Shown: positions 1 to 39,565 of the stretch, piece by piece
Layout of the letters: each line of letters begins with the position of its first letter
Numbering within the stretch: position 1 is the stretch's first letter
Sequence record: MW722083.1
Reading direction: 5' to 3' (one strand)
Length of the DNA: 39,565 bases
Source: Escherichia phage vB_EcoP_ZX5
Notes under the pieces: generated by a model
What the model saw: only the letters and a program-made list of their open reading frames with translations
Database searches by the model: none
Told to the model about the DNA's origin: nothing
Position numbers and translations under genes: made by a program

Positions 1-61
1 AGGCCTGAGTTGAAGCTACCAGAGACAACAAAACGAACAGTGCAGCAAATGCTTTTTTCAT
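1..61 (-). CDS. 5' end of a small secreted-protein ORF (signal peptide MKKAFAALFVLLSLVASTQA); runs off the left edge and is in frame with 39465..39565 if the window is circular
   Basis: ATG at 61..59 on the minus strand; KK n-region, hydrophobic core and A-x-A type cleavage motif; weak Shine-Dalgarno. Confidence 0.3.
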   Translation of the reverse strand, partial: MKKAFAALFVLLSLVASTQA

Positions 62-130
62 TGTGAAATTTCCATCTATAAGCCACCTCAATGTGGCGTC
101 AATGAGTGTAGCACTGACTTTTGTTTCGTC

Positions 131-165
131 CATAAAAAAGCCCTCAGTGCGGGCTTACTTTTCTT
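131..165 (-). terminator. intrinsic terminator closing the leftward ant/accessory operon
   Basis: 6-bp stem 138-143/151-156 with 7-nt loop; A-run 134-139 gives a U-run on the minus strand; overlaps the stop codon of 155..703. Confidence 0.5.
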
Positions 166-703
166 CAGGTTTGTTGTCTTCAGATTTCTTCTTGATGCTT
201 GGTTTTTGTCTAAGAACGAAAATACCAGCCACTGCAACAACTGTACCGATCACTGTGCCAGCTAGAACTTCATGACCTGTTAAACCTAATAATGTTGCAC
301 AAGCTACTGTAAAAATAGTTGCACTCAGGCCAAACCGCTGCCCACGTTTATCTCTATTAATAGCCCCGTCAAGTGCCTTTTCCTCCATTTTCTGGCGGTG
401 AGCAAACTCCTTCTCCGTCAGCTGGAAGATGCGTTCGGGGGCATCAGGTAAAATATCCTGATACCCGCGAAGCAGATAGGGGGGAGGAAGCGGACCCTGA
501 AACGCATGGTGAGCGACAACTATCTCCTGAATTTCAGGGCGATCAAGAACTCTTGTGAAGGCATCTGGGTGTTGAATGATCTCGTTACTTAGCCCTTCCT
601 CAACTTCCTCGAACTCAGTTTCTTCGTTATCACTTGGTTGCCCAATAGATTTTTGCATATTTGTCGAAGGACATTCCTTTAGCTTCTGGTTTTCCTCTTG
701 CAT
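155..703 (-). CDS. membrane protein, DUF2335-like (acidic N-terminus, GPLPPPYLLRGYQDILPDAPERI motif, two C-terminal TM helices)
   Basis: 182-aa ORF; SD-like AGGGAA upstream of ATG 703; motif recalled from DUF2335, not searched; start at internal Met 658 is possible. Confidence 0.55.
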   Translation of the reverse strand: MQEENQKLKECPSTNMQKSIGQPSDNEETEFEEVEEGLSNEIIQHPDAFTRVLDRPEIQEIVVAHHAFQGPLPPPYLLRGYQDILPDAPERIFQLTEKEFAHRQKMEEKALDGAINRDKRGQRFGLSATIFTVACATLLGLTGHEVLAGTVIGTVVAVAGIFVLRQKPSIKKKSEDNKPEEK

Positions 704-956
704 TTGAGTTTTTCCCTGTCACTATTGCCCATTTTCCGCCAGCAGGCGCTGCAATTTTTTTTCCGTTCTTTACTATATATTCAGCATAAACACGATTTTC
801 TGACCGTCTGAGATCGTCTCCGACCATATTCATGTCTCTTGATATAACTTTGACGACAGAGTCTCGGTTTAAAGCCTTGGCATAGTTGGAGCCAGGAACG
901 ATACCCAAAGGGGTGCCAGACTCTATAGCCAGCTCCTTGACATATCTTCTGCTCAT
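630..956 (-). CDS. small basic hypothetical protein, first gene of a two-gene cassette
   Basis: 108-aa ORF from ATG 956 with GAGG SD 5 nt upstream; the track's longer start at 971 is TTG; overlaps the downstream gene by 74 nt. Confidence 0.5.
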   Translation of the reverse strand: MSRRYVKELAIESGTPLGIVPGSNYAKALNRDSVVKVISRDMNMVGDDLRRSENRVYAEYIVKNGKKIAAPAGGKWAIVTGKNSNARGKPEAKGMSFDKYAKIYWATK

Positions 957-977
957 ATGAACCTCAACCAATCGACT

Positions 978-992
978 TTACCAATCGGGTAA
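978..992. promoter_or_regulatory. palindromic operator-like site TTACCAATCGGGTAA upstream of the 630..956 cassette
   Basis: perfect TTACC-N5-GGTAA match between ant stop and cassette start. Confidence 0.45.
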
Positions 993-1077
993 TTTTAAAC
1001 ATGAGTATAATGCTTTTAACTGCAACGAGTGTAAACAATTATTGATAATTGTAGGCACATCCATGTGCCGCCGCTCG

Positions 1078-1773
1078 TCAGAAGAACCCTGCTTTGTCGT
1101 TGATGTACTCCGCGTGCGTCTGGATATCACGCAGGCATTTGCTCACACCGACGATGTAGCAGAACATGGTGGTCAGCTCCGCCGCCGCGCCCGATACGTC
1201 GTGCCCGTCTTCCTGTAACTGGTTCAGCAGATTCATCAGCAGTGAGTTCTCCGTCAGGCCGAGAACACCAGACGGCGAATGAATCAGGCTGCGGTAGCCG
1301 GGCTTCAGCGGGGCGCTGTAGGTTTTGTTCTCTATCTTCATCGCCTGCATTACTGCTGACGCCGTGGCGTTGGCTACCTGGTCGGCAACCATCTTTATGC
1401 GTTCTTCCTGCGGGAGCGAGTTTTTAATGTAACTTCCGGTGCGGCGGATCTGAGGAAGAACCTCACCTGTAACCCATTTACGAAAGCGGTAGGGGATAGT
1501 GCCTGGTGTCACTGCGTCGCGGCAGCGGAGGATCAGTGTGTAGAGGCCTGACTCGGAGATGATGATCGATTCTTGCTCACCGCCAGGGGTGTCGGTTGAA
1601 GCGACGCCCTTCTCATCATCATCAAGTTTTCGAACAGCATCTCGATGGTTTGCTATGCCTATAGCCCGACAAACATCTGAAGCGATAAACCATGGCTCAC
1701 CATTAATGACGATTACCCGTATATCGGCTTGGGATTCGAAAGAAAAAATGGACGTGCTTTTTGTAGCTGTCAT
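1078..1773 (-). CDS. ant: antirepressor (Bro-N type N-terminal domain plus Ant-type C-terminal domain)
   Basis: 231-aa ORF; N-terminus FSFESQADIRVIVINGEPWFIASDVCRAIG resembles Bro-N; AAGGTAA SD before ATG 1773. Confidence 0.8.
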   Translation of the reverse strand: MTATKSTSIFSFESQADIRVIVINGEPWFIASDVCRAIGIANHRDAVRKLDDDEKGVASTDTPGGEQESIIISESGLYTLILRCRDAVTPGTIPYRFRKWVTGEVLPQIRRTGSYIKNSLPQEERIKMVADQVANATASAVMQAMKIENKTYSAPLKPGYRSLIHSPSGVLGLTENSLLMNLLNQLQEDGHDVSGAAAELTTMFCYIVGVSKCLRDIQTHAEYINDKAGFF

Positions 1774-1929
1774 AGTGGTTACCTTTTAGTCTGGTTAATC
1801 ACCACTACCGACGCCAATCGGTTGGTGGTGAACTGTGCAGGGTTGGCGTAACCGGCTAAAAGGACCCGGCGCACCTTTCGGTGCCCCCACACAGCCCACC
1901 ATAATACGAATGTGGCCGTGCTATACGCA

Positions 1930-1950
1930 TAAAAAAACCGCTTGCGCGGT
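1930..1950 (-). terminator. weak intrinsic terminator or attenuator between the Ant-C paralog and ant
   Basis: 5-bp stem ACCGC/GCGGT 1937-1941/1946-1950; A7 run 1930-1936 gives U-run on minus strand. Confidence 0.3.
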
Positions 1951-2042
1951 GAATGCGCCTTTTAGTAATCCGGGACGCCAATCCCGGCACTGGATTTTGC
2001 CAGTGCTCGATTACTATGGCACAAGAGGAGTGCGTTGTAAAT

Positions 2043-2057
2043 TTACCGCAAAGGTAA
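2043..2057. promoter_or_regulatory. palindromic operator-like site TTACCGCAAAGGTAA upstream of ant
   Basis: perfect TTACC-N5-GGTAA match; extended near-palindrome AAATTTACC...GGTAAATAT. Confidence 0.45.
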
Positions 2058-2088
2058 ATATAAGCACTCCATTTGGTGATTGCAAACC

Positions 2089-2346
2089 TTATCTGGTTTG
2101 TTTTCGTAATTGTTCGGCACAATAGTCGAGATGTGTTTGCAGATCCTGCATAGACATCTGTGAGCTGGTGACGTAGTTAATCAGTGCAGTCAGTTCGGCA
2201 AGTGGGCCATCGACATTAAATCCATCCTTATCGAGATCCCGGAGTAATTTCATCAAGTGCGATCCCTCCACCAGTGACCTGACGCCTCCCGGCGTGTGAA
2301 TCCTTTCGGTAAATCCGTCTTCCAGTGGATAGTGATACTGCTGCAT
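2089..2346 (-). CDS. small protein paralogous to the C-terminal ~70 aa of the antirepressor
   Basis: 85 aa from internal ATG 2346 with GGAG SD; aligns by eye with Ant C-terminus (LMKLLRDLDKDGFNVDGPLAELT vs LMNLLNQLQEDGHDVSGAAAELT; DLQTHLDY vs DIQTHAEY); the track's longer start at 2469 would put an operator site inside the coding region. Confidence 0.5.
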   Translation of the reverse strand: MQQYHYPLEDGFTERIHTPGGVRSLVEGSHLMKLLRDLDKDGFNVDGPLAELTALINYVTSSQMSMQDLQTHLDYCAEQLRKQTR

Positions 2347-2422
2347 CTTATCTTCTCCATGCAATAACTGTATATTTATACAGTAGCAAATAATTTGTTT
2401 GCTATCCAGCACGTTTTGCAAA

Positions 2423-2437
2423 TTACCTGAAAGGTAA
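2423..2437. promoter_or_regulatory. palindromic operator-like site TTACCTGAAAGGTAA in the divergent region before the tailspike gene
   Basis: perfect match; 17-mer TTACCTGAAAGGTAATA identical to the copy at 22756. Confidence 0.45.
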
Positions 2438-2466
2438 TATCTATTCGTATTTACAGCCTTTCTATC

Positions 2467-2490
2467 CATATGTGGTTTTTCAGGTAATAG
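2467..2490 (+). promoter_or_regulatory. conserved promoter-proximal element CATATGTGGTTTTTCAGGTAATAG upstream of the tailspike gene
   Basis: 19 of 24 positions identical to 22812..22835 upstream of the head operon. Confidence 0.4.
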
Positions 2491-2541
2491 AATAACCAGA
2501 TATGCGGCGCAACGGGTGCTGCGACTATCTGGAGATTTAAC

Positions 2542-5500
2542 ATGACGGTCTCAACCGAAGTTGACCACAACGAATACACCGGTAACGGCGTTACGACATC
2601 GTTTCCGTATACTTTTCGAATTTTCAGAAAATCAGACCTGGTTGTTCAGGTGTCTGACCTGAACGGGAACGTAACAGAATTGGTTCTGGATACCGGTTAT
2701 ACGGTAACTGGGGCGGGCACTTATAGTGGCGGTTCTGTGGTTCTTCCGTCTCCGCTTGCTACTGGATGGCGAATTACGATAGATCGTGTGCTTGATGTAG
2801 TGCAGGAGACAGACCTTCGCAATCAGGGAAAATTTTTCCCCGAAGTGCATGAAGATGCCTTTGACTACCTGACGATGCTGATCCAGCAATGTTTTGGGTG
2901 GTTCAGACGTGCATTGATGAAACCATCTTTGCTTGCAAAATATTACGATGCAAAGCAAAACAAAATTTCTAACCTTGCAGATCCATCATTTGAGCAGGAC
3001 GCTGTAAATAATCGCTCAATGCGTAATTATGTCGATGCTGCAATCGCCGGGGTTGTTGGTGGTTTTGGTTGGTTTATTCAGTATGGTTCTGGGGCTGTGT
3101 ACCGAACGTTCCAGGATAAAATGCGTGATGCTATTAGCCCCAAAGATTTTGGAGCTGTTGGTGATGGTATAAATGACGATTCCACTGCAATAAGCGCGTG
3201 CCTTGAAGCCTCATCTCCAGGTTATAAAATTGACGGATTAGGGCTTACTTTTAAAGTATCAACTCTTCCGGATGTCAGTCGATTTAAAAATGCTCGTTTT
3301 TTATTTGAGAGAATACCGGGCCAGCCTCTTTTTTATGCTTCTGAAGATTTTATCCAGGGAGAGTTATTTAAAATTACAGATACACCGTGGTACAACGCCT
3401 GGACGCAGGATAAAACGTTTGTATATGACAATGTCATCTATGCGCCTTTTATGGCTGGAGACCGCCATGGTGTAAATAACCTCCATGTTGCATGGGTTCG
3501 CTCAGGAGATGACGGGAAGACCTGGACAACGCCGGAATGGCTTACAGATTTACATGAAAACTATCCCACAGTTAACTATCACTGTATGAGTATGGGGGTT
3601 GTCAGAAATCGCCTTTTTGCTGTAATTGAGACGCGGACCGTGAGAGGAAATAAACTGCAGGTTGCAGAGTTGTGGGATCGCCCAATGAGTCGCAGCCTTC
3701 GCGTTTATGGTGGTATAACGAAAGCAGCAAATCAGCAAGTCGCTTATATTCGCATTACTGATCACGGATTATTTGCTGGTGATTTTGTCAACTTCTCAAA
3801 CTCTGGTGTTACAGGTGTTACCGGGAATATGACGGTGACTACTGTTATTGATAAAAATACTTTTACAGTTACGACGCAAAATACCCAGGATGTGGATCAG
3901 AATAACGAGGGTAGATACTGGAGTTTTGGTACATCATTTCACTCGTCACCATGGAGAAAAACCAGTCTTGGAACTATTCCTTCTTTTGTTGACGGAAGCA
4001 CTCCTGTTACTGAGATTCACAGTTTTGCGACGATTAGCGATAACAGTTTTGCTGTTGGCTACCATAATGGTGATATTGGTCCACGCGAGCTTGGGATACT
4101 CTATTTCTCTGATGCTTTCGGTTCTCCTGGTAGCTTTGTTCGCAGACGCATACCTGCAGAATATGAGGCGAATGCATCTGAGCCATGTGTAAAATATTAT
4201 GATGGCATTCTGTATCTGACGACCAGGGGGACATTAAGTACTCAACCCGGTAGTTCATTGCACAGAAGCTCTGATTTAGGTACATCATGGAATTCTCTTC
4301 GCTTCCCAAATAATGTTCATCACTCAAACCTTCCTTTTGCCAAAGTTGGCGATGAGCTGATTATTTTTGGCAGTGAGCGCGCATTTGGTGAGTGGGAAGG
4401 AGGAGAACCTGATAACCGTTATGCAGGAAATTATCCAAGAACATTTATGACCAGAGTTAACGTCAATGAGTGGAGTCTGGATAATGTAGAGTGGGTTAAT
4501 GTTACTGATCAGATTTATCAGGGCGGAATAGTTAACTCTGCGGTTGGTGTTGGTTCAGTTTGTATCAAAGACAACTGGCTGTACTACATTTTCGGTGGGG
4601 AAGACTTTCTAAACCCATGGAGCATAGGGGATAACAACAGAAAATATCCTTATGTTCACGATGGTCACCCGGCTGATTTGTATTGTTTCAGGGTGAAAAT
4701 TAAACAGGAAGAATTTGTTTCAAGGGATTTTGTCTACGGAGCCACTCCTAACAGAACGCTTCCTACTTTTATGTCGACGTCAGGCGTGAGGACGGTTCCT
4801 GTACCCGTTGATTTCACAGATGATGTTGCCGTCCAGTCACTGACTGTCCATGCAGGTACATCAGGACAAGTTCGCGCGGAAGTCAAACTTGAGGGTAATT
4901 ACGCCATTATTGCGAAGAAAGTACCGTCTGATGATGTTACCGCTCAGAGATTAATCGTTAGCGGCGGTGAAACAACGTCTTCAGCAGATGGTGCAATGAT
5001 AACGTTGCATGGTTCCGGAAGCAGTACTCCACGTCGCGCGGTATATAACGCACTCGAACATCTTTTTGAGAACGGAGATGTTAAACCTTATCTTGATAAT
5101 GTAAATGCTCTTGGTGGTCCGGGAAACAGGTTCTCGACAGTTTATCTTGGCTCCAATCCTGTGGTTACCAGTGACGGAACATTAAAGACAGAGCCGGTCT
5201 CTCCTGACGAAGCATTGCTGGATGCCTGGGGTGACGTCAGGTATATCGCTTATAAATGGCTGAACGCTGTCGCTATAAAGGGGGAAGAAGGGGCGAGGAT
5301 ACATCATGGTGTAATCGCGCAGCAACTTCGTGATGTTCTTATTTCTCACGGACTCATGGAAGAAGAAAGCACAACATGCCGCTATGCCTTTCTTTGCTAT
5401 GACGATTATCCCGCAGTATATGATGACGTCATTACTGGCCAAAGGGAAATGCCGCTGACTGATAATGACGGGAGCATCATTGTTGATGAGGATGATAATC

Positions 5501-5661
5501 CAGTGATGGTAATGGAAGACATCATTGAGCGCGTTGAAATAACGCCAGCAGGATCTAGATGGGGGGTCAGACCTGATCTCTTATTCTATATCGAGGCAGC
5601 ATGGCAGCGCAGAGAAATGGATAAGATAAAAGAGCGGATTCAGTCTCTGGAAGAACGTTAA
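2542..5661 (+). CDS. tailspike: T7 gp17-like N-terminal anchor, pectate-lyase-like beta-helix signature, C-terminal S74-type intramolecular chaperone domain
   Basis: 1039-aa ORF with GGAGA SD; N-terminus GNGVTTSFPYTFRIFRKSDLVVQV; central DFGAVGDGINDDSTAI motif; C-terminal chaperone-like block. Confidence 0.85.
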   Translation: MTVSTEVDHNEYTGNGVTTSFPYTFRIFRKSDLVVQVSDLNGNVTELVLDTGYTVTGAGTYSGGSVVLPSPLATGWRITIDRVLDVVQETDLRNQGKFFPEVHEDAFDYLTMLIQQCFGWFRRALMKPSLLAKYYDAKQNKISNLADPSFEQDAVNNRSMRNYVDAAIAGVVGGFGWFIQYGSGAVYRTFQDKMRDAISPKDFGAVGDGINDDSTAISACLEASSPGYKIDGLGLTFKVSTLPDVSRFKNARFLFERIPGQPLFYASEDFIQGELFKITDTPWYNAWTQDKTFVYDNVIYAPFMAGDRHGVNNLHVAWVRSGDDGKTWTTPEWLTDLHENYPTVNYHCMSMGVVRNRLFAVIETRTVRGNKLQVAELWDRPMSRSLRVYGGITKAANQQVAYIRITDHGLFAGDFVNFSNSGVTGVTGNMTVTTVIDKNTFTVTTQNTQDVDQNNEGRYWSFGTSFHSSPWRKTSLGTIPSFVDGSTPVTEIHSFATISDNSFAVGYHNGDIGPRELGILYFSDAFGSPGSFVRRRIPAEYEANASEPCVKYYDGILYLTTRGTLSTQPGSSLHRSSDLGTSWNSLRFPNNVHHSNLPFAKVGDELIIFGSERAFGEWEGGEPDNRYAGNYPRTFMTRVNVNEWSLDNVEWVNVTDQIYQGGIVNSAVGVGSVCIKDNWLYYIFGGEDFLNPWSIGDNNRKYPYVHDGHPADLYCFRVKIKQEEFVSRDFVYGATPNRTLPTFMSTSGVRTVPVPVDFTDDVAVQSLTVHAGTSGQVRAEVKLEGNYAIIAKKVPSDDVTAQRLIVSGGETTSSADGAMITLHGSGSSTPRRAVYNALEHLFENGDVKPYLDNVNALGGPGNRFSTVYLGSNPVVTSDGTLKTEPVSPDEALLDAWGDVRYIAYKWLNAVAIKGEEGARIHHGVIAQQLRDVLISHGLMEEESTTCRYAFLCYDDYPAVYDDVITGQREMPLTDNDGSIIVDEDDNPVMVMEDIIERVEITPAGSRWGVRPDLLFYIEAAWQRREMDKIKERIQSLEER

Positions 5662-5687
5662 AAAAAAGCCCGCAATATTTTGCGGGT
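5661..5687. terminator. hairpin just after the tailspike stop (terminator-like; U-tract better on minus strand)
   Basis: 7-bp stem 5669-5675/5680-5686, loop TATT, preceded by A7. Confidence 0.4.
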
Positions 5688-5967
5688 ATCAAAAACGGAG
5701 TTGGTGAAAAGTTATCTTTGAATTCTATCATGAATCAGTACGTATTTTAAATACATGTTCAGGTTTATTACACCATAGCATTATTAAATACAAAATTAAG
5801 TCTATGGTTCCTGTACAACTGCCCCCACTCTGCTGGCTCGTTCTGTAAAATCATTAGTACTTTTATTGAGATATATGATATGGAACAATAATGATTCATA
5901 TATGGTTTACTATGCGGGTTTAGTCATCAATAATTGACTGGCTTATAGATAGTAAACAGGAGAAAGT

Positions 5968-6372
5968 ATGTCTGCTCAAGTAACAAGTGAGCAATTAAAT
6001 CAGTTGCTTAGTTTTGGTTCTCTTGCTGCGGTTATTGCAGGTGTCCCTCCGGAGGTTGCTTTAGGGGCTTTGGCTGGGGCGGTAATTTTTGTTACCTCTG
6101 CAGTAGAGTACCCCATCCGTCGCCGGGTGCTCCTGTCGATGCTCAGCTTTCTTTGCGGCCTTCTCTTTTACAAACCAGCAGCATCAATTCTTATCGGCAT
6201 AGCCAGCCTGATCCCTACCATCACGCAGGACTCTTTTGAAAAAGGGATTGTTTTCTCTGCAGGCGCATTCGTGTCAGCAATTGTCGCTGTGCGTATTGGT
6301 ATATGGCTCTATCACCGTTCCGATAATCCACGCGAGTTAATTCCGGGGAGAAAAGACGATGGTAACGCATGA
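5968..6372 (+). CDS. holin-like membrane protein (about 4 TM segments)
   Basis: 134-aa hydrophobic ORF with GGAGAAAG SD, immediately before the endolysin. Confidence 0.6.
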   Translation: MSAQVTSEQLNQLLSFGSLAAVIAGVPPEVALGALAGAVIFVTSAVEYPIRRRVLLSMLSFLCGLLFYKPAASILIGIASLIPTITQDSFEKGIVFSAGAFVSAIVAVRIGIWLYHRSDNPRELIPGRKDDGNA

Positions 6373-6667
6373 GTTTTTTTTGCTTATCACCAATGCAGTT
6401 ATTTGCACTGGCATAGCAATTCGCGTTGTCACATTCCGGCGTAACGGCTCTCAACATCGAAGGTGGGGAGGATGGCTTGCTTATTTCCTGATTGTTGCTG
6501 CGGCCAGTATTCCTGTTCGAGTCGCCTATGCAATCTGGTTACGTACGCCAATGGCTGTGGATTTATCTGAGGTCATTATCAACGCTGTCATGCTGGCTGC
6601 GGTTATTAAAACGCGCGGTAACGTCGTTCAAATTTTTAAAGTATCGAGGTCTAAACATGGAGATTAA
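6359..6667 (+). CDS. second holin/antiholin-like membrane protein (about 3 TM segments)
   Basis: 102-aa ORF with GGGGAGAAAA SD; overlaps upstream gene by 14 nt and endolysin by 11 nt. Confidence 0.5.
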
Positions 6668-7286
6668 ACAATTCCAGCGAGCTGCTGGTATCAGCGAGGC
6701 ACTGGCCGCACGCTGGTTCTCGCATATAACTTCTGCGATGAAAGAGTTTGGTATCAGCAAAGCAGAAGATCAGGCAATGTTTATTGCTCAAGTCGGGCAT
6801 GAGTCTGGGGGCTTCACCAGGTTGCAGGAGAATTTCAACTACAGTGTCAGCGGACTGGCTAACTTCGTTCGGGCTGGGCGTCTCACTCAGGGGCAGGCTA
6901 ATGCACTGGGGCGCCGTGCTGGTGAACCACCATTGCCACTTGAGCGCCAGCGCGCGATCGCAAATCTGGTATACAGCAAACGCATGGGGAACAATGCCCC
7001 TGGTGATGGCTGGAATTACCGAGGGCGCGGACTTATCCAGATTACCGGTTTGAATAACTATCGTGATTGCGGAAACGGTCTGAAGGTTGACCTGCTGGAG
7101 AGCCCTGAACTGCTGGCGCAGGACGGATATGCGGCTCGTAGCGCGGCGTGGTTCTTCGCCAGCAAAGGATGCATGAAGTATACCGGCGATATTGCACGTG
7201 TAACTCTGATTATCAATGGTGGCCGGAACGGCATCGACGACCGGCGAGCGCGGTACATCACTGCCAGTAAGGTGCTGGCGGTATGA
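6657..7286 (+). CDS. endolysin, glycoside hydrolase family 19 (chitinase-like) type
   Basis: 209 aa from ATG 6657 with GAGGT SD; motifs [12 protein letters not shown] and [12 protein letters not shown]; the track start 6492 is an unsupported 5' extension. Confidence 0.85.
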
Positions 7287-7765
7287 TCTGGGCATTCGTA
7301 AAAGCATACTGGAAACAGTTTCTTATCGTGGCAGTGCTTGCTGTTCTGGTCATATCAGGAGTGGTTGCCTGGAATATACACGGCAGTCGCCAGTACGATG
7401 CCGGGTATGCTCAGGCGGAAGAAGACCGCAAAGCCGAAGAAGACAAAGTTCGTCAGTACTACGAACAGGAGAAAGTGACCAATGAACGTGAAGCTCAGCA
7501 GAGGATCGACCAGGCGAGCAATGATGCTCTTGATGCTGCCGCTAGCGCTGGCCGGTTGCAGCAACAACTCTTTGCCATCCGTGAGCAGCTCAGGCAGTAT
7601 AACGCCATTGTCGGCGCTGGGTCGTCAGCCGCAGACACCGGAGTTTTGCTTGCCGACGTGCTCAGCAAATCTCTCGAGAGAAACAGACAACTGGCAGAGT
7701 ATGCTGACCGGGCAGCCGAAGCAGGAAGAGTCTGCGAAAAACAGTACGACACTTTGACCAGATAG
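7283..7765 (+). CDS. i-spanin (Rz-like), N-terminal TM plus coiled coil
   Basis: ATGA overlap with endolysin stop; N-terminal [20 protein letters not shown], charged periplasmic coiled coil. Confidence 0.75.
7521..7757 (+). CDS. o-spanin (Rz1-like lipoprotein) nested in the +1 frame of the i-spanin gene
   Basis: [13 protein letters not shown] lipobox, Pro-rich, wholly embedded in 7283..7765. Confidence 0.7.
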   Translation: MMLLMLPLALAGCSNNSLPSVSSSGSITPLSALGRQPQTPEFCLPTCSANLSRETDNWQSMLTGQPKQEESAKNSTTL

Positions 7766-7936
7766 CATGGCATTTTTCATGGTACTGATTTCCGGTGACG
7801 GTATATAAAACGGTACGGAAAAAATTGAGATTTGGAAAAATGTTATCACTCAATTGGTTATGGTTATCGTAAATAATTGAGTGGGAATGATTAACAGCTA
7901 ACTCATAGCAACTCATTCCTATTCAGATACTAATTT

Positions 7937-7969
7937 AACCCTCTGTTTTTACAGAGGGTTTTTGTTTTT
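7937..7969 (+). terminator. strong intrinsic terminator after the lysis cassette
   Basis: 10-bp stem AACCCTCTGT/ACAGAGGGTT, loop TTTT, followed by TTTGTTTTT. Confidence 0.75.
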
Positions 7970-8025
7970 ATGTATTCATTTCTATTCACTCTACACCATA
8001 TTTTTCGTCGGTACAGGTGACGGTA

Positions 8026-8040
8026 TTACCTTAAAGGTAT
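8026..8040. promoter_or_regulatory. palindromic operator-like site TTACCTTAAAGGTAT upstream of int
   Basis: one mismatch to TTACC-N5-GGTAA; abuts the second GGTGACGGTAT repeat. Confidence 0.35.
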
Positions 8041-8082
8041 ACTCTCATACCGTCATGAAAATGGTTTCTATACGGGTGAATT

Positions 8083-9333
8083 GTGCTTACCGATACAAAA
8101 TTAAAAAACCTCAAGCCGCAGGACAAACTGTACAAGGTCTCCGATCGTGACGGGCTGTATGTAGCTGTGCTTACGTCAGGTACGGTCTCGTTTCGCTATG
8201 ACTACCGTATCAACGGTCGCCGCGAAACACTGGTAATCGGGCAGTATGGGCGTGACGGTATCAGTCTGGCAGAAGCGCGAGAAGAACTGATTGCTGCAAA
8301 GAAGCTGCTTAAAGCAGGCCAGTCACCGGCTGCGGCTAAACGTGACGGTATCAAAAAGATTCGTGGTGCTGAGACGTTTGCGGTACATACCGACAGTTAT
8401 ATGAAACACGTCATCCTGGCTGACAGTACCCGCGCAATGAAGCAGGCGGTGATCGACCGTGACATACTTCCTGTTCTTGGCAACAAAATGATGGCTGAAA
8501 TTACCACATCGATGGTTCGTGATTTGTGTGACCGGATTGTCGAACGCGGTGGTCGGGCAACAGCAGTGCAGGCCAGGGAGATCATCAGCAGCGTATACCG
8601 TCACGCCAATGACCGTGGTCATGGTTTGTTTAATCCTGCGGCTGACATTAAACCTTCGTCTATCGCCATATTTAAACCACGAGAGCGAACACTGACACCA
8701 GAAGAAATTGGCCTGTTCTTCCGCACGCTGGATGCCATTGGTGCTATGGGCACTATGAAAATGGCTTTAAAGCTGGTGCTTATCACTATGGTTCGTAAAG
8801 GCGAATTCACCAATGCAACGTGGGACGAAATAGATTTTAAAAAATGGACATGGACAATTCCTTCAGACCGCATGAAGGGAAGCCGGGCGCACGTTATTTA
8901 CCTGCCTAAACAGGCACAGGATATATTGGTCGGGTTGCAGATGTGCGCTGGTGGAAGTGAATATCTGGTTCCTGGTCGTTACAACTTCCGGAAGCCATTA
9001 TCTAATGCCGCGCTGAACTCTCTGATCGACAGAACGGTGAAAATAATAAATGAAGATGGTGAGCATATTCAGGACTTCACTGTACATGATATGCGCCGTA
9101 CAGCCAGTACGTTGTTGCATGAGGCTGGTTATCCTTCAGACTGGATTGAAAAGGCTCTGGCACATGAGCAGAAAGGTGTGCGCGCCGTATATAACAAAGC
9201 GGAATACGCCAGACAGCGCGCCTACATGTTGCAGCAGTGGGCCGATATGATTGATTCCTGGATTAACGGGGAGCATACGGATCTGATTCCGTTCTCCCCG
9301 TCGAAGTTTGAGAAGTGGATGGCGGGGGAATAA
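8083..9333 (+). CDS. int: tyrosine integrase, P4-type
   Basis: 416-aa ORF with GTG start; N-terminus LTDTKLKNLKPQDKLYKVSDRDGLYVAV typical of P4-like integrases; C-terminal HxxR...Y catalytic region. Confidence 0.85.
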   Translation: MLTDTKLKNLKPQDKLYKVSDRDGLYVAVLTSGTVSFRYDYRINGRRETLVIGQYGRDGISLAEAREELIAAKKLLKAGQSPAAAKRDGIKKIRGAETFAVHTDSYMKHVILADSTRAMKQAVIDRDILPVLGNKMMAEITTSMVRDLCDRIVERGGRATAVQAREIISSVYRHANDRGHGLFNPAADIKPSSIAIFKPRERTLTPEEIGLFFRTLDAIGAMGTMKMALKLVLITMVRKGEFTNATWDEIDFKKWTWTIPSDRMKGSRAHVIYLPKQAQDILVGLQMCAGGSEYLVPGRYNFRKPLSNAALNSLIDRTVKIINEDGEHIQDFTVHDMRRTASTLLHEAGYPSDWIEKALAHEQKGVRAVYNKAEYARQRAYMLQQWADMIDSWINGEHTDLIPFSPSKFEKWMAGE

Positions 9334-9336
9334 CGT

Positions 9337-9531
9337 TTAATTATTCTGCTGATTTTCTTCCATCTCGGCTTCTGCTGCCAGTGATTCAATTTTATCTGCG
9401 AATATTGCTGACAGTGTTGCAAATTCAGCATCAGTGACAGCGGGAATTGGAACAAACCTGATCCCGCTGTGTGCAAGCATGTTTGCAGTTTCAAGGCATT
9501 TCCTTAAATCTGCTGGTGATGCCCGGTTCAT
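9337..9531 (-). CDS. small acidic hypothetical protein, translationally coupled to the methyltransferase
   Basis: 64 aa; its ATG 9531 overlaps the MTase stop as ATGA; acidic C-terminus. Confidence 0.4.
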   Translation of the reverse strand: MNRASPADLRKCLETANMLAHSGIRFVPIPAVTDAEFATLSAIFADKIESLAAEAEMEENQQNN

Positions 9532-10178
9532 GCTGCACGCTCCCGCCCCTGGTTGTCTGTTGGTGACAGCGGAGCATTGCTGAATGCATTTGTTAATCTG
9601 GCAATATCCAACGCGTATCCAGGGTGTAGTTGCACTGCCGGGTCTTCGCACTGATTACCCCAAACATCGAAGCCATGAGACGACTGGCGGGCGAACAGTT
9701 CAATGCGAGAAACATCGCCTAACAATTGCACAAGTTTTTCACGAACGACATCTGGTTTTCTTGAATGCTCAAGCCGCGGTGCGGTAAATGACTGAACGAT
9801 CCCTGCATTAATGCGCGGAGGTAGTTTTCCCTTTACTGCAAACAGGCAATCTTCACTATTGGCGCGAGTCATGTGACCCATACCCATAACCAGTTTATCT
9901 GGTTGTCGACTACCACATTTTATCCACGTGAATCCCTTCATGGTCATCAGACGGAATCCCCAGGCTTCAACAACTTTTAGTGCTTCGAGTGGTTGTGTTG
10001 GCACCCACCACATGGCCAACAGACAGTTTTCATCGGCCAAATCCCACACAGGAAGTCGGCAGATATCCAGCACACTCATAACCGGATATTTAAAACCGGC
10101 ACCGCGATTACCATCTGCGGCTTTGTCCCGGTATACCCAGGGTGGATCTGCATAGATTAGTGTGTATTTCTTAGTCAT
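9528..10178 (-). CDS. N6-adenine DNA methyltransferase, MT-A70 family
   Basis: YADPPW motif near the N-terminus (LIYADPPWVY); ATG 10178 after GGGGTGG SD. Confidence 0.8.
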   Translation of the reverse strand: MTKKYTLIYADPPWVYRDKAADGNRGAGFKYPVMSVLDICRLPVWDLADENCLLAMWWVPTQPLEALKVVEAWGFRLMTMKGFTWIKCGSRQPDKLVMGMGHMTRANSEDCLFAVKGKLPPRINAGIVQSFTAPRLEHSRKPDVVREKLVQLLGDVSRIELFARQSSHGFDVWGNQCEDPAVQLHPGYALDIARLTNAFSNAPLSPTDNQGRERAA

Positions 10179-10470
10179 AAACCACCCCACAACATCCTAT
10201 GCCGCTATAGTCGCCACGGCGAAGGCCGTTACCTTTTGTGATACATTGGTCCCTGCGAACCGCAATCCTTGCTCGCTCAACATCACCAGAAGCAACATCC
10301 ATACACTGAAGCCAAAGGTGAGCGGCAATGCGGAACTGCCCTTTTTTTTCTCTTTCAATCGCGCGTTTTTCGATCTCTATCGCCGCAGGAGTAACGGCGA
10401 CAATCTTTGACGGACTACGCATTGAAACCTTATTCATGTGATATTTTTCAAGTCGGCTTAACTTTCTCAC
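10171..10470 (-). CDS. hypothetical protein
   Basis: 99-aa ORF between the AlpA-like gene and the MTase; start uncertain (internal Met at 10437). Confidence 0.4.
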   Translation of the reverse strand: MRKLSRLEKYHMNKVSMRSPSKIVAVTPAAIEIEKRAIEREKKGQFRIAAHLWLQCMDVASGDVERARIAVRRDQCITKGNGLRRGDYSGIGCCGVVYD

Positions 10471-10579
10471 TTAATCCAACCCTCTCTGAAAATTAATGCC
10501 AGCAGATAAAGCCATGCTGAAACAGAGGCCAGGAATAAGTACCATCCTGACCATTTGCTCCAGTGCCTTAGCAGCGCAC

Positions 10580-10828
10580 TCATGCAGCGTTGCTCACGGG
10601 ACGATATACACGTTGCTGAACAGGAGGTTTTTTACCCTGGAACTCTGCCGGACTTGCTGCCTGACGTTCATCAAGCCAACGCTCAACTTCGTCACGGTTC
10701 CATGCGCAGCGTTTGTCAGTGATATACCAGCGTTTAGGAAATTCCCCTGCGCGCTCCATACGGTCGATAGTGCTCCATGACAGTGGCACCACCGCCAGGA
10801 GTTCCTTCTTACCTAATGCACCTTTCAT
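10580..10828 (-). CDS. AlpA-family HTH regulator / candidate excisionase
   Basis: 82 aa; LSWSTIDRMERAGEFPKRWYITDKRCAWNRDEVERWL matches the AlpA-type pattern; AGAGAGG SD. Confidence 0.7.
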   Translation of the reverse strand: MKGALGKKELLAVVPLSWSTIDRMERAGEFPKRWYITDKRCAWNRDEVERWLDERQAASPAEFQGKKPPVQQRVYRPVSNAA

Positions 10829-10850
10829 AAATACCTCTCTTGGTTGCAGT

Positions 10851-10870
10851 GCGGCGCGTGTGGCGCCGCG
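10851..10870 (-). other. GC-rich hairpin between recT-like and alpA-like genes (possible RNA processing or stability element)
   Basis: 7-bp all-GC stem GCGGCGC/GCGCCGC with 6-nt loop; no U-tract. Confidence 0.3.
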
Positions 10871-10877
10871 GTGGTGG

Positions 10878-11759
10878 TTACATAGATGTTTCGTTTAATT
10901 CTTCCCGACGAACGCTGTAAACGTCGGTTGCTTTTGCCAGCAGTTCGTCATCATCTGAAAGTTTTTGTGCAATGTATTTGTAAGCCTTATCCAGTTCGGA
11001 GACAGTGCTGTAATTCATCGCTGCGCTGGTAAAGGCCATCAGCATTTCTTCTGGATCACGGCTATCCGCTTTACGCGTTTGCTCATCAGGCTTTTTCACT
11101 GGTTTAGCGTTGATCAGACTGTTCATTCCCGCAGCAGTAGTTGTTTGCGGAGTAATGTCTCGTTCAACGCGCGGTGCCGTTTCCTGTAATTCGTCAGGGG
11201 TGTAAACACCGAGAAGTACATCAGGAGCGTGCAGGCGAGCCCATCGTTTCGTGCAAAGATAGGCAAGCTGCTGGCGAGGATCCTGTTCCCACAATGGAGA
11301 GTTACGCACTCCGGCTTGCGCCATACTGATGGTAAGCTCACGTGGTTCTGCTTCTCCTTTAAGAACTGCTGACACAGTTACCGTCAGATTCGGTGATTTA
11401 TCTGTTTTGCCGTTAACATTCGACCAGTCACCGCTCCAGCGATAATTCAGGCGTGTCGCCAGCAGGCTTGACGAGGATACGACCGCGTTTACCAACTGTG
11501 CTTCGTAGCCTAACGTTCCGTTTACCACATGCGTTTTCTGCGCCACGGCGAAAGGGTTCATTCCCCACTGTGCCGCCTGCATGGTCACCGCCAGGCAATC
11601 GGCAGGTTTGCCTTCAAGATGTTTCGGTACAGTCGCTTTGCTTTGTGACATCAACTCAGCGAAACGCACCAGTTGATTCATTCCCTCGGGGCTGAAGATT
11701 GCCGCAGCAGTGCCTACAGTTGCGCCTGGTTGTGATGTGATTGCGATATCATTGCTCAT
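10878..11759 (-). CDS. recT: single-strand annealing protein, RecT-like
   Basis: 293-aa ORF translationally coupled (ATGA) to the upstream exonuclease gene; family assigned by position and size. Confidence 0.6.
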   Translation of the reverse strand: MSNDIAITSQPGATVGTAAAIFSPEGMNQLVRFAELMSQSKATVPKHLEGKPADCLAVTMQAAQWGMNPFAVAQKTHVVNGTLGYEAQLVNAVVSSSSLLATRLNYRWSGDWSNVNGKTDKSPNLTVTVSAVLKGEAEPRELTISMAQAGVRNSPLWEQDPRQQLAYLCTKRWARLHAPDVLLGVYTPDELQETAPRVERDITPQTTTAAGMNSLINAKPVKKPDEQTRKADSRDPEEMLMAFTSAAMNYSTVSELDKAYKYIAQKLSDDDELLAKATDVYSVRREELNETSM

Positions 11760-12577
11760 ACGTACATATCCTGTTTACGTGCCCAGTCAGGGCGTTTAAT
11801 AATTTCCACTCCGCCCCACTCATCGTTGATGCGGCATTCGTGATAGGTATTCAGATCCCGGCGGAACAGAGCGTGCCCGGCATCGACATCCGGCGCATCC
11901 AGCTCGAACACGCGTACCGGATACCGACCACAATCAATGCTTTCGCTCACGGCAAGAAAGAAAAAACCATGCGGCTGACCAGTAACCCTCATTGCGCCTT
12001 CGCGGTACATTGCGTCCTGCACGTGGTAGCGGAATTCCTCGATGTGACGTGCAAAACGGTCCATATCTGCAACCTTTTTCACGTCGATGATCACGTTGTG
12101 CTCGTTCAGCCATTTGTCTGGACGAATTCGGCACAACTCACCCGTTTCTTCATCGTTCCAGTACATTGACGCTTCGCAGTAACCAGGTGCTTCCAACATC
12201 CAGCGTGCCGCCGGGTGAGCCATTGCGCTATCACGCATCAGCTCCAGTTTCCGCCACTGCTCGGCATCAAGTACCGTAATCCCCATATCCGCCACATCAC
12301 GAAGAAATGCCTCTTCGTCAGCTTTACCTTGTTTCGTCCGACGATCGAATTTCGGTGAAACAATGAAGCGTTTGTCGAACTCTCCAGGCTCCAGAAGCAG
12401 ACAGTGCAATGCGGTTCCCATATCCAGTGCAGACTTTTTCTCTTCGTCTTCTGGTGCTGCCTGAACCCATTTAAGAAGCGCCGGATTCTTGGCAACCATG
12501 TCCAGTTGCGACTTACTCACGCCGTCACCGGCGTGGTAGTCTTCGTTGCTGATGTCGAAATAAATTCCCGGTTTCAT
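11756..12577 (-). CDS. RecE-like 5'-3' exonuclease
   Basis: 273 aa; N-terminus GIYFDISNEDYHAGDGVSKSQL resembles the RecE nuclease domain; immediately upstream of the RecT-like gene. Confidence 0.6.
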   Translation of the reverse strand: MKPGIYFDISNEDYHAGDGVSKSQLDMVAKNPALLKWVQAAPEDEEKKSALDMGTALHCLLLEPGEFDKRFIVSPKFDRRTKQGKADEEAFLRDVADMGITVLDAEQWRKLELMRDSAMAHPAARWMLEAPGYCEASMYWNDEETGELCRIRPDKWLNEHNVIIDVKKVADMDRFARHIEEFRYHVQDAMYREGAMRVTGQPHGFFFLAVSESIDCGRYPVRVFELDAPDVDAGHALFRRDLNTYHECRINDEWGGVEIIKRPDWARKQDMYV

Positions 12578-12873
12578 GCCGCGTCCCTCTGTCCATCAAG
12601 CTGATCCGCCAGATCCCAGCGGGCGATAATTGCCATTGCCTCTCGCCGATAGGCATCCATCAGTTCTTCGAACTCAGGGCTGTCTTTAGCAGCCTCCAGT
12701 ACTTCCTGACGAACGCCTTTGCCTGTTACAACGTCGAAAGTTGAGGACAGTTGATGAAGTCGGATGCTCTCAATCAGTTCAACTTGTCGGTCATATAGCT
12801 GTTCTGACAGGCGGTAGTCCTTGTCGAATGCCAGCATGATTTTTTGAAGATTTTTCTGCTGATTAACGTTCAT
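12574..12873 (-). CDS. hypothetical early protein
   Basis: 99 aa from ATG 12873 with GGGAGGG SD; ATGA overlap with the RecE-like start. Confidence 0.5.
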   Translation of the reverse strand: MNVNQQKNLQKIMLAFDKDYRLSEQLYDRQVELIESIRLHQLSSTFDVVTGKGVRQEVLEAAKDSPEFEELMDAYRREAMAIIARWDLADQLDGQRDAA

Positions 12874-12878
12874 TATCA

Positions 12879-13028
12879 GCCCTCCCATATCTCGTTATCG
12901 TTGGCTACATCGCGAGCTTCTTTGCTGACGAAAGCCCACTTAATGCCTTCCTGTAAGGTGCGGAACTTCCAGCTCATGAATCCGCATGCAGTAACGCAGT
13001 ACCAACCGTTGATGATTTTCCACTGCAT
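12879..13028 (-). CDS. small Cys-containing hypothetical protein, first gene of the leftward early operon
   Basis: 49-aa ORF not in the track; ATG 13028 with GAGGT SD 8 nt upstream. Confidence 0.35.
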
Positions 13029-13047
13029 AACTTGCTACCTCGGTCTG

Positions 13048-13062
13048 TTACCGTTGAGGTAA
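13048..13062. promoter_or_regulatory. palindromic operator-like site TTACCGTTGAGGTAA (OL-like, proximal)
   Basis: perfect match 20 bp upstream of the first leftward early gene. Confidence 0.45.
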
Positions 13063-13109
13063 TAATTATGCGTATTTGGTTTGATGTCAATAGATATGAG
13101 TTAAAAAAA

Positions 13110-13124
13110 TTACCCATTAGGTAA
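13110..13124. promoter_or_regulatory. palindromic operator-like site TTACCCATTAGGTAA (OL-like, distal)
   Basis: perfect match between the repressor terminator and the leftward early operon. Confidence 0.45.
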
Positions 13125-13136
13125 TAGTATAGGCAA

Positions 13137-13160
13137 TAAAAAAGCCGCCAGAAGGCGGCT
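13137..13160 (-). terminator. intrinsic terminator downstream of the repressor gene
   Basis: 7-bp stem AGCCGCC/GGCGGCT, loop AGAA; A6 run on plus strand gives U-run on minus. Confidence 0.6.
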
Positions 13161-13181
13161 TACTTACTGAAAAGTATGATT

Positions 13182-13766
13182 TTATTGTTTGTTTTTTTCG
13201 TTCTGGTTGATGACAAATTCAATGTAACTTTCGATCTTTGCTTTCTCGGTTTCGGGTAACAATGCGTAGCGCGAGCGGTCATAGTTGATGGTCGCAGGGT
13301 CGTGCGGGTGAATCAGTAATTCATAGCCGTGACGCCCGAATGCGGATGCAACATTCTCCAGGGTGGAAATGGAAACGCTGACCTCATTGTTTAACAGGCG
13401 ACTGATTGTCACCTGGGCGACGCCGGATGCGCGGTGAAGTTTTCCCTGCGTTGAAAGGTCGCGGCTTTCGCTCATCCAGCGTTCCAGGTTGTGAGCCGCC
13501 AGCTGACCTATATCGCTCGGGCCGACAGGCTGAAAACCTTCCTGAGAAAGCGAGCGATCGATATCAAGCCAGTTACGTGGTTTATTGGCGGCAGCTTCAA
13601 TTTTTCGCGCAACCTGGTCGCCGATAACCTTCTTGCCAAGAGCCCAGCGGTTTACCAGATTTGCCTGAGTTCCAAGTTTTTCTGCCATCCGCGTCTGAAC
13701 ACCATTGAATTCACGGTCGATCAAGTCGTTGAGATTTTGCCTGCGGACGTCCTGGATACTTTTCAT
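13182..13766 (-). CDS. repressor with two helix-turn-helix motifs (tandem HTH)
   Basis: 194 aa; HTH-like QTRMAEKLGTQANLVNRWALGKK and SGVAQVTISRLLNNEVSVSISTLENVASAF; divergent from the cro-like gene across an operator-rich spacer. Confidence 0.65.
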   Translation of the reverse strand: MKSIQDVRRQNLNDLIDREFNGVQTRMAEKLGTQANLVNRWALGKKVIGDQVARKIEAAANKPRNWLDIDRSLSQEGFQPVGPSDIGQLAAHNLERWMSESRDLSTQGKLHRASGVAQVTISRLLNNEVSVSISTLENVASAFGRHGYELLIHPHDPATINYDRSRYALLPETEKAKIESYIEFVINQNEKNKQ

Positions 13767-13821
13767 TTTCTGGAAAATCGCCTCATATATGAATCAGTAG
13801 ATGATTCAATTTAAAGCAATA

Positions 13822-13884
13822 TTACCCAACAGGTAAATGCACCTCATAGGTAACTATCCTTGATTTTTGTTACCTTATGGGTGA
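13822..13884. promoter_or_regulatory. OR-like operator cluster of three sites between repressor and cro-like genes
   Basis: TTACCCAACAGGTAA 13822-13836; GCACCTCATAGGTAA 13839-13853; TTACCTTATGGGTGA 13870-13884. Confidence 0.5.
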
Positions 13885-13920
13885 ATATTTATTATCTGAA
13901 ATAAATATCAGGCAATAGCT

Positions 13921-14151
13921 ATGAGCGATAACGGACATTTCGATTTCAAAAAGCACTGGCTTGCACTTACTCCGGATGAGCGTGAAGCCTTCGCACAGGA
14001 AGCCGGAACGACGAGTCACTATATCCAGACTCACTTAACAGGTAAGCGCAAAATGCCAGGTAAAGTATTGATGAATGGGCTTTTTAAAGCCTGTAAAACA
14101 AGACAATGGCTGCGCTCAAAAGCAGAACTGGCATACTTCTTCTACTCATGA
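13921..14151 (+). CDS. Cro-like small DNA-binding protein
   Basis: 76-aa ORF divergent from the repressor; followed by a terminator. Confidence 0.55.
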   Translation: MSDNGHFDFKKHWLALTPDEREAFAQEAGTTSHYIQTHLTGKRKMPGKVLMNGLFKACKTRQWLRSKAELAYFFYS

Positions 14152-14173
14152 TATCCAGCTACAACCCTCTGTA

Positions 14174-14196
14174 GACCGCCATCCGGCGGTCTTTTC
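14174..14196 (+). terminator. intrinsic terminator after the cro-like gene (tR1-like)
   Basis: 7-bp stem GACCGCC/GGCGGTC, loop ATCC, then TTTT. Confidence 0.6.
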
Positions 14197-14206
14197 ATAT
14201 CTATTC

Positions 14207-14221
14207 GTACCTCAAAGGTAA
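14207..14221. promoter_or_regulatory. palindromic operator-like site GTACCTCAAAGGTAA
   Basis: one mismatch; between the cro terminator and the replication genes. Confidence 0.35.
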
Positions 14222-14299
14222 TAAAAAACCAAATCTGGTTGATCAAATTTTCCAATTGTGCAAAATAGCCAATATCAATAACAAAAAGGGGCGGAAAAA

Positions 14300-14512
14300 T
14301 TGAAGATAGTAACCAGAATGGAGGCCGCAAAAGCCGGGTTAAATCGCTATTTCACAGGAAAGCGGTGCCGTCACGGCCATCTCTCTGAAAGGTATGTTCT
14401 GAACGGAACATGTGTTGAATGTGCAATGAATAGCGCCAACCGCCATCGTAATGAATTTGCTTGTGCACTAAAGAGTGCAAGAGGGGAAACCTATGGCAAG
14501 CAGCTGGATTAA
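14300..14512 (+). CDS. small Cys/His-rich (zinc-ribbon-like) protein
   Basis: CRHGH...CVEC motif; start uncertain (TTG 14300 with AAGGGG SD, or ATG 14318). Confidence 0.4.
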   Translation: MKIVTRMEAAKAGLNRYFTGKRCRHGHLSERYVLNGTCVECAMNSANRHRNEFACALKSARGETYGKQLD

Positions 14513-15323
14513 GGTTGAAGTTATCACTCCTGATAAACCTGAAATTTTTCAGATAGCAGAAATTCTGGGTATTGATCCAGATGCTGTTCTTGGAAAGCTG
14601 GTTCGTATATGGGCATGGGCTGACCAGCAAACAATAGACGGTAACGCTGGCAGCGTTACAAAAGGAGTACTTGATAGACTCGCTTTTATTACAGGATTTG
14701 CTGACGCCCTCATTAGCGTCGGATGGCTTGCTTATCATGACGGCAAACTAATTCTTCCAAACTTTGAGCGACATAATGGAGAATCATCGAAAAAACGTGC
14801 ACTTACGAATAGAAGAGTGGCAGAGCATCGAAAACGAGTAACGCAAAAAGTAACGCCAACAGCGTTACAAAAGGAGTTACCAGAGGAAGAGGAAGAGGAA
14901 GATATATATAAAACCCCACACATAGCGCACGTGCGCGAGGGTGCTCCGACTAGTGAAGCGAACAGTACGCCGTTGCAGGTGGCAGAACCTGAATTTCTGG
15001 ATGGCCTGAGTGAACCCATCGGGAAATTTCCGATGACAGATGGCTGGCTACCGTCGCCAGATTTTCGGCGGCGTGCTGCGCTGTGGGGAACGGCCCTGCC
15101 GGAACCGGAATTTACACCTGCTGAACTTGCTGCATTCCGGGATTACTGGATGGCTGAGGGCAAAGTGTTCACGCAGGTTCAGTGGGAACAAAAATTCGCC
15201 AGGCACGTAAATCATATCAGGGGAAAATCAAAAAATGCCGGGAAAAGCGATGAGCTTGACTGGAATAACACTGACTGGATAGAAGGGGTGTGGGATGAAA
15301 TCAACTCCAGAACTTCTCAATGA
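14493..15323 (+). CDS. replication initiator (lambda O-like by position)
   Basis: 276 aa from ATG 14493 with GAGGGG SD; acidic linker (EEEEEE) overlying a repeat block; directly upstream of the P-like gene. Confidence 0.55.
   Translation: MASSWIKVEVITPDKPEIFQIAEILGIDPDAVLGKLVRIWAWADQQTIDGNAGSVTKGVLDRLAFITGFADALISVGWLAYHDGKLILPNFERHNGESSKKRALTNRRVAEHRKRVTQKVTPTALQKELPEEEEEEDIYKTPHIAHVREGAPTSEANSTPLQVAEPEFLDGLSEPIGKFPMTDGWLPSPDFRRRAALWGTALPEPEFTPAELAAFRDYWMAEGKVFTQVQWEQKFARHVNHIRGKSKNAGKSDELDWNNTDWIEGVWDEINSRTSQ
14838..14936. other. candidate origin of replication inside the O-like gene
   Basis: GTAACGC x2 at 14838 and 14850 plus inverted GCGTTAC 14862; (GAGGAA)3 14883-14900; AT-rich GATATATATAAAA 14901-14913; palindrome GCGCACGTGCGC 14925-14936. 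Confidence 0.35.
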
Positions 15324-16071
15324 GTACGATCGCTTACGTGAGCATGGTGTTGCTGTGCATGAAGAGCGGCGTGACAGCAATGGCAAAAAGGAGCAGGTTG
15401 CTAGAATTTTCAATGAACTATTTGTCCAGTTACAGGCTGCATTTCCTGCAAGCGTTTCGACCATAAGGGAGCAGAACAAACTTAATGAATTCCGTAAGCA
15501 ATGGATGCTTGCGTTTCTGGAGAATGGGATCACTACAATGGAACAGGTTAACGCTGGTATGCGCCACGCCCGCGCCAGTGAATCTCCGTTCTGGCCGTCG
15601 CCAGGGCAATTCATCAAGTGGTGCAAAGACAGCAAGATGGTTCTTGGCGTCACCATTGACGATGTGATGGCGGAGTTTCACCGGTACAGCAAGGAAAAAA
15701 GTTTATATCCTGGTGGTCCCGAAAGATTCCCGTGGCGGCATCCGGTTATGTACTGGGTCGTATGTGATACCCGTCGTGCAATGTATCAGCGCCAGCTTAG
15801 CGAGAGTGAGGTTGAGAAACACGCGCGCAGGCTGCTCGATGATTGGGCGAAAAAGGTGGCTTCCGGACAGCAGATACCCGATCCGGTGATCAGCATACAG
15901 GCAAAGCCAGAGCCCATGAGTACACCTCCGGACACAGGGAGAGACGTTTACCATCCACCAGGGCGAAGTTTCGGGTGCATGCCTAACGCCGCCACCCTTG
16001 GGGGAATAACACCGGCGCAGTGGCTGATGGAGGAATACAGGCGGGGAAAGGCGGCAGGATTTATCAAGTAA
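15295..16071 (+). CDS. replication protein P-like helicase loader
   Basis: block FPASVSTIREQNKLNEFRKQWMLAFLENGITTMEQVNAGMR...PSPGQFIKWC closely parallels lambda P as recalled. Confidence 0.8.
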   Translation: MKSTPELLNEYDRLREHGVAVHEERRDSNGKKEQVARIFNELFVQLQAAFPASVSTIREQNKLNEFRKQWMLAFLENGITTMEQVNAGMRHARASESPFWPSPGQFIKWCKDSKMVLGVTIDDVMAEFHRYSKEKSLYPGGPERFPWRHPVMYWVVCDTRRAMYQRQLSESEVEKHARRLLDDWAKKVASGQQIPDPVISIQAKPEPMSTPPDTGRDVYHPPGRSFGCMPNAATLGGITPAQWLMEEYRRGKAAGFIK

Positions 16072-16108
16072 TACCAGCGCGATAGCGCATTTTTTTACGC
16101 CTCGATAA

Positions 16109-16123
16109 TTACCTGTTAGGTAA
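16109..16123. promoter_or_regulatory. palindromic operator-like site TTACCTGTTAGGTAA
   Basis: perfect match downstream of the P-like gene. Confidence 0.45.
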
Positions 16124-16170
16124 CAAAATATTATAAACTCTATTGATTTCATGTCTTATGTGGTTTTTAA

Positions 16171-16185
16171 TTACCTCAGAGGTAA
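16171..16185. promoter_or_regulatory. palindromic operator-like site TTACCTCAGAGGTAA overlapping the RBS of 16189..16533
   Basis: perfect match; its GAGGT half doubles as the Shine-Dalgarno 3 nt before ATG 16189. Confidence 0.4.
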
Positions 16186-16188
16186 ATC

Positions 16189-16533
16189 ATGAGAAAACAG
16201 ATACAGGCTCTTGGTCGACTCAAAACAGGCCAGATGAACAAAACTGAATCTGCGTATTGCCAGCACCTTGAGCTGCGTAAACGTGCAGGGGAAATCGCCT
16301 GGTATCGATTCGAGGGTATCAAGCTGCGGTTAGCTGACAACACGTTCTATACGCCAGATTTCGCTGTGATGCTCGCCACCGGAGAGATGGAACTGCACGA
16401 AGTGAAAGGTTTCTGGACCGACGACGCCAGGGTGAAAACCAAAGTCGCCGCAGATCAGTATCCGTTCCGAATCATCGGGGTAACGGTTAAACCAAAGAAA
16501 GCAGGTGGTGGCAGGAACATCGAAGAGTTCTGA
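16189..16533 (+). CDS. DUF1064-like phage protein
   Basis: 114 aa; ELRKRAGEIAWYRFEGIKLRL...FYTPDFAV pattern recalled from DUF1064. Confidence 0.5.
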   Translation: MRKQIQALGRLKTGQMNKTESAYCQHLELRKRAGEIAWYRFEGIKLRLADNTFYTPDFAVMLATGEMELHEVKGFWTDDARVKTKVAADQYPFRIIGVTVKPKKAGGGRNIEEF

Positions 16534-16594
16534 ATCGACGATCTTTTTAGTTATCAATGTAATCAATAAGTTATGTGGATAAGCGAGGGTAAAG

Positions 16595-17158
16595 ATGGAA
16601 AGTAATATCAAAGGGTTAGTTGCCGCCGGGCATGAGATGGCTTCGGAACTGAAAGCAGAATGTGGTGCCGTTGATATGCGCAGTGTGGCAAAGCTGATCA
16701 GCGATTTGGCAACGCAACTGGAAGTGCAACTGGTGCGTGCTAATGCGCTGGCGGCGGAGAATGCACTTGCTCGTAAAGCTGTTCAGGCATTCTGTGAGGT
16801 TGTTGGCGACAACACTGAGATTATCTCCGAGTTGGTTGGGCAAGATGGCGTTCTGGTTATTTTGAAGGCCATGAAGGCAACAGGAAATATGTCAGCCACC
16901 GACGCTTTCCTGGCTGAAATACGTGCGGAGGCACGCAACGAGGGGATTAACTACACCGCAAGCCGTCTTGCTGCTGCGTTCAATCACGGATTTATCAATA
17001 AGTCTTTGCGTGAAGTTTTCGACGTTACACGCATGATTTTGTCAGCGAAAGAAGAGTTGGCTAATGAACCGCATCCGATTGATGGCCTGTCCGGTGAATA
17101 TGCGGAGAAATCCCTTGAAGAATGGGCGGAACAGATTCGCAAAGGAGTTCAGTCATGA
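16595..17158 (+). CDS. hypothetical early protein
   Basis: 187-aa ORF with GAGGGTAAAG SD. Confidence 0.55.
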   Translation: MESNIKGLVAAGHEMASELKAECGAVDMRSVAKLISDLATQLEVQLVRANALAAENALARKAVQAFCEVVGDNTEIISELVGQDGVLVILKAMKATGNMSATDAFLAEIRAEARNEGINYTASRLAAAFNHGFINKSLREVFDVTRMILSAKEELANEPHPIDGLSGEYAEKSLEEWAEQIRKGVQS

Positions 17159-17388
17159 GCATCCGAACTGAACATGGATTTGGTCCTTCAACGGTCGAAG
17201 TCGAATGGCTTGATGATTGCCCTAGGTGCCAGCACGGCAAAGCCAGGGTAACAGGATGGTCGGTAACCAAAGATTCTTTGTGGGCGGGTGATGAGGCCGT
17301 TTGTTCCAAATGCGGTCACAAAGGTGAAATCGATGCTGATGGAGAGAATGCCTGGGTGGAATGGGACGAAATCGAGGAGGCACAATGA
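17155..17388 (+). CDS. small zinc-ribbon protein
   Basis: CPRCQHG...CSKCGH motif; ATGA overlap at both ends. Confidence 0.55.
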   Translation: MSIRTEHGFGPSTVEVEWLDDCPRCQHGKARVTGWSVTKDSLWAGDEAVCSKCGHKGEIDADGENAWVEWDEIEEAQ

Positions 17389-18047
17389 GCAACATCGACA
17401 TCGACATCGACATCGACATCGACACACTGGCACTGCGTGAGGCGGCACAGAACGCGAAAGATTTAGGTGGGATTAAGAATTACAAGCGAGGTGAGCAAGC
17501 TGTTGCCGAATTTGAGTCCTTGATAACGCCACACATTGTGCTGGCACTGCTGGATGAGAACGAAAGCATGTGCCGCGACCTCATTGCTCGCAATGGTGAG
17601 ATTGAAGGGCTTCGAAAACTGGTTGCTGAACTTGAGGAGACAAAATCACAACTCAACGAGCAGCGTGAGTATTACGAAGGCGTTATCTCTGATGGGAGCA
17701 AGCGTATTGCTGAACTGGAGAAAAGCGAAGAGCAACTCATTAACGAGCGTGACCATGCTGAGTCTGCTTTAGCTGATATGTATTTTGCAGCAACCGGGGA
17801 TAGGCCTGAGTGGAGTAACTGGTTCGGTTTTTCAGATGCAGTAGATGCCGTAGTTGACAGAATTGCTGATTTAGAAGCTAAACAGCCATCGCCAGTAGTA
17901 CCTGAAGGACTGATTAAAGCGGTGCGTTTTTATGAGCAGGTAAAACGTGAGAACCCGCCAGTCGAAACCGGAGCATGGAAAGACGCTGTTGACTGGGTGC
18001 TCAAAGAGGCTTGCCAGGCTGTAAACATTGGCATCAAAGGAGAGTGA
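17385..18047 (+). CDS. coiled-coil protein with N-terminal (Ile-Asp)5 repeat
   Basis: 220 aa from ATG 17385; MSNIDIDIDIDIDTL. Confidence 0.55.
   Translation: MSNIDIDIDIDIDTLALREAAQNAKDLGGIKNYKRGEQAVAEFESLITPHIVLALLDENESMCRDLIARNGEIEGLRKLVAELEETKSQLNEQREYYEGVISDGSKRIAELEKSEEQLINERDHAESALADMYFAATGDRPEWSNWFGFSDAVDAVVDRIADLEAKQPSPVVPEGLIKAVRFYEQVKRENPPVETGAWKDAVDWVLKEACQAVNIGIKGE
17394..17423. repeat. hexanucleotide tandem repeat (ATCGAC)x5 within coding sequence
   Basis: five perfect tandem units read directly. Confidence 0.9.
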
Positions 18048-18048
18048 G

Positions 18049-18240
18049 ATGAACGGACAAATATCAATTGTTCGACCGGTAGCATGTGACGATAGCGAGA
18101 TACGAATGATTATTCGTCTGGCAATGGGGAAAACAATAACTGCTCTCATTACTCCTGAAAATCTCGCATTAGCGTTAACAGGAAAGTCAGACCTGCCAGT
18201 AGAGCTAAAGCTGCGAAATGTTGAGATTAAGGTGAAATAG
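18049..18240 (+). CDS. small hypothetical protein
   Basis: 63 aa from ATG 18049 with GGAGAG SD. Confidence 0.45.
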   Translation: MNGQISIVRPVACDDSEIRMIIRLAMGKTITALITPENLALALTGKSDLPVELKLRNVEIKVK

Positions 18241-18242
18241 CT

Positions 18243-18857
18243 ATGACCACTATTACCAAAGAACGTATCGAATTATTCATTAAAAATCCGCTTGATAACG
18301 GACTTACCCGTGGCGAACAAATGGAACTGGCACGAATTGCTCTGGCATCGCTGGAAGCAGAGCCGATAGGTTTCCGTTGCAGGCGCAATGATAACCTTGG
18401 TGATTGGAGTTACGTATATCATCGAGAGCCAGATGATTTTGAGCGCAAACATTTAGTGATAGAGGGCATTTACGCCGCCCCTCCAGCACCGGTAGTGCCG
18501 GATGAACGTGCAGCTTTCAATGCCTGGAACAACGACGAGAACCTACCCATAGCTGGTGTCGGCGCAAAAAACGCTGCCTGGTTAGCTTGGCAAGCCCGCG
18601 CAGAGTTGGGCCGCTCGTTAGCTGTAAACTCTCCGGGAACTCCGGATAGTTGGATAAGCTGTAGTGATCGAATGCCGGAAGACACCAAAATGTTACTGGC
18701 ATTTAGTCAAGGTGAAATCGTGGCAGCATATTGGAACTGGGTAATGAGTCCAATTGATTACAAAAAATATAGAGCTTTCACATATTTATCAGGAAATATC
18801 TTGGATGACGTAACCCACTGGATGCCACTACCGGAACCGCCGCAGGAGGCGAAATGA
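18243..18857 (+). CDS. DUF551-like phage protein
   Basis: C-terminal THWMPLPEPP motif typical of DUF551 as recalled. Confidence 0.55.
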   Translation: MTTITKERIELFIKNPLDNGLTRGEQMELARIALASLEAEPIGFRCRRNDNLGDWSYVYHREPDDFERKHLVIEGIYAAPPAPVVPDERAAFNAWNNDENLPIAGVGAKNAAWLAWQARAELGRSLAVNSPGTPDSWISCSDRMPEDTKMLLAFSQGEIVAAYWNWVMSPIDYKKYRAFTYLSGNILDDVTHWMPLPEPPQEAK

Positions 18858-19207
18858 TGGACTATTCACAGTTAAGTGATTTTGAAATTAACAGAATGGT
18901 AGGAGACATAATTTTTAAAGGCCTTTGGGCGTGTAAACCGGAAACATCAGGGAATAACACCAACAAATGGTATTACGGAAATACTGATACAACTTTTGAG
19001 CCATTAAACCCTTTACCTGACTACTGCAATAATCCATCGGATGCATGGCCTATTATTGTTGATAATAAAATCAGTCTAACCTGCCACCATTCTCGCGGTG
19101 AGTGGTCAGCTGTTTTTAATACCGAGAACATTTGCTTTCATGCGAATAATCCACTCAGAGCCGCCATGATTGTATTTCTCATGATGCAGGAAAATCAGAA
19201 TGGCTAA
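18854..19207 (+). CDS. hypothetical protein
   Basis: 117-aa ORF, ATGA overlap with upstream gene. Confidence 0.5.
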   Translation: MMDYSQLSDFEINRMVGDIIFKGLWACKPETSGNNTNKWYYGNTDTTFEPLNPLPDYCNNPSDAWPIIVDNKISLTCHHSRGEWSAVFNTENICFHANNPLRAAMIVFLMMQENQNG

Positions 19208-19538
19208 ATCAGCAGCAGAGCGCAAAGCCGCTCAGAGAGCCAGACAAGTTGCATCTGGTGTGCGTAAGCTGGAAATTGTGCTTGATGCTCAGGAAATTGA
19301 AATGCTTGAGCGTAACTGTGCCGCGCGTCGCCCCGGGCGTGCGCCTTACGAATTTGGTGAGTATATAGCGTTACTGATCCGCCAGGATGATGCACGCGTG
19401 CACGGGCGTATAAAATCGATCAGCAGAAAACGTTGCGGTAAGTGCGGCGAGAGAGTTCCAGTTAATTCATGTCCGTGTAATGGTGACTCACAATGCTGGG
19501 TGACTAAAGGCTGGCATGAAACGAAATTAATAGTGTGA
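19200..19538 (+). CDS. small zinc-finger protein, candidate late-gene regulator
   Basis: 112 aa; C-terminal CGKCGERVPVNSCPCNGDSQC; last gene before the terminator preceding terS. Confidence 0.5.
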   Translation: MAKSAAERKAAQRARQVASGVRKLEIVLDAQEIEMLERNCAARRPGRAPYEFGEYIALLIRQDDARVHGRIKSISRKRCGKCGERVPVNSCPCNGDSQCWVTKGWHETKLIV

Positions 19539-19546
19539 CATGTCAC
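19535..19546. repeat. 12-bp perfect palindrome GTGACATGTCAC (copy 1) overlapping the stop codon of 19200..19538
   Basis: exact match, one of three copies. Confidence 0.9.
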
Positions 19547-19587
19547 GAGTAGATTATGCATGATGAATTTGATGGGTTTTGAATACT

Positions 19588-19613
19588 GCCGCCAACTATG
19601 GCGGCTTTATTTT
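19588..19613 (+). terminator. intrinsic terminator between the early-right operon and terS
   Basis: 7-bp stem GCCGCCA/TGGCGGC, loop ACTA, then TTTATTTT. Confidence 0.7.
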
Positions 19614-19624
19614 GCATGGTACTA

Positions 19625-19639
19625 TTACCACAACGGTAA
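19625..19639. promoter_or_regulatory. palindromic operator-like site TTACCACAACGGTAA just upstream of terS
   Basis: perfect match inside a longer near-palindrome CATGGTACTATTACC...GGTAACTATTACCATG. Confidence 0.45.
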
Positions 19640-19647
19640 CTATTACC

Positions 19648-20253
19648 ATGGTGGTTATGATGCCTGCTGAACCTAAAACCTATAAACGCAAATCAACGCA
19701 ATTTAAGCCACTAACAGCAATGCAGGAGGCTTATTGCCAGTCATACATCAAAACGCCTGAAAACCAGACTCAGGCAGCGATTAACGCAGGATTCTCTCCA
19801 AATACAGCGGCAGTTAAAGCCAGTGTCATGATGCGCGATGAACGCATTCAAAAACGGATTGCCGAGTTGATGGAGGAGCGCAACAAACGAATGCGCGTCA
19901 GTGCCGATTACGTTCTCATGCGCCTGGTGGAGATCGACCAGATGGACGTGATTGATATCCTCAACGACGATGGGAGCCTTAAGCCAATCCGCGAGTGGCC
20001 GAAAATCTGGCGCACTACGCTTAGCGGCTTTGATCTGTCATCGACCATCATGAACATGAACGAGGATTCGATAGAGACAATCCTCAAAAAAATTAAATGG
20101 CCTGACAAGGTGAAGAACCTCGAACTGATTGGTAAGCACGTCGACGTCAACGCATTCAAAGAACGCCTGGATGTTAATGTGAATGTGACAATTGCTGATC
20201 GCATAGCGGCAGCCAGGAAGCGACTCAAAGAACGTCAGGATGGTAATCAGTGA
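19648..20253 (+). CDS. terS: terminase small subunit
   Basis: 201 aa from ATG 19648; the track start 19579 would span a terminator and operator; position immediately before the large subunit. Confidence 0.7.
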   Translation: MVVMMPAEPKTYKRKSTQFKPLTAMQEAYCQSYIKTPENQTQAAINAGFSPNTAAVKASVMMRDERIQKRIAELMEERNKRMRVSADYVLMRLVEIDQMDVIDILNDDGSLKPIREWPKIWRTTLSGFDLSSTIMNMNEDSIETILKKIKWPDKVKNLELIGKHVDVNAFKERLDVNVNVTIADRIAAARKRLKERQDGNQ

Positions 20254-21725
20254 CAGATACAGCGTTATCTCCTGAAGAGCAGTTGATCGAGGATATTGCA
20301 GGGTTCACTCACGATCCGCTTGGTTATGCCCTCTATGCGTTCCCGTGGGGGGAAGAGGGGACTGAACTGGCACATGCTACCGGCCCACGTCAGTGGCAGG
20401 CTGATGCGTTCCGAGAGATACGTGATCACCTGCAGAATCCAGAGACGCGCTATCAGCCGCTTATGCTGGCACGCGCTTCTGGTCACGGTATTGGTAAATC
20501 CGCATTCATCTCAATGCTGATCAACTGGGGCATGTCCACTTGCGAGGATTGTAAGGTCGTGGTGACCGCCAACACCGACAACCAGCTACGAACGAAGACC
20601 TGGCCGGAAATTATCAAGTGGTCGAACCTTGCTATCACGAAAGACTGGTTTACCTGTACCGCTACCGCGATGTACAGCAATGATCCTGGACACGACAAGC
20701 GGTGGCGAGCTGACGCAATCCCCTGGTCTGAGCACAACACTGAGGCATTCGCCGGACTACACAACGAGCGCAAACGCATCATCGTGGTGTTTGATGAAGC
20801 GTCGAACATTGCGGATCTGGTGTGGGAAGTTGCCGAGGGTGCGCTTACGGACGAAGACACTGAGATTATTTGGGTGGCGTTCGGAAACCCTACACGTAAC
20901 ACCGGGCGTTTTCGCGAATGTTTCCGCAAATATAAACACCGCTGGAAAACTGCGCAGATTGACAGCCGGACGGTGGAAGGCACTAACAAACAGCAGTTGC
21001 AGAAATGGGTTGATGACTACGGGGAAGACAGCGACTTCGTTAAAATCCGTGTGCGTGGCATATTCCCTGATGCATCTGAATTGCAGTTTATCCCTACCGG
21101 TCTTACTGACGAGGCAATGAAACGGGTGGTAACCGCTGCGCAGGTTGCACATGCTCCGGTGATAATCGGCGTTGACCCGGCATACTCCGGCGTTGATGAC
21201 GCTGTGATATACCTGCGGCAGGGGCTACACAGTAAGGTGCTGTGGACTGGCAACAAGACTACCGACGATCTGATTATGGCGAAGCGTATCGCTGACTTTG
21301 AAGACCAGTATCAGGCTGACGCGGTGTTCATCGACTTCGGTTACGGAACCGGTTTGAAGTCAATCGGTGACGGCTGGGGTCGTACATGGCAACTTGTTCC
21401 GTTCGGTGGCGCGTCTACTGACCCGCAGATGCTCAACAAGCGTGGGGAGATGTTCAACTCATGCAAGACATGGCTGAGGCTCGGCGGCATGCTGGATGAC
21501 CAGGAAACAGCGGACGACCTGTCGGCAGCAGAGTACAAAGTTCGAGTGGACGGTAAAATCGTTATCGAACCGAAGGAAGATATCAAAGAGCGACTTGGGC
21601 GTTCTCCTGGTAAAGGCGATGCGCTACTGCTGACGTTTGCGTTCCCTGTGTCGAAGCGTCTGCGAATTCCCGGTCAGCAGAACCAGCAAGGCAAGGCCAT
21701 TACAGATTACGATCCCTATGCTTAA
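20250..21725 (+). CDS. terL: terminase large subunit
   Basis: 491 aa; Walker A-like GHGIGKS and nuclease region; GTG start overlapping the terS stop. Confidence 0.85.
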   Translation: MTDTALSPEEQLIEDIAGFTHDPLGYALYAFPWGEEGTELAHATGPRQWQADAFREIRDHLQNPETRYQPLMLARASGHGIGKSAFISMLINWGMSTCEDCKVVVTANTDNQLRTKTWPEIIKWSNLAITKDWFTCTATAMYSNDPGHDKRWRADAIPWSEHNTEAFAGLHNERKRIIVVFDEASNIADLVWEVAEGALTDEDTEIIWVAFGNPTRNTGRFRECFRKYKHRWKTAQIDSRTVEGTNKQQLQKWVDDYGEDSDFVKIRVRGIFPDASELQFIPTGLTDEAMKRVVTAAQVAHAPVIIGVDPAYSGVDDAVIYLRQGLHSKVLWTGNKTTDDLIMAKRIADFEDQYQADAVFIDFGYGTGLKSIGDGWGRTWQLVPFGGASTDPQMLNKRGEMFNSCKTWLRLGGMLDDQETADDLSAAEYKVRVDGKIVIEPKEDIKERLGRSPGKGDALLLTFAFPVSKRLRIPGQQNQQGKAITDYDPYA

Positions 21726-21775
21726 TCCGTTAGCGGGGATAATGACGGAGATATCCTCTGGTGAGGATAAAACAA

Positions 21776-21800
21776 AGCCAGCTCATCGGCTGGCTGTTTG
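21776..21800. terminator. hairpin between convergent terL and the minus-strand moron
   Basis: 7-bp stem AGCCAGC/GCTGGCT 21776-21782/21789-21795; U-tract better on minus strand. Confidence 0.45.
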
Positions 21801-21811
21801 TGACATGTCAC
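21800..21811. repeat. 12-bp perfect palindrome GTGACATGTCAC (copy 2)
   Basis: exact match 5 bp past the stop of 21816..22154 and abutting the hairpin. Confidence 0.9.
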
Positions 21812-21815
21812 GGTG

Positions 21816-22154
21816 TTATTGCTCGCTTAACTTCTGCTTCAGCAAGTAACCTTCAAGCATCCAGATTTTGTTTACAGCATTCTGCCGGGCAATCTTCCGA
21901 CCAATTTCCGCATCAAAGTTTTCTGGGCTTGCACAGGCGCTCTCTCCGGTGACGGTGAAGCCATTTTGTAGAGTTAATACACAAAATGTCAGCAGAGCCA
22001 AACTGTCGTGATAGTCATCGCCAGTTGCAATAGCTCCATCAGCAGCAGTGAAGTACGTTTCCGCAAGAATAATGCTTTCGATATGGTCTGGCGTAACGCG
22101 CGGGGCGGCTAAACCTTTAGCCTGAATTTCAGATTCAATGTCTTTGTCACTCAT
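21816..22154 (-). CDS. hypothetical protein (possibly N4 gp49 / Sf6 gene 66 family), minus-strand moron in the late region
   Basis: 112 aa with AAGGTGA SD; family guess from recollection only. Confidence 0.5.
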   Translation of the reverse strand: MSDKDIESEIQAKGLAAPRVTPDHIESIILAETYFTAADGAIATGDDYHDSLALLTFCVLTLQNGFTVTGESACASPENFDAEIGRKIARQNAVNKIWMLEGYLLKQKLSEQ

Positions 22155-22170
22155 AGTCTATTCTCACCTT

Positions 22171-22193
22171 AAAAAATGCCCGGCGAACCGGGC
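22171..22193 (-). terminator. terminator-like hairpin immediately upstream of the moron RBS
   Basis: 6-bp stem GCCCGG/CCGGGC 22178-22183/22188-22193, loop CGAA; A6 on plus gives U6 on minus. Confidence 0.45.
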
Positions 22194-22270
22194 GAACTGG
22201 AGGCAATGAGTTATGCCTCCCGTGGCTGTACTGGTTTACAGCATGAAGTCATCGCAATGGCGTCCTGCTG

Positions 22271-22313
22271 TAAAAATGGCGGTGATAGTCCTTCAAGGGA
22301 AACCATCACCGCC
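22271..22313 (-). terminator. tRNA-trailer terminator-like hairpin
   Basis: 8-bp stem GGCGGTGA/TCACCGCC 22278-22285/22306-22313 with 20-nt loop; A-run 22272-22276 on plus gives U-run on minus. Confidence 0.4.
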
Positions 22314-22356
22314 AAGCCCCTGGAACTTCTGGCATCACGGTCCTTAGGCGTGATTC

Positions 22357-22433
22357 TGGCGTGGCATGCAGGATTCGAACCTGCGACCAACCGCTTAGAA
22401 GGCGGTTGCTCTGTCCAGCTGAGCTAATGCCAC
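22357..22433 (-). tRNA. tRNA-Arg (anticodon UCU), CCA encoded
   Basis: 77 nt; acceptor GTGGCAT/ATGCCAC, D-arm GCTC...GAGC, anticodon arm ACCGC-CTTCTAA-GCGGT, T-arm GCAGG-TTCGAAT-CCTGC, discriminator G, CCA. Confidence 0.85.
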
Positions 22434-22755
22434 AACGCTGAGAGCACTTAGCCTGTTAAGGCGCCACACTTTGTCGCGGCTCCATAAATGCTCTCATCGT
22501 TGTACCCTCGTCTCTTCCGAGGCGTCACACCGAATCGCCGGGATGGTGAATCCCCGTGCGCGGAATAAAACCGCTCGACTTGCACATTCCGGCTACCTGG
22601 TTCGTTTGCCCGAGCAAGGGAGGGTGCCCCTTAAACGTATCCAGACCGCTATCGGCGCATGTGCCATACGCCGTACTGCTCAAAATAAAAGCTCACTCCA
22701 CCTGTTCAATTTAACGACAAGCCAGTCAGGTTAGTAACCGGAATGAACTCTTTGG

Positions 22756-22770
22756 TTACCTGAAAGGTAA
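22756..22770. promoter_or_regulatory. palindromic operator-like site TTACCTGAAAGGTAA upstream of the head operon
   Basis: perfect match, identical 17-mer to 2423..2439. Confidence 0.45.
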
Positions 22771-22811
22771 TAATTTGTGCGTTAAATGTCAACTACCTAC
22801 GATAAATAAAT

Positions 22812-22835
22812 CATATGTGGTTAAATTGGTAATAA
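22812..22835 (+). promoter_or_regulatory. conserved promoter-proximal element CATATGTGGTTAAATTGGTAATAA upstream of the head operon
   Basis: 19 of 24 identical to 2467..2490. Confidence 0.4.
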
Positions 22836-22860
22836 TTTAATTGCGTACGGAGTCATTGAT

Positions 22861-23067
22861 ATGTGCATGGGTAGCTCACCATCAGTGCCTGCAACACCAG
22901 AAGTTCAGGCAGCACCACAGGAGCAGGATGCCGCCGTTGTTGATGCCCGCGACGAAGAAACTCGTCGCCGTCGCGCTGCTGCTGGTCGTAGTTCTACGCT
23001 GCTTACCGGTTCTCAGGGCGACACATCAACCGCTAATACCAGCGGTAAAACGCTGCTTGGTCAGTAA
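22861..23067 (+). CDS. small hypothetical virion-module protein
   Basis: 68 aa; ACGGAG SD; its RBS context GGAGTCATTGA is repeated before the portal gene. Confidence 0.45.
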   Translation: MCMGSSPSVPATPEVQAAPQEQDAAVVDARDEETRRRRAAAGRSSTLLTGSQGDTSTANTSGKTLLGQ

Positions 23068-23081
23068 CCGGAGTCATTGAA

Positions 23082-24761
23082 ATGGCGGAAACAACTAAAG
23101 AGCGATTGAACAAACAGTTCGCACAACTTGAAAGCGAGCGTCAGTCGTTCGAGCCGCACTGGCGCGAGTTGAGTGATTACATCAACCCGCGTGGTTCCCG
23201 CTTTCTGACTTCTGAGGTTAACCGTAACGATCGACGCAATACACGCATTATTGATTCGACCGGGACTATGGCGGCGCGCACTCTCGCCAGCGGCATGATG
23301 TCAGGCATCACAAGCCCCGCGCGTCCGTGGTTTCGCCTGGCTACGCCAGATCCTGAAATGATGGATTATGGCCCTGTTAAGTTGTGGCTTGAGGCGGTGC
23401 AGAACCGCATGAACGATATGTTCAATAAGTCGAATCTCTATCAGTCGCTGCCGCAGTTATACGGAAGCCTCGGCACATACAGCACTGGTGCAATGGCAGT
23501 GCTGGAGGATGACGAGGACATCATTCGCACAATGCCATTCCCGATAGGCAGTTACTACCTGGCTAACTCACCTCGTGGCAGTGTGGACACCTGTTTTCGC
23601 AAGTTCTCTATGACTGTTCGTCAGCTTGTTCAGGAGTTCGGGCTAAATAACGTCAGCGAATCCGTAAAAAGCATGTGGGAAAGCGGAACCTACGAGAAGT
23701 GGATTGAAGTGATGCATTCGGTTTACCCGAACATTGACCGCGATACATCGAAGCTGGATAGCAAGAACAAGCCATTCAAATCGGTTTATTACGAGGTTGG
23801 TGGCGATAACGACAAGTTGTTGCGTGAGTCCGGATTCGATGAGTTTCCAATTATGGCTCCGCGCTGGGAAGTTAACGGCGAAGATGTTTATGGATCATCA
23901 TGCCCGGGTATGCTGGCGCTTGGACCTGTTAAGGCATTGCAGCTTCTCCAGAAGCGCAAGTCGCAGTTGATTGATAAAGCCACCAATCCGCCGATGGTTG
24001 CTCCGACTTCCCTCAAGAATCAGCGTGCCTCCCTTCTTCCTGGCGACATCACGTATATCGATCAGATTACTGGTCAGGATGGTTTCAGGCCTGCTTATCT
24101 GGTTAACCCCAGTACAGCAGATTTGGTGGCAGACATTCAGGACACCCGTCAAATCATTAACAGCGCCTACTTTGTCGATCTGTTCATGATGTTGCAGAAC
24201 ATCAATACCCGCTCGATGCCTGTTGAAGCGGTGATCGAAATGAAAGAAGAAAAACTTCTGATGTTGGGGCCGGTTCTGGAGCGTCTGAACGACGAATGTC
24301 TTAATCCTCTCATTGACCGCGCTTTCTCGATGATGGTGCGTAAAAACATGCTGCCGCCACCGCCTGACGCGATGGAAGGTATGCCCCTGAAGGTCGAATA
24401 CATTTCCGTCATGGCTCAGGCGCAGAAGTCTATCGGCCTGTCCAGTCTGGCGTCTACGGTCAACTTCATTGGTCAACTTGCGCAAGCGAAACCAGAAGCT
24501 CTCGACAAACTCAACGTTGATCAGGCGATCGATGCATTCGCTGATATGTCCGGAGTGTCTCCAACCGTCATTGTTCCGCAGGAACAGGTTGAGCAGGCTC
24601 GCCAGCAACGGGCACAGCAACAACAGCAGCAACAAATGATGGCGATGGGGATGGCGGCGGCACAGGGTGCCAAGACGCTAAGCGAAGCTAAAACTTCGGA
24701 TCCGAGTGTTTTGTCAGCTATGGCGAATGCAGTTAGTGGTCAGGGTGGGCAATCACAATGA
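23082..24761 (+). CDS. portal (head-to-tail connector), T7 gp8-like
   Basis: 559 aa; Gln/Ala/Met-rich C-terminus as in T7 gp8 as recalled. Confidence 0.85.
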   Translation: MAETTKERLNKQFAQLESERQSFEPHWRELSDYINPRGSRFLTSEVNRNDRRNTRIIDSTGTMAARTLASGMMSGITSPARPWFRLATPDPEMMDYGPVKLWLEAVQNRMNDMFNKSNLYQSLPQLYGSLGTYSTGAMAVLEDDEDIIRTMPFPIGSYYLANSPRGSVDTCFRKFSMTVRQLVQEFGLNNVSESVKSMWESGTYEKWIEVMHSVYPNIDRDTSKLDSKNKPFKSVYYEVGGDNDKLLRESGFDEFPIMAPRWEVNGEDVYGSSCPGMLALGPVKALQLLQKRKSQLIDKATNPPMVAPTSLKNQRASLLPGDITYIDQITGQDGFRPAYLVNPSTADLVADIQDTRQIINSAYFVDLFMMLQNINTRSMPVEAVIEMKEEKLLMLGPVLERLNDECLNPLIDRAFSMMVRKNMLPPPPDAMEGMPLKVEYISVMAQAQKSIGLSSLASTVNFIGQLAQAKPEALDKLNVDQAIDAFADMSGVSPTVIVPQEQVEQARQQRAQQQQQQQMMAMGMAAAQGAKTLSEAKTSDPSVLSAMANAVSGQGGQSQ

Positions 24762-25054
24762 CAGATTACGAAGACGATCAACTGAAAGAAGAAAACGCCC
24801 GTAAGCAACGTGACATGGCACAGCGTGAAATTGATGACATTTGCTTTGTCATGAGCAGTGAACAGGGGCGTCGCGTTGTCTGGTCGGTGCTGGAGAAAGG
24901 CCGTGTGTTTTCCGCTATCTCACCGATGGACGCTATGGCAATGGCATTTAATGAGGGGCAACGCAATCTGGCGCTGGAACTGTTTCAGCGCGTTATGGCG
25001 CATTGCCCTGAACAGTATTTGAAGATGGCCAAAGAGGCCAGTGAACAGGAGTGA
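24758..25054 (+). CDS. hypothetical protein between portal and scaffold
   Basis: 98-aa ORF with ATGA overlap to the portal stop. Confidence 0.5.
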   Translation: MTDYEDDQLKEENARKQRDMAQREIDDICFVMSSEQGRRVVWSVLEKGRVFSAISPMDAMAMAFNEGQRNLALELFQRVMAHCPEQYLKMAKEASEQE

Positions 25055-25056
25055 TC

Positions 25057-25752
25057 ATGAATTTATTTGAGCGTTTGCTGTATCGCCGTCTTTGCAATGA
25101 GCAACCAGTCGATGGTGGAGCAGCTCCGGCTGCGTCAGAACCGTCAGCGCCTGCAGGTGATAACCCTGCTCCAGTTGGTGATCCATCACAACAGGAAGGT
25201 GATAAGCCACAACCTGTTGCTGATGGCGATAAACCTGCTGATGACAAAAAGCCTGAAAACGATAAGCATGATGAAAAAAAGGACGGCGATAAACCAGAGG
25301 GTGCGCCTGAAAAGTACGAGTTTCAGGCTGCCGAAGGCGTAGAGCTGGATACAGAAGCGTTGAAGGAATTCGAGCCGGTGGCGCGAGAACTAAACCTGAC
25401 CAACGAGCAAGCGCAAAAGCTGGTTGATGCTTATCCGAAGATTCTGGCAGGTGTTCAGCAGCGCCAGGCAGAAGCCTGGCAGAAAACAACCGAGCAGTGG
25501 GCTGCGGATGTAAAAGCCGACAAAGAAATCGGTGGCGACAAGTTGATTTCTAACCTTAGCGCCGCACAGCGTGCGCTTGACCAGTTCGGGACACCTGAAC
25601 TCAAAGAATATCTGAACACCACCGGGCTGGGTAATCACCCTGATCTGGTCAAAACGTTCGTGAAAATCGGAAAGGCGATGTCTGAAGATGGCATGGTCAC
25701 CGGTGGTAATGAAGGCCAGCGTAGTGCGGCCGAAGTGCTCTATGGCAAATAA
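25057..25752 (+). CDS. scaffolding protein
   Basis: acidic Pro/Ala/Asp/Lys-rich N-terminus, helical C-terminus; AGGAG SD before ATG 25057; between portal and capsid. Confidence 0.65.
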   Translation: MNLFERLLYRRLCNEQPVDGGAAPAASEPSAPAGDNPAPVGDPSQQEGDKPQPVADGDKPADDKKPENDKHDEKKDGDKPEGAPEKYEFQAAEGVELDTEALKEFEPVARELNLTNEQAQKLVDAYPKILAGVQQRQAEAWQKTTEQWAADVKADKEIGGDKLISNLSAAQRALDQFGTPELKEYLNTTGLGNHPDLVKTFVKIGKAMSEDGMVTGGNEGQRSAAEVLYGK

Positions 25753-25766
25753 GAGAGGAAATGACA

Positions 25767-26753
25767 ATGGCTGTTAAAGGCTTAACTGCGCTAACGCTGG
25801 CTGACTGGGGTAAGCGCGTCGATCCAAACGGGAAAGTCGATAAGATTATCGAGCTTCTCGGTCAAACTAACCCGATCCTTCAGGATATGCCTTTTGTCGA
25901 AGGGAACCTTCCTACCGGACACCGAACCACCATTCGTTCTGGTTTACCTTCAGCTACCTGGCGTTTGCTGAACTATGGCGTACAGCCAAGCAAATCAACC
26001 ACAGTGCAGGTAACCGATTACGTTGGCATGCTGGAAACCTATGCGGAAGTCGATAAGTCACTGGCTGATCTGAACGGCAATACCGCCGAATTCCGCCTTT
26101 CTGAAGACCGCGCATTTATTGAAGCGATGAATCAGCAGATGGCGCAGACGCTGTTTTATGGTGATTCCAGCGTTAACCCTCAGCAGTTTATGGGACTGTC
26201 CTCCCGCTATTCCAGCCTGTCTGCGGGTAATGCTCAGAACATCATTGATGCTGGTGGCACGGGTACAGATAACACCTCAATCTGGTTAGTGGTGTGGGGC
26301 GAAAACACCGTGCATGGCATCTTCCCGAAAGGGCAGAAGGCTGGCATCCAGATGGAAGATAAAGGCCAGGTGACACTGGAAGATGCTAATGGTGGCAAGT
26401 ACGAAGGCTATCGCACCCATTATAAATGGGATAACGGACTTGCTCTGCGTGACTGGCGTTATGTTGTTCGCATTGCAAACATCGATGTCAGCAATCTTTC
26501 AGAACCTTCCTCTGCCGCAAATATTGCGAAGTTGATGGTTAAAGCACTGCATCGCATTCCAAACCGTGGCATGGGCCGCCCGGTGTTCTACATGAACCGC
26601 ACTGTAGGCCAGGCTCTTGATCTGCAATCTCTGGAGAAAACATCTCTGGCTATCAGCGTAAAAGAGACAGAAGGCGAGTGGTGGACTTCATTCCGTGGTG
26701 TACCAATCCGTGAAACTGATGCGCTTCTGGAAACAGAAGCCCGCGTGGTCTAA
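25767..26753 (+). CDS. major capsid protein
   Basis: about 328 aa after the scaffold gene; AGAGAGG SD; size and position typical. Confidence 0.8.
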   Translation: MAVKGLTALTLADWGKRVDPNGKVDKIIELLGQTNPILQDMPFVEGNLPTGHRTTIRSGLPSATWRLLNYGVQPSKSTTVQVTDYVGMLETYAEVDKSLADLNGNTAEFRLSEDRAFIEAMNQQMAQTLFYGDSSVNPQQFMGLSSRYSSLSAGNAQNIIDAGGTGTDNTSIWLVVWGENTVHGIFPKGQKAGIQMEDKGQVTLEDANGGKYEGYRTHYKWDNGLALRDWRYVVRIANIDVSNLSEPSSAANIAKLMVKALHRIPNRGMGRPVFYMNRTVGQALDLQSLEKTSLAISVKETEGEWWTSFRGVPIRETDALLETEARVV

Positions 26754-26804
26754 CGCCTGTTATTAACCTGTGGGTCGTAACAGACCCACTAATGGAGAAA
26801 GAAG

Positions 26805-27242
26805 ATGATCACCGACAAACTGTTGATGTTCTCAGAAGCTCAGGCGGTTACGAATACCGCGGCTTCTACTGACGTAATCGATCTCGGTCCAATTGACGGA
26901 AAACGTCGTGATATCGGCGTGGGTTACCCGCTTGAGTTTTGGGCGCTGGTTAACACAGCCGCCGCAGCAAGCGGTGATGCAACTGTAAACATCCAGTTGC
27001 AGACGAGTGAGGATAACAGCTCATGGACCACTATTTATGATAGTGGTGCACTGGCAAAGACCGCCCTGACAGCAGGTAAACGAGTTGTTTCTGCAAAGGT
27101 GCCTGCCGGTGTTCAGCGATATCTGCGTGTTAACTACTCCGTCGCAACTGGCCCACTAACGGCTGGCGAATTCACTGCGGGTATCAGTCTTGATGTTGAT
27201 GCCAATACGCCGTATCCGATCCGCTCAAAAGTAACTGGTTAA
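26805..27242 (+). CDS. capsid decoration / accessory head protein
   Basis: 145-aa ORF after capsid with GGAGAAAG SD. Confidence 0.45.
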   Translation: MITDKLLMFSEAQAVTNTAASTDVIDLGPIDGKRRDIGVGYPLEFWALVNTAAAASGDATVNIQLQTSEDNSSWTTIYDSGALAKTALTAGKRVVSAKVPAGVQRYLRVNYSVATGPLTAGEFTAGISLDVDANTPYPIRSKVTG

Positions 27243-27252
27243 GGTGATATCG

Positions 27253-27582
27253 ATGTCAGGTGAGAAACCAAGATACCGCGTTCTGCGCCTCTCTCATATC
27301 CATAACACTCTGTGGCCGGAGGGGGCAGAAATCGAATACGAAGGTGAGCCTGGTAGCGCACTGGAACCTGTTAACGATGCAGCCAGACAGGCAAAAGTTG
27401 CAGGAAAGGTGTCAATGGCAGCAACCAGCACCAAAATCATCAACGATGTGTCAGATGATGGTGAACTGGATAAGCTCCGTGAAGAGTACGAATTGCTCTT
27501 TAACGAGAAGCCACACCATAACGCCAAAGCAGAAACGCTCCGCGAGAAGATCGCAGATAAGCGTAAAGAACTGGGCGTGTAA
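27253..27582 (+). CDS. small hypothetical structural-module protein
   Basis: ATG 27253 with AAGGTGA SD. Confidence 0.45.
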   Translation: MSGEKPRYRVLRLSHIHNTLWPEGAEIEYEGEPGSALEPVNDAARQAKVAGKVSMAATSTKIINDVSDDGELDKLREEYELLFNEKPHHNAKAETLREKIADKRKELGV

Positions 27583-27598
27583 GCCTCGCGAATCAGAC

Positions 27599-27620
27599 AA
27601 GGGGCTTCGGCCCCTTTATT
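27599..27620 (+). terminator. terminator/attenuator-like hairpin after the head gene block
   Basis: 7-bp stem AAGGGGC/GCCCCTT with loop TTCG followed by TTATT. Confidence 0.4.
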
Positions 27621-27632
27621 GCAGGAGTGTAT

Positions 27633-27956
27633 ATGGAACTCGTAAACCTCAAAACCGGCACTGACAGCTACCAGGATGAGAGCGGAGAAACCAGAACTCG
27701 CGATGAATACCCGTGGGGGCTGTGCATCACTCTTAATAACGACACATTGAATAAGCTGAAGGCGCAACCTCAGGGCGTCGGAACAGAAGTGATGATAACT
27801 GCAAAAGCTGTTATTCGAGGCCTGTCTGCCAGAGAAACTGACGATGGTGTTAATCGCAGCGCCGATCTGCAGATCACTGATATGGCGATCGCTCCTGTTT
27901 CCGGGGATGTAGAAAAATCAGCGGCTGAAACCCTGTACGGCAATGGGGGTGAGTAA
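27633..27956 (+). CDS. hypothetical structural protein
   Basis: 107 aa; AGGAG SD; TAATG overlap with the next gene. Confidence 0.45.
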   Translation: MELVNLKTGTDSYQDESGETRTRDEYPWGLCITLNNDTLNKLKAQPQGVGTEVMITAKAVIRGLSARETDDGVNRSADLQITDMAIAPVSGDVEKSAAETLYGNGGE

Positions 27957-28561
27957 TGGCCTCTGTAGTAGAGATCTGCAATCGTGCGCTGTCCAATATT
28001 GGCAACAGCCGCAGTATTAACAGCCTGACGGAAGCCAGCAAGGAAGCGGGGGAATGTTCGCTGCACTTTGAGGCCTGCCGTGATGCTGTGCTTTCTGATT
28101 TTGACTGGAACTTTGCTACCAAACGCGTGGCGCTTGCAGATACGAGCAATCCACCGCCTGACTGGGAATATGCGTATCAGTACCCGTCCGATTGTCTGCG
28201 CATTACTGAAATTATGCTTCCTGGTGTACGCAATCCAACAGCAGCAATGCGCGTTCAGTACGAAGTTGGTGCAGACACCAACGGAACAGGAAAGTTGATC
28301 TACACAGACCAGCCGCAGGCATGGCTCAAGTATGTCTCTCGCGTTTCAGATGTGAACATGTTTGATGCCATTTTTATGGAGGCGTTGGCCTGGCGTCTTG
28401 CGGCAGCTATTAACATGGCGCTGACTGGGAATGCAGACCTCGGTACGTTTGCCCTCAATATGTACAATCGCGTGATTCTTAGTGCTGGCTCGCATAGCCA
28501 GAATGAATCACAGGAACCACTGCCACCGGTTGACGAGTTTACCATTGCGAGGTTGTCCTGA
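27956..28561 (+). CDS. tail tubular protein A (T7 gp11-like)
   Basis: 201 aa; N-terminal pattern parallels T7 gp11 as recalled; precedes the gp12-like gene. Confidence 0.65.
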   Translation: MASVVEICNRALSNIGNSRSINSLTEASKEAGECSLHFEACRDAVLSDFDWNFATKRVALADTSNPPPDWEYAYQYPSDCLRITEIMLPGVRNPTAAMRVQYEVGADTNGTGKLIYTDQPQAWLKYVSRVSDVNMFDAIFMEALAWRLAAAINMALTGNADLGTFALNMYNRVILSAGSHSQNESQEPLPPVDEFTIARLS

Positions 28562-31032
28562 TGGCTATCAGTTGGATCCAGCCCAGCTTTGCAGGTGGTG
28601 AGATTGGACCGTCGTTGTACGGTCGTATTGACATGGCGAAGTACCAGGTGGCATTGCGCAAGTGCGATAACTTTATCGTGCGGCAGTATGGCGGAGTTGA
28701 GAATCGACCTGGTACGCGTTTTGTCGGTGCCGCCAAATACCCAAATCGGAAATGCCGCCTGATCCCGTTCCAGTTCTCGACGGTTCAGACTTATGCTCTG
28801 GAGTTCGGACACCAGTACATGCGCGTTATCAAAGATGGTGCGTTGGTGCTGAACAGCAGCAATGTTATTTATGAAATTTCCACGCCATATACTGAAACCG
28901 ATCTGTTCCGAATTAAATTCACGCAAAGCGCAGACGTGCTTACGCTGGTTCATCCGGCATACCCGCCGAAAGAGTTGCGCCGCTATGCGCATGACAACTG
29001 GCAACTGGTTGATGTGGTAACGAAGAACGGGCCATTTGAAGATATCAATATTGACGAGTCAGTGACGGTTTATGCCAGCGCCAGCACCGGGACAATTACG
29101 CTAACGGCAAGCGCCTCTATTTTTGGCGCGGAGCAGGTAGGCAAATTGTTCTATCTGGAACAGCCTGCAGTGGATTCTGTGCCGGTATGGGAAACCAGTA
29201 AGAGTACGTCGATTGGCGATATTCGCCGAGCAGACAGTAACTACTATCGCGCCGTTAAAGCAGGCAAAACAGGTACTTTGCGCCCTTCGCATACAGAAGG
29301 CACATCATGGGATGGCTGGGGCGGATCCGGTGATGATGATACTGGCATTGAGTGGGAATATCTGCACAGTGGTTTTGGCATTGCCCGTATCACTGCTGCA
29401 AATGGAACTACTGCAACTGCCGAGGTGATTTCCTATATCCCTTCGCAGGTAGTTGGCGAGGATAATGCCAGCTATAAATGGGCTAAATATGCCTGGAACA
29501 GTGTTAATGGTTATCCTGGCACTGTTGTTTATTATCAACAACGTCTTTACTTCGCCGCATCGACTGCGTTTCCTCAGACTATCTGGGCCAGCCGTACCGG
29601 GGATTATAAGGATTTTGGCAAAAGCAATCCTACGCAGGATGACGACAGAATTATCTACACCTATGCCGGGCGTCAGGTTAATGAGATCCGCCACCTGATT
29701 GATGTTGGTTCGCTGGTGGCGCTGACTTCCGGAGGTGAGTACGTCATCACTGGCGACCAGAACAAAGTGCTTACCCCATCATCATTTGCATTCAGCTCTC
29801 AGGGATCAAATGGCTCGAGCAATGTCCCACCAATTGCCGTGGCGAATATTGCTCTGTTCGTCCAGGAGAAAGGCAGTGTTGTCCGTGATCTGGCCTACTC
29901 ATTCGATGTTGACGGCTATCAGGGGAACGACCTGACCATCCTTGCCAATCATCTTTTTCAGAAGCACAGTATTGTTGACTGGTGCTTCTCTATTGTCCCT
30001 TACTCCAGCGCCTTCTGCATTCGTGATGACGGTAAATTACTGGTGATGACCTATTTGCGTGATCAGCAGGTTTTTGCATGGGCACCACAGTCCAGTACCG
30101 GAAAATATGAAAGCACATGCAGTATCAGCGAAGGAAATGAAGATGCGGTGTATTTCGTCGTTAACCGAACCGTTAACGGGCAAACAGTGAGATACATCGA
30201 GCGACTGTCCAGCCGTTTATTTACCAGCGATGAAGATGCTTTCTTTGTTGATTCTGGCCTTAGCTATGATGGAAGAAATACGTCTGACAGAACGATGACC
30301 ATCACTGGTGGTTCTGGTGAATGGGATTACCGCGCGGAATATACAATCAGTGTTTCTGGTGGTGCGTACTTCACCAGTAGTGATGTCGGCGCGCAACTAC
30401 AGTTCCCTTATACCGGAACTGATCCTGATACTGGTGATGAGGTGTCAAAAGAATTACGTTGCGACATTATTTCTGTAACCAGCAATACCGCTGTAGTGGT
30501 TCGTGCTAACAGGAACGTCCCGCCATCCCTCAGGAATGTGGCCACCACGAACTGGCAGATGGCGCGCCGGACATTTGGAGGCCTGTCTCATCTTGAAGGC
30601 CAGACCGTAAACATTCTCTCTGATGCGAACGTGGAACCACAGAAAGTGGTTTCCGGAGGTGCCGTCACGCTGGAATCTCCGGGGGCTGTAGTTCACATCG
30701 GCCTGCCAATAACTGCTGAATTCGAAACACTGGATATCAACATTAACGGACAGGAAACGCTGCTGGACAAAAAACAGGTGATCCCGTCCGTTACTCTGGT
30801 TGTGAATGCCAGCCGCGGCATCTGGGCGACTACGCCCGGCGGTAAATGGTACGAATATCCACAGCGTGAATTCGAGTTCTACGATGATCCTGTTGATGAT
30901 GCTACCGGAAAAGTAGAAGTGAAACTGGACAGTAACTGGGGCAAAAACGGACGTGTAAAAATCCGTCAGCTTGACCCGTTGCCGCTGTCTGTTCTTGCCG
31001 TTATTCCTCGCCTTACTGTTGGGGGATTCTGA
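28561..31032 (+). CDS. tail tubular protein B (T7 gp12-like)
   Basis: 823 aa; size, position and N-terminal pattern resemble T7 gp12 as recalled. Confidence 0.7.
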   Translation: MAISWIQPSFAGGEIGPSLYGRIDMAKYQVALRKCDNFIVRQYGGVENRPGTRFVGAAKYPNRKCRLIPFQFSTVQTYALEFGHQYMRVIKDGALVLNSSNVIYEISTPYTETDLFRIKFTQSADVLTLVHPAYPPKELRRYAHDNWQLVDVVTKNGPFEDINIDESVTVYASASTGTITLTASASIFGAEQVGKLFYLEQPAVDSVPVWETSKSTSIGDIRRADSNYYRAVKAGKTGTLRPSHTEGTSWDGWGGSGDDDTGIEWEYLHSGFGIARITAANGTTATAEVISYIPSQVVGEDNASYKWAKYAWNSVNGYPGTVVYYQQRLYFAASTAFPQTIWASRTGDYKDFGKSNPTQDDDRIIYTYAGRQVNEIRHLIDVGSLVALTSGGEYVITGDQNKVLTPSSFAFSSQGSNGSSNVPPIAVANIALFVQEKGSVVRDLAYSFDVDGYQGNDLTILANHLFQKHSIVDWCFSIVPYSSAFCIRDDGKLLVMTYLRDQQVFAWAPQSSTGKYESTCSISEGNEDAVYFVVNRTVNGQTVRYIERLSSRLFTSDEDAFFVDSGLSYDGRNTSDRTMTITGGSGEWDYRAEYTISVSGGAYFTSSDVGAQLQFPYTGTDPDTGDEVSKELRCDIISVTSNTAVVVRANRNVPPSLRNVATTNWQMARRTFGGLSHLEGQTVNILSDANVEPQKVVSGGAVTLESPGAVVHIGLPITAEFETLDININGQETLLDKKQVIPSVTLVVNASRGIWATTPGGKWYEYPQREFEFYDDPVDDATGKVEVKLDSNWGKNGRVKIRQLDPLPLSVLAVIPRLTVGGF

Positions 31033-31496
31033 TGATCGATGTTCGAATTATTCCCGCTACCGAAGAGCATCTTCAGATGATTTTGCCGGATGTTCGTCAG
31101 GCTGATATTGACGAACTGTATGCGGTATCGCTGATGACTACCGAAGATGCGCTGCGTGTTGGTCTGCGCACTGCGACTATGGCCTGGTCAGGGTTCGCGA
31201 ACGGAGAGCTGGTAACCATGTTTGGTGTATCTCCGGCGTCAATGATCGGTGGCAATGGTACGCCATGGCTGGTCGGGACCAGCCGTATTGAAAAATATCA
31301 GAAGACATTTCTGCGCCACTGCCGCCCTGTATTGCAGCAGATGCTGGCAGTTTATCCGCGCCTGGAAAACTATGTCGACGAGCGAAACCATGTTGCCAAA
31401 GCATGGCTGCACTGGCTTGGATTCAGGCTTGAAGAAGCCGCGCCTTATGGTGCTCTTGGTCTTAATTTCCACAGATTTCACATGGAGAGAAAATAA
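31032..31496 (+). CDS. hypothetical virion protein (internal virion protein A position)
   Basis: 154-aa ORF coupled by ATGA to the upstream gene. Confidence 0.45.
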   Translation: MIDVRIIPATEEHLQMILPDVRQADIDELYAVSLMTTEDALRVGLRTATMAWSGFANGELVTMFGVSPASMIGGNGTPWLVGTSRIEKYQKTFLRHCRPVLQQMLAVYPRLENYVDERNHVAKAWLHWLGFRLEEAAPYGALGLNFHRFHMERK

Positions 31497-32041
31497 TGTG
31501 CGATCCGGTTATTGCTGGTGGCGCAATGCTCGCCATGAGTGGCATTCAGGCATACACCCAGTACCAACAGGGAAAGTATGCCTCGAAGGTTGCAGAAGCG
31601 AACGCAGATATAGCCACAGCTCAGGCAAATGATGCAATAAACAGAGGTAACGCTGAAGCTGAGCAACGGCGCAGAGAGACCCGACAGCGGCTTGGTACAC
31701 AGGCGGCGACAATGGGGGCTACCGGCGCTGATTTATCTACAGGTAACGCGCTGGATATATTTGGCGACACTGCCCAGTTTGGCGCTCTTGATTCTCTGAC
31801 GACGGTGAATAACGCGCAACGCGAGGCTTACGGTTATCAGGTTCAGGCTGCCAACTATAAAGCAGAAGCCAGTTCAGCCCGTAAACAGGGGAATGTGGGA
31901 GCAGCAACAACATTGCTCACTGCGCCTCTGAAGGCATACGGTGCGTACCAGATGTTTGGTGGGACGTGGAGTCCGTTTACTCAAAGCACCCCTGCGCCAA
32001 TCGGGGCAGCAGCAGGAACCAGATTACCCGGAGGATTATAA
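31496..32041 (+). CDS. internal virion protein B-like (T7 gp14-like)
   Basis: 181 aa; begins MC, Ala/Gln-rich, similar size to T7 gp14. Confidence 0.55.
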   Translation: MCDPVIAGGAMLAMSGIQAYTQYQQGKYASKVAEANADIATAQANDAINRGNAEAEQRRRETRQRLGTQAATMGATGADLSTGNALDIFGDTAQFGALDSLTTVNNAQREAYGYQVQAANYKAEASSARKQGNVGAATTLLTAPLKAYGAYQMFGGTWSPFTQSTPAPIGAAAGTRLPGGL

Positions 32042-34554
32042 TGCCAGTCGTACCAACAGTATCCGGCCGTCAGGTTCAGAGCCGTGGAGTTCAGTCAGCA
32101 GGCTTGCAGACGTTTTCTCAGCCAGGTATTGGTGATGCTTTTGTTCGGGCAGGGACAGAGGCAATTGATGTTTTTGGTCAGGCAAAACAGCGTGCCAATA
32201 TCGCTCTGGCTCAGGAGGCATCTCTTAACCTCAGTCAGATAAGCAGTGATCTGCTGAATAATCCTGAAACAGGATTGCTTAACCTGAAAGGGAAAAATGC
32301 TATTGGAAAAGGTCAGGAGTATACGCAGCAGTTTGATGCTCAGGTCGAACAACTGGCTATGTCGCTGCCGGATGAACAGGCTCGTAATGCTTTCATGCAG
32401 CAGGCGCAGCAGCAGCGCATTCAGTTCACTACGCAGGCCGGGCGGCACGAGATAGGGCAAATAAATGCCTACGAAGAAGGCCAGTTTCAGGCTACGCTGC
32501 TGAACAATGGTAAAAATGCCGCAGCATTGTATGGCGACAACGCCGCATACGTATTGGCTAATAAGCAAACTTTCCAGCAAATTGAGGATTACGGCATTGC
32601 ACATGGCTGGAGTGACGAGCAAATCCAGGCCAAGAAAATCGAGTTTAAAGAGAAGGTTGCTGATGCTGCATTGTCCCAGTGGTCGGCAAACAATGCGACC
32701 GCATTCATCCAAAGTAATGGCGAGTTAAGTGATACTGCTGCTGGAGCTCGCCGTGCTGTAGCAGATAGTGACTCTTCCGAGCGTGCCCGTGGCATACGCA
32801 ACAATAACCCAGGAAATCTCGAATACAGCAAAACTAATCCGTGGGTAGGCCAGACCGGTGATGATGGTCGATTTGCTAAATTCGAAACACCTGAACACGG
32901 GATTCGTGCATTAGGGCGGAACCTGATGTCGTATCAGAGGCAGGGTATTGATACCGTCAGCGAGATAATTAATCGCTGGGCACCGCCTACTGATAAAAAT
33001 GACACTATGTCGTATATCAAAGCAGTGTGCGAACAACTTGGCGTTTCTGCTGATGAGCCTCTCGATGCATCTAATCCTGATACCCTGAAGGCGCTTTGTG
33101 CAGCCATTATCCATCATGAGAACGGTAGCCAGCCATACAGTGATCAGCAGTTAACTGCTGGTGTCAGTGCAGCACTTGGTTTATCAACAATTCCAACCAA
33201 CACCAAACGCTATACCGGTAATGCAGCATTCGATGCGGCATCTCCTGAGGCGCAGGCAAGTTTTATGCGACAGGCGGATCAACTGCGTCGGCAGCAGCAG
33301 GCTGAATATAAAACGATGATTGACAGCCAGGTTCGCGATGCGACAGCTGCGTATATGCGTGGCGTTGAATTTCCTAACCCACCTGGTGAGGCTGATTTTA
33401 TTGCAGCTTATGGAGTAAGAGAAGGAAACCTGCGATATACCGAGTTCAGAAATACGCAAATCGCCGGACAGTATATAGGCTCTTTCCGCAACATGCCGAC
33501 AAGCAGCATTACAGCATATGTTGAGCAATTACGCCCGGATACTGGTGAGACAGGGGAGGGTTATGCGGCACGAGCCGCTCTTTATGACAACGTTGTGTCG
33601 GCTGCAAGTCAGGTGATAAAGCAGCGACAGGCTGATCCTGTACAGTTCTCTCTTGCCGCCGGACAGGCAAAGCCTATCGACATGAGCAATAAGGATAACT
33701 TTGGACAGAGCGTTGCCTTGCGTGCTGCTCAGGTCAGTGACCTTGCTAAGTCATATGGCACTCCACTGACGTTCTTTTCCAAAGACGAGGCCAATCAGAT
33801 CGGTGTTTTCTTTCGTGATGCGCCCGTTTCCCAACAGGCAGCATATCTCGATACCATCAGGCAGAGCACTGGTGGTGGGCAGGTGTATATGTCAGCACTA
33901 CAGCAGATCAGTGCCAACGCTCCATCTGCTGCCGTTGCCGGGATACTGATGGATAAGCCAGGTGGTATTTTGGCAGAAAAAAACTGGTTTAATCCGGATG
34001 TTTCCGTGTCTCCAGAAACCGCTGCGCAGACAATTCTTGCTGGCGCGGCGGCTCGTAAAGGTACTGATGACGCGAAAGGTATTCCGATGCCTAAAGATGC
34101 TGATCTTCGCCTTGAGTTTTCTGACATGGTGAAGAATGCATTTGCTGGTGATGCTCAGGGGGCATCAATGGCATACGAGATCGCAAAGGACTATTACGCT
34201 GGTGTGATGGCGAAAAAAGGCGTGGTATCAGGCGAAATTGACAATGATATCTGGAAACAGGCTGTTAACGTAGCTACAGGTGGCGTGCATGACTATAACG
34301 GAATGGGGAATGTTCTTTTGCCGTGGGGAATGTCTGCAGAGCAATTCGATAAGCAGGTTAATCAGGCTTGGAATGAACAAGTTGTTGGCACAGGGATAAA
34401 AACACCGCCTGGTCAGTATGGTTTGCAAAGTTACGGCGATAGTCAGTACCTGGTGAAACTTGGTACTGGTTATCTGCTAAAAGATGATGGTTCTCCCGTT
34501 GTTCTTGATCTGACACAGAAGCGTCAGAGATTCTCCGGAGATATTCCGCAATGA
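32041..34554 (+). CDS. internal virion / ejection protein with a possible enzymatic domain
   Basis: 837 aa from ATG 32041 (TAATG overlap); RGIRNNNPGNLEY motif near nt 32790. Confidence 0.6.
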   Translation: MPVVPTVSGRQVQSRGVQSAGLQTFSQPGIGDAFVRAGTEAIDVFGQAKQRANIALAQEASLNLSQISSDLLNNPETGLLNLKGKNAIGKGQEYTQQFDAQVEQLAMSLPDEQARNAFMQQAQQQRIQFTTQAGRHEIGQINAYEEGQFQATLLNNGKNAAALYGDNAAYVLANKQTFQQIEDYGIAHGWSDEQIQAKKIEFKEKVADAALSQWSANNATAFIQSNGELSDTAAGARRAVADSDSSERARGIRNNNPGNLEYSKTNPWVGQTGDDGRFAKFETPEHGIRALGRNLMSYQRQGIDTVSEIINRWAPPTDKNDTMSYIKAVCEQLGVSADEPLDASNPDTLKALCAAIIHHENGSQPYSDQQLTAGVSAALGLSTIPTNTKRYTGNAAFDAASPEAQASFMRQADQLRRQQQAEYKTMIDSQVRDATAAYMRGVEFPNPPGEADFIAAYGVREGNLRYTEFRNTQIAGQYIGSFRNMPTSSITAYVEQLRPDTGETGEGYAARAALYDNVVSAASQVIKQRQADPVQFSLAAGQAKPIDMSNKDNFGQSVALRAAQVSDLAKSYGTPLTFFSKDEANQIGVFFRDAPVSQQAAYLDTIRQSTGGGQVYMSALQQISANAPSAAVAGILMDKPGGILAEKNWFNPDVSVSPETAAQTILAGAAARKGTDDAKGIPMPKDADLRLEFSDMVKNAFAGDAQGASMAYEIAKDYYAGVMAKKGVVSGEIDNDIWKQAVNVATGGVHDYNGMGNVLLPWGMSAEQFDKQVNQAWNEQVVGTGIKTPPGQYGLQSYGDSQYLVKLGTGYLLKDDGSPVVLDLTQKRQRFSGDIPQ

Positions 34555-36353
34555 GTTACTTTGGCCTTAATCCAGTAAACCAGAATCAGCAGCTTGACGA
34601 AGCAGCATCAAATCCAGTTGGCTTTAACAGCGATGTTGGTTTTTTCGACAATGCTGTAGGAGCGGCATTGTCTGGTTTGTACTCCGGGCTGGTGGCAAAG
34701 CCAGATCAGTTGCTATGGGCAGGGATGGATAAAATCGTATCCCCGATTGCTCAGCTTGTTAACGAAAACACCTCGCTCAATGACACTTCAGTTTCATACA
34801 TTGCTGAGCAGAGAAAACTAGCAGAGCAGCAGGTTAAGCGGCTGACGCCTGATGCCGCGACAACCGGAACCGCCGGGCAGGTCCTTTATGGGTTGTTCGA
34901 TATGGGCGGGCAGGCTGTTGTCGGTACAACGCTCGGTGGTCCGGTCGGAGGTGCTGCGGCGGTAACTTCTCTACAGGGTTTTTCTGAGTTTGAACGGTTG
35001 ACAGCACAGGGTGTTGATTTCAGGACGGCGCAGGAAGCGGGATTAGTGCAGGGTATTACTGCTGGTGCCGGAACACTGATCCCTATGAGCCTCGGGTTAC
35101 GTGCTGGTGGTGCGCTGGCGGAAGGTGTGGCGGCTCAGCTTGCGCGGACGGGTGAAAGTTCAGTGCGACGCGCCGCAGCAACAGCAATACGTGCAACGCC
35201 AGATATTGCCTATGCCGCAGGTACAAATATTGCGTTCGGTATGGCACAGCGTGGGCTTACTGCAAAAACGCTTCGTGATGGTGGCTATAGCGAAATGGCT
35301 AACCAGTATGATGTGTTGGATCGACAGGCAATTGCTATTGATGCTGTTCTTGGGGTGGCGTTTGGTGGTGTCGGCAGATTTATTAACTCTCGCGGCGAGT
35401 CTACAAGCGCACCAAATTTTTCACCAGTTGATATTGATGCTGCACTGGCGGCGAATGCCGCTCATCATGCTGAAATTGATATTGCTCCCGGCGTTCCGAT
35501 CAACGTGCTTTCGCGTAATTCGCACATTCAGGCTCTGCGAAAAGCCATGTCTGATGTTAGCCAGGGGAGACCTGTAGACGTTGCCAGCATTGTTGAGTCT
35601 GCATCTTTCAGTGAAATTCCTGGGCGCAAGAGTCTGCTGTCTCAGGCAGTTAATGAGGCTCTGTCATCTGTAGATGATGGAGTAACGGCGCGCGCTATAG
35701 AAAATCGGTTGCTTGAAGAACAGGCCGCGCAGCTTTTGTCGCGTGGCGATAGAAAGGTTTACCAGTCTGAAATCGCTAATAGCCAACGAATTATTGAAAA
35801 TCTCACTGAACAGCGCGCACAAATTCTTGCAGAAGAGCCAACCGGTAGCGGTAAGGCTTTATCTCGTGCTCGATCAGATAAACAGGCCAGACTTCGCGAT
35901 ATTGACCAACGAATCCGGCAGGCACAAGAACGCCTGGAATTTTCTCGTAACGCGTTGGCGCCGCACGAGCCTGGAGGTCAGTTTTTTGAAGCTCGAGCAG
36001 AACTGGCACGACGACAGCAGGCAGAAAGTGAACTTAATGCTCAGGCTGTTTCATTCTATAAAACAGCAGAGGTCAGGACGCCAGAAGAAGTAGCTCCTTT
36101 TGAGCCCGGTAAGATATTGCAACAGACAGAACAAAAAATGATGGCAGATCCGGCAGGAGATATTGATCTGCGCATAGCTGAAGACTCGCTGCTTGAATCA
36201 CCTGACATGATAATCACCGTGCTGGATGATGATGGTAATCCACAATCGCGCAGTGCGCGTGAAGCACTGGATGAAGCGAACAGGGAAAGTGAGCAGGCAA
36301 TACAGGATTCCAGCCTGTTTGATGTCGCTGTGGCGTGTTTCTTGAGAGGTTAA
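34551..36353 (+). CDS. internal virion / ejection protein
   Basis: 600-aa Ala/Gly-rich ORF coupled by ATGA. Confidence 0.6.
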   Translation: MSYFGLNPVNQNQQLDEAASNPVGFNSDVGFFDNAVGAALSGLYSGLVAKPDQLLWAGMDKIVSPIAQLVNENTSLNDTSVSYIAEQRKLAEQQVKRLTPDAATTGTAGQVLYGLFDMGGQAVVGTTLGGPVGGAAAVTSLQGFSEFERLTAQGVDFRTAQEAGLVQGITAGAGTLIPMSLGLRAGGALAEGVAAQLARTGESSVRRAAATAIRATPDIAYAAGTNIAFGMAQRGLTAKTLRDGGYSEMANQYDVLDRQAIAIDAVLGVAFGGVGRFINSRGESTSAPNFSPVDIDAALAANAAHHAEIDIAPGVPINVLSRNSHIQALRKAMSDVSQGRPVDVASIVESASFSEIPGRKSLLSQAVNEALSSVDDGVTARAIENRLLEEQAAQLLSRGDRKVYQSEIANSQRIIENLTEQRAQILAEEPTGSGKALSRARSDKQARLRDIDQRIRQAQERLEFSRNALAPHEPGGQFFEARAELARRQQAESELNAQAVSFYKTAEVRTPEEVAPFEPGKILQQTEQKMMADPAGDIDLRIAEDSLLESPDMIITVLDDDGNPQSRSAREALDEANRESEQAIQDSSLFDVAVACFLRG

Positions 36354-36358
36354 ATTAA

Positions 36359-38833
36359 ATGAGACAGGAATGTATACAAGCGGTTCAGCAGGCGGCGCAG
36401 CGCATGTTAACGGCGCGAGAAATACAGAACATTGAAGACCGCATTTATCGAAATATGCGCTCCATTGCTCGTGATGACCCTATGTCGTGGCGACAACTTT
36501 CCGAATCAGAGCGGCTATATCGAGCAGCACAATTGGCATCTGAAGAATTACAGCGAGAAGCGGCATTAAAGAAACGTCGTGTGGCCCTCACTATAGCCGC
36601 ACGTCAGAGATTGGATAAATTTATCAATAGCTATCAAGGGGCTGATGGGAAACTTGGCGCTCTTAACCGTACTATTGCTTTTAATGCAGACGGTAAATCG
36701 AATTTCCTCTCTGTTGAATCCAGAACAAAAGCCACTCGTGATTATGCATTGAGTCAATTGCAGGAGGCATTTGAAGCAGTTGATCCTCGCTTTTTTGGCC
36801 TGTTTGAAGATGAAGCTGGCGTGCGTGACCTGGTATATGAAATGCGAGGGCAAAATACTGGCAATGCTAAAGCAAGAAAAGGTGCTAAGGCGTGGAGAGA
36901 AGTGACAGAGCTACTGCGCCGCCGGTTTAATGATGCTGGTGGGGACATTGGCTATCTCGAAAACTGGGGGCTCCCTCAACATCATTCTATGGAAAAGGTT
37001 GGGGCGGTATCAAAGGATAAGTGGGTTAGCGATGTTATAGGTAAGCTGGATCGCAAATATTATACCCGAGTCGATGGACAACTGATGAACGATGCCGAGT
37101 TGTCTGCATTTCTTGGAGAGGCTTATAACACGATCGCTACTGGTGGGCTGAATAAGCTTACTGATACCGGAATGCGAATTTCCGGCGCACGTGCTAACCG
37201 GGGTAATGCATCACGACAGATACATTTCAAAGATGCAGATTCCTATCTGCAATATCAGCAACTTTATGGCGATCGCTCTCTATGGGAAATCATGGTCGGT
37301 CACCTGGAAGGTATCAGTAAAGATATTGCACTGGTGGAAACATATGGCCCAAACCCCGATCATGTTTTCCGCTCTCTTCTTGATCAGGTGAAGGCAGAAA
37401 CGGCAACAGCTAACCCGAGTAAAACCGGTAAAGTCGAGCGGCTGGCGAACAACACAGAGAATCTGTACAACTTTATTTCCGGAAAGACACAGCCTGTAGC
37501 GAATCCGCACATCGCGCGATGGTCTGACAATATCCGCAACTGGCTGGTTGCCAGCAGACTCGGATCCGCGTTGCTGTCATCGTTCTCTGATCTTGGAACC
37601 ATGTATCTGTCTGCGAAGGTTACCAACCTTCCAATGAACCAGTTATTCCGCAACCAGCTTGAAGCTATGGACCCAACGAACCGTACAGAACTTGCGCGGG
37701 CGCGCCGCGCTGGTCTGGCGATGGAATCTCTACTTGGCAGCGTTAACCGCTGGGCGATGGATAATATGGGGCCGTCTGTGTCTCGTTGGGCTGCAACGGC
37801 GGTAATGCGTGCCAGTGGGCTTACAGCATGGTCAGATGCGCACAAGCGCGCCTATGGCGTAACCATGATGGGAAGCCTGGGAGAAGTAGTGTCACGGACA
37901 CCAGACCTTCGTAGCCTCGATGATTCTGATTTTCGTATCCTGAAAAGCAAAGGGATTACTGACACAGACTGGAGCGTATGGAAGCTGGCGCAACAGGAGG
38001 ACTGGGGGAACGGTAATAATACGATGCTGACACCGGAAAGCATTATGCGTATCCCTGATTCAGCAGTTAAACATCTTGGTGAGCCTGAACGCGTGAAATT
38101 TGAGGCAATGCGTAAACTGCTCGGTGCCGTAACTGAAGAAGTTGATATGGCTGTTATTACACCGGGTGCACGTGAGCAACTGATAACCGGTTCTGGTATT
38201 CAGCGTGGAACATGGAAAGGTGAATTAACGAGAAGTGTTTTCCTGTTTAAATCGTTCCCTATCTCGGTGGTTATGCGTCACTGGTCACGCGCTATGGGTA
38301 TGCCGTCGGCTGGTGGGCGTGCGGCATATATTGCGACGTTTATTGCCAGTACGACCATTCTTGGCGCTTTGTCGCAGCAACTTAACGACCTTGCGTCTGG
38401 TCGTAATCCTCGCGAGATGACAGGAGAAGATGCTGCTAAATTTTGGCTTGGTGCTCTACTGAAAGGTGGTGGTCTTGGCCTTTACGGTGACTTTTTATTG
38501 TCAGATCACACTAGGTACGGAAGCGGCGCGCTGGCGTCGATGCTTGGCCCGGTAGCTGGTCTGGTTGATGACGTAGTGAAGATTGCTCAGGGCATACCGT
38601 TAAATGCTGTGGAAGGGAAGAATGAGCAGACTGGTGGTGATCTGGTTAAGCTGGGGAAAGGTCTGATGCCAGGTGCGAATCTCTGGTACTTAAAGGCGGC
38701 TCTCGATCACATGATCTTTAACCAGATGCAGGAGTATTTTTCACCAGGCTATTTGCGTAAAATGGAGCAACGTTCGAAGAAAGAGTTTAACCAGACATAC
38801 TGGTGGCGACCACAGGATGTCACTCCGCAATAA
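36359..38833 (+). CDS. large internal virion / ejection protein
   Basis: 824-aa ORF, last large gene of the late operon. Confidence 0.6.
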   Translation: MRQECIQAVQQAAQRMLTAREIQNIEDRIYRNMRSIARDDPMSWRQLSESERLYRAAQLASEELQREAALKKRRVALTIAARQRLDKFINSYQGADGKLGALNRTIAFNADGKSNFLSVESRTKATRDYALSQLQEAFEAVDPRFFGLFEDEAGVRDLVYEMRGQNTGNAKARKGAKAWREVTELLRRRFNDAGGDIGYLENWGLPQHHSMEKVGAVSKDKWVSDVIGKLDRKYYTRVDGQLMNDAELSAFLGEAYNTIATGGLNKLTDTGMRISGARANRGNASRQIHFKDADSYLQYQQLYGDRSLWEIMVGHLEGISKDIALVETYGPNPDHVFRSLLDQVKAETATANPSKTGKVERLANNTENLYNFISGKTQPVANPHIARWSDNIRNWLVASRLGSALLSSFSDLGTMYLSAKVTNLPMNQLFRNQLEAMDPTNRTELARARRAGLAMESLLGSVNRWAMDNMGPSVSRWAATAVMRASGLTAWSDAHKRAYGVTMMGSLGEVVSRTPDLRSLDDSDFRILKSKGITDTDWSVWKLAQQEDWGNGNNTMLTPESIMRIPDSAVKHLGEPERVKFEAMRKLLGAVTEEVDMAVITPGAREQLITGSGIQRGTWKGELTRSVFLFKSFPISVVMRHWSRAMGMPSAGGRAAYIATFIASTTILGALSQQLNDLASGRNPREMTGEDAAKFWLGALLKGGGLGLYGDFLLSDHTRYGSGALASMLGPVAGLVDDVVKIAQGIPLNAVEGKNEQTGGDLVKLGKGLMPGANLWYLKAALDHMIFNQMQEYFSPGYLRKMEQRSKKEFNQTYWWRPQDVTPQ

Positions 38834-38844
38834 AAGGAGATATG

Positions 38845-38967
38845 ATGGTTCAAATAACTTTTATTGTACTAATATGTGCAGCGTTTTTATGCTATTCATA
38901 CATTTTGATAAAAATGGGTTTCAATTGGAATCTCTGTTGCGTGCAGCGGCATGGTTCGGCTTTGTAG
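38845..38967 (+). CDS. small hydrophobic peptide (AT-rich moron)
   Basis: 40 aa not in the track; AAGGAG 38834-38839, ATG 38845 after 5-nt spacer; alternative overlapping 62-aa frame 38817..39005. Confidence 0.3.
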   Translation: MVQITFIVLICAAFLCYSYILIKMGFNWNLCCVQRHGSAL

Positions 38968-39052
38968 TATTCGGAATTGTATTGTTCGGAAGAATAATAA
39001 AATAACTAGTTAATTTGTGGATTGGTGCTGTTTTTCCATGATAGGGGTAATT

Positions 39053-39433
39053 ATGAGAAAAGTATTTTTGATTTTTGGATTTATGCTTCTCGTTGGATGC
39101 CAGTCAGCTGCACAGTTTGAAAGAAATATGCTTACGTGGCGCGGGCAGAGTATAGACGCAATGGTTCAGCAGTGGGGGTATCCTCAGGGAGAGCTTACAT
39201 CTCCAGATGGAAACAGAGTGTATGTTTACTCAAGCTCTGGTAGTTATAACGTACCACAAACCACAACGTATAATACTACGTCTAATCTAATTGGTAATAC
39301 TATATATTCAAACACATACGCAACAACTGATGGCGGTTATACACTCCATTTCAGTTGCTCTGTTTACGTTGAGTTTGGTGCTGATAAGATTATTAAAAAT
39401 GTTACATGGCGCGGTAATAATTGCGTTGCGTGA
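39053..39433 (+). CDS. lipoprotein, candidate superinfection-exclusion or surface-modifying moron
   Basis: MRKVFLIFGFMLLVGC signal peptide with lipobox; AT-rich relative to neighbours; followed by a terminator. Confidence 0.65.
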   Translation: MRKVFLIFGFMLLVGCQSAAQFERNMLTWRGQSIDAMVQQWGYPQGELTSPDGNRVYVYSSSGSYNVPQTTTYNTTSNLIGNTIYSNTYATTDGGYTLHFSCSVYVEFGADKIIKNVTWRGNNCVA

Positions 39434-39441
39434 CATGTCAC
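39430..39441. repeat. 12-bp perfect palindrome GTGACATGTCAC (copy 3) overlapping the lipoprotein stop codon
   Basis: exact match; abuts the terminator hairpin. Confidence 0.9.
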
Positions 39442-39467
39442 AGGCCGCTTTCGCGGCCTTGTTTTTA
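39442..39467 (+). terminator. intrinsic terminator after the lipoprotein gene
   Basis: 7-bp stem AGGCCGC/GCGGCCT with loop TTTC, then TGTTTTTA. Confidence 0.7.
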
Positions 39468-39565
39468 ACGAATGCCACCGCCACCCGGGCGGGAATCCGC
39501 AGAACGCCCACCGCAGCGGGAGCCGTCAGCGGCAGTATCGCTGTCGTGCTGACAACGACCGGCAA
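39465..39565 (-). CDS. possible 3' part of the junction-spanning secreted-peptide ORF (valid only if window end joins window start)
   Basis: frame continuous with 1..61 across the ends; stop TAA at 39467..39465 next to the convergent terminator. Confidence 0.25.
   Translation of the reverse strand, partial: AGRCQHDSDTAADGSRCGGRSADSRPGGGGIR

Follow-up and report, generated by a model that had tools for sequence, protein, structure and literature searches.

The spacer upstream of int in Escherichia phage vB_EcoP_ZX5 as an attP site for insertion at the 3′ end of guaA

The genome of Escherichia phage vB_EcoP_ZX5 (MW722083.1), analysed here as a single window of 39,565 nucleotides, holds a gap between its lysis genes and int. 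Does this gap contain the phage attachment site, and which of its repeats and palindromes could take part in integration or in the control of int? The gap between the stop of an Rz-like gene and the start of int is exactly 317 bp long (7766-8082), as described in a first-pass annotation of the sequence, and its flanks are a DUF2514 gene and an int gene with a GTG start. That annotation had proposed a candidate attP on the basis of an inverted repeat, a direct repeat, a strong terminator and an operator-like palindrome, all of which were found at the coordinates given. The G+C content of the spacer is 34%, compared with 49% for the whole window. Taken singly, its repeats are only mildly unusual: when the 317 bp were dinucleotide-shuffled 1,000 times, 1.8% of the shuffled sequences contained an exact direct repeat of at least 11 bp, and 4% an exact inverted repeat of at least 9 bp with a spacer of 3-40 bp. 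An Rfam scan of 7500-8400 yielded no match near any gathering score, and a known RNA element in the spacer was therefore rejected. The genes that concern this question are:

7283-7765: Rz-like gene (DUF2514), the last gene 5′ of the spacer
8083-9333, plus strand: int, tyrosine integrase of 416 aa with a GTG start and an arm-binding N-terminal domain
10580-10828, minus strand: candidate excisionase of the AlpA/Vis family, 82 aa, a candidate recombination directionality factor

The integrase matches the Pfam families Arm-DNA-bind_3 (residues 2-87, 3.9e-20), Phage_int_M and Phage_integrase (1.4e-19). Its PDB matches include the arm-binding domains 3JU0 (2.5e-12) and 3JTZ (3.6e-11) as well as lambda Int (1Z19 and 1Z1B, about 3e-4). 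Candidate catalytic residues R238, K265, H335, R338, H361 and Y370 were read by inspection from the motifs VRKGE, MKGSR, HDMRRT, LAHE and RAVY. Such a protein would work in the manner of lambda Int, with two DNA specificities, its catalytic and core-binding domains acting at the core. The AlpA/Vis-like protein, which matches Pfam Phage_AlpA (3.1e-5) and PHROG 66, ‘excisionase and transcriptional regulator’ (2e-16), probably directs excision. As the first-pass annotation had argued, there is no room for attP 3′ of int, because int stops at 9333 and the DUF1382 open reading frame on the opposite strand ends at 9337.

Prophage junctions map to the spacer. Among 5,426 complete E. coli genomes, about 567 have junctions that break inside it. 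When 40 rows were sampled across 570 matching records, the E. coli chromosome match on the int side began at 7876 in 38, with guaA annotated beneath, and on the Rz side the match stopped at 7892 in 33 of 40 sampled rows. Phage records derived from prophages likewise begin or end at 7876 or 7892, and a natural tandem double lysogen (attL-prophage-attP-prophage-attR) was found. Base-by-base comparison of a lysogen (NZ_CP027582.1) with the empty site of MG1655 showed that 17 bp are common to attP, attB, attL and attR, locating the core that the first-pass annotation had left to a comparison of attL and attR. The crossover must fall inside 7876-7892. That attP instead lies elsewhere in the genome, the spacer holding only terminator and promoter signals, is refuted by these junctions together with published junction sequencing (PMC9782041), and no support for it was found.

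7876-7892, plus strand: attP core ATTGAGTGGGAATGATT, 17 bp, identical to attB, from comparison of attP, attL, attR and attB

The core consists of the last four codons of guaA (I-E-W-E), its TGA stop codon and TT; the target is therefore a gene for a protein and not for a tRNA. This bears out the earlier remarks that no tRNA-like segment was obvious and that the target might not be a tRNA gene. No tRNA gene lies in or near the spacer, the only one in the window being at 22357-22433, and a tRNA-like target was rejected, as the att comparison gives the end of guaA. The coding sequence at attL equals that at attB through the stop codon, so that the guaA reading frame is fully kept. In both NZ_CP027582.1 and NZ_CM142779.1 the prophage sits between guaA and yfgI, and guaA is annotated at full length. 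Inspection of 7876-7892 in attP and attB revealed no convincing symmetry of inverted core-type Int sites flanking an overlap of 6-8 bp. By analogy with the guaA-targeting island GIsul2, whose core is GAGTGGGA (PMC9376610), crossover probably takes place in GAGTGGGA at 7879-7886.

The best explanation overall, to which we assign a probability of roughly 0.9, is that the spacer is the attP of a phiV10/epsilon15-like temperate podophage (Uetakevirus). The attP site, its 17-bp core and its guaA target are already published for ZX5 and its relatives. The published report on vB_EcoP_ZX5 (39,565 bp) places the core attgagtgggaatgatt 190 bp upstream of int and at the guaA 3′ end (PMC9782041, Pathogens 2022), a distance reproduced here (8083 - 7892 - 1 = 190). 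In that study attB, attL and attR were verified by PCR and Sanger sequencing, and phiV10 and epsilon15 are stated to have the same core (PMC9782041). Because it has already been shown by experiment, the attP finding is correct but ordinary. Arm-type sites, IHF sites, the guaA-like terminator, an operator at int and an excisionase are not discussed in that report (PMC9782041). The attP model has experimental footing at its core and junctions only; its Int, IHF, repressor and AlpA-like sites we infer from sequence. The value of the analysis lies in a precise map of sites for the engineering of phages of the phiV10/ZX5 type or of integration vectors for the guaA site. Moreover, a prophage with a ZX5-type att-int module occupies the guaA site in about 10% of complete E. 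coli genomes, which makes this a common insertion hotspot, worth recognising in annotation.

The closest relatives offer a useful comparison. In the phage collection searched, the best match was phiV10 (97%). The spacer of phiV10 (DQ126339.2) is 97% identical to that of ZX5, as is the region 7000-9400, while the corresponding values for epsilon15 (AY150271.2) are 83% and 83%; the core is the same in both, and copies of the repeat GTGACGGTAT stand at the same offsets as in ZX5. These phages differ from ZX5 in hosts and tailspikes, and the epsilon15 repressor is only 42% identical (PMC9782041). The epsilon15 record annotates four ‘integrase’ sites, three IHF sites, a terminator and RNase III hairpins at homologous positions; statements made here about the arm-site and operator content of epsilon15 and phiV10 draw on GenBank annotation and citing papers. 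The islands GIsul2 and CMGI-3, which are not phages, likewise insert at the guaA 3′ end. Their att sites are described as 19 bp, and they are likened to ZX5 here by target site, by core (that of GIsul2 falls within the ZX5 core, at 7879-7886) and by a published cluster, in which the epsilon15 and CMGI-3 integrases together target the guaA 3′ flank (PMC8138268).

The attP-int module extends from about 7781 to at least 8056. Its left boundary is marked by the point near 7781 where homology begins with other guaA-inserted E. coli prophages bearing different Rz-like genes. Conservation within the module was examined in eight related phages, the lowest spacer identity to the window being 77%; 7792-7815 and 7869-7891 are invariant in all eight. 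Besides the core, the module and the adjoining int gene contain the following:

7781-7875, plus strand: P arm of attP, on the lysis-gene side, with its left boundary near 7781
7795-7804, plus strand: candidate arm-type site P1, GTGACGGTAT, 81 bp before the core start
7807-7816, plus strand: weaker second P-arm copy, AAAACGGTAC, its CGGTA 12 bp past that of P1
7893-7936, plus strand: conserved core-proximal P′ arm, containing copy 1 of TCATTYCTATTCA (7913-7925)
7937-7970, plus strand: Rho-independent terminator, a near-copy of the host guaA terminator
7976-7988, plus strand: copy 2 of the direct repeat TCATTYCTATTCA, 63 bp past copy 1 and kept in all eight phages
8005-8026, plus strand: candidate P′ arm-type sites TCGTCGGTAC (8005-8014) and GTGACGGTAT (8017-8026)
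8025-8041, no strand assigned: palindrome ATTACC-TTAAA-GGTATA, the weakest member of a 14-site ATTACC-N5-GGTAAT family
8038-8043: possible -10 hexamer TATACT, overlapping the palindrome
8047-8056, minus strand: inverted copy of the arm motif with one mismatch (ATGACGGTAT)
8252-8261, plus strand: GTGACGGTAT within int (codons R57-D-G-I), possible distal arm-type or regulatory site, ‘integrase’ in epsilon15
8342-8351, plus strand: GTGACGGTAT within int (codons R87-D-G-I), possible distal site, ‘integrase’ in epsilon15

The strong terminator reported in the first pass was recovered as a 10-bp stem (7937-7960) followed by a T run, with an RNA fold of -15.9 kcal/mol (z = -6.1). It matches the E. 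coli guaA terminator at 27 of 29 bases, both differences falling in the loop. Covariation was sought across the eight phages in the three inverted repeats of the spacer and none was found. The terminator stem stays 100% paired in all eight, with two G-U changes, while the other two inverted repeats lose pairs without compensation, and a required RNA structure was rejected for both of these. In the lysogen, the terminator stands 46 nt past the guaA stop and 5′ of int. In the free phage it would end the lysis operon, whose transcripts would thereby stop short of int; after integration it probably stands in for the guaA terminator that has been displaced, and protects int against transcription running on from guaA.

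The arrangement invites comparison with phage lambda, whose attP has the order P1-H1-P2-X-F-H2-C-O-C′-H′-P′1-3 and works with Int, IHF and Xis. Both systems have a tyrosine integrase with a separate arm-binding domain, and in both, repeated arm-type sites, candidate ones in ZX5, flank a short core shared with attB. IHF-like sites by the core, an A+T-rich region adjoining int and a small, separate excisionase candidate would complete the likeness. In contrast to lambda, the ZX5 integrase belongs to the P4-like/IntSXT group, and its Arm-DNA-bind_3 domain has no sequence relationship to the lambda N-domain. Integration takes place at the 3′ end of a protein-coding gene, where phage DNA rebuilds both the gene end and the terminator. 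The ZX5 attP, which includes a terminator and an operator-like site, lies upstream of int, while that of lambda lies downstream. Furthermore, possible sites reach into int, and core-type inverted repeats are not recognisable.

The operator-like palindrome of the first-pass annotation is present as TACCTT-A-AAGGTA at 8027-8039, within the site at 8025-8041. Its simplified form TACC-N5-GGTA occurs at 12 sites, compared with 0.19 expected, and the wider family corresponds to the sites entered as ‘repressor’ protein_bind features for epsilon15. In the window, members of this family precede the tailspike gene, the early-left region and the repressor/cro region, and in the epsilon15 record they also precede the terminase and portal operons. 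The position of the palindrome directly 5′ of int suggests repressor control of int. Lying 44 nt 5′ of the gene, this repressor-operator-like sequence probably puts int under the prophage repressor, which is encoded at 13182-13766. There is nevertheless a substantial chance, a little short of even, that 8025-8041 is not a working operator, that it reflects the packing of alternating GGTA/TACC arm motifs and that int is regulated otherwise. It is the lowest-scoring member of its family, with a right half of GGTATA in place of GGTAAT; four GGTA/TACC units crowd into 8016-8056; and the epsilon15 annotators marked seven repressor sites, omitting the equivalent of this one. In addition, a consensus scan for a sigma-70 promoter of int found none, the best hand-picked candidate (GTGACG, a 15-bp spacer and TATACT) being a weak lead. 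Against this, the site scores 15.1 bits with a weight matrix derived from the remaining 11 sites, well above the 9.0 bits of the best background position. In the eight phages its half-sites are invariant and only the 5 bp between them differ, as would be expected where a protein binds a site made of two parts, and its fellow family members stand ahead of several transcription units. If 8025-8041, which lies between candidate arm-type Int sites, is an operator, repressor bound there could keep int silent in the lysogen and also contend with Int for the P′ arm, in which case excision would be tied directly to repressor inactivation. Confirmation of repressor control would make a small addition to what is understood of induction-excision coupling in this phage group.

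The candidate arm-type sites provide stronger evidence than the single repeats of the spacer. The first pass had noted an 11-bp direct repeat, GGTGACGGTAT, which is indeed present at 7794-7804 and 8016-8026, and had suggested that it might represent arm-type sites. This idea fits the arm-binding N-terminal domain of Int, the positions kept in eight relatives and the ‘integrase’ annotation of epsilon15. Both 7795-7804 and 8017-8026 are homologous to ‘integrase’ protein_bind features of that record (AY150271.2). With up to one mismatch, GTGACGGTAT has 11 matches in the window compared with 1.5 expected, a number reached in none of 100 shuffles, and six of the 11 lie within 7795-8604. CGGTA, likewise, has a density of 11.4 per kb over 7700-8750 compared with 2.6 per kb in the whole window. 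In the eight phages the offsets of GTGACGGTAT from the core start are fixed at -81, +141, +376 and +466; the P1 10-mer is exact in all eight, its AAAACGGTAC neighbour falls within an invariant block, GTGACGGTATATAAAACGGTA, and at the P′ arm sites CGGTA and TGACGGTAT are invariant. GTGACGGTAT stands on both flanks of the core (-81 and +141), differs from it, and has weaker CGGTAC partners 12 bp off, the CGGTA units of 8005-8014 and 8017-8026 being spaced like those of the P-arm pair. In the proposed complex, the N-terminal arm-binding domain of Int would hold (GTGA)CGGTA(T) repeats on both arms, in the pairs 7795/7807 and 8005/8017.

It is improbable that GTGACGGTAT instead marks RNA hairpins processed by RNase III, sites of another regulator or a by-product of an RDGI peptide. 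TGACGGTAT (8018-8026) can pair with ATACCGTCA (8047-8055), the segment 8010-8062 folds as RNA at -16.1 kcal/mol (z = -2.9), and the epsilon15 record has ‘RNaseIII’ features over 8018-8055. The copy at 8047-8056, however, is less conserved: it is altered in BUCT554 and Tyrion, and the left copy stays invariant and so does not compensate, which argues against a required hairpin, and the copy at 7795 has no partner nearby. The strong copies all share one orientation and stand at fixed offsets either side of the core, and Int possesses an arm-binding domain. As for the peptide, two copies encode RDGI within the arm-binding domain, but conservation at wobble positions in the int copies exceeds what the protein needs, and epsilon15 has an R57C change with the 10-mer intact.

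The two copies within int deserve separate mention. At 8252-8263 a run of 12 nt, including three wobble positions, is invariant in the eight phages, while degenerate codons are invariant in only 22% of cases; the 10-mer at 8342-8351 is exact in seven of the eight. In the 5′ region of int, five of seven CGGTA copies are invariant compared with 7.5% of 5-nt windows. These statistics for sites within int were computed post hoc, with the motif already noticed. A further GTGACGGTAT copy at 8595-8604 (minus strand) was rejected as a functional site, as it is not conserved in epsilon15, SPN1S, PAT1 and BUCT711. Selection acting on synonymous positions may maintain the sites at 8252 and 8342 as well as an inverted CGGTA pair at 8381-8392; if so, the functional att/regulatory region would be about 600 bp long. 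That the int-proximal arm of attP doubles as a control region for int, combining the operator with Int-type sites inside the gene, is a tentative and rather unlikely extension of the arm-site model. Neither the coupling of P′ arm and operator nor the sites within int were found in the accessible literature, and the operator is also absent from the epsilon15 annotation.

The 9-bp inverted repeat noted in the first pass is real: its arms, CACTCAATT (7847-7855) and AATTGAGTG (7875-7883), are separated by 19 bp and can be extended to 14 nt at 86% complementarity. Its role as a crossover site does not stand. Only the right arm overlaps the core, by 8 bp, and each arm coincides with a match to the IHF consensus:

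7848-7860, plus strand: IHF-consensus-like site ACTCAATTGGTTA, one mismatch to WATCAANNNNTTR, in the left arm of the inverted repeat
7870-7882, minus strand: IHF-consensus-like site ACTCAATTATTTA, overlapping the left end of the core, in the right arm of the inverted repeat

Both positions are annotated as IHF sites in the epsilon15 record. In the left site the conserved columns, TCAAT...TTA.G, are those of the consensus, and it is the outer bases of the inverted repeat that vary. WATCAANNNNTTR has two one-mismatch matches and no exact match here, against a background of about one per kb at up to one mismatch. We read the repeat as two putative IHF sites in inverted orientation, not as a pair of core-type sites; DNA bending at these sites, just left of the core, would help to fold the complex.

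Only a very small chance is left that CACTCAATT and AATTGAGTG are core-type Int sites flanking the crossover region. The repeat is exact over 9 bp, its right arm does overlap the core, and the single strand folds well (z = -4.3). Its 19-bp spacer, by comparison, greatly exceeds the overlap used by tyrosine recombinases, which is 6-8 bp, and the left arm lies outside the identity of attP and attB, without a counterpart in attB. Furthermore, the third pair is broken in four of eight relatives with no compensatory changes, and the conserved positions fit the IHF consensus TCAA-N4-TTA, not the repeat's symmetry. A third IHF site of the epsilon15 record, near the terminator, is not conserved in the window, has no match to the IHF consensus and was not carried over. 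For one IHF-like site to overlap the core, as that at 7870-7882 does, is unusual.

The 317-bp spacer at 7766-8082 exactly fills the interval between the stop codon of an Rz-like gene and the GTG start codon of the integrase gene, int:

7283-7765, Rz-like gene (Pfam DUF2514)
8083-9333, int, GTG start, encoding a 416-aa integrase

The first-pass annotation proposed this spacer as the phage attachment site (attP) and named prophage junctions as the point on which the proposal could fail; the junctions break inside the spacer, not elsewhere. A 651-bp query across the spacer returned 570 matching records (567 of 5,426 complete E. coli genomes). Of 40 rows taken at even intervals along the ranking, 38 have a match that starts at 7876, over guaA and an integrase gene; with a left-shifted query, 33 of 40 rows sampled have a match ending at 7892. 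In the lysogen NZ_CP027582.1, the prophage sits between guaA and yfgI. Alignment of attP with the two prophage ends (attL and attR) and the empty site of MG1655 yields a single common block, ATTGAGTGGGAATGATT, at 7876-7892. This core spans the final four codons of guaA (I-E-W-E), its TGA stop and a further two bases, so guaA is restored intact in attL. Several prophage-derived phage records begin or finish at 7876 or 7892.

Experiments on ZX5 and its relatives have already established the attachment site together with its core and target, and the finding is thus a known one. The published attP core of ZX5 is attgagtgggaatgatt, separated from the downstream integrase gene by 190 bp (PMC9782041), the same distance as in the window, where this 17-mer ends at 7892 and int begins at 8083. 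The attB, attL and attR sites of ZX5 were PCR-amplified and Sanger-sequenced, with the same result as here, and phiV10 and epsilon15 use the same core (PMC9782041). A survey of tyrosine recombinases assigns the epsilon15 integrase cluster to the 3′ flank of guaA (PMC8138268). Both relatives belong to the genus Uetakevirus; over 7000-9400, phiV10 is 97% and epsilon15 83% identical to the window. What may be added here is modest: a map of the site, a copy of the guaA terminator, an IHF reading of the inverted repeat, a putative operator upstream of int and possible intragenic sites.

Uninterrupted attP is present in five genomes in all. One of them, GPEC1337 (NZ_CM142779.1, 1308533-1391459), carries two 99%-identical prophage copies arranged in tandem at guaA at a distance of 41,417 bp. 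An intact attP separates the copies and the outer ends are normal attL and attR, the expected product of integrase-mediated insertion into an existing lysogen. The left edge of the att module lies at ~7781, the point from which guaA prophages carrying other Rz-like genes are homologous. On the attR side of other guaA-inserted prophages, in E. coli FDAARGOS_1077 and UMNK88, the P arm (7781-7892) is kept at ~87-93% identity next to differing Rz-like genes. The att module thus appears to move as one unit among phage backbones. A lead on the crossover position comes from GIsul2, a guaA-targeting island that recombines at GAGTGGGA (PMC9376610). This sequence falls inside the core at 7879-7886, where exchange might also occur in ZX5.

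The features originally described in and around the spacer are all present. These are an inverted repeat with 19-bp spacing (CACTCAATT at 7847-7855, AATTGAGTG at 7875-7883), an 11-bp direct repeat, GGTGACGGTAT, at 7794 and 8016, a terminator with a 10-bp stem (7937-7960) followed by a T run, and an operator-like palindrome, TACCTT-A-AAGGTA, at 8027-8039. There is indeed no room for attP after int, as an opposite-strand ORF ends 3 bp past its stop, and no tRNA gene lies near the spacer. When the spacer was dinucleotide-shuffled 1,000 times, 1.8% of the shuffles contained an exact 11-bp direct repeat and 4% a 9-bp inverted repeat, so each is only mildly unusual alone. The spacer has a G+C content of 34% versus 49% for the whole window, and no Rfam family matches it.

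The terminator closely resembles that of the host gene. Its stem-loop and T run (7937-7965) are identical to the E. coli guaA terminator (MG1655) at 27 of 29 positions, both mismatches falling in the loop, and the stem is fully paired in all eight phages aligned (the window, phiV10, epsilon15, SPN1S, BUCT554, Tyrion, PAT1 and BUCT711). The distance from the guaA stop codon to the stem is 46 nt in the phage versus 26 nt in the host, and the intervening DNA is not homologous. Because the terminator falls between the core and int, integration places it 46 nt past the guaA stop, while the native guaA terminator is displaced to the far prophage end, just past attR. In the free phage, the phage copy would keep lysis-operon transcription from reaching int; in the lysogen, it would end guaA transcripts and insulate int. 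No mention of this likeness was found in the accessible literature. A second direct repeat, TCATTYCTATTCA, is found on either side of the terminator (7913-7925 and 7976-7988) and is kept in all eight phages. Its reverse complement resembles the core at 11 of 13 positions (TGAATAGGAATGA versus TGAGTGGGAATGA).

Extended to 13 nt each, the arms of the inverted repeat match the IHF consensus WATCAANNNNTTR:

7848-7860, plus strand, IHF-like site with one mismatch to WATCAANNNNTTR
7870-7882, minus strand, IHF-like site with one mismatch to WATCAANNNNTTR, overlapping the core

The arms could instead be sites flanking the crossover, but their 19-bp spacer is too wide for the overlap region of a tyrosine recombinase, and the left arm is without a counterpart in attB. 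Moreover, the positions conserved across the eight phages, TCAAT...TTA.G, are those of the IHF consensus, whereas the inverted repeat loses its third pair in four of the eight, with no compensatory changes. From these points we infer two inverted IHF-like sites. The annotators of epsilon15 likewise marked IHF sites at homologous positions.

Pfam divides the integrase into Arm-DNA-bind_3 (aa 2-87), a middle domain and Phage_integrase, the catalytic one. Sequence matches link the N-terminus to the solved arm-binding domains 3JU0 and 3JTZ and the C-terminal half to lambda Int, and inspection identifies candidate catalytic residues R238, K265, H335, R338, H361 and Y370 (motifs VRKGE, MKGSR, HDMRRT, LAHE and RAVY). 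An enzyme with these domains is expected to bind both core and arm sites. A likely excisionase, judged by family resemblance, is an 82-aa AlpA/Vis-like protein that is absent from the text of the ZX5 paper (PMC9782041):

10580-10828, minus strand, candidate excisionase

The 10-mer GTGACGGTAT is a candidate arm-type motif. Allowing up to one mismatch, it has 11 matches in the window versus 1.5 expected, six of them in 7795-8604. In the spacer alignment, the block GTGACGGTATATAAAACGGTA (7795-7815), CGGTA (8009-8013) and TGACGGTAT (8018-8026) are invariant in all eight phages. Each arm holds two same-orientation CGGTA units 12 bp apart (7799/7811 and 8009/8021), and, measured from the start of the core, every one of the eight phages has the 10-mer at -81, +141, +376 and +466, with a one-base shift in BUCT711. 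These data are consistent with arm-type integrase sites. The idea is not new, since the epsilon15 record (AY150271.2) already carries 'integrase' binding-site features at four homologous 10-mers.

Two of these four copies, at 8252 and 8342, are intragenic to int, each encoding R-D-G-I. Across the first 220 codons of int, only 22% of the degenerate codons with an invariant amino acid keep the same sequence in every one of the eight phages. The 12-nt run 8252-8263 is invariant throughout, and epsilon15 carries an R57C substitution yet leaves the 10-mer at 8252 unchanged. Of the 7 CGGTA/TACCG pentamers in the 5′ part of int, 5 are fully invariant; for 5-nt windows in general the figure is 7.5% (binomial P ~4e-5, calculated after the motif had been spotted). 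Together, this provides moderate evidence for selection on the DNA at these two sites. The 8595 copy is not conserved and was rejected as a functional site. Within the initial 660 nt of int, the longest stretch invariant in all eight phages (8381-8394, 14 nt) includes an inverted CGGTA/TACCG pair, CGGTACATACCG. Relative to the solved HPI/HAI7 arm-binding domains, the integrase has a two-residue insertion at aa 56-60 (8248-8262; GRDGISL against P--AVSL) that coincides exactly with an intragenic GTGACGGTAT.

The palindrome at 8027 belongs to a larger family. TACC-N5-GGTA occurs at 12 exact sites in the window versus 0.19 expected; with two near-matches, these form a 14-member ATTACC-N5-GGTAAT family:

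979, 2044, 2424, 8027, 13049, 13111, 13823, 13840, 13871, 14208, 16110, 16172, 19626 and 22757

The sites are concentrated in the repressor/cro region and in front of further transcription units. They match the 'repressor' protein_bind features of the epsilon15 record, which lists ATTACC-N5-GGTAAT sites ahead of several transcription units. The 8027 copy lies between the arm site 8017-8026 and an inverted copy at 8047-8056, and overlaps a -10-like TATACT (8038-8043), 44 nt upstream of the int start codon. Its half-sites are invariant in the eight phages, while its 5-bp spacer varies. Scored with a matrix from the other 11 sites, it reaches 15.1 bits (14th in the genome; next position 9.0). This arrangement suggests that int may have its own repressor-controlled promoter, with three caveats: the 8027 site is the weakest family member, a promoter scan upstream of int found none, and the homologous site is not marked by the epsilon15 annotators.

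Elsewhere, the window encodes a tRNA:

22357-22433, minus strand, tRNA-Arg(TCT) gene

A 1039-aa ORF at 2542-5661 (+) is equal in length to a protein of the near-identical GPEC1337 prophage annotated as 'endosialidase catalytic beta-propeller domain-containing protein'. This agrees with the K1 host reported for ZX5 (PMC9782041).

Follow-up and report, generated by a model that had tools for sequence, protein, structure and literature searches.

Where does the Escherichia phage vB_EcoP_ZX5 begin to replicate its DNA, and do the repeats that lie inside its initiator gene mark the place? We analyzed the 39,565-nucleotide sequence record MW722083.1 (this whole stretch is hereafter the window), from which the Escherichia phages HEMP4 and TL-2011b differ only slightly. 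An earlier note on this DNA had proposed an origin at 14838-14936, within a gene that it took to be O-like, and had compared the arrangement of repeats and AT-rich DNA with that of lambda ori. The results presented here indicate that positions 14641-14913 are quite probably the replication origin of the phage, built in the lambda style but within the gene of an initiator that is not of the O type. The genes and protein domains concerned are the following.

14493-15323, + strand: replication initiator gene, 276 amino acids, phrog_2509 match

Initiator protein: winged-helix-like N-domain, aa 10-117; disordered linker, aa 119-158; DnaT-like ssDNA-binding C-domain, about aa 165-250

15295-16071, + strand: lambda P-like helicase loader gene (PF06992, E 5.1e-56; phrog_109 'P-like helicase loader', E 1.6e-89)

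The initiator combines a full-length match to the PHROG 2509 profile ('replication initiation protein', E 9e-130 over aa 1-268) with a DnaT C-domain (PF17948, E 1.6e-18), and its closest protein cluster has 400 members. The N-terminal 118 residues belong to no family in Pfam or NCBIfam. In the AlphaFold model, they include a helical domain, modeled with confidence and bearing a beta-hairpin wing (aa 10-90), followed by a basic helix (aa 97-117), and the disordered linker corresponds to 14847-14966, in agreement with the earlier placement of the repeats in the linker-coding part of the gene. The description of the initiator as O-like did not hold: comparison with lambda O gave no Phage_rep_O match in Pfam, no BLASTP alignment and an hhalign probability of 0.1%, so that no sequence relationship between the two proteins was detected. 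The description of the next gene as lambda P-like, conversely, is fully supported by the PF06992 match. Members of the initiator family are currently annotated merely as 'DnaT-like', 'primosomal protein I' or hypothetical.

The repeats form two groups within the initiator gene, and neither has a strand.

14641-14659: iteron site 1, a perfect 19-bp palindrome, GTAACGC-TGGCA-GCGTTAC

14838-14880: iteron cluster 2, four half-sites placed every 12 bp, in the order > > < <

The two direct GTAACGC repeats 12 bp apart and the single inverted copy described earlier are at 14838-14844, 14850-14856 and 14862-14868 (GCGTTAC), and the 19-bp palindrome GTAACGC-N5-GCGTTAC at 14850-14868 forms the core of cluster 2. 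The interval proposed at first thus captured a real cluster but missed both its fourth half-site (GAGTTAC, 14874-14880), which has one mismatch and whose counterpart in a Klebsiella phage and in Samsonia reads GCGTTAC without any, and the second perfect palindrome, that of site 1, some 200 bp upstream. The two palindromes are 209 bp apart and share a 3' extension, which makes them a 28-nt direct repeat pair (14641-14668 and 14850-14877), longer than any other local direct repeat of the 39.5-kb window. The heptamer GTAACGC itself occurs 13 times in the window, with 4.2 occurrences expected, and 5 of the 13 are inside the initiator gene. Tandem and local direct repeat searches found no other iteron-like array in the window.

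The perfect palindrome that the earlier note had also counted as part of the origin has a different standing.

14925-14936, no strand: palindrome GCGCACGTGCGC, probably outside the element

It is present in the window, as had been noted, and missing in TL-2011b (97.8% identical) as well as in 57 of 78 close relatives, and we rejected it as an origin part on these grounds. By simple arithmetic, chance alone would produce about 10 perfect 12-bp palindromes in a sequence of 39.5 kb, and GCGCACGTGCGC probably is one of them. Near the 5' end of the gene (14521-14552) there are two small palindromes, TTATCACTCCTGATAA and CTGAAATTTTTCAG, both retained in TL-2011b; in BUCT554, the second is kept imperfectly and the first is not kept. 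These, too, are probably due to chance.

Are the iterons signals in the DNA or a by-product of the protein that it encodes? Site 1 does encode a conserved peptide, GNAxSVT, and the extra half-sites found in relatives encode x-N-A-x, as a repeated peptide motif would lead one to expect. Nevertheless, a peptide motif, or mere chance, is an extremely improbable source of the repeats. The exact pattern GTAACGC-N5-GCGTTAC, which occurs twice in the window, did not turn up once when the window was shuffled 100 times. The reading frame over this DNA also differs, both between the two sites (site 1 gives GNAGSVT, in the loop aa 50-56, and site 2 gives VTPTALQ) and from one relative to another, site 2 of a Rac-like prophage being in another frame than that of the window and read as GNAASVT. 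Moreover, synonymous positions are frozen under the arms only. Among 26 non-redundant genes of the GTAACGC type, the commonest codon accounts on average for 59% of the codons at conserved amino acid columns, compared with 96% for GGT and 100% each for AAC and GTT under the site 1 arms, and the alanine codon with its third base in the site 1 spacer is represented by four different codons. The earlier note held that lack of conservation in relatives would speak against an origin; in a set of 80 close relatives from viral contigs, 78 retain both perfect palindromes, exactly 209 bp apart. Across these 78, the N5 spacer of site 2 occurs in 14 different versions between invariant arms, and the half-site arms are conserved in more than 100 relatives. 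Because the reading frames differ, the arm codons are frozen and the N5 spacer is free to vary, the repeats are signals constrained at the DNA level and not protein repeats.

The half-sites extend well beyond the close relatives. GTAACGC half-sites in the same two clusters were found in 19 prophage loci, 54-85% identical, from Samsonia, Rahnella, Pantoea, Serratia, Pectobacterium, Yersinia, Erwinia, E. coli and Shigella; each cluster has between 2 and 5 half-sites with the 12-bp period, and the extra ones appear as x-N-A-x insertions in the loop or the linker (for example, SNAKGNAISNAASVT in Serratia). An earlier protein search with the N-domain had returned mostly fragments, and the informative distant relatives came from tblastn against phage genomes, followed by de novo word counts. 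GTAACGC is kept by relatives that are 50-100% identical in the N-domain, in E. coli, Klebsiella, Serratia, Yersinia, Pseudomonas, Xanthomonas and Ralstonia, including those at only 50-55% identity (Pseudomonas VW-6S and PAN70, Xanthomonas CP2 and Ralstonia QkW1). Relatives with 32-39% identity have other half-sites in the same two-cluster layout. The divergent half-site types, with the N-domain identity to the window, are as follows.

Ralstonia phage Raharianne: 39%; half-site GTAGACG

Salmonella epsilon15, Pseudomonas phiPSA1, Ralstonia RPZH6 and Cobetia Carin1: 33-35%; GTCCGCA-N5-TGCGGAC

Vibrio 1.211A: 47-48%; half-site GTCACA, in both clusters

MAG locus L022: 53-54%; half-site GTTGCGC, one palindrome only

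The full sites of the divergent types are also 19 bp long, and most of the divergent relatives have two clusters, with a single clear palindrome in L022 and Carin1. The five half-site types follow the N-domain clades. They track the N-domain and not the host, because phages of one host genus that belong to different clades have different half-sites, whereas phages of distant hosts that belong to one clade have a common half-site. On the evidence of these comparisons, the iterons co-evolve with the N-domain of the initiator. The basic helix aa 97-117 is a candidate reading head for the half-sites because the most consistent residue differences between the clades fall there (LTN/ARRV versus QDADRK and others). 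The distance between the two clusters varies in relatives from 207 to 300 bp, without a constant helical phase, and we therefore rejected helical phasing as support for looping. In the epsilon15 clade, cluster 1 is located in codons of structured helices, aa 19-36 (L110, gene nt 55-107); in the window, it lies in a loop, which implies that the upstream cluster has moved within the gene in the course of evolution.

Palindromes could also act as RNA or single-strand hairpins, in mRNA stability, translation control or as an antisense terminator. Indeed, the RNA of 14830-14890 folds at -13.7 kcal/mol (z -5.1), and on the minus strand TTTTT comes directly after the palindrome 14850-14868, the pair having a terminator-like score. 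However, site 1 has no T run, and no Rfam match was found. The additional direct half-sites, with their fixed 12-bp period and often without an inverted partner (> > > < in Serratia and in ctnlZ23), would be superfluous in a hairpin. Furthermore, there are no compensatory changes in the arms within a clade, and between N-domain clades whole half-sites change. Hence, hairpins are a highly unlikely explanation of the repeats.

An origin also needs DNA that opens, and the window offers a candidate immediately 3' of cluster 2.

14882-14902, + strand: polypurine tract AGAGGAAGAGGAAGAGGAAGA, with (GAGGAA)3 at 14883-14900, coding for EEEEEE

14901-14913, no strand: AT run GATATATATAAAA, 13 bp; with the polypurine tract, the presumed unwinding region

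Both elements had been noted before and are found as described, (GAGGAA)3 being a repeat of period 6 with a 100% match (TRF). Together with cluster 2, they occupy the codons for the end of the basic helix and for the disordered linker, at the boundary between the N-domain and the C-domain of the initiator. Whether stability is computed over 20, 30 or 50 bp, its minimum in the initiator gene falls within 14864-14914, and the 20-30 bp windows there rank among the lowest 1.5-2.4% genome-wide, although they are not the genome minimum. With a purine asymmetry of 82%, positions 14869-14913 are the extreme 45 nt of the whole window. The AT-rich run of the earlier note exists within the least stable stretch but is short, and the GC content of 40-bp windows around it is still 0.40-0.48.

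The polypurine tract is conserved along with its location. (GAGGAA)n, with 2-5 units in close relatives, characterizes the enterobacterial Rac-like lineage that includes the window, and the (GAGGAA)3 tract has the same sequence in the Rac-like, BUCT554 and Samsonia genes, at an overall identity of 68-85%. Other relatives have AGAGAAGAGAAGAGAAGAGAAGA, (GAGAA)4-5, in the same place 3' of cluster 2. This repeat is identical or nearly so in phages of Salmonella, Xanthomonas, Ralstonia and Pseudomonas, in loci with 46-65% GC, and is read as REEKRREE in most of them and, in another frame, as PEKRREEK in ctnlZ23. Overall, most relatives have a perfect polypurine repeat 3' of cluster 2, and the three exceptions are purine-rich there. 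AGA codons are rare in GC-rich genomes. Because the 5-bp repeat is kept through frame changes and with rare AGA codons, it must be under selection as DNA. Many relatives (L002, L013, L106, L109, L115 and L117) also have paired C-runs, such as CCCCCCTAACCCCCC (peptide PPLNPP), where the C-module starts, a short distance past the tract; the window has only AAAACCCCAC at that place.

The tract also coincides with a seam between modules. DNA similarity to other phages breaks at 14902-14917, where the relatives of the N-module stop and those of the C-module start. The DnaT-like C-domain co-occurs with a P-like loader and the Rac-type C-domain with the DnaC-like YdaV, and in Raharianne a DnaB helicase gene lies downstream; C-domains and loaders (P, DnaC-like or DnaB) assort without regard to the type of iteron. 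The repeats do not depend on which C-domain or loader accompanies them, and next to them lies the DNA of the gene that is lowest in stability and most skewed toward purines. By analogy, this modularity is the logic of lambda O, with an N-domain that recognizes the origin and a C-domain that recruits the loader. The position of the break, the independent assortment of N-domains and of C-domains with their loaders, and the identity of the tract in very different phages are also what one would expect if the polypurine tract and the flanking repeats were a linker of shared homology, at which recombination swaps the N- and C-modules, and not a replication signal. This alternative, however, explains neither iterons that covary with the N-domain nor the frozen codons of site 1, and the identity of the tract at 46-65% GC, with its AGA codons, calls for direct selection. 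We consider it very improbable as an account of the locus.

The neighboring genes fit a lambdoid early right operon. Upstream of the initiator are a CI-like repressor, a Cro/CII-like gene, a pR-like promoter and a tR1-like terminator. The latter is a strong terminator-like hairpin with a T run (14173-14192), in a tR1-like position between the Cro/CII-like gene and the replication genes, and the pR-like match lies upstream of it (13867-13895). A small conserved ORF (14300-14512, 70 aa, phrog_1081, Cys/His-rich, RCRHGH...CVEC) overlaps the start of the initiator gene, and a phrog_1081 gene also precedes the initiator in BUCT554 and in Klebsiella phage ST11-OXA245phi3.2. Downstream, the P-like gene starts 29 nt before the initiator stop codon (overlap 15295-15323), which suggests coupled translation of initiator and loader. 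Farther along, a perfect tandem repeat (ACATCG)5.5 at 17392-17424 encodes DIDIDIDIDID near the start of the ORF 17361-18047.

Taken together, these data are compatible with a simple model of initiation at this locus. Dimers of the N-domain would bind the 19-bp palindromes GTAACGC-N5-GCGTTAC through the winged-helix-like core and the basic helix aa 97-117, occupying one site at 14641-14659 and the four-half-site array at 14838-14880. The two occupied clusters, 209 bp apart, would then probably join into an O-some-like nucleoprotein complex that could strain the adjoining polypurine and AT stretch, 14882-14913, until it opens, whereupon the DnaT-like C-domain would bring in the P-like loader with host DnaB. 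Thus, we infer dimer binding, cooperation or looping of the clusters, melting at the tract and recruitment of P and DnaB via the DnaT-like domain.

Several facts count against the origin reading: the AT run is only 13 bp long, the local GC content is 0.40-0.48, and looping receives no support from phasing. In addition, the initiator might bind such sites to regulate its own gene and not to start replication, and many plasmid Rep proteins repress themselves through inverted repeats. If so, the palindromes would be sites at which the initiator regulates its own operon or blocks transcription through it, and the true origin would be elsewhere. The sites are indeed palindromic, cluster 1 lies well inside the coding region, and covariation with the N-domain would be expected of any cognate binding site. 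But neither a second iteron-like array nor a better candidate was found in the window, cluster 2 always abuts a conserved polypurine, low-stability tract for which an operator would have no use, and the layout at the domain boundary matches that of lambda ori; autoregulation and origin function are, besides, not mutually exclusive. On balance, a purely regulatory role of the palindromes appears unlikely, and the origin at 14641-14913 is the interpretation that we favor.

A literature search that reached few subscription journals yielded no report of binding or origin activity for this phage or any family member, and nowhere were these iterons or the polypurine tract described. A broader generalization, which we offer tentatively as a possibility short of even odds, is that the locus exemplifies an undescribed, broad class of phage origins in Gamma- and Betaproteobacteria, with two clusters of 7-bp half-sites read by a Pfam-less winged-helix-like domain. 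In such a class, a universal (GAGAA)n or (GAGGAA)n repeat, independent of the specificity of the initiator, would be the melting or helicase-loading site and, at the same time, the point of exchange between origin-recognition and loader-recruitment modules. The polypurine repeat may then work via an unusual DNA structure or because a conserved component of the replication machinery recognizes it. If the origin reading is correct, it provides a sequence-level rule by which to locate the origins of temperate phages and prophages that form a large family in E. coli, Salmonella, Klebsiella, Pseudomonas, Xanthomonas and Ralstonia. The near-identical tract across different iterons and hosts offers a handle on how such initiators open DNA, and the locus could be used to build minimal replicons for Stx-related and epsilon15-like phages and to interpret replication-dependent induction of prophages.

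How does this locus compare with known systems? The similarity to E. coli DnaT (primosomal protein I) is limited to the C-terminal domain of the initiator, which scores 92 against a cutoff of 201 for the NCBIfam DnaT equivalog; the role of DnaT is in restart and not in origin recognition. Replisome-organiser initiators (PF09681, DUF1376) likewise combine a small N-terminal helical DNA-binding domain with a variable C-domain, and one initiator of this type, G38P of SPP1, has its origin within its own gene. Sequence and fold comparisons hint at a possible relationship: PF09681 matched 1 of 17 family members, non-significantly (E 0.012), and the BFVD fold matches of the N-domain, 'replisome organizer' and DUF1376 themed, are weak (E 0.15-1.4); no N-domain match to PF09681 or PF07120 reached the family threshold.

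Rac-like prophages of E. coli 442/2 and Shigella share with the window the N-domain, the GTAACGC iterons and the (GAGGAA)3 tract, although the Rac-type C-domain pairs with the DnaC-like YdaV and not, as here, with P. The Rac prophage has been reported to have an active origin, oriJ (PMC3945230), and ydaUVW were still listed in 2023 as genes of undetermined function (PMC11014345). However, oriJ was defined in the YdaU of the K-12 Rac prophage, whose N-domain, unlike that of the initiator of the window, is of the DUF1376 type, and whose gene has no GTAACGC sites. The linker-coding part of K-12 ydaU (L117:2620-3477, gene nt 392-458) contains TGTTCAAACA twice in direct and once in inverted orientation, and these repeats are candidates for the iterons of classical oriJ. 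The identification of classical oriJ with GTAACGC iterons was rejected, and the link to oriJ is by analogy only, because K-12 YdaU differs in both its N-domain and its repeats.

The closest parallel in organization is lambda itself. An origin inside the initiator gene is a classical kind of element; the lambda iterons are 19-bp inverted repeats in the middle of O, and their number varies between relatives, adding residues to the protein (PMC7466680). The proposed origin of the window, like that of lambda, lies mid-gene, between the DNA-binding N-domain and the loader-recruiting C-domain; in both phages, the iterons are 19-bp inverted repeats, and the rightward early operon runs from a Cro/CII-like gene past a tR1-like terminator to P farther downstream. 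Lambda also has a purine-rich AT stretch, ACAAAAGAAAAAAGAAAAGA, on the coding strand right after iteron 4, comparable to the tract of the window. Of the features of a lambda-type origin, we thus found repeated 19-bp sites, a strand-asymmetric tract of low stability, covariation with the N-domain and a downstream P, but not homology of the initiator to O. The lambda-ori-like layout proposed at the outset therefore stands as to iterons, meltable tract and P neighbor, even though no sequence similarity of the initiator to O was detected. The differences concern both the type of initiator and the layout of iterons: the sites here are arrays of 7-bp half-sites with a 12-bp period in two clusters 209 bp apart, as opposed to the four contiguous iterons of lambda; the presumed melting region consists of a perfect polypurine repeat with only 13 bp of AT; and the C-domain is DnaT-like, in an initiator without detectable sequence similarity to O. 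If the origin reading is correct, this would be a case of convergence, in which such an initiator has reached the same solution as lambda, with the origin at a domain boundary inside the initiator gene.

Follow-up and report, generated by a model that had tools for sequence, protein, structure and literature searches.

GTGAC-N2-GTCAC, a short perfect palindrome, accompanies a family of small phage proteins in the canonical-type loci compared here, and this association is new. The member studied, which we call X, is encoded in a 39,565-nucleotide stretch of DNA from Escherichia phage vB_EcoP_ZX5 (MW722083.1) that was analyzed whole and is referred to below as the window. From the recurrence of the palindrome at the stop codon of its gene, we infer that X and this site are functionally linked. 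The palindrome is most likely X's own binding site, and its placement most likely marks transcription unit ends, not late promoters. Our preferred but tentative reading, held at somewhat under an even chance, is that X binds GTGAC-N2-GTCAC and regulates site-specifically as a boundary or roadblock factor, limiting its own expression as well.

Gene X (19200–19538, plus strand) begins with ATG, overlaps the stop of a NinX-like gene upstream, and encodes 112 residues with a basic N-terminal helix, a predicted ribbon-helix-helix (RHH) domain, and a C-terminal four-cysteine motif. The sequence-only reading of this DNA had described a 112-residue protein with a C-terminal cysteine cluster, and the ORF bears this out, with cysteines at residues 79, 82, 91, 93, and 99. 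Its start coordinate of 19200 holds, and the end it gave, 19546, is that of the palindrome, the ORF ending at 19538. In an alignment of 55 relatives, C79, C82, and C99 were invariant and all 55 members had at least one cysteine between C82 and C99, giving the pattern C-x2-C-x7-10-C-x7-9-C. X is a conserved four-cysteine protein, and zinc binding is predicted. In the epsilon15-like genomes whose gene order was read, the early-right operon ends with X. As that reading had it, X is followed by a terminator, an operator-like site, and terS, all found in that order, and its stop codon is embedded in a palindrome: the TGA at 19536–19538 falls within GTGACATGTCAC at 19535–19546 (site 1), the presumed X operator.

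X is predicted to adopt the RHH fold, a beta-strand and then two helices, by which RHH proteins pair into intertwined dimers. The AlphaFold2 model of the monomer (pLDDT 89) has an extended segment at about residues 22–28 and helices at residues 30–42 and 52–74. Within the N-terminal helix, R8 and R13 are invariant, and K9, Q12, and R15 are conserved. The conservation of these helix residues mirrors that of the invariant half-site, and the beta-strand residues are variable, as is the central dinucleotide of the palindrome. Covariation of protein and site was considered and rejected, since the central dinucleotide varies within a single phage without tracking the beta-strand residues. Like Arc, Mnt, CopG, AmrZ, ParD, and TacA, X is small, and its presumed target is likewise a short perfect palindrome, sometimes paired about three helical turns apart. 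It differs from these RHH regulators in adding the highly conserved basic N-terminal helix and the C-terminal C4 zinc motif, in belonging to no Pfam RHH family, and in having its putative operator at its own gene's 3′ end and at unit tails instead of at a promoter.

Searches with X and 54 relatives gave no significant match to any Pfam family, including Q, Ogr_Delta, and MatP. Weak matches to RHH_5, RHH_1, and RepB-RCR_reg (E 0.013–0.07) occurred in one or two of the 55 members, that to RepB-RCR_reg in two. A PDB sequence search with the single X protein returned no match, and a profile search of PDB sequences placed proteins of the TraR/YbiI type at the top with borderline values (E 0.019–0.03). 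The hhalign probability for X against TraR/DksA was 50%, fold searches with X retrieved neither TraR nor Q, and PADLOC gave no defense-system match. TraR/DksA proteins (TraR, YbiI) resemble X in a long helix, CxxCGxx(I/L)P, G...C, and a short helix; their cysteine spacing is C-x2-C-x17-C-x2-C, unlike that of X, whose long helix would double as RHH helix B. In the LexA-regulated YbfE and the CopB/RepB regulators of IncFII plasmids, which have no zinc motif, a basic "ERK..QR.R" stretch likewise leads into an RHH-like segment; the matches to these proteins were not significant (NCBIfam E 0.068). P2 Ogr/Delta proteins (PF04606), whose late promoters carry a dyad, TGT-N12-ACA, upstream near −55, are also small four-cysteine phage proteins; they differ in cysteine spacing, and X has a predicted RHH domain and no Ogr_Delta match. 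The likeness to Q or Ogr proposed from sequence alone is thus not upheld, there being no Pfam match to either and the predicted fold being RHH. The homology and structure predictions it called for did point to a DNA-binding protein, though one unrelated to Q or Ogr. Homologues numbered 762 cluster representatives in the family search and fell into about 150 clusters at 50% identity; they have no Pfam family and are mostly labeled "hypothetical protein". The family appears to be widespread in phages and uncharacterized; we found no study of it in the literature, and the available portion of the vB_EcoP_ZX5 paper does not discuss gene X.

Three exact copies of the 12-mer lie in the window (at 19535, 21800, and 39430), far above chance, with 0.00 across 100 shuffles. 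Epsilon15 and SPN1S carry exact copies at three corresponding positions. In all three phages, these copies lie at transcription unit tails, and the order is always gene stop, palindrome, hairpin. Site 2 (21800–21811), about 75 nt past terL, adjoins a hairpin at 21776–21795 and lies 4 nt past the stop of a convergent minus-strand gene (21816–22154); it was present in 47 of the 62 epsilon15-like loci with enough downstream DNA. Site 3 (39430–39441) takes in the TGA of a lipoprotein-like gene that ends at 39433 and closes the structural operon, and a terminator (39442–39466) follows directly. Its epsilon15 equivalent (19517) holds the stop of a different gene, gp18. A decayed fourth site, ATAGCATGGCAT (7762–7773), lies at the Rz stop, the end of the lysis unit; its equivalents are GTGACATGTCAT in SPN1S, with the Rz TGA inside, and GTGACATGGCAT in epsilon15. 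The stops of unrelated last genes, namely gp18, the lipoprotein-like gene, and Rz, fall inside the palindrome, and the flanks of sites 1–3 have only the 14-mer TGTGACATGTCACG in common. To our knowledge, operators that embed a stop codon at the 3′ end of a gene are rare. A one-mismatch copy, GTGACATGGCAC (24810–24821), lies inside ORF 24758–25054.

X-family loci were collected by searches with the sub-alignments A2 and A3. The palindrome overlapped or abutted the stop of the X-family gene in epsilon15-like phages, N15, a P2-like Yersinia phage, and ZF40, and it lay −36 to +9 nt from that stop in 10 independent protein clusters of 35–100% identity. Position −1, which places the TGA inside, was found in epsilon15-like phages, N15, the Yersinia phage, L088/L090, and L104, and the arrangement of site 1 recurs in epsilon15, SPN1S, ST512-KPC3phi13.3, N15, the Yersinia phage, L088, and L104. 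Homologues with a C-terminal extension retain the palindrome, translated as V-T-G-H. In each of the 19 loci that encode canonical members, GTGAC-N2-GTCAC ranked first among palindromes, with 37 copies in all against about 0.3 by chance, our own estimate from base frequencies. N15 has three exact copies and L104 has five. Two phages have copies paired at a distance of about 33 bp, and two further phages have one exact and one degenerate copy at similar spacing, which fits cooperative operator binding.

Thirteen divergent X-family clusters lack GTGAC-N2-GTCAC, an observation that weighs against a general pairing of X with the palindrome. GCGTTA-N4-TAACGC, the sole palindrome common to this divergent subfamily (L105–L134), was considered as its site and judged unrelated; it lies 1.6–3.6 kb upstream of X and, by eye, seemingly in a coding region. 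Some palindrome copies lie inside ORFs, which counts against reading the sites as unit tails. In 19 diverse loci, terminator-like motifs within 60 nt accompanied 9 of 39 palindrome sites and 136 of 522 ordinary ORF ends. Because no excess was observed, the combination of tail and terminator is specific to the epsilon15-like lineage. In Vibrio-type phages, the palindrome lies 10–20 nt ahead of the terS ATG with no terminator behind it, and in N15 a site (28550) falls past the end of the repA operon, before the terminator that comes ahead of the antirepressor genes.

At the early/late junction of the window, site 1 is followed by a variable slot (19547–19587, plus strand), the remnant of the 3′ end of a 70-residue gene present in sister phages. 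L010-type loci have a 70-residue ORF ending in DEFDGL*, of which the window retains only ...gatgaatttgatgggttttga. ST512-KPC3phi13.3 has a small gene in this slot, with an SOS-box-like CTGT-N8-ACAG, read by eye, ahead of it. Insertions and deletions of small genes concentrate in the DNA just past site 1. A terminator-like hairpin, GCCGCCAACTATGGCGGC, follows on the plus strand at 19588–19605, with a T run to about 19613, and the epsilon15 record annotates a terminator at the equivalent place, the end of the early-right operon. The operator-like site of the sequence-only reading corresponds to tandem prophage-repressor operators (19624–19658), with ATTACC-N5-GGTAAT at 19624–19640 and 19642–19658. 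This motif has 15 matches in the window against 1.1 expected, and the epsilon15 record annotates the equivalent position as a repressor binding site. Next comes terS (19660–20253, plus strand; Terminase_2 E 1e-29, PHROG 51), the small terminase subunit gene and first late gene, whose equivalent is named terS in the TL-2011b annotation. No sigma-70-like promoter was predicted between the terminator and terS, so terS may depend on read-through. An analogy with lambda PR′-tR′, in which GTGACA-18-CATGAT (19535–19564, overlapping the palindrome) would precede the terminator, was rejected because 19547–19587 is a deletion remnant of the 70-residue gene and the −10 element is absent from sister phages and epsilon15. 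This nonconserved element was the only candidate found near site 1 for a Q-type site (constitutive late promoter, pause, and terminator).

The portal, tailspike, and lysis units have a common motif at their heads, CATATGTGGTT, and lack the palindrome there. Repressor operators lie ahead of terS, the portal cluster, and the tailspike gene, and no consensus sigma-70 promoters were predicted at the late-unit heads. A scan of all early-region ORFs of at least 70 residues and several others found no Q, N, Ogr, RinA-type, or other late-activator family. Epsilon15-like phages are without a recognized late-gene switch.

The gene, site, terminator, and operators were read from the sequence and the fold is a tool prediction; co-occurrence of gene and site points to binding of the palindrome by X. 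The site positions, together with the habits of RHH proteins, suggest that its effect there is negative, of the roadblock type. As proposed, an X dimer would bind the palindromes after the early-right operon is transcribed. X bound at site 1 would halt RNA polymerase ahead of the X stop codon, and X expression would be limited because the stop codon would not be transcribed. Transcription running out of one unit into its neighbor, as at the early-to-terS junction, would also be gated by X. The palindrome over X's own stop characterizes the family, and the further copies in epsilon15-like phages mark the tails of rightward units: early-right, terS-terL, structural, and, in relatives, lysis. The nearest parallel in logic is LacI, whose O3 operator overlaps the 3′ end of its own gene. 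LacI is reported to autoregulate through a roadblock at O3 (PMC3711431), and polymerases blocked ahead of a stop codon are reported to lead to trans-translation (PMC13584721), so a regulator bound in this way can stop RNA polymerase before the stop codon. LacI belongs to another protein family, and a roadblock by X is suggested by site location.

Several observations sit uneasily with this proposal. SPN1S retains all three exact sites despite an X that has lost the conserved N-terminal helix, which speaks against a link between X and the site. With a good intrinsic terminator following so closely, a roadblock seems unnecessary, and a possible dependence of terS on read-through would favor a positive role for X. 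A bolder version, which we consider unlikely, is that X and the palindromes form an undescribed boundary-element system, a terminator/antiterminator switchable site by site that would order the early-to-late program without Q or N. It would consist of a zinc-RHH protein on matS-like sites embedding the stop codons of last genes, and in one conceivable route a TraR-like zinc module would be passed to the polymerase as the ribosome releases.

To a late activator acting by antitermination at 19588–19613, a reading near to the sequence-only idea, we assign a modest share of belief, well short of the roadblock. X would be loaded onto RNA polymerase from the palindrome and allow transcripts from the early-right promoter to read through the terminator into terS-terL, and likewise at other unit tails. 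As with lambda Q and N15 Q, the gene is distal in the early-right operon and a DNA site lies shortly upstream of the pre-late terminator. The epsilon15-like genomes whose order was read have X right before the terminator and terS, the palindrome always comes ahead of the hairpin when followed along the nearest gene, and N15 site 28550 has a comparable position. The missing promoter ahead of terS, the lack of a Q, N, Ogr, or RinA-type gene among the window ORFs scanned, and the weak resemblance of the C-terminal half of X to the RNA polymerase binders TraR/YbiI also fit. However, X has no Phage_antiter_Q (PF06323) match and no conserved late promoter at its site, and it has extra sites at operon tails. 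Its distal position and predicted DNA-binding fold suit a late activator, but homologues are found alongside a true Q in N15 (gene 40, E 1e-110 on the Q profile), alongside a true Ogr in the P2-like Yersinia phage vB_YenM_201.16 (gp51, Ogr_Delta E 3.9e-21), and adjoining xis/int in a lambdoid prophage. Symmetry of the site is a further difficulty, as are the convergent junctions (sites 2 and 3), where read-through would give only antisense RNA. The Vibrio-type site has no terminator to overcome, and sister phages have the ribosome-binding site of another gene directly past the palindrome. Fold searches matched neither TraR nor Q, and RHH proteins are mostly repressors, both points against antitermination.

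A site beside a gene plus dispersed copies is typical of centromere-binding and organizer proteins, and X shows this pattern. X might accordingly be an architectural protein or packaging accessory that bridges, loops, or anchors phage DNA in the manner of MatP, an RHH protein acting on dispersed palindromes in the E. coli Ter macrodomain; gene-end placement would then merely reflect scarce intergenic space. We regard this as doubtful. The half-sites are identical to those of matS, GTGAC-RNY-GTCAC (PMC3603311), site 3 falls about halfway round the circular map from sites 1 and 2, some copies fall within ORFs, and the Vibrio-type copy lies between a G/C-rich region, suspected to be near cos, and terS. 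Homology to MatP was rejected, there being no Pfam match, no detectable sequence similarity, and an hhalign probability of 0.4%; X has a zinc motif in place of the four-helix bundle and coiled coil. Its sites, at gene ends in a phage genome, have a spacer of 2 bp where matS has 3, the window contains no 13-bp matS even with one mismatch allowed, no partner ATPase is present, and the strong preference of the sites for stop codons and the 3′ ends of genes suggests a connection to transcription or translation. That the palindrome is instead the target of another host or phage factor, or a junction for module exchange, with X an unrelated accessory regulator nearby, would agree with its retention in SPN1S beside a truncated X, the insertion/deletion hot spot right after site 1, and flanks with only the 14-mer in common. 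This too seems unlikely to us: the site tracks X across unrelated phages with differing terminases, lifestyles, and hosts from Escherichia to Vibrio, is missing from loci of the divergent subfamily, and has X as the sole gene common to its neighborhoods. Moreover, the exact 12 bp are kept where the X protein is only 77–82% identical, which argues for a protein-binding site. Least probable by far is a classical promoter-bound activator of the Ogr/RinA/Mor type recruiting RNA polymerase to late promoters. The gene is immediately upstream of terS, as is reported for RinA-type activators (PMC3152322), X has a zinc-cysteine motif, and the late-unit heads have no consensus sigma-70 promoters. Yet the palindromes lie at unit 3′ ends and the late heads carry CATATGTGGTT instead, so a role in promoter activation finds no footing there. 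By our reading of the sequence, roughly 100 bp separate the center of site 1 from any possible terS start downstream, the terminator falls in between, and the Yersinia phage has both an X homologue and a true Ogr while X itself does not match Ogr_Delta.

Prophages of the epsilon15-like type are common in E. coli, Salmonella, Klebsiella, and Enterobacter, and a candidate protein–site pair at the early/late junction and at rightward unit tails offers a test of how units separate or join. The predicted fold, zinc motif, and probable 12-bp target are useful annotation for phages from N15-like to P2-like to Vibrio types. If the sites are roadblocks, the LacI-O3 principle would extend to phage genome organization, and the half-sites held in common with matS suggest that X and MatP may read DNA similarly. 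Proteomics has detected "gp46", at most a candidate X homologue, in lysogens of an N15-like phage (PMC12042878).

The small protein with a C-terminal cysteine cluster that the sequence-only reading placed at the end of the early-right operon corresponds to an ORF of 112 aa at 19200-19538 (+), here called X, with cysteines at positions 79, 82, 91, 93, and 99. Its ATG overlaps the stop codon of the NinX-like gene upstream, and its TGA (19536-19538) is embedded, as claimed, in the palindrome GTGACATGTCAC (19535-19546). The terminator and the operator-like site described downstream were also found, as a terminator-like hairpin and T run at 19588-19613 and as two tandem matches to ATTACC-N5-GGTAAT at 19624 and 19642, ahead of the terS start at 19660. 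Equivalent sites are annotated as prophage-repressor binding sites in the epsilon15 GenBank record. The 39,565 bp genome is that of a complete temperate podophage of the epsilon15 type (genus Uetakevirus), and the DNA around X shares 94-99% identity with Escherichia phages HEMP4, TL-2011b, phiV10, and their relatives. The attP core attgagtgggaatgatt, 190 bp ahead of the integrase start, and the single tRNA agree with the published description of vB_EcoP_ZX5, which in the sections consulted contains no discussion of gene X (PMC9782041).

Profile scans assigned X to no Pfam or NCBIfam family; its sole NCBIfam match, the LexA-regulated protein YbfE, was sub-threshold. X belongs to PHROG 536, labeled "transcriptional regulator". 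The family is common in Enterobacteriaceae prophages, with a search returning 762 homologous cluster representatives, the best 120 of which are at least 76% identical to X. With more distant homologues taken in, it amounts to about 150 clusters (50% identity), and its members include N15 gene 46, ZF40 gp22, a gene of P2-like Yersinia phages, and genes of Vibrio and Aeromonas phages. In an alignment of 55 diverse members, R8, R13, C79, C82, and C99 are invariant and E54, L59, P87, and G95 nearly so. All 55 carry at least one further cysteine between C82 and C99, giving the motif C-x2-C-x7-10-C-x7-9-C, whose four cysteines are consistent with zinc binding. AlphaFold2 with the family alignment yielded a confident model (pLDDT 89) in which a basic helix (5-19) leads through an extended segment to helices 30-42 and 52-74; a cysteine knuckle follows, and then a short helix (100-107). 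This architecture points to a ribbon-helix-helix fold. A sequence search of solved structures gave no match. Profile searching of PDB sequences ranked YbiI and TraR highest at E values of only 0.02-0.03, hhalign gave TraR a probability of 50%, and fold searches recovered neither protein; the likeness to TraR is a lead only. The X of SPN1S (locus L136, 38348-38656) begins with MATTTTRRQN in place of the conserved N-terminal basic helix, in a genome that still has three exact palindromes.

The window holds three exact copies of GTGACATGTCAC (19535, 21800, and 39430) compared with 0.00 in shuffled sequence. In epsilon15 and SPN1S, too, exact copies occupy these three relative positions, with X proteins only 77-82% identical to that of the window. 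In both, a fourth, slightly degenerate copy lies at the Rz stop codon; this copy is decayed in the window. Relative to the nearest gene, the order in epsilon15-like phages is constantly stop codon, palindrome, hairpin, and the embedded stop codons come from unrelated genes, namely X, gp18 or a lipoprotein-like gene, and Rz. The palindromes therefore mark the tails of rightward units.

Outside the epsilon15-like lineage, the X gene is tailed by the same half-sites. The X homologue of N15 (gene 46) ends in GTGACTGGTCAC, that of the Yersinia phage in GTGACGCGTCAC, and those of two metagenomic lineages in GTGACAGGTCAC and GTGACTGGTCAC, with the TGA inside the site in every case. In ZF40 and others the palindrome follows the stop codon by 5-9 nt, and in C-terminally extended homologues it is retained and translated as V-T-G-H. 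At the loci that encode canonical family members, no other palindrome is nearly as widespread as GTGAC-N2-GTCAC, which occurs in 19 of 19 with 37 copies in 333 kb, where we estimate about 0.3 from base frequencies. N15 has three exact copies and one metagenomic phage five; pairs about 33 bp apart occur at two compared loci (L089 and L101), and an exact and a degenerate copy lie at similar spacing in the Yersinia phage and, by our reading, in K308. Outside the epsilon15-like lineage the palindromes are not enriched near terminators, and the 13 clusters of a divergent subfamily have none.

From this co-occurrence of gene and site, we infer that X binds GTGAC-N2-GTCAC. The half-site is invariant, as is the basic N-terminal helix, while the center varies, as do the beta-strand residues. 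As a counterpoint, SPN1S has retained its sites although its X is without the N-terminal helix. The X-palindrome pair appears to be uncharacterized. MatP, itself a ribbon-helix-helix protein, targets matS (GTGAC-RNY-GTCAC), which has identical half-sites and a spacer one base longer; the 13-bp matS version is absent from the window, and X has no sequence homology to MatP. A role for X as an organizer or packaging accessory is a minor rival.

We propose that X is a site-specific, zinc-motif ribbon-helix-helix DNA binder with GTGAC-N2-GTCAC as its operator. The hallmark site lies across the 3' end of X's own gene, so that bound X should halt RNA polymerase before it has transcribed the stop codon. 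The same logic is documented for LacI at O3, and blocked complexes of this kind are known to be resolved by trans-translation, according to the abstracts of two reports (PMC3711431 and PMC13584721). X would thereby feed back negatively on itself and control what leaves the early-right operon; at unit tails, two of them convergent junctions, the remaining copies would serve as boundary elements. One weakness is that a good terminator seems to leave little for a roadblock in front of it to do.

The sequence-only reading had proposed a late-gene activator comparable to Q or Ogr. What holds of this is that X is a putatively DNA-binding zinc-cysteine regulator, located at the early/late junction, and that the palindrome is important; kinship to Q or Ogr does not, since X matched neither family in profile scans, nor does a place at late promoters, since the sites mark unit tails. 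N15 encodes a true Q (E 1e-110) and has a late promoter and terminator annotated at another place in its genome, and the P2-like Yersinia phage encodes a true Ogr (E 4e-21) in canonical position; each also encodes an X homologue with the palindrome. A lambdoid prophage carries an X of 85-88% identity just 5' of lambda-type xis and int. Palindromes are absent from the heads of late units. In Vibrio-type phages a copy does lie 10-20 nt 5' of the terS start codon, which we judge to be a repressor or roadblock position rather than an activator position. The late-activator idea could also take the form of an antiterminator. In favor of this, X stands directly before the terminator and terS, a position kept in the epsilon15-like genomes whose gene order was read, and no other late regulator was found among the window ORFs scanned. 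Nor did the scan yield a consensus promoter in the interval from the terminator to terS, so terS may depend on read-through. Even so, we consider an antiterminator improbable and favor the boundary role.

The heads of units carry other elements. ATTACC-N5-GGTAAT has 15 matches in the window (at most two mismatches; 1.1 expected), starting at 977, 2042, 2422, 8025, 13047, 13109, 13821, 14206, 16108, 16170, 19624, 19642, and 22755, with weaker matches at 6311 and 32023. They include places before several transcription units, among them int, cro, terS, the portal cluster, and the tailspike gene, which suggests that the prophage repressor directly controls many units; terS, the portal cluster, and the tailspike gene have such operators at their unit heads. 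The portal, tailspike, and lysis heads share CATATGTGGTT, about 50-75 nt 5' of each first gene and followed 5-6 nt on by GGTAATA. It occurs five times (0.73 expected), with window copies at 2467-2477, 5897-5907, 16155-16165, and 22812-22822, and is conserved in epsilon15 (locus L007; 2988, 24751, and 35953) and SPN1S (L136; 3259 and 24855). Because no consensus sigma-70 promoter was predicted before the portal cluster or the tailspike gene, CATATGTGGTT may be part of an unrecognized late promoter.

The slot between palindrome and terminator is a hot spot where small genes are gained and lost. In the window, 19547-19587 is what is left, at the 3' end, of a 70-aa gene (MPKIRYDLEDM...DEFDGL), which many sister phages still carry intact; a promoter-like match overlapping the palindrome at 19535-19546 was rejected, as it sits in this remnant. 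A Klebsiella phage (ST512-KPC3phi13.3) has a small gene there behind an SOS-box-like sequence. Such CTGT-N8-ACAG sequences, shortly 3' of the palindrome and in front of a small gene (L138, this Klebsiella phage, 2291-2330; L003, the Yersinia phage, 5460-5480), may be part of a LexA-controlled gene that directly follows the X site. Vibrio-type phages with an HNH gene beside terS have a conserved block just 5' of terS (L004 8100-8250, L100 7350-7495, and L102 12840-12975), ordered as a G-run and C-run, AAATAAGATCTTTTTTT, and GTGACACGTCAC, which may be a cos region with an adjoining X site.

Elsewhere in the window, a minus-strand accessory block (21816-22740) between terL and the portal cluster contains an N4 gp49/Sf6 gp66-family gene, tRNA-Arg(TCT) at 22357-22433, a long hairpin (22277-22314), and about 300 nt without assigned function. 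In the early-left operon, 10171-10470 (-) and 10580-10828 (-) encode a homologue of the PerC family of transcriptional activators (PF06069, E 6e-7) and an AlpA-like excisionase/regulator. The early-right operon has a second small cysteine-rich ORF (17122-17388 (+), 88 aa, CPRC...CSKC, PHROG 4446), with weak zinc-ribbon matches and no Ogr_Delta match. In the Ead/Ea22-like gene, a perfect tandem hexamer repeat, (ACATCG) x 5.5 at 17392-17424, encodes an alternating Ile/Asp run and could vary in copy number.

Follow-up and report, generated by a model that had tools for sequence, protein, structure and literature searches.

Several described systems place short protein-bound DNA sites at defined positions on a replicon. 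MatP/matS of E. coli and related bacteria organises the Ter macrodomain of the host chromosome and provides an unloading site for MukBEF; its sites, bound by MatP, mark out the Ter region. The matS sequence is a 13-bp palindrome, GTGAC-RNY-GTCAC (PMC3603311, PMC6907758). Cluster A mycobacteriophages such as L5 and Bxb1 carry 20 to 35 stoperators per genome, asymmetric and oriented sites that are bound by the immunity repressor and probably stop RNA polymerase during elongation. The operators of ribbon-helix-helix repressors (P22 Arc, Mnt, CopG/RepB, omega, ParG, antitoxins) are found at promoters and, as a rule, ahead of the repressor's own gene. The locus analyzed here belongs to a common prophage that carries an undescribed protein-plus-site system, consisting of a 12-bp palindrome and a 112-aa protein whose gene ends in one of its copies. 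The searchable literature yielded no description of this protein or its site, no paper containing the 12-mer, and no report of matS-like or MatP-like elements in phages.

A search of the full window (the whole 39,565-nt stretch of DNA under analysis, which appears to be circularly permuted) returned three exact copies of GTGACATGTCAC, as listed by the first-pass annotation (Table 1), and the exact 12-mer was absent from all 100 dinucleotide-preserving shuffles. The sole near copy in the window, GTGACATGGCAC at 24810, is located within a coding region and drifts among relatives. The GenBank records of epsilon15 and phiV10 have no feature annotated at the palindromes. Copies 1 and 3 overlap TGA stop codons in the same register, as had been noticed, and copies 1 and 2 do bracket the terS-terL pair, an assignment backed by Pfam Terminase_2 and by the annotation of phiV10. 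The statement that copy 3 ends the late operon needs narrowing: it closes the main structural block, with the tailspike and lysis genes situated farther on.

Table 1. Coordinates of the three palindromic sites and of neighboring features in the window
Feature	Position	Strand	Remarks
Gene for the 112-aa protein	19200..19538	+	Homologue of epsilon15 gp49 and N15 gene 46; phrog_536; proposed binder
Site 1	19535..19546		GTGACATGTCAC; the stop codon TGA of the gene for the predicted ribbon-helix-helix/zinc protein occupies bases 2-4
Intrinsic terminator	19588..19605	+	Closes the early-right operon, 41 nt past site 1; equivalent annotated in epsilon15
Extended -10 (TGgTACTAT) and two repressor-operator-like sites (ATTACC-N5-GGTAAY)	19617..19658	+	Immediately ahead of the likely terS start, 19659
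terS-terL unit	19659..21725	+	Bracketed by sites 1 and 2
Terminator hairpin	21776..21795	-	Common to terL (+) and the antisense accessory gene (-); 4 nt from site 2
Site 2	21800..21811		Flanked on one side by the terL terminator and on the other by the 3' end of the antisense accessory gene
Accessory gene, PF13876 (N4 gp49/Sf6 gp66 family)	21816..22154	-	3' end faces site 2; replaceable in relatives
Accessory ORF, phrog_3716	39017..39433	+	Ends within site 3; other ORFs instead in phiV10 and other relatives
Site 3	39430..39441		Overlaps the TGA of ORF 39017..39433; terminator immediately adjacent
Intrinsic terminator	39442..39459	+	Directly after site 3 (0 nt); annotated in phiV10 and epsilon15

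Terminator-like hairpins with T runs do stand beside all three copies. The one near site 2 has a good T run on the minus strand only, and phiV10 has a terminator annotated at the equivalent place. The 12-mer itself does not qualify as an intrinsic terminator, having neither a T run of its own nor a stable fold; the real terminators are the separate neighboring hairpins. All three copies are transcribed just before a terminator hairpin, and zinc-finger phage proteins can bind RNA, as Mu Com does, so that the palindrome could be viewed as a small 3' UTR hairpin that acts together with the terminator or is recognized at the RNA level. This is extremely unlikely, in line with the earlier doubts about an RNA hairpin, as the 12-mer folds at -1.2 kcal/mol, a value equal to that of shuffles, and the 'stem' bases are invariant with no compensatory changes while the 'loop' bases vary. 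In addition, copies in N15-like phages lie away from terminators, one of them antisense in repA, and a scan of the whole window with the Rfam 15 covariance models gave no match at the sites, the only matches being isrK, C4 and tRNA, all elsewhere.

The region just upstream of terS is probably the packaging unit's own promoter, judging from its -10 element and operator-like sites, and the epsilon15 record has a repressor site annotated at the same place. Repressor operators of the form ATTACC-N5-GGTAAT occur in 15 copies in the window; their motif differs from the palindrome, which was therefore rejected as an epsilon15 repressor operator. A promoter within site 1 was rejected as well, since GTGACA gives only a weak consensus match to a -35 and this form is not conserved.

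Comparison across phages revealed a strict rule for the site, the consensus of which is Y-GTGAC-N2-GTCAC-R. In the scanned set of 405 sites at 244 loci, every spacer measures 2 nt and none 3 nt, only N2 is enriched, and the reversed arrangement GTCAC-N2-GTGAC does not occur. The site sequence is exactly conserved across genomes that have diverged by 20-25%. Of the host regulators considered as binders, CRP (with a site spacing of N6), FNR, SlmA (site GTGAGTACTCAC) and LexA were rejected because none fits, and matS alone shares the half-sites. The GTGACA and TGTCAC of the sites are perfect matS half-sites (PMC8669397), as would be expected if host MatP itself bound the 12-bp sites and had been borrowed by the phage. 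We consider this highly improbable. The uniform N2 spacing, with no site at MatP's N3, looks like avoidance. A change of 1 bp in spacing usually abolishes the binding of a rigid dimer, and borrowing would provide no reason for the linkage of the site to a phage gene. With the half-sites of matS but one base less between them, the phage system probably does not cross over with host MatP.

That linkage is tight. GTGAC-N2-GTCAC overlaps the stop codon of the homologue of the 112-aa protein gene in 76/80, about 50/60 and 78/80 loci of unrelated phage types, and by this comparison gene and site behave as one cassette, co-inherited in at least four unrelated phage types. What follows the cassette varies by lineage and may be a terminator, xis, another ORF or a LexA-box promoter. 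The region is present in 675 of 5,426 complete E. coli genomes, and the protein family comprises about 1,000 clusters at 90% identity, for which all listed source names are 'hypothetical protein' or 'phage protein'.

Attempts to annotate the 112-aa protein with Pfam, NCBIfam and PDB, using sequence and profile searches, gave nothing past the phrog_536 label 'transcriptional regulator'. Pfam searches with 36 family members returned no match at E values up to 1, and Foldseek found none with the first model of the protein. The polypeptide is predicted to consist of a basic N-terminal helix, a ribbon-helix-helix with its two helices, and a C-terminal Cys cluster (C79, C82, C91, C93 and C99), and it models as a ribbon-helix-helix DNA binder with moderate model confidence. 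Homology with MatP was rejected as undetectable in three tests: hhalign gave E values of 0.29, 0.38 and 0.62, and the family HMM placed MatP 683rd among decoy ORFs. A telomere-phage proteomics study (PMC12042878) was set aside as a source on expression of N15 gp46 in lysogens, because its 'gp46', from phage NAR688, is the cB repressor.

The first-pass annotation had favored a dimeric protein site and had named the zinc-finger protein encoded at 19200..19538 among the candidate binders. Comparative genomics argues strongly for this reading, through the association of the motif with the stop codon across homologues and the enrichment of the N2 spacing alone. We infer that the 112-aa protein probably binds the palindromes.

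The three sites differ in their conservation among close relatives. Site 1 is identical in 76 of 80 and carries one mismatch in 2 others, and its position is kept in epsilon15, Tyrion and, with one mismatch, phiV10. Site 3 was found in 78/78 relatives (71 exact), flanked by three types of upstream and at least three types of downstream sequence. Site 2 is present in 67/78 (56 exact); at least seven different accessory ORFs terminate 4-5 nt from it among relatives, and in one relative, L028, it comes after a different terminator sequence. It is not a property of the Sf6 gp66-like accessory gene, given that many relatives keep it with other accessory genes.

The idea that the palindromes mark module boundaries holds to the extent that the homology of relatives breaks beside sites 2 and 3, within a few base pairs of them, and that flank types occur in several combinations. 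Such breaks would be expected of short conserved linkers that serve the exchange of accessory genes or modules with no need for a binder, yet there is no sign that the site is a recombination substrate, and we regard a recombination role as very unlikely. Twelve base pairs are too short for homologous exchange, and the real breakpoints come after a shared 4-7 nt linker plus stop codon. Recombination would also leave unexplained the exact conservation between diverged genomes, the absolute N2 rule, the Y/R flanks, the copy inside N15 repA and the linkage to a single protein family.

We propose instead that a dimer of the 112-aa protein, with its ribbon-helix-helix and Cys cluster, uses the three palindromes as operator-type DNA sites. 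In this phage they close the early, packaging and structural units at the 3' side, each placed after the last stop codon, next to an intrinsic terminator and to swappable accessory genes. A protein-bound site could act there as a boundary or roadblock that reinforces the terminators and prevents transcription of one unit from running into a neighboring or convergent one; at site 1 it might provide feedback where the operon of the protein itself ends. Taken as a whole, this is our best explanation, held with middling confidence; its boundary or roadblock component is a best guess and a tentative one. RNA polymerase meets sites 1 and 3 before the respective terminator, and thus a roadblock at these positions would make the terminator partly redundant.

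The proximity of sites and terminators is specific to the epsilon15-like lineage. In N15-like phages 0/100 sites adjoin a terminator, and terminator coupling was therefore rejected as a universal property; one of their sites lies within repA, in antisense orientation, and another 24 nt upstream of a -35. P2-like phages usually have the stop-codon site alone. These observations, together with the absence of site 2 in 11/78 relatives and the moderate confidence of the protein model, count against our explanation.

The layout of the locus also recalls a Q-like late switch, in which the last early protein would bind upstream of terminators and cause read-through into terS and, past site 3, into the tailspike gene. 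The gene occupies the position of lambdoid Q, last of the early genes, with a terminator and then the late genes immediately behind it, and sites 1 and 3 are ordered site then terminator on the plus strand. Like Q proteins, the 112-aa protein pairs a predicted DNA-binding domain with clustered cysteines, and the weak promoter-like match at site 1 might be added to these parallels. A Q-like switch nevertheless appears quite improbable. N15 has a canonical Q (gene 40) in addition to its homologue, and a P2-like Yersinia phage has a homologue together with an Ogr-like regulator, its late promoters lacking the site, which is found at the stop codon only; on these grounds late-gene activation was rejected as a general role. 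Besides, site 2 comes after its hairpin on the plus strand, the late units have their own repressor-operator promoters, and no Q family was matched in the Pfam search.

The varied downstream context of the cassette fits a role that needs just the protein and one site better than a fixed transcriptional target, and this too counts against our explanation. A further reading, which we consider unlikely, is that the system is a phage-borne, orthogonal counterpart of MatP/matS in which the protein marks the genome for DNA organization rather than transcription; possible purposes are unloading or exclusion of MukBEF-type SMC complexes, pairing or bridging of copies, or positioning of the DNA. In its general form, which is equally doubtful, temperate phages of enterobacteria, vibrios and aeromonads would carry their own minimal module of this kind, a ribbon-helix-helix protein orthogonal to host MatP that marks the genome at one to three fixed sites, for instance for SMC eviction or stalling or for copy pairing. 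Host MatP/matS might then share its ancestry with the phage module or even derive from it, and phage biology would be tied to SMC and macrodomain control. If, in turn, the sites are transcriptional boundaries as we propose, they would represent an enterobacterial counterpart of stoperators, which could explain the insulation of the accessory-gene slots beside sites 2 and 3. The outcome is a precise candidate protein-DNA pair with a strict spacing rule that is open to testing.

Compared with lambda-type Q, the likeness lies in the genomic position of the gene and in the pairing of DNA binding with a zinc/Cys motif, but the proteins are not homologous, N15 encodes the two side by side in its gene set, and the sites are not limited to a late promoter. 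The parB-parS and sopB-sopC systems, including the dispersed SopB sites of N15, likewise have a cis site tightly linked to the gene of its binder and extra palindromes elsewhere on the replicon; the phage cassette differs in having no partner ATPase and another protein fold, and in occurring in integrating phages as well. Unlike the operators of the ribbon-helix-helix repressors, the invariant phage site lies at the 3' end of the gene, with additional sites at operon ends, and the phage protein has a basic helix added at its N-terminus and a Cys cluster at its C-terminus. With stoperators the sites share a scattered distribution of short protein-binding sequences in small intergenic spaces at gene ends; they are, however, palindromic, number one to three, and are distinct from the repressor operators.

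The closest resemblance in sequence is to matS. The half-sites GTGAC and GTCAC are identical and in the same inverted orientation within a short perfect palindrome, and the Uetakevirus site equals the consensus matS, GTGACATTGTCAC, minus its central base, a relation that the first-pass annotation had not noticed. The putative binder is predicted to be a ribbon-helix-helix protein, the fold of the dimerizing domain with which MatP reads matS; the sites are few and dispersed over the replicon, and the host range overlaps MatP-bearing taxa. In contrast, the phage site is 12 bp long with N2 and no exception, as opposed to 13 bp with N3, and its protein of 112 aa has a Cys cluster and lacks the N-terminal four-helix bundle and C-terminal coiled coil of MatP. 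The sites moreover lie on phage genomes, one of them merged with the stop codon of the protein's gene, and in this phage they stand beside terminators. Prophages were found earlier to avoid the 13-bp matS; many of them contain the 12-bp form in its place, which provides a natural experiment in how a single base pair of spacing can part a phage system from MatP/matS of its host.

The window is an epsilon15/phiV10-like temperate podophage of the genus Uetakevirus and appears to hold the whole genome, circularly permuted. The 12-mer GTGACATGTCAC has exactly three exact matches in it, as counted in the first-pass annotation, and occurred in none of 100 dinucleotide-preserving shuffles of the window; the sole near copy, GTGACATGGCAC, is intracoding and drifts among relatives. 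Two copies overlap a TGA in the same register and two abut a terminator hairpin, as had been described (see the table for genes and distances), and at all three sites the order is stop codon, palindrome, terminator in the reading direction of the gene that runs into the site. Copies 1 and 2 do bracket terS and terL. Copy 3, said to end the late operon, closes the main structural block, but the tailspike and lysis genes come later, beyond an antisense antirepressor module. The expectation of a poor RNA hairpin was borne out: the 12-mer folds at -1.2 kcal/mol, similar to shuffles, the adjoining hairpins fold strongly, and an Rfam scan gave no match at the palindrome positions.

Coordinates of the palindromes and of features discussed with them (window positions unless a locus is named)
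Feature	Position	Strand	Remark
ORF	1078..1773	-	at position of phiV10 Bro-N antirepressor
C4 antisense RNA (Rfam)	1821-1906	-
isrK Hfq-binding RNA (Rfam)	1931-2006	-
Repressor-operator matches	977, 2042, 2422, 8025, 13047, 13109, 13821, 14206, 16108, 16170, 19624, 19642, 22755 and others		at most 2 mismatches
ORF, 112-aa protein	19200..19538	+	TGA contained in copy 1
Extra GTGAC half-sites (two)	19483-19505		30-50 nt upstream of site 1
Palindrome copy 1	19535..19546
Region of the alternative terS starts (TTG, ATG)	19579-19662
Terminator-like hairpin and T run	19588-19605	+	41 nt past copy 1
Extended -10 look-alike TGgTACTAT	19617-19625		kept in epsilon15
ATG start of terS	19659
Terminator-like hairpin and T run	21795-21776	-	4 nt off copy 2
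Palindrome copy 2	21800..21811
Accessory slots adjoining sites 2 and 3	21812-22860 and 38834-39429		loci L009-L088, L249-L328
tRNA-Arg (anticodon TCT)	22357-22433	-	opposite to late genes
Near copy	24810
16-bp palindrome	33145-33160		L001 (phiV10) 13647
ORF	39017..39433		TGA contained in copy 3
Palindrome copy 3	39430..39441
Terminator-like hairpin and T run	39442-39459	+	immediately past copy 3
Small ORF between site 1 and terS	L235 10334-10670		also in L339
Further motif copies in N15	L008 33237, 28550

The extra half-sites upstream of site 1 lie within the gene, where the conserved C-terminal G-D and W-V-T are coded as GGTGAC and GGGTGAC. Elsewhere, a perfect 16-bp palindrome, CAGCAGTTAACTGCTG, within an 862-aa structural gene and kept in phiV10, may be a coding coincidence or a site.

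The identical 12-mer occupies the same three relative positions in Salmonella phage epsilon15, E. coli phage phiV10 and Enterobacter phage Tyrion, with flanks that are merely ~76-82% identical or unrelated; phiV10 copy 1, divided by the record ends, has one mismatch. Of 80 close relatives, 76 have an exact site 1; of 78, 67 carry site 2 (56 exact) and all carry site 3 (71 exact). Where site 2 is absent (11 of 78), AT-rich foreign DNA or other sequence follows terL and replaces the entire region from the terminator to site 2. One sub-lineage has a different post-terL terminator sequence and then, 3-4 nt on, the same palindrome, and the antisense accessory ORFs that terminate 4-5 nt from site 2 are of at least seven kinds. 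Site 3 and its terminator form an island amid three upstream and at least three downstream sequence kinds. The slots adjoining sites 2 and 3 are hypervariable, with at least seven and three cargo types, respectively; the tRNA-Arg gene lies between site 2 and the portal block. In some relatives an insertion separates terS from site 1: a small ORF, 85 aa long in L235, which brings a promoter of its own (-35 starting 6-7 nt past the site) and a perfect LexA box, TACTGT-N8-ACAGTA. An equivalent of the region is present in 675 of 5,426 complete E. coli genomes.

The 112-aa protein ending in copy 1 (phrog_536; epsilon15 gp49; homologue of N15 gene 46) had been named as a candidate binder, and its homologues in unrelated phages point the same way: GTGAC-NN-GTCAC also spans the TGA in Pantoea phage AH07, a P2-like Yersinia phage and telomere phage N15, at 30-60% protein identity. 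In viral contigs ranked by N15 gp46 similarity, the motif stood at offset -1 from the stop codon in 76 of 80 and 9-269 nt downstream of the stop in the other four; the pattern recurred in a scan ranked by a Vibrio homologue and in 20 chromosomal prophages. The 244 loci (4.18 Mb total) held 405 GTGAC-N2-GTCAC sites, in 242 loci, and the two loci without one both end at a contig end just past the gene. Other spacers (0, 1, 3-8 nt) gave 0-7 sites each versus ~4 expected, and the inverted arrangement GTCAC-N2-GTGAC gave none in these loci. Half-sites are invariant across lineages and Y and R flank >93% of dereplicated sites; the central dinucleotide is AT in Uetakeviruses, TG in N15-like and GC in P2-like phages. 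One locus, L348 (labelled Limoniibacter endophyticus), is N15-like sequence with an enterobacterial-type cassette in what we take to be an alphaproteobacterial assembly; this is probably contamination and not the true host.

N15-like phages have two more copies besides that at the stop codon. One is intragenic in repA, within a 17-nt invariant stretch upstream of which third codon positions vary; the other follows gene 33 and precedes by 24 nt the -35 of a promoter-like element, presumably in the immA antirepressor promoter region. These positions suggest regulatory roles unlike those in the window. The earlier proposal of a module-boundary site holds in that sites 2 and 3 adjoin swappable sequence, but a bare recombination linker fails on the spacing rule, gene linkage and the N15 copies; binding by host MatP and an RNA element likewise fail on one or another of these. 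Because this family is the only gene identified as common to the otherwise unrelated phage types carrying the motif, it is the most economical candidate binder, and we infer that it binds the motif.

For the 112-aa protein, Pfam offered no family and a sequence search of solved structures no relative; every source name in its ~1,000 clusters is either "hypothetical protein" or "phage protein." The AlphaFold model (137 sequences; pLDDT 74 overall, ~80 for residues 1-80) places a basic helix (5-18), an extended segment, helices 30-43 and 52-75 and a Cys-rich tail in that order. A weak NCBIfam match to CopG-like YbfE (E 0.068) and a PF10723 match on one homologue are consistent with the modelled fold. 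A ribbon-helix-helix is the likely, as yet predicted, fold class, the model being a monomer and the scores low.

Uetakevirus sites lie just ahead of terminators in 104 of 132 cases, versus 7% of random positions, and end three consecutive units where these meet convergent or swappable genes. They may act as transcriptional boundaries, where a bound dimer could arrest polymerase coming from either side and, at its own stop codon, could limit the protein's own operon. Called mechanically, and likewise as annotated in phiV10, terS would begin at a TTG and enclose two repressor operators as well as a strong terminator; the ATG, which gives an epsilon15-like length and has a GGTGG ribosome site, is the likelier start. 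The packaging unit seems to have its own extended -10 promoter, downstream of the terminator and overlapped by repressor operators, so that insulation fits, rather than read-through. The epsilon15 repressor operator, ATTACC-N5-GGTAAT, has 15 matches in the window versus 1.1 expected; they occur genome-wide, and terS, the portal block, the tailspike and the integrase all have matches upstream, so the prophage repressor seems to control late units directly. Separately, C4 and isrK, just upstream of the antirepressor-position ORF, look like an antirepressor control module of the P1 immI/N15 immA type.

The sites might instead mark the genome, as MatP or ParB sites do. The gene with one or more sites is the sole constant across lineages, and the sequence downstream may be a terminator, xis, some other ORF or a small moron behind a LexA-box promoter; a single site is usual in P2-like phages, and N15-like sites lie away from terminators. 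For the window, we rank a transcriptional boundary slightly higher, all binding and function here being proposed from sequence comparison. A Q-like antiterminator role for the protein is disfavoured: N15 already encodes a Q, and in the P2-like phage an Ogr-like gene is present and the late promoters lack sites.

A literature search found neither the 12-mer, of which the original epsilon15 and phiV10 genome papers may make passing mention, nor matS-like or MatP-like elements in phages. GenBank records of both phages annotate terminators, repressor, IHF and RNase III sites, with no feature at the palindromes. In the E. coli Ter macrodomain, matS is GTGAC[AG]N[CT]GTCAC (PMC3603311; PMC6907758), with the consensus GTGACATTGTCAC (PMC8669397); the phage palindrome is this consensus minus its central base. 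The central ribbon-helix-helix of MatP both reads matS and dimerises the protein (PMC12756933). Sequence tests for MatP homology of the phage protein were negative, and it lacks both the four-helix bundle and the coiled coil of MatP. Bobay et al. found the 13-bp matS in none of 500 prophages of Escherichia and Salmonella, which they read as avoidance (PMC3603311); in agreement, the 244 loci contain none, and the 12-bp form is in nearly all gene-bearing loci. We file the phage pair not as a family member but as a putative system built like, or working like, MatP/matS at the DNA-site level.

Follow-up and report, generated by a model that had tools for sequence, protein, structure and literature searches.

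A structured leader RNA that may explain early-terminator read-through in lambda-like phages without N protein

What is the leader of about 320 bp that precedes a tRNA gene in a minus-strand unit of Escherichia phage vB_EcoP_ZX5 (MW722083.1)? To answer this question, we analyzed the whole stretch of 39,565 nucleotides, referred to here as the window, which belongs to a phiV10/epsilon15-like podovirus. The unit sits between the terminase and portal genes and consists, in order, of a promoter, the leader, tRNA-Arg(UCU), terminator T1, two hairpins, terminator T2, a PF13876 ORF and terminator T3 (Table 1). The initial annotation had read it as a moron with a tRNA, three hairpins and a small ORF behind an unexplained leader. 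All of these elements are present, within a few bases of where they had been placed: the tRNA scores as a tRNA, the leader is not a degraded ORF and the hairpins are conserved. The label moron fits less well, as the unit is not a recent acquisition but is conserved in the genus and mosaic in content. In epsilon15, a single deletion has removed the core of the RNA described below, the tRNA and the 5' half of T1, and the content of the ORF slot differs between epsilon15-like relatives.

Table 1. Features of the minus-strand unit, in window coordinates and in order of transcription.
Feature	Position	Strand	Evidence
Predicted early promoter, TTGACA (22792-22787), 17 nt, TACCTT (22769-22764)	22764..22792	minus	scan and conservation
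Candidate operator, palindrome TTACCT-TTC-AGGTAA overlapping the -10 hexamer	22770-22756	minus	conservation
Variable 5' leader	22676..22757	minus	no conservation between epsilon15-like phages
Structured-RNA core (P1, P2, 19-mer, P3, pseudoknot, P5)	22504..22675	minus	nhmmer, covariation
P1 hairpin CGGCGUAUG-GCA-CAUGCGCCG, 9 pairs	22653..22673	minus	alignment
P2, long hairpin of variable length	22596..22645	minus	covarying base
Invariant 19-mer GGUAGCCGGAAUGUGCAAG	22579..22597	minus	comparison of relatives
P3, small variable hairpin GCGG-UUUUAUU-CCGC	22560..22574	minus	sequence reading
H-type pseudoknot	22528..22554	minus	covariation
P5 hairpin CCUCG-GAAGAGA-CGAGG	22506..22522	minus	4 of 5 pairs changed on both sides
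P6, closing helix around a variable insert	22434..22501 (22501-22489 with 22446-22434)	minus	compensatory variants
tRNA-Arg, anticodon UCU, encoded CCA	22357..22433	minus	ARAGORN; Rfam tRNA
Trailer hairpin AUCACG-N9-CGUGAU	22334..22354	minus	conserved in 26 distinct loci
Intrinsic terminator T1, 15-bp stem and U-tract	22272..22314 (stem 22314-22277)	minus	terminator scan
Hairpin UUUACAGCA...UGCUGUAAA, overlapping the T1 U-tract	22235..22274	minus	predicted fold; sequence conserved
Hairpin GGGAGGCA...UGCCUCC, without U-tract	22199..22220	minus	sequence reading and predicted fold
Intrinsic terminator T2, GCCCGG-UUCG-CCGGGC and U6	22171..22193 (stem 22193-22178)	minus	terminator scan
112-aa accessory ORF, PF13876 (N4 gp49 / Sf6 gp66)	21816..22154	minus	Pfam
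Terminator T3, flanked by the stop of the ORF and the end of the large terminase gene	21776..21795		terminator scan

We found that the leader is composed of a variable 5' part of ~85 nt and a conserved 3' RNA. The length of the variable part differs between phages (SPN9TCW, ~25 nt; epsilon15, ~220 nt), and the 3' 240 nt of the leader (22673-22434) form a structured RNA with a core of ~170 nt, which matches its nhmmer profile with 112 bits (E = 1e-32). The fold was evaluated in an alignment of 44 sequences, each less than 93% identical. Across these sequences, 95% of the cells in the proposed helices pair, compared to 28-55% in slid controls, and 13 out of 27 pairs show compensatory changes on both sides. 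Cells with double changes number 100, against 32 +/- 5 in shuffles (0 out of 500 shuffles reached 100), and more than 140 G-U cells assign the RNA to the minus strand of the window. The leader is a strand-specific structured RNA, made up of the ~170-nt core and the closing helix P6, 240 nt in total.

Several of the helices carry their own record of compensatory change. Specifically, 24 sequences carry A-U at alignment pair 11-23 of helix P1 and 19 carry G-C, and the base of P2 occurs as CUGG/CCAG, CCGG/CCGG and CCAC/GUGG, with changes on both sides at each of the pairs 37-95, 38-94 and 39-93. Every relative has a hairpin at the position of P3, varying in sequence and length. Within the pseudoknot, helix A (22554-22551 with 22543-22540) is changed on both sides in three of its four pairs, and helix B joins the loop CACC (22548-22545) to GGUG (22531-22528); here 40 sequences have C-G and four have A-U at pair 154-174, and an AACC/GGUU variant is found elsewhere. 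P6, with the variants GAGAGCA/UGCUCUC, GAGCGCA/UGCGCUC and UAAGAGC/GCUCUUU, stops at the base preceding the first nucleotide of the tRNA. The 19-mer is invariant in eight BLAST-derived relatives and exact in 21 out of 22 genome matches that were found by a different motif. As an alternative to helix P1, its loop and 3' strand can pair with this 19-mer; the two pairings are mutually exclusive for the P1 3' strand, and each is 97-100% pairable. The P1/19-mer pairing shows no covariation because both sides are invariant.

The impression that 22434..22755 holds no convincing ORF was borne out, as we found no conserved ORF when the listed ORFs were compared between relatives. ORFs in the leader are common to relatives for the first ~25 residues only and then run out of frame, and the most conserved block of the alignment contains a 1-nt indel (column 29). 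Known RNA families did not account for the element either: Rfam 15 matched the tRNA alone in window positions 21500-23200 (E <= 1), and across 12 diverse loci the element was unmatched at the gathering threshold, including by GOLLD, ROOL, C4, IsrK, riboswitches and ribozymes. A literature search with the sequence of the 19-mer gave no match, and we found no description of the element in the literature on put-like and antiterminator RNAs or of the core in the 2026 Pas sRNA survey. The mEp phage paper concerns a different, N-like system.

Outside the window, the core profile parted true from chance matches cleanly. The RNA is present in prophages of 1840 out of 5426 (34%) complete E. coli genomes; in every listed row from these 1840 genomes it was unannotated. 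Homology of the leader to other genomes, a check proposed at the outset, was evident from BLAST, with ~82% identity to unrelated lambdoid phages and ~80% to phage P1 over the first ~165 nt, at one place per phage record. Several public records place hypothetical proteins across the element, on either strand. The RNA that these E. coli genomes share with P1 and Shiga-toxin phages appears to be undescribed and unannotated. The initial guess (long leader, processed RNA or captured foreign sequence) was right in spirit, and can be made specific: the leader is a mobile structured RNA module present in unrelated phages. We observed it in three contexts, namely epsilon15-like phages, P1 and lambdoid prophages without N, all of which have an early promoter that is repressor-controlled or repressor-annotated.

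In the epsilon15-like context, the RNA is followed by tRNA-Arg. In the window, the covariance check assigns this gene to the Rfam tRNA family (RF00005; 71.7 bits vs. a gathering threshold of 29, E = 2.9e-15), ARAGORN reads the anticodon as tct, in agreement with the initial call, and both the discriminator G with CCA and the A at position 20 can be read in the sequence. It is a standard, argU-like rare-codon tRNA of the kind known from other phages, in itself nothing unusual, and stands out in the window only by its fusion to a structured leader. The 3' end of the conserved RNA is exactly the 5' end of the tRNA, with the junction at nucleotide +1. The 5' end of a tRNA is the site of RNase P. 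A GUU/GUGG junction occurs in 109 out of 153 loci, followed by a tRNA or by a domain closed by GUGG...CCAC, and we infer that RNase P probably cleaves at the P6/tRNA junction. In the suggested comparison of AGA usage with that of the host, AGA codons (6.7 per 1000 codons) occur at ~3 times the E. coli average; the flanking head genes contain none.

The region contains four terminator-like sites, compared to 1.5 +/- 1.0 in shuffles, and T1, T2 and T3 each consist of a G+C-rich hairpin followed by a U-tract. The T1 stem covaries between subfamilies (GAUGG/CUAUC, GGCAG/CUGACC, ACCAG/CUGGU), and its GGCGG stem start is found again in lambdoid relatives. T2 has a stem of six G-C pairs with a compensatory version in epsilon15 (GCCCAC/GUGGGC), and T3 is carried as an annotated terminator in phiV10. 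Across 26 distinct epsilon15-like loci, the trailer hairpin (one compensatory variant, CACA/UGUG), T1 and T2 are kept with compensatory changes; the hairpin at 22199..22220 varies in sequence, yet epsilon15 keeps a hairpin there. The three hairpins are as originally proposed, two of them terminator-like, and the last one, T2, is indeed immediately followed by the ribosome-binding site AAGGTGAG of the 112-aa ORF. This small ORF, also as proposed, is a good member of PF13876 (Phage_gp49_66; 118.3 bits vs. a cut-off of 27, E = 2e-34). Other epsilon15-like phages have a DUF2829 protein (as in a Klebsiella relative) or an unrelated 168-aa protein in the same slot, and a separate ORF located downstream in the loci matches PF11195 (Tad2-like, anti-defence domain).

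Upstream of the RNA, the promoter hexamers and the palindrome are retained in phiV10, SPN9TCW, a Klebsiella phage and epsilon15, and the epsilon15 record has an annotated repressor site and IHF site in the corresponding intergenic region. The predicted early promoter scores 9/12 and was not listed by a stricter promoter scan; in the window, the conserved RNA starts ~85 nt downstream of this conserved site. Within 160 nt upstream of the RNA, a promoter-like site of at least 9/12 was found in 52% of distinct loci and in 2.6% of control windows, and the median distance from the -10 hexamer to the RNA is 53 nt. A Stx2c phage has an 11/12 promoter ahead of the RNA, and the annotators of Ayreon independently marked a promoter at that position. 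The upstream ORF is a CI-type repressor in 64 out of the 111 loci that have one (median distance 154 nt), and the cognate operators between cI and cro recur at the promoter preceding the RNA. On the other side, a strong intrinsic terminator lies downstream in 114 out of 122 loci. In the lambdoids mEp460, cdtI, Stx2a and Stx2c, the RNA comes first in the pL transcript with a strong terminator next, and the stretch from this terminator to the first early-left gene contains no promoter-like site. The annotations of mEp460, Ayreon, Stx2a_WGPS2 and cdtI list no N gene, and the first downstream ORFs gave no Pfam match to N. Phage LLS has the same yfdP/yfdQ early-left gene set; its authors noted the lack of N and suggested an unidentified put-like RNA (PMC12315714).

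We tentatively propose, on the strength of sequence comparison, that the element may be a cis-acting RNA that lets RNA polymerase pass T1 and T2, with RNase P cutting at the tRNA junction. The early promoter would fire on infection or induction, and the RNA would fold co-transcriptionally, with the 3' strand of helix P1 pairing either locally or with the invariant 19-mer. The folded core would then target, in cis, either RNA polymerase or a conserved host factor of elongation or termination, and the complex would pass T1 and T2 into the accessory gene; in the lambdoid relatives without N, it would read through the terminator that lies between pL and the whole early-left operon. A cut by RNase P at the P6/tRNA junction would free the AGA-decoding tRNA and give the leader RNA a defined 3' end. 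This mode of action would resemble that of the HK022 put RNA or an rrn leader, although the RNA is a member of neither family. The covarying structure, the promoter-proximal position, the strong terminator that follows and the lack of N all favor read-through in cis, as does the orientation of the element, which is that of the downstream genes wherever checked. In P1, it lies between tRNA-Ile and ban, directly upstream of ban, in the C1-controlled ban operon. The joint loss of the core and the 5' half of T1 in epsilon15 points the same way, and a conserved host partner would fit a 19-mer that hardly varies among phages infecting different hosts. The attenuation-type control that had been suggested for the hairpins is, as local attenuation, unsupported because the entire tRNA lies between the conserved RNA and T1; control of terminator read-through is the leading idea and still a proposal.

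A broader claim can be framed, which we consider possible but somewhat doubtful: the core would represent a new class among phage RNAs, large and pseudoknotted, and would on its own reprogram a universally conserved piece of host machinery, with RNA polymerase as the most plausible target. This would amount to an RNA-only form of early antitermination unlike put, serving N-less lambdoid prophages (including Stx2a and Stx2c), P1 and epsilon15-like phages. Read-through in cis also has to contend with several observations. There is one copy per phage, and nhmmer found no second copy near pR or elsewhere in the window or in loci including cro and pR, whereas HK022 has putL and putR. T2 is kept in epsilon15, which has no core. 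In addition, the core is not the sole candidate antiterminator, since ST64B has the same leader architecture (P6, a tRNA-like/STnc100-like domain, terminator and long hairpin) without the core, and another conserved leader element of 65 nt accompanies the core in ~11 loci.

Other features that sit poorly with read-through in cis speak for the main rival, a self-contained noncoding RNA gene whose product would be the promoter-to-T1 transcript, acting in trans; we regard this as a real possibility, though not a likely one. Cleavage by RNase P at the junction with the tRNA or tRNA-like domain, combined with termination, would free a stable RNA of ~240-330 nt, which would bind a conserved host protein or machine, for instance to take over the host or to counter its defences, comparable to 6S, Y RNA or GOLLD/ROOL-type RNAs. 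The module moves between unrelated phages as a whole (promoter, RNA, tRNA or sRNA-like domain and homologous GGCGG-stem terminator), as expected of such a gene. Its ends would be defined by the GUU/GUGG junction or by a tRNA-Ile directly upstream, which is found in 18 further loci. One locus carries a tandem pair of copies within one operon, and in phage SopranoGao the element follows the lysis genes and may have its own promoter. The long invariant single-stranded segments would suit protein binding, and the DUF2829 protein in the slot of the Klebsiella relative and the separate PF11195 ORF can be counted in favor of the same reading. The P1 copy cuts both ways: its distance of 2.3 kb from the promoter is awkward for read-through in cis, but it is without P6 and terminator and embedded within the ban mRNA leader, which is not expected of a free RNA. 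In all cases checked, the element also lies upstream of protein genes of the same orientation that have no promoter of their own, which argues against action in trans.

Two further readings give the RNA a more local role. In the first, which we consider unlikely, the core would aid the expression, folding, processing or Rho protection of the tRNA-Arg or sRNA-like domain downstream. In ~83% of loci, a tRNA, tRNA-like or STnc100-like domain adjoins the core, all such units are long and untranslated, and the enrichment of AGA in this phage implies that tRNA supply matters. P1, however, has the tRNA upstream and a protein gene downstream, and a 170-nt pseudoknotted RNA with an invariant 19-mer is far more elaborate than known tRNA leaders. 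RNase P is not known to require such a leader. The second, quite improbable in our view, is a riboswitch-like sensor or attenuator, in line with the attenuation initially suggested: the core would bind a small molecule or respond to the state of the cell, and the switch between the P1 hairpin and the P1/19-mer pairing would set termination at T1 and T2. The two exclusive, nearly always pairable conformations and the co-conserved terminator would suit it, and in the cdtI/Stx2c subfamily the 19-mer could form 13 bp with the loop and 3' strand of the terminator (z of about -3 to -4). Most subfamilies lack such a match (median z = -0.2; z = -1.1 in the window), the long-range pairing lacks covariation with both sides invariant, and a whole tRNA or a domain of 110-210 nt lies between core and terminator. 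A general pairing of the 19-mer with the downstream terminator was rejected as real in the cdtI/Stx2c subfamily only. A motif shared by the P2 loop and the terminator loop was likewise set aside (weak enrichment, 16% of loci at p <= 0.05). Finally, the reading as a decayed ORF, or as inert captured DNA whose hairpins arose by chance, to which the hypothetical proteins annotated over the element in several public records might seem to point, is effectively refuted by frame-breaking indels, non-conserved frames, strong covariation and presence in unrelated phage types and the 1840 E. coli genomes.

Together, these findings describe an RNA of complex fold that appears to have gone undescribed although no system in biology is better studied than E. 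coli with its phages, and that may explain the read-through of early terminators in lambda-like phages without N protein. For this large group of phages, whose lack of N they had noted, specialists could only guess at a put-like mechanism (PMC12315714), and the RNA makes the question directly testable. If RNA-only antitermination is true, it would affect the expression of early-left genes in the Stx2a and Stx2c prophages; should the RNA act in trans instead, it would be a newly recognized immediate-early RNA of phages with a conserved host target. In either case, it deserves an RNA family entry, which would correct spurious "hypothetical protein" calls in many records.

Among known systems, STnc100/PasD is met in a neighboring module rather than in the core: the ST64B domain between P6 and the terminator gives a sub-threshold match (35.1 bits vs. 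a gathering threshold of 47), and the tRNA slot can therefore hold an Hfq-type sRNA. STnc100 (RF02076) has no match in the window or mEp460, and the Pas/STnc100 prophage sRNAs were rejected as counterparts, lying at different loci (PasB between tail genes). The C4 RNA of P1/P7 and the CI RNA of P4 are likewise located in an early leader with an end set by an RNase P-type junction, but the element is unmatched by the Rfam C4 model, differs in size and fold, and yielded no complementary target sites. True C4 and IsrK RNAs are found elsewhere in the same lambdoid relatives. GOLLD and ROOL, which frequently adjoin tRNA genes, are also prophage- or phage-borne and elaborately folded; the element is much smaller, belongs to Enterobacterales rather than mainly Gram-positive hosts and has no Rfam match. 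Like an rrn leader, it precedes untranslated stable-RNA genes (tRNAs), and it occupies the same genomic position as nutL of lambda. It does not belong to the N/nut system, as no N is annotated or detected in the lambdoid phages named above, and its sole boxA-like string, UGCUCU, belongs to the 3' strand of P6 and is paired there; a boxA function is unlikely because the string covaries as part of that helix. The element also resembles the HK022 put RNAs, which provide RNA-only processive antitermination: in lambdoids without N, it follows the early promoter closely within the pL leader, ahead of terminators, needs no phage protein gene between promoter and terminator, and would act in cis on RNA polymerase if our best explanation holds. 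Antitermination by put depends on the zinc-binding domain of the beta-prime subunit of RNA polymerase. Homology to put was not detected, the core profile giving only E > 1 against HK022 23500-32000 and HK022 being absent from the BLAST matches listed. The put RNA has ~70 nt and two stem-loops (PMC9378689), whereas the element departs from this architecture with ~170-240 nt, five helices and a pseudoknot, occurs as one copy per phage rather than two, and is also carried by P1 and podoviruses.

The ~320-bp leader of the minus-strand unit, left unexplained in the initial annotation, holds no conserved ORF, and its 3' ~240 nt are not inert: they are a structured RNA common to unrelated phages, apparently belonging to a widespread and undescribed RNA family. 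With window positions 22434-22860 as the BLAST query for distant relatives, this 3' part showed ~82% identity to unannotated DNA of unrelated lambdoid phages (mEp460, cdtI, Ayreon, 2H10, and Stx2c converting phages), and its first ~165 nt showed ~80% identity to phages P1 and P7; E. coli genomes also contained relatives. We aligned 44 representatives (pairwise identity <93%). From 5' to 3', the core comprises the P1 hairpin, an invariant AGCGGUC, P2 (of variable length, with a covarying base), the invariant 19-mer GGUAGCCGGAAUGUGCAAG, P3 (a variable hairpin), an H-type pseudoknot in which the UCACCA loop of helix A pairs with a downstream GGUG, an invariant GGCGRU, and the P5 hairpin with a GAAGAGA loop. 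Standard pairs fill 95.0% of cells in this alignment, against 28-55% with slid partners. Both sides change in 13 of the 27 pairs, and double-change cells number 100, compared to 32 +/- 5 in shuffles (0 out of 500 attaining the observed value). The window copy also folds more stably than shuffles (z = -3.3). G-U pairs are abundant (e.g. alignment pairs 9-25, 12-22, 35-97, and 148-162) and would be A-C mismatches on the opposite strand, so the conserved, pseudoknotted RNA is read from the minus strand of the window. An indel of 1 nt falls within the most conserved block, and hairpins differ in length by numbers that three does not divide. These features exclude a conserved reading frame, and together with the covariation they show that the leader is not a degraded ORF; annotated ORFs over the element diverge beyond ~25 residues. 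RNAalifold offered an alternative pairing of the 19-mer (AUGUGC...CGG) with the loop and 3' strand of P1 (GCACAU...CCG), possible in 97-100% of cases and free of covariation because both sides are invariant; there may be a conformational switch between this pairing and the P1 hairpin. Public records place hypothetical proteins antisense to the tRNA and the first terminator, T1, and over the structured RNA (window 22176-22427 (+) and 22471-22734 (+), mEp460 gp37, and phiV10 p04), and these are very probably spurious.

The tRNA-Arg(UCU), the three hairpins, and the small ORF were all found as originally described, confirming the observation, while its interpretation is partly supported. The tRNA, antisense to the late genes, was recovered by ARAGORN and scored 71.7 bits with the Rfam tRNA model (gathering score 29). 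The three hairpins and the small ORF are borne out by the terminator scan (4 terminator-like sites in the region versus 1.5 expected), the predicted fold, and the clear membership of the 112-aa ORF in PF13876.

Coordinates of features in the window and in related phages
Feature	Position	Strand	Remarks
Large terminase gene	20250-21725	plus	One flank of the unit
T3	21795-21776	minus	Terminator scan
T2	22193-22178	minus	Terminator scan
Third hairpin	22220-22199	minus	Sequence and predicted fold
Further hairpin	22274-22235	minus	Sequence and predicted fold
T1	22314-22277	minus	Terminator scan
tRNA-Arg(UCU)	22357-22433	minus	Sole tRNA in the window by ARAGORN
P6 closing helix	22501-22489 paired with 22446-22434	minus	Last base immediately precedes tRNA nucleotide 1
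Core	22675-22504	minus	
Portal gene	23082-24761		PF12236; other flank, preceded by a 68-aa ORF
DUF2829 protein	1969-2490 of Klebsiella phage ST512-KPC3phi13.3		In the slot after the tRNA and terminators
~65-nt element	9873-9937 of Salmonella phage ST64B	minus	Just downstream of a pL-like promoter

The window is ~98-99% identical by BLAST to Escherichia phage phiV10 and its relatives (genus Uetakevirus, epsilon15-like podoviruses). The layout of the unit is identical in the Salmonella phages SPN9TCW/SPN1S and in Klebsiella phages, which makes it a conserved feature of the genus rather than a newly acquired moron. Its content is a mosaic: the ORF slot is occupied by PF13876 in the window, by an unrelated 168-aa protein in SPN9TCW, and by a DUF2829 protein in one of the Klebsiella phages. 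At a different locus from that Klebsiella phage, a separate downstream ORF matches the Thoeris anti-defence 2-like (Tad2-like) domain PF11195, and the slot may be a hotspot for anti-defence genes expressed early. A predicted promoter (TTGACA-17-TACCTT) overlapped by a palindrome is kept across four epsilon15-like phages, and the corresponding intergenic region of the epsilon15 record carries annotated repressor and IHF sites. This divergent region (window 22756-22860) is near-invariant among E. coli, Salmonella, and Klebsiella members of the genus, and its repeated ATTATTACC motif may mark operators of both divergent promoters. As for the tRNA itself, AGA occurs at 6.7 per 1000 codons in the window ORFs, roughly threefold the E. 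coli average. The codon is concentrated in tailspike, ejection-protein, and accessory genes, clustering in a 1039-aa ORF (17 AGA) and in large ORFs toward the right-hand end of the window (regions 2542-5661 and 34551-38833), and is absent from the terminase, portal, and adjacent head-gene ORFs flanking the unit (20250-27242). This pattern fits a role in rare-codon supply.

Among the first 131 loci collected, tRNA-Arg(UCU) lies immediately downstream of the element in 29 (the epsilon15-like type), tRNA-Ile(CAU) lies immediately upstream in 18 (the P1 type, ordered tRNA-Ile, element, ban within the C1-controlled ban operon), and 84, for the most part lambdoid, have no adjacent tRNA. A CI-type repressor is the upstream ORF in 64 of the 111 loci having one, ending a median of 154 nt before the element (e.g. 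mEp460, mEp390, a phage recorded as infecting Stenotrophomonas, cdtI, and Stx2a_WGPS2). Past cI comes its terminator and then a promoter bounded by operators matching those between cI and cro (ATGTACC...ATACAT in the Stx2c phage, where the promoter scores 11/12, and TTGC-N7-GCAA in mEp460), an order that makes the element the first feature of the pL transcript; the record of phage Ayreon independently annotates a promoter at the corresponding place. Upstream of the element, promoter-like sites show a 20-fold enrichment (median distance 53 nt), and a strong intrinsic terminator follows it in 114 out of 122 loci. In 109 of 153 loci, the interval between core and terminator contains a GUU|GUGG junction leading into a true tRNA or a GUGG...CCAC-closed cloverleaf-like domain. 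We found no promoter-like site in the stretch from the terminator to the first early-left gene, and no N gene in the mEp460, Ayreon, Stx2a_WGPS2, and cdtI records or, by Pfam, among the first downstream ORFs. One locus (L028 3998-4959, minus) has the core twice in tandem within a single pL operon, and behind each copy lies an accessory ORF in the opposite orientation. In mEp460 (3432-3520), the Stx2c phage, and ST64B, the pL-leader terminator is immediately followed by a long stem with few imperfections (a base of ~20 bp, z = -7.5). The mEp460 type and ST64B differ there by compensatory changes that preserve the stem, which could be an RNase III site before the first early-left gene. The early-right operons of mEp460 (706-894, minus) and the Stx2c phage (776-964, minus) encode Rfam C4 antisense and IsrK-like RNAs adjoining an antirepressor-like gene, a P1 immI-type module in lambdoid phages.

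The analysis establishes the folded RNA and its strand, its place near promoter-like sites with operator-type repeats, its abutment on a tRNA or tRNA-like domain, and the terminators and promoter-less genes beyond it; its function is inferred. We tentatively favor a reading in which the element acts in cis: the leader RNA would alter the elongation complex so that the terminators are passed. This is suggested by where the element lies, by the lack of an N gene, by the orientation that it shares with the downstream genes, and by a deletion in epsilon15 that took the core along with half of T1. Compared with locus L002 and window 22277-22645, epsilon15 (1812-1863) keeps P1 and the start of P2 alone, joined to the 3' half of T1, with endpoints in a 13-nt repeat, UUCCCUUGAUGCU, common to the P2 and T1 loops of Salmonella relatives. 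Similar pyrimidine-rich motifs occur in other P2 and terminator loops, with weak enrichment. Counting against read-through in cis are the single copy per phage, the tandem copies at one locus, the co-conservation of the terminator with the module, the location of the element away from the promoter in P1 and after the lysis genes in SopranoGao, and the retention of the same leader architecture without the core in ST64B. A different conserved leader element, of ~65 nt, also weighs against it, being found upstream of the core in ~11 collected loci. Closed by CAGCGAA...UUCGCUG, it shows 80-95% conservation across 48 phage records, none of which annotates it, including SfV, SfII, SfIV, mEp237, Pectobacterium ZF40, Yersinia YeP1, and Providencia phages, and may be another leader RNA, with a fold z-score that is not significant (-0.7). 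The main rival, which we consider somewhat less likely, is a self-contained RNA freed by RNase P and the terminator that would target a conserved host factor in trans. It is improbable that the element helps the maturation of the downstream stable RNA. A riboswitch-like attenuator, in line with the initially suggested attenuation-type control, is slightly less probable still. Direct complementarity of the 19-mer to the terminator is confined to one subfamily (cdtI/mEp460/Stx2c; L006, L061, L070, and others), where it involves the loop and 3' strand of a terminator ~236 nt past the core (8 + 5 bp, 3-nt bulge, ~-26 kcal/mol, z = -3 to -4).

The element is present in 1840 out of 5426 complete E. 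coli genomes; 554 of its locations are on plasmids, some of them P1-like, and no annotated feature underlies it among the matches listed. An exact-match scan of IMG/VR with the 19-mer gave at least 120 loci. Scanning one genome per species with another motif gave 22 true matches, 21 of them in Enterobacterales (the exception being a MAG labelled Bacillota) and 21 with the exact 19-mer. Over 21500-23200 of the window, Rfam 15 at E <= 1 returned the tRNA only; at the gathering threshold, none of 12 diverse relatives gave a match on the element. A literature search did not find the 19-mer sequence. We class the element as a phage early-leader regulatory RNA, with a substantial chance that it is something beyond that class. 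A core profile search over 23500-32000 of HK022 found no similarity (only E > 1) in this phage with put RNA-only antitermination. The 19-mer (window 22579-22597) starts with GGUAGC, also the hexamer of the RfaH ops/JUMPStart element (GGCGGTAGCGTG); the upstream C required for the ops hairpin is absent here. In ST64B, the tRNA-like domain that separates P6 from the terminator (9465-9583, minus) resembles STnc100 below threshold (35.1 bits versus a gathering score of 47, E = 8e-6), suggesting that STnc100-type sRNAs may also arise from pL leaders. A recent survey covering STnc100 and the Pas sRNAs of prophages does not describe the element, and PasB is sited elsewhere, between tail genes.

Follow-up and report, generated by a model that had tools for sequence, protein, structure and literature searches.

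A predicted Enc34-type peptidoglycan glycosidase domain in an internal virion protein of a phiV10-like Escherichia phage

Residues 249-378 (nt 32785..33174, + strand) of the 837-aa internal virion (ejection) protein encoded at nt 32041..34554 (+) in Escherichia phage vB_EcoP_ZX5 form a peptidoglycan glycosidase domain of the Enc34/PHA02564 type, an assignment on which sequence, predicted fold and proposed catalytic residues agree, with the enzymatic activity itself being a prediction. Very probably, this domain travels within an ejected internal virion protein and opens the murein at entry, with the GlcNAc-beta-1,4-MurNAc bond as its likely target. The finding is already known in kind and substance, because the epsilon15 orthologue carries the label 'putative lytic transglycosylase' and the internal virion proteins of other podoviruses carry an 'endolysin domain'; to this our analysis contributes an exact family assignment, the residues proposed as catalytic and the likely chemistry. 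All coordinates refer to the window, by which we mean the whole 39,565-nt stretch of DNA analysed (sequence record MW722083.1).

By whole-window BLAST, the window is a phiV10-like Uetakevirus genome in circularly permuted form; its differences from phiV10 lie in the tailspike region and across the window ends, where there is a lipoprotein-like ORF. The reading frame at 32041..34554 is open over 837 codons, with a Shine-Dalgarno GGAGG 7 nt 5' of its start, and it shares a TAATG stop/start overlap with the gp14-like gene before it, through which the two genes are translationally coupled. BLAST aligned the gene with phiV10 12543..15056 at 99.1% DNA identity, a value shared by O157 typing phages 9 and 10, and with Salmonella epsilon15-group phages at ~75%. 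At the protein level, epsilon15 gp15 is 60% identical overall; conservation is high across the N-terminal two thirds, where the domain lies, and the C-terminal third has diverged. Epsilon15 gp15 (AAO06078) and phiV10 p18 (phiV10p18, YP_512272) are thus direct orthologues that differ only in annotation, the former being named 'putative lytic transglycosylase' and the latter 'head protein' or 'hypothetical structural protein'; neither annotation names the Enc34 family, and that of phiV10 mentions similarity to structural protein P5 of phage PM2. PHROG 992 matches the 837-aa protein over its whole length, and no strongly hydrophobic segment was found in it. We found no published experimental work with the 837-aa protein or with any of its orthologues in Uetakevirus.

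A preliminary description of the sequence had placed a compact globular domain at nt 32780-33140 of an otherwise Ala/Gln-rich protein, and both composition and structure bear this out: alanine plus glutamine account for 8-12% of residues 251-350 and mostly for 16-38% elsewhere, the final ~40 residues being likewise poor in them (11%), while residues 252-378 are modelled at pLDDT 94-98. The extent it gave falls within 8 nt of nt 32788..33138 (residues 250-366), where RGIRNNNPGNLEY begins at residue 250 and IIHHENGSQPY occupies residues 356-366, although its first position, 32780, is out of frame and translating those coordinates as given runs into stops. The structure prediction that it had suggested for the flagged segment (~250-370) gave a confident globular fold: modelled alone by AlphaFold2 from a 57-sequence alignment, the segment reached a mean pLDDT of 92.5 and a pTM of 0.85. 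Low-confidence linkers flank the domain, one N-terminal to it at residues 227-251 (nt 32719..32793, +; pLDDT <50) and the other at about residues 379-400 (AlphaFold2). In the full-length AlphaFold2 model, which gave the values of 94-98 for the domain, long helices make up residues 30-225 and 400-530, and prediction is poor over the C-terminal third. The pTM of that model is 0.36 because the homologue search, whose hits were all 96-100% identical to the query where they aligned, gave the non-lysin parts no depth, and only local features, domain boundaries and secondary structure were taken from it. Outside the lysin domain the protein has no Pfam or PDB match, and its non-lysin parts showed no homology to T7 gp15 or gp16, to which the similarity is positional and functional only.

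A phmmer search of the PDB with the 837-aa protein returned two matching chains: 9vvp_L, 'Gp29' (1295 aa; its residues 3-146; E 3.5e-38), and 7q47_A (E 2.6e-17, residues 249-367), which is the catalytic domain from the endolysin of Hafnia phage Enc34, the protein in which this type of domain was first solved. By tblastn, 9VVP Gp29 maps to the Kayfunavirus gp16-equivalent; the PhiXacm4-11 adaptor 'gp29' and cyanophage A4 gp29, which we also considered for its identity, are different proteins. The PHROG families that match the domain are labelled endolysin, head protein, tape measure and 'tail injection transglycosylase'. No Pfam family was found at E<=1 for either the whole protein or the domain, and NCBIfam gave no match, so that the profile search proposed earlier for the flagged domain succeeded in PHROG and the PDB but in neither Pfam nor NCBIfam. 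Membership by profile in SLT/GH23, GH73, GH19, GH24 and similar families was rejected, the Pfam and NCBIfam scans yielding nothing meaningful; for GH73, the domain showed neither the Pfam Glucosaminidase profile nor an alpha+beta lysozyme-like fold with a beta-lobe. The predicted fold is that of Enc34: it is helical, is similar to the alpha-lobe of lysozyme, and has the catalytic helix placed after alpha4. In Enc34-type domains the core helices are permuted in order relative to GH23/GH73 enzymes.

The significant sequence similarity to Enc34 ORF39 (PDB 7Q47; NCBI CDD PHA02564) also allows the putative active site to be located. Residue equivalences were counted along the phmmer alignment to 7q47_A, whose chain numbering is offset by one. 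Glu360 (codon GAG, nt 33118..33120, +) is the predicted catalytic acid, equivalent to Enc34 Glu131 by alignment and the numbering of PMC8943055; Tyr325 (nt 33013..33015, +), equivalent to Tyr95, would position the substrate, and Trp313 (nt 32977..32979, +) corresponds to Trp79. In Enc34 itself, Glu131 is the proposed catalytic residue, a role inferred by superposition, not mutagenesis, and Trp79 and Tyr95 are put forward as conserved residues that matter for catalysis (PMC8943055). Epsilon15 gp15, whose domain is nearly identical to that of the window protein, retains the proposed catalytic residues. The earlier guess of a peptidoglycan-active module is therefore supported by the Enc34-family sequence match, the predicted fold and the kept putative catalytic residues.

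Muralytic activity on Gram-negative peptidoglycan has been shown for two members of this family, Enc34 ORF39deltaC (PMC8943055) and M4LysdeltaTMD (PMC7143992). The Enc34 domain lyses E. coli, P. aeruginosa and Hafnia cells whose outer membrane has been permeabilised (PMC8943055). M4Lys of Salmonella phage BSPM4, which has the same PHA02564 domain, degrades purified peptidoglycan, and its HPLC-MS products indicate an N-acetylglucosaminidase with possible extra endopeptidase activity (PMC7143992). Although M4Lys differs from the window protein in being a holin-independent endolysin with a C-terminal transmembrane domain, it is the best guide to the bond specificity of the domain described here. 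Specificity is unsettled within the family, M4Lys hinting at an endopeptidase and the epsilon15 record at a lytic transglycosylase. The window lysin may possibly be bifunctional, combining glycosidase and endopeptidase activities, as hinted for M4Lys. The same domain could also serve the same entry role by lytic transglycosylation, as T7 gp16 does, leaving a 1,6-anhydro-MurNAc product. This chemistry, which we regard as unlikely, would agree with the single catalytic carboxylate, with the distant structural kinship to GH23 gp144 and MltC noted by the Enc34 authors, with the epsilon15 GenBank label for gp15, obtained via an HHpred match to SltB 4anr, and with the many Kayfunavirus records that name the domain 'peptidoglycan (lytic exo)transglycosylase'; however, the family's only product data, together with the nearest recognisable fold relatives, point to a glucosaminidase.

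The family is widespread. A profile of the domain, searched against 1.84 billion representative proteins (clusters at 50% identity), matched 18,767 clusters at E<=1e-3 and 13,524 at E<=1e-10, and tblastn located the domain in 814 of 50,697 phage records; because of these last two counts, its presence is far beyond chance. Among the new sequences with the 150 best matches, 89 are 161-260 aa long, and 62 of these 89 end in a hydrophobic C-terminal segment resembling the Enc34 and M4Lys endolysins; another 28 exceed 500 aa and embed the domain as the 837-aa protein does, and one bears four tandem copies. Carriers include chi/Enc34-like siphoviruses, in which the label is endolysin, Mu-like Pseudomonas phages, in which it is structural protein, a tectivirus (Gluconobacter phage GC1) and non-tailed NO16-like vibriophages, whose Enc34-like GP11 has been found in the virion (PMC13552765). 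T7-like Kayfunavirus phages carry it at ~55% identity at the N-terminus of an 'internal virion protein D / internal virion protein with endolysin domain'.

The Kayfunavirus protein, represented by 9VVP Gp29, has the same domain on a podovirus ejection protein and presumably the same entry role. There, the domain takes the place where T7 gp16 bears its SLT transglycosylase, since 9VVP Gp29 maps to the Kayfunavirus internal virion protein. It forms the very N-terminal end of the ~1295-aa gp16-equivalent, which is both the last core protein and the largest, whereas in the window it is internal (residues 249-378) and belongs to the first large protein after the gp14-like one; outside the domain, the two proteins have no detectable similarity. 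Podoviruses eject internal proteins that form a trans-envelope channel, and the muralytic domain of T7 gp16 is needed in highly cross-linked murein (PMC8954989). The N-terminal domain of T7 gp16 thus has an analogous role, as a muralytic module on an ejected core protein, but it belongs to another family (SLT/GH23, catalytic E37), and the window protein has no Pfam SLT match. A precedent for a lysin on the gp15-position protein instead of gp16 is offered by K1E/K1-5 gp35, lysozyme-bearing gp15-like ejection proteins, the likeness being one of gene position.

Gene order is that of a podovirus ejection set, a co-oriented block in which the lysin-bearing gene directly follows a gp14-family gene downstream of the adaptor and nozzle. 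The block begins with the 823-aa tail nozzle protein (nt 28561..31032, +), which matches PDB 8ck1_A 'Tail Nozzle' over residues 2-822 (E 1.2e-217) and PHROG 376 'tail protein'. It continues with a gp13-like internal virion protein of 154 aa (nt 31032..31496, +; PHROG 308 'internal virion protein', E 1.8e-62; Pfam Phage_T7_Gp13 weakly, at E 0.088, below cutoff) and a gp14-like internal virion protein of 181 aa (nt 31496..32041, +; PF24072 T7_gp14, E 2.5e-7, above the curated cutoff; also PHROG 418 'internal virion protein'). Downstream of the lysin-bearing gene, and overlapping it by ATGA, lies the gene for a second large internal virion protein of 600 aa (nt 34551..36353, +; PHROG 1145), the equivalent of epsilon15 gp16 and phiV10p19, with one hydrophobic segment at residues 260-278. 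A third large internal virion protein of 824 aa (nt 36359..38833, +), the equivalent of epsilon15 gp17 and phiV10p20, matches PHROG 684 'virion structural protein', in line with the phiV10 annotation. Stop and start codons overlap at most junctions from the nozzle to the 824-aa gene, and the block as a whole corresponds to epsilon15 gp12-gp17. For the 600-aa, 824-aa and gp14-like neighbours, no solved relatives were found by sequence in the PDB. According to a 2022 review, the ejection proteins of epsilon15 are gp11 (229 aa), gp12 (499 aa) and gp13 (708 aa). The epsilon15 GenBank record disagrees, giving these three proteins 201, 825 and 154 aa, respectively, and having gp15-gp17 as the large internal proteins.

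This arrangement bears on where the protein resides. A location inside the virion is suggested by annotation ('structural/head protein'), by synteny and by a second-hand citation for epsilon15 gp15. Older models of epsilon15 gp15 would make the 837-aa protein an external part of the tail tube or hub, with the lysin at the tail tip; in a 2025 paper citing Guichard 2013, gp15 and gp17/16 are put in the 'tail packaging/injection device' of epsilon15, tail-tip lysins are common in other phages, and the domain also occurs in tape-measure-like proteins (PHROG 2276). We nevertheless hold an external location to be improbable: the tail hub genes lie upstream, with epsilon15 gp11 annotated as a match to T7 tail tubular protein A and a solved nozzle as the match of the 823-aa protein; the lysin-bearing gene itself comes after the gp13- and gp14-family internal virion genes; and, judged by the domain, the nearest protein of solved structure is a T7 gp16-equivalent.

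Conservation of the domain speaks to whether it is active. Every sequence in alignments of 57 and 61 homologues (about 35-55% identity overall) has E360 and Y325, and at least 90% of them keep W313 and the N-terminal RNNNPGN motif. The phiV10-type and epsilon15 proteins, moreover, agree visibly better in the domain than in their C-terminal third. Such conservation of catalytic residues and domain is the pattern expected from an active enzyme, and makes it very doubtful that the domain is a catalytically dead remnant, kept as a purely structural or peptidoglycan-binding module.

The timing of its action, in turn, is indicated by a separate canonical lysis cassette at nt 5968..7765 (+), recognised by Pfam Phage_holin_8, Phage_holin_3_7, Glyco_hydro_19 and DUF2514. 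It comprises two holin-like genes (nt 5968..6372 and 6359..6667, +), a GH19 endolysin (nt 6657..7286, +) and Rz/Rz1 spanins (nt 7283..7765 and 7482..7757, +), in agreement with the phiV10 annotation at this place (holin, endolysin, Rz-like spanins). With its own GH19 endolysin, this cassette rules out the domain as the phage's endolysin. Nor is the whole protein an Enc34-type endolysin, as it has neither a transmembrane domain nor a lysis-cassette location; unlike in Enc34 ORF39, the domain is internal in an 837-aa virion protein of a phage that has a separate GH19 endolysin. That the domain works late, as an endolysin or auxiliary lysis enzyme, is hardly credible even though the family founders Enc34 ORF39 and M4Lys are endolysins and PHROG labels related families 'endolysin', given the full lysis cassette, the 837-aa length and position of the gene in the nozzle/internal-virion-protein operon, and the lack of any strongly hydrophobic segment such as most of the short representatives have at the C-terminus. 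Because of the separate holin/GH19 endolysin/spanin cassette, the domain is most likely an entry lysin and not a lysis enzyme.

By analogy with T7 and its relatives, we propose the following course of events for such an entry lysin. The domain would be tethered through flexible linkers within a long helical internal virion protein, which would be packaged in the capsid together with the gp14-like, 600-aa and 824-aa proteins. Once the tailspikes have bound the O-antigen, the packaged proteins would be ejected via the portal and nozzle. In the periplasm, the domain would then cleave murein glycan strands locally, most likely at the GlcNAc-beta-1,4-MurNAc bond, the favoured candidate in view of the N-acetylglucosaminidase behaviour of M4Lys, a member of the family. 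Through the hole thus made in the murein, the ejected proteins may build a trans-envelope channel for the DNA.

The N-terminal linker shows variation of its own among sister phages. Most E. coli prophage orthologues are 935 aa long, being otherwise about 96-99% identical to the 837-aa protein, and the only difference is an insertion of ~100 aa between residues 242 and 249. SPN1S-type Uetakeviruses have the ~100-aa module too, as do internal-virion or DNA-transfer proteins of unrelated podophages; searches of Pfam and the PDB gave no match to it, and its weak PHROG match is to a family of unknown function. As a tentative suggestion, the linker (~227-251) may be a modular 'cargo slot' of Uetakevirus ejection proteins. 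If true, ejection proteins would be exchangeable carriers that bring variable small effector or enzyme modules to the periplasm beside the lysin.

The importance of the finding is mainly one of annotation, and it raises no new biological question: a muralytic family of more than 13,000 clusters and 814 genomes is without a Pfam or NCBIfam model, and as a consequence the gene is called 'head protein', 'capsid and scaffold' or 'hypothetical' in most phiV10-like records. The domain is also one more candidate enzybiotic. For phage biology, one and the same module occupies differing positions in ejection proteins, internal here and N-terminal on the Kayfunavirus gp16-equivalent, and the Enc34-type assignment, as read from sequence, would pinpoint the probable peptidoglycan-breaching component of the epsilon15/phiV10 injection machinery.

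Most Escherichia coli prophage orthologues of the 837-aa internal virion protein (ORF 32041..34554, + strand) are 935 aa long, and share ~96-99% identity with it across the common parts. Their additional length is a module of ~100 aa (GNINLFNRPSV...TGKHLGIFD...) seated within the low-confidence linker, directly ahead of the predicted lysin domain, and spanning residues 243-346 of P0123, a protein recovered in the homologue searches. The module is absent from the window, where its insertion point falls between residues 242 and 249 (32767..32784). It also occurs in SPN1S-type Uetakeviruses, as well as in proteins annotated as ‘IVP-C-like’ or ‘DNA transfer’ in phages of Klebsiella, Citrobacter, Proteus, Aeromonas and Rhizobium; searches of Pfam and the PDB returned no match to it.

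The adjoining Enc34-type domain (32785..33174) belongs to a family of 13,524 clusters (E<=1e-10), with 814 phage genomes containing the domain. Pfam-A and NCBIfam hold no model for this family, and labels on orthologues consequently differ, ranging from ‘head protein’, ‘capsid and scaffold’ and ‘structural protein P5’ to ‘endolysin’ and ‘peptidoglycan transglycosylase’. The domain profile search also found P0241, a metagenomic protein of 762 aa in which four copies of the domain lie in tandem; [HQ]E[NST]G motifs of the catalytic type begin at residues 156, 353, 534 and 702, and such a multi-lysin architecture is unusual.

Upstream of the ejection protein gene, an 823-aa protein (28561..31032, + strand) matches the solved ‘Tail Nozzle’ chain PDB 8ck1_A over its full length (E 1.2e-217). 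For the ejection proteins of epsilon15, a published review and the GenBank record disagree. In Table 1 of the review (PMC8954989), the homologues of gp14/15/16 are given as gp11, gp12 and gp13, with lengths of 229, 499 and 708 aa, whereas in AY150271.2 (6141-19663) gp11 is an adaptor-like protein of 201 aa, gp12 an 825-aa nozzle and gp13 a gp13-like protein of 154 aa, the large internal proteins being gp15-gp17. The sizes given in the review resemble what a P22-like phage would show, and the wrong genome may therefore underlie its conclusions on ‘small’ epsilon15 ejection proteins.

Two segments set the window phage apart from phiV10. The sequences at 38846..39565 and 1..1067, both missing in phiV10, would form one continuous stretch if the genome is circular, flanked by the last internal-virion gene on one side and the Bro-N gene on the other. 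This stretch carries a lipoprotein-like ORF (39017..39433) with the lipobox LLVGC and two minus-strand ORFs (155..703 and 630..971), and may represent moron or superinfection-exclusion cargo. The second segment, ~2665..5981, displays no DNA similarity to phiV10, whose counterpart region holds tail fibre and O-acetyltransferase genes; in the window, a 1039-aa tailspike ORF (2542..5661, + strand) lies here. This divergence of the tailspike segment implies that the receptor (O-antigen) specificity of the window phage would differ from that of phiV10.

Follow-up and report, generated by a model that had tools for sequence, protein, structure and literature searches.

The superinfection-exclusion lipoproteins Cor, from phages phi80, N15, HK022 and T1, and Llp, from T5, keep the progeny of FhuA-dependent phages from firing into cell debris. 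In the temperate phage P22, sieA lies immediately after the last ejection-protein gene, next to gene 16, and SieA acts at the inner membrane. SieA blocks the ejection-protein conduit of P22 (PMC10883804). Llp is described as a small lipoprotein of the inner leaflet of the outer membrane that binds FhuA (PMC9586334 and a 2026 preprint). In this study, the genes behind the last ejection-protein gene of Escherichia phage vB_EcoP_ZX5 (MW722083.1) were analysed; the window is the whole stretch of 39,565 nucleotides. The original prediction had described an AT-rich terminal moron, comprising a small hydrophobic peptide and a lipoprotein with its own terminator, at a position where P22-like phages carry superinfection-exclusion genes. 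Its AT-rich slot, ribosome-binding site, open reading frames (ORFs), lipoprotein and terminator were recovered, whereas the P22-like identity, the terminal position, the private ownership of the terminator and the integrity of the 40-aa gene were not.

Phage identity and the slot behind the ejection genes

On genome matches and synteny, the window was shown to represent a complete, circularly permuted genome of an epsilon15/phiV10-like temperate podophage (Uetakevirus). The top phage matches were phiV10 and other Uetakevirus genomes, with 95–99% identity over large parts, and the gene order agreed with epsilon15 and phiV10, which ruled out the P22-like (Lederbergvirus) identity assumed before. 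Joining the window end to its start restored an intact 53-aa minus-strand ORF (39465-39565 plus 1-61; MKKAFAALFVLLSLVASTQAFAGRCQHDSDTAADGSRCGGRSADSRPGGGGIR), and the two ends are contiguous in phage EC.W1-9; the window is therefore best regarded as a circular genome with an arbitrary cut, and the supposed terminal location as an artefact of circular permutation. The 53-aa ORF is a convergent secreted-protein gene outside the cassette, whose 3' part occupies 39465..39565 (minus strand), and it is annotated in APEC O1, LS45 and TL-2011b ('transmembrane anchored protein'). An epsilon15-like prophage was present in 557 of 5426 complete E. coli genomes, approximately one in ten.

According to the ORF list, the third large internal virion (ejection) protein gene (824 aa) occupies 36359..38833 on the plus strand. 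Its product is a homologue of phiV10 gp20 and epsilon15 gp17, both annotated as virion structural protein, and no Pfam domain was detected in it. The TAA stop of this gene (38831-38833) forms the left edge of the slot; in an alignment to phiV10, phiv142-3 and APEC O1, the sequences were conserved until this stop codon and divergent beyond. The right edge is a 12-bp perfect palindrome, GTGACATGTCAC (39430..39441), which provides a TGA stop for any gene occupying the slot. Three exact copies of the palindrome occur within the window, and epsilon15 carries three copies at syntenic sites versus 0.06 expected. It was also found at the slot edge in 25 examined loci with differing occupants. Among the phage regulators is a gp49-like protein encoded at 19200..19538. 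The literature search returned nothing relevant on this palindrome or on the slot genes of phiV10, epsilon15 or Uetakevirus. With a GC content of 0.378, the segment 38834-39433 lies below every other 600-nt window of the genome (mean over the window 0.490; sd 0.035 for 600-nt windows), and this composition marks the slot as foreign.

The comparison among relatives showed that the stretch from the gp17-like stop to the palindrome plus terminator is a cassette-exchange slot and hot-spot, and that across the relatives compared it always encodes small proteins predicted to be targeted to the envelope. The occupants are unrelated and comprise two-helix peptides, lipoproteins and one secreted protein. 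Thus, phiV10 carries gp21 (46 aa, two transmembrane helices, 2-TM), epsilon15 carries gp18 (64 aa, 2-TM) and phiv142-3 carries a 57-aa 2-TM protein together with a 118-aa membrane protein, while the variants in Citrobacter, Kluyvera, Morganella, Pectobacterium and Pantoea include unrelated lipoproteins and a secreted protein. The expectation of accessory genes directly after the last ejection-protein gene was borne out by these unrelated small envelope proteins. In the window, the same comparison showed two genes, a predicted 2-TM inner-membrane protein gene, disabled by a 1-nt deletion, and an intact lipoprotein gene.

The small membrane-protein gene and the lipoprotein gene

The predicted AAGGAG ribosome-binding site was found by direct sequence reading at 38834-38839 (plus strand), adjoining the TAA stop of the 824-aa gene and lying 5 nt before the ATG at 38845. 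The ORF list places the truncated small ORF (40 aa, or 41 aa from the ATG at 38842) at 38845..38967 on the plus strand. Hydropathy analysis gave one hydrophobic helix in this ORF, and the frame consists of the first transmembrane helix and then a tail read out of frame, MGFNWNLCCVQRHGSAL. The rest of the small gene, FDKNGFQLESLLRAAAWFGFVVFGIVLFGRIIK, lies in the -1 frame at 38904..39005 (plus strand) and supplies the loop and the second transmembrane helix. This frame matched the 57-aa protein of phiv142-3 in its second helix (BLASTP E = 1e-4) and did likewise with P0038 (54 aa) and P0039 (52 aa), two intact homologues in which both halves are read in one frame. In DNA alignment A3, the window has a 1-nt gap at about 38902-38907 (TACA-TTTTGAT). 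The restored protein has two hydrophobic segments, as do phiV10 gp21 and epsilon15 gp18, and its nearest sequence relatives are P0038, P0039 and the 57–58-aa proteins of phiv142-3 and Kluyvera.

The 40-aa peptide is, on this alignment, evidently the stump of a 52–54-aa two-helix membrane protein broken by a 1-nt frameshifting deletion. An intact 40-aa gene was ruled out by the reading frame of P0038 and P0039 and by the 1-nt gap. The predicted ORF and its hydrophobic helix are thus real, and the gene itself is a frameshift remnant, so that just one of the two factors originally proposed is intact. A further allele, L034, carries an additional 26-nt deletion that removes most of helix 1, and it is linked to an identical lipoprotein. 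RefSeq annotates no small ORF here in APEC O1 or LS45. The gene could still be alive if programmed -1 ribosomal frameshifting yielded the 40-aa peptide alongside a complete 2-TM protein of 53 aa, given that the downstream frame is indeed the -1 frame and open to 39005, that the junction is closely followed by an A-run, ATAAAAATG, and that all 34 cassette-bearing complete E. coli genomes are 99.5–100% identical over a 220-nt segment with no indel reported. However, these 34 copies are so alike because the cassette is a single recent clone, the intact homologues merely have one nucleotide more, and the sister allele has lost 26 more nucleotides with most of helix 1, as is typical of decay. With no in-frame X XXY YYZ slippery heptamer read at the junction and the sister allele decayed further, programmed frameshifting was judged very improbable.

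The downstream ORF (39053..39433, plus strand; 126 aa) is the same CDS as RefSeq WP_157905739.1, and its TGA stop (39431-39433) lies inside the palindrome. Residues 1–15, MRKVFLIFGFMLLVGC, form the signal peptide (MRK-VFLIFGFMLLV-GC), with its positively charged N-region and hydrophobic core, in which L-V-G-C fits the lipobox pattern [LVI][ASTVI][GAS]C. The Cys16 predicted to be lipidated is encoded at 39098-39100 and is invariant in 32 homologues and the Burkholderia protein; Cys102, Cys124 and the GYP and GNNC motifs are likewise invariant in the homologue alignment. The Pfam model LPAM_1 was matched by 22 of the 32 family members (best E = 1e-5). Signal peptide and lipobox identify the product as a predicted bacterial lipoprotein and signal peptidase II substrate, rich in Ser, Thr, Asn and Tyr, in line with what had been proposed. 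Position +2 is Gln in the window and Gln or Ala, never Asp, in the 32-member alignment, which predicts sorting to the outer membrane.

The lipoprotein matched phrog_3716 with E = 5e-64 and 215 bits (residues 11–126 on profile positions 1–116 of 116), and by this match it is to be placed in that family, which has no assigned function. Pfam, NCBIfam and PADLOC gave no significant match, and a known defence system was set aside on the PADLOC result. Homologue clusters numbered 37 in the first search and then 160. With dN/dS of 0.05–0.11 and dS saturated, the sequence evidently is that of a real gene under strong purifying selection with ancient divergence. The gene occurs in 35 of 5426 complete E. 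coli genomes, that is, in approximately 6% of the E. coli epsilon15-like prophages (35 vs 557 genomes). Among these carriers, 34 have the allele of the window with prophage flanks at 99.5–100% identity, and the remaining allele is divergent (75.6%). The carriers include K1 pathogens, of which the extra-intestinal K1 strains APEC O1, CE10 and IAI39 are named, and the allele is common in Salmonella.

Linkage of the lipoprotein to the ejection-gene slot was found in Salmonella, Klebsiella, Shigella-type and Proteus prophages. In Burkholderia, the gene sits in the same slot but runs in the direction opposite to the late operon, implying that it is transcribed independently there. The lipoprotein occurs with endosialidase, GDSL, P22-tail, NAGPA and S74 tailspikes, so the linkage is independent of tailspike type. 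In Marinobacter, a homologue forms an integron cassette (integrase 434 bits vs TIGR02249, with attC-like repeats flanking the gene), which was counted for a possible autonomous function. As to homology with a host housekeeping lipoprotein, the question raised by the original prediction, 34 of the 35 E. coli copies were seen between prophage flanks, and distant homologues (41% and 30% identity) occur in ordinary chromosomal contexts of other bacteria, none with known function. Given these chromosomal neighbourhoods, the ancestral function was probably cellular and need not concern phages.

The structural model of the lipoprotein suggests a BamE/BLIP-like fold with two helices packed on an antiparallel sheet, and the Foldseek E-values for such folds are only about 0.15. 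The small alpha-beta domains compared were BamE/SmpA-OmlA, OsmE, YjgB/DUF4309, the CAP-associated N-terminal domain and the T6SS immunity protein BtiO. In a sequence-profile search of the PDB, the CAP-associated N-terminal domain of 4h0a was the only match, and a weak one (E = 0.015). Neither the query nor a single one of the 32 members matched SmpA_OmlA at E <= 1, and hhalign against E. coli BamE gave a probability of 3% with the signal peptide alone aligned; BamE membership was thus ruled out on sequence. The protein resembles BamE and OsmE in being a lipoprotein, and it differs from BamE/BLIP-like domains by an extra long Ser/Thr/Asn/Tyr-rich beta-hairpin region and the conserved Cys pair.

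Transcription signals and candidate functions

The terminator scan placed a Rho-independent terminator of the late (virion and ejection) operon at 39442..39467 (plus strand), with a 7-bp stem including 6 G-C pairs at 39442-39459 (GGCCGC-TTTC-GCGGCC), followed by the T-tract TTGTTTTT. Together with the adjacent hairpin, its free energy is -16.5 kcal/mol (z = -3.0). The same palindrome plus terminator stands behind whatever slot gene is present in phiV10, phiv142-3, APEC O1 and epsilon15, and in phiV10 and epsilon15 it is annotated as the operon terminator. The terminator credited to the lipoprotein is thus real, but it is common to the whole late operon and to all slot variants. No sigma-70-like promoter was found on the plus strand of 38846-39053 by a crude consensus scan, which may miss a weak or internal promoter, and a consensus scan upstream of the Klebsiella lipoprotein gene likewise found none. 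The upstream regions are not conserved between lipoprotein alleles, and in Salmonella, Shigella and metagenomic L022-type alleles the lipoprotein starts 10–11 nt after the gp17 stop. The gene is most simply read as the probable last cistron of the late operon. No transcriptome was found for any lysogen carrying the cassette. The available transcriptome of the LF82 'Gally' prophage concerns a P22-like phage.

A moron is a transcription unit of its own that has been inserted between conserved genes of a phage. The deviating composition agrees with the proposed moron status, but the promoter that such a unit should own was not found and its terminator is that of the late operon; the locus is therefore hardly a self-contained moron. 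It is correspondingly a slim prospect that the 40-aa peptide and the lipoprotein are both functional and expressed from the prophage under signals of their own. The foreign composition, the strong ribosome-binding site with its open 40-aa frame and the terminator downstream would suit such a unit, yet the alignment largely refutes it by showing the 40-aa frame to be a truncated 52–54-aa gene with its second half out of frame. The sharing of the terminator among slot variants, the missing promoter and the absence of the small ORF from the RefSeq annotation of APEC O1 and LS45 argue in the same direction.

Considering the accessory slot, its foreign composition and the selected lipoprotein gene, an exclusion or conversion role is a fair hypothesis by analogy with P22, where sieA has the parallel position. 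Our best guess, a tentative one, is that the lipoprotein may block the entry of other phages. The lipoprotein would bind a protein partner at the interface of outer membrane and periplasm through a compact BamE/BLIP-like domain that has a very short tether and probably a disulfide bond. It might shield, on the periplasmic side, an outer-membrane protein needed by incoming podophages, or it might bind ejected core proteins such that the trans-envelope conduit could not form; in either case, superinfecting phages would be excluded. Being made late, it could also keep progeny from firing into cell debris. The 2-TM proteins usual in the slot would be its inner-membrane equivalent, and that the 2-TM gene decayed with the lipoprotein in place is a hint of possible redundancy between the two. 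Counted for entry blocking were the constant, tailspike-independent linkage to the ejection-gene slot, the diversity of the slot and the purifying selection, together with the frameshifted small gene, the separate Rz/Rz1 pair of the phage and the precedent of SieA in P22. Counted against it were the lack of matches in PADLOC, Pfam and NCBIfam, the distant family in ordinary chromosomal neighbourhoods and the low proportion of E. coli epsilon15-like prophages that carry the gene. In addition, no promoter was found and most alleles have the gene directly next to gp17, so exclusion of the classical kind, expressed from the prophage, is not implied. Nor is the strong purifying selection estimated here, with its ancient divergence, the signature of an arms-race interface. 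A more specific version, which we consider possible but doubtful, treats the lipoprotein as a mobile BamE/BLIP-fold outer-membrane family and the outer-membrane counterpart of SieA, aborting the trans-envelope conduit of podophages, and the slot as a dedicated site of blocker exchange. Its binding partner would then be either the ejected core proteins or, contacted from the periplasm, BamA or another outer-membrane protein; epsilon15-like phages would swap 2-TM and lipoprotein entry blockers, some of which would also circulate as integron cassettes.

Two readings apart from the entry of other phages compete with entry blocking. A host-fitness (lysogenic-conversion) factor comparable to lambda Bor, altering envelope properties such as serum resistance, stress tolerance or adhesion to the benefit of extra-intestinal K1 strains, would account for the K1 pathogens among the carriers. 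It would also suit the cellular relatives in ordinary chromosomal contexts, the integron array with general adaptive cassettes and a predicted fold resembling the envelope lipoproteins BamE and OsmE, and purifying selection fits a conserved cellular partner. We nevertheless consider it unlikely, because it leaves unexplained the tight ejection-gene linkage in four host genera and two orientations; moreover, the undetected promoter and the last place in the late operon speak against steady expression in the lysogen, and the family spans many hosts and tailspikes, not one pathotype. Somewhat less probable still is a periplasmic inhibitor or immunity protein of the phage's own lytic cycle, whose BLIP/BamE-like domain would neutralise an enzyme. 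The lytic transglycosylase of the ejection proteins (as a guard against lysis from without) would be one candidate target, a host envelope enzyme or, late in infection, the BAM machinery another. Co-transcription with the late genes, the simplest reading of the locus, favours this inhibitor, and both epsilon15 gp15 and the middle ejection protein of the Burkholderia phage are annotated as lytic-transglycosylase-like. However, the gene is dispensable, as most relatives with nearly identical ejection proteins have unrelated occupants, the Burkholderia copy lies on the strand opposite the late operon, and the family is also found outside phages. A spanin (o-spanin, Rz1-like) role was rejected, since the phage has its own Rz/Rz1 pair in the lysis cassette about 31 kb away: a DUF2514 (Rz-like) gene at 7283..7765 (E = 2e-43), within which a lipoprotein ORF with an LAGC lipobox is embedded at 7482..7757.

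If the lipoprotein does block entry, it would represent the first exclusion function known to us for the epsilon15/phiV10 group that does not act via O-antigen modification, and it would provide a handle on the outer-membrane DNA-delivery step of these podophages. The slot, whose two edges are fixed (the right one palindromic) while the envelope proteins between them are exchanged, amounts to a small natural collection of candidate entry blockers that would be inexpensive to screen. As things stand, the locus holds an ordinary hypothetical accessory gene and a pseudogene.

Comparison with described systems

Within the group itself, phiV10 gp21 and epsilon15 gp18 share the slot and the architecture of the restored small gene (46–64 aa, two helices). 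Their sequences are unrelated to it, and in the window, unlike in these phages, a 1-nt deletion means that the second helix cannot be made.

Cor and Llp resemble the slot lipoprotein as small phage lipoproteins with a predicted or known location at the inner leaflet of the outer membrane. As with the slot lipoprotein, their genes lie beside those for entry or adsorption, virions can be produced without them, and conserved cysteines are encoded. The slot lipoprotein differs in showing no sequence similarity to them (no Pfam or PHROG link), and no Llp or Cor structure was among the fold matches listed for it. Its mature form, at about 110 residues, is larger than Llp or Cor, and its phage, unlike those carrying Cor or Llp, is a podovirus adsorbing to capsule or O-antigen.

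The parallel with SieA lies in position, as in both temperate podophages the last ejection-protein gene is followed by the gene of an accessory envelope protein. The lineage differs, being Uetakevirus rather than that of P22, and four profile libraries returned no named exclusion family for the slot lipoprotein and detected no SieA homology. In contrast to SieA, the intact product here is a predicted outer-membrane lipoprotein with no detected promoter, and the 2-TM proteins usual in the slot are a closer analogue of SieA than is the lipoprotein.

Phage identity and genome form

The genes considered here lie in a slot between the last ejection-protein gene (gp17-like, 36359..38833, 824 aa; homologue of epsilon15 gp17 and phiV10 gp20) and a 12-bp palindrome. 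Over the slot region and the window's first 20 kb, identity to phiV10 and other Uetakevirus (epsilon15-like) genomes was 95-99%, and phiV10 and epsilon15 had the same gene order (three large internal virion genes, a small gene, a terminator, a convergent leftward operon, then the tailspike and lysis genes). Nucleotide identity and gene order thus ruled out a P22-like phage. The "terminal" location that the original prediction assigned to these genes is without biological meaning: the last 101 bases of the window joined to the first 61 form an intact 53-aa minus-strand ORF and both ends are contiguous in phage EC.W1-9, which makes the window a circular genome linearised at an arbitrary position.

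The convergent 53-aa gene (39465-39565 joined to 1-61) encodes a secreted protein that is rich in Gly and Arg and contains two Cys (MKKAFAALFVLLSLVASTQAFA followed by GRCQHD...), and its stop codon overlaps the T-tract of the slot terminator. The segment comprising this gene and the terminator was 97.8% identical in TL-2011b, an otherwise different phage, and is therefore itself mobile. A near-consensus LexA box, TACTGTATAAATATACAGTT, was located at 2366-2385 (minus strand) and at 5842-5861 in epsilon15, between the tailspike gene and a leftward 86-aa gene heading an operon with a BRO-N antirepressor-like gene; this operon is directed at the slot and stops in the shared terminator region. The arrangement fits an SOS-controlled antirepressor switch of the type reportedly present in the epsilon15-like phage SPC32H. 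The APEC O1 annotation names the tailspike (2542..5661, 1039 aa) an endosialidase catalytic beta-propeller protein, and the carriers matching at 99.8% or better include the O7:K1 strain CE10 and APEC O1, from which the prophage appears to be K1-capsule-specific and epsilon15-like.

A slot with a conserved palindromic boundary

In an alignment of the window with phiV10, phiv142-3 and APEC O1, identity was complete as far as the gp17-like stop codon (TAA, 38831-38833) and returned exactly at GTGACATGTCAC, continuing through the terminator; the sequences between were unrelated from phage to phage. The slot holds a 46-aa two-helix protein annotated "putative integral membrane protein" in phiV10, the two-helix gp18 (64 aa) in epsilon15, and a 57-aa two-helix protein with a 118-aa polytopic membrane protein in phiv142-3. 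Citrobacter braakii and Morganella carry phiV10-type peptides, Kluyvera a phiv142-3-type peptide with a 92-aa membrane protein, Citrobacter werkmanii a 102-aa secreted protein, and Pectobacterium and Pantoea unrelated lipoproteins of 159 and 102 aa, respectively. All of these occupants are small proteins targeted to the envelope.

Exactly three copies of the perfect 12-bp palindrome GTGACATGTCAC lie in the window (19535-19546, 21800-21811 and 39430-39441): at the end of the gp49-like regulator gene, just 3' of the terminase large-subunit gene and at the end of the late operon. Epsilon15 has three copies at syntenic sites (2142-2153, 19517-19528 and 39612-39623) against 0.06 expected by chance. 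A terminator adjoins each of the three sites, the palindrome furnishes the TGA stop of the preceding gene at two of them, and it formed the right-hand slot boundary in all loci containing it (25/25). A search of the available literature library found no paper with the sequence. The palindrome may serve as a binding site for a regulator or mark a recombination boundary, and the slot definition with this conserved boundary is the most useful outcome of the whole analysis.

The predicted AT-richness was borne out, with a GC content of 0.378 at 38834-39433, the lowest of all 600-nt windows (genome mean 0.490, sd 0.035). A terminator scan identified a GC-rich hairpin at 39442-39459, with TTGTTTTT 3' of it; folded together with a small neighbouring hairpin it reached -16.5 kcal/mol (z = -3.0 against shuffles). 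The terminator is real but not the lipoprotein gene's own, being the common late-operon terminator, through which the identity between phages continues. Consensus scanning detected no sigma-70-like site in front of the lipoprotein gene, either in the window or in Klebsiella, the upstream sequences of its alleles were not conserved, and the gene abuts gp17 in most of them. It is most simply taken as the final cistron of the late operon; thus, of the proposed moron, the foreign-type low GC stands and the autonomy of the unit does not.

Probable decay of the small gene, and the lipoprotein's family

An AAGGAG site was present as predicted (38834-38839), directly 3' of the gp17-like stop. The small ORF behind it starts at ATG 38842 or 38845 and closes at 38967 (41 or 40 aa), and is annotated in RefSeq in neither APEC O1 nor LS45. 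Beyond its midpoint, the -1 frame is open to 39005 and encodes ...FDKNGFQLESLLRAAAWFGFVVFGIVLFGRIIK, a second hydrophobic helix resembling that of the phiv142-3 protein (E = 1e-4). When the fused halves were used as a database query, two intact single-frame homologues emerged, P0038 (MSHIIFIVIISGAFLCYSYAFDKKGFSLEPQARAAAWFGFVVFGLVLLGRLVGN, 54 aa) and P0039 (52 aa), each directly 3' of an 824-aa gene in other contigs, and nucleotide alignment placed a 1-base gap in the window at TACA-TTTTGAT (approximately 38902-38907). The 40-aa peptide therefore cannot be kept as an intact product, and we read its frame as a pseudogene remnant. Programmed frameshifting is improbable, as the junction has no slippery heptamer. 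In a metagenomic sister allele, an extra 26-nt deletion restores the frame at the cost of most of helix 1 (44 aa), with an identical lipoprotein 3' of it. An 866-nt query matched partially in 557 of 5426 complete E. coli genomes, and the whole cassette was found in only 34 (99.5-100% identity); the 220-nt segment with the small gene was likewise 99.5-100% identical in these copies with no indel reported, so all appear frameshifted.

The 126-aa lipoprotein ORF (39053..39433, start MRKVFLIFGFMLLVGC) was confirmed: it carries lipoprotein signals, and RefSeq has the same CDS in APEC O1 and LS45 (WP_157905739.1, "hypothetical protein"). It matched phrog_3716 over its full length (E = 5e-64); Pfam, NCBIfam and PADLOC yielded no significant match. 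Homologues of 57-79% identity came from Salmonella (one sequence on 593 contigs), Klebsiella, Shigella, Enterobacter, Raoultella and metagenomes; invariant residues include Cys16, W29, G31, GYP42-44, GN53-54, Y57, Y59, P68, G95, C102 and GNNC121-124. Pairwise dN/dS was 0.05-0.11 where dS was estimable, synonymous sites often being saturated, which marks this as an old gene subject to strong purifying selection.

The gene begins 10-11 nt beyond the gp17-like stop, with its RBS overlapping that stop, in Salmonella, Shigella-type and other enterobacterial contigs; the gap in Klebsiella is 143 nt. In a Proteus mirabilis prophage, a 99-aa two-helix membrane protein comes after two large ejection-protein genes and has the lipoprotein homologue directly 3' of it (L036, 6683-7387), a pairing of small inner-membrane protein and outer-membrane lipoprotein that was the window's own before its frameshift. 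The two might form a cooperating pair. A distant homologue occupies this slot in Burkholderia phage vB_E332 and in a prophage of B. multivorans, where it is encoded on the other strand and convergently to the ejection genes; it shares the lipobox, the GYP motif and both Cys. The accompanying tailspikes vary (endosialidase, GDSL esterase, P22-type, NAGPA, S74), and the lipoprotein is therefore linked to the ejection module rather than the primary receptor.

With a profile search the family grew to 160 clusters, Proteus, Marinobacter and Burkholderia among them, across which the lipid-attachment motif was the only domain annotation. The Marinobacter homologue is a chromosomal integron cassette, flanked on both sides by attC-like TAACAAG...GCGTTA repeats, with an integrase scoring 434 bits against TIGR02249 (cut-off 265). 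The array (Marinobacter sp. F3R08 contig, L038, 4186-14378) also holds several GNAT acetyltransferases, a DUF2971 protein and a TIR-domain protein. More distant members occupy ordinary chromosomal neighbourhoods. From these contexts the lipoprotein is predicted to act on its own, and the phage form was probably captured from a cellular family.

Fold and possible function of the lipoprotein

An AlphaFold model built from a 32-sequence alignment (mean pLDDT 85.9) comprised a very short tether, two helices and an antiparallel sheet of five to six strands. Structure comparison scored highest for a CAP-associated N-terminal domain (4ifa, 9.1), followed by YjgB/DUF4309 (7.5), BamE (7.3), a putative beta-lactamase-inhibitor protein (3d4e, 7.3), the T6SS immunity protein BtiO (7.1) and OsmE (6.5). 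Foldseek gave weak BamE matches in the PDB (E ~0.15) and, in a viral library, an uncharacterised protein (E = 7.6e-6) and two weak Pseudomonas-phage SmpA/OmlA matches (PP9W2, 7e-3; B3, 0.14); the family profile matched the CAP-associated domain of 4h0a weakly (E = 0.015). The modelled fold appears BamE/BLIP-like. Membership of the BamE family was rejected, since hhalign against E. coli BamE aligned the signal peptide alone. A spanin role was likewise excluded because the phage encodes its own Rz/Rz1 pair, a DUF2514 (Rz-like) gene (7283..7765) with an out-of-frame lipoprotein ORF inside it (7482..7757, lipobox LAGC), predicted to be a typical embedded i-spanin/o-spanin pair.

The analysis established the lipoprotein signals, the selection, the modelled fold class, the fixed position beside the ejection genes, the occurrence outside phages and the interchangeability of the slot with small membrane proteins. 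[quoted passage not shown] Tentatively, and at somewhat below even chances, the best-fitting function would be the blocking of phage entry at the outer membrane or in the periplasm. Against it stand the absence of any defence-database match, expression that looks late and not lysogen-derived, conservative evolution unlike that of an arms-race interface, and cellular relatives in the family. That the protein is instead a host-fitness envelope factor seems unlikely, and a periplasmic inhibitor serving the lytic cycle slightly more so. The features originally described thus largely hold. Of the exclusion or conversion gene originally proposed, what survives is an accessory envelope gene at a position of the exclusion type; the phage family, the autonomy of the unit and the small peptide do not.

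The proposed entry block would parallel receptor masking by Cor and Llp, and likewise the action of SieA. SieA acts from the inner membrane, where it blocks the P22 ejection-protein conduit, with escape mutations in gp16 and gp20 (PMC10883804).
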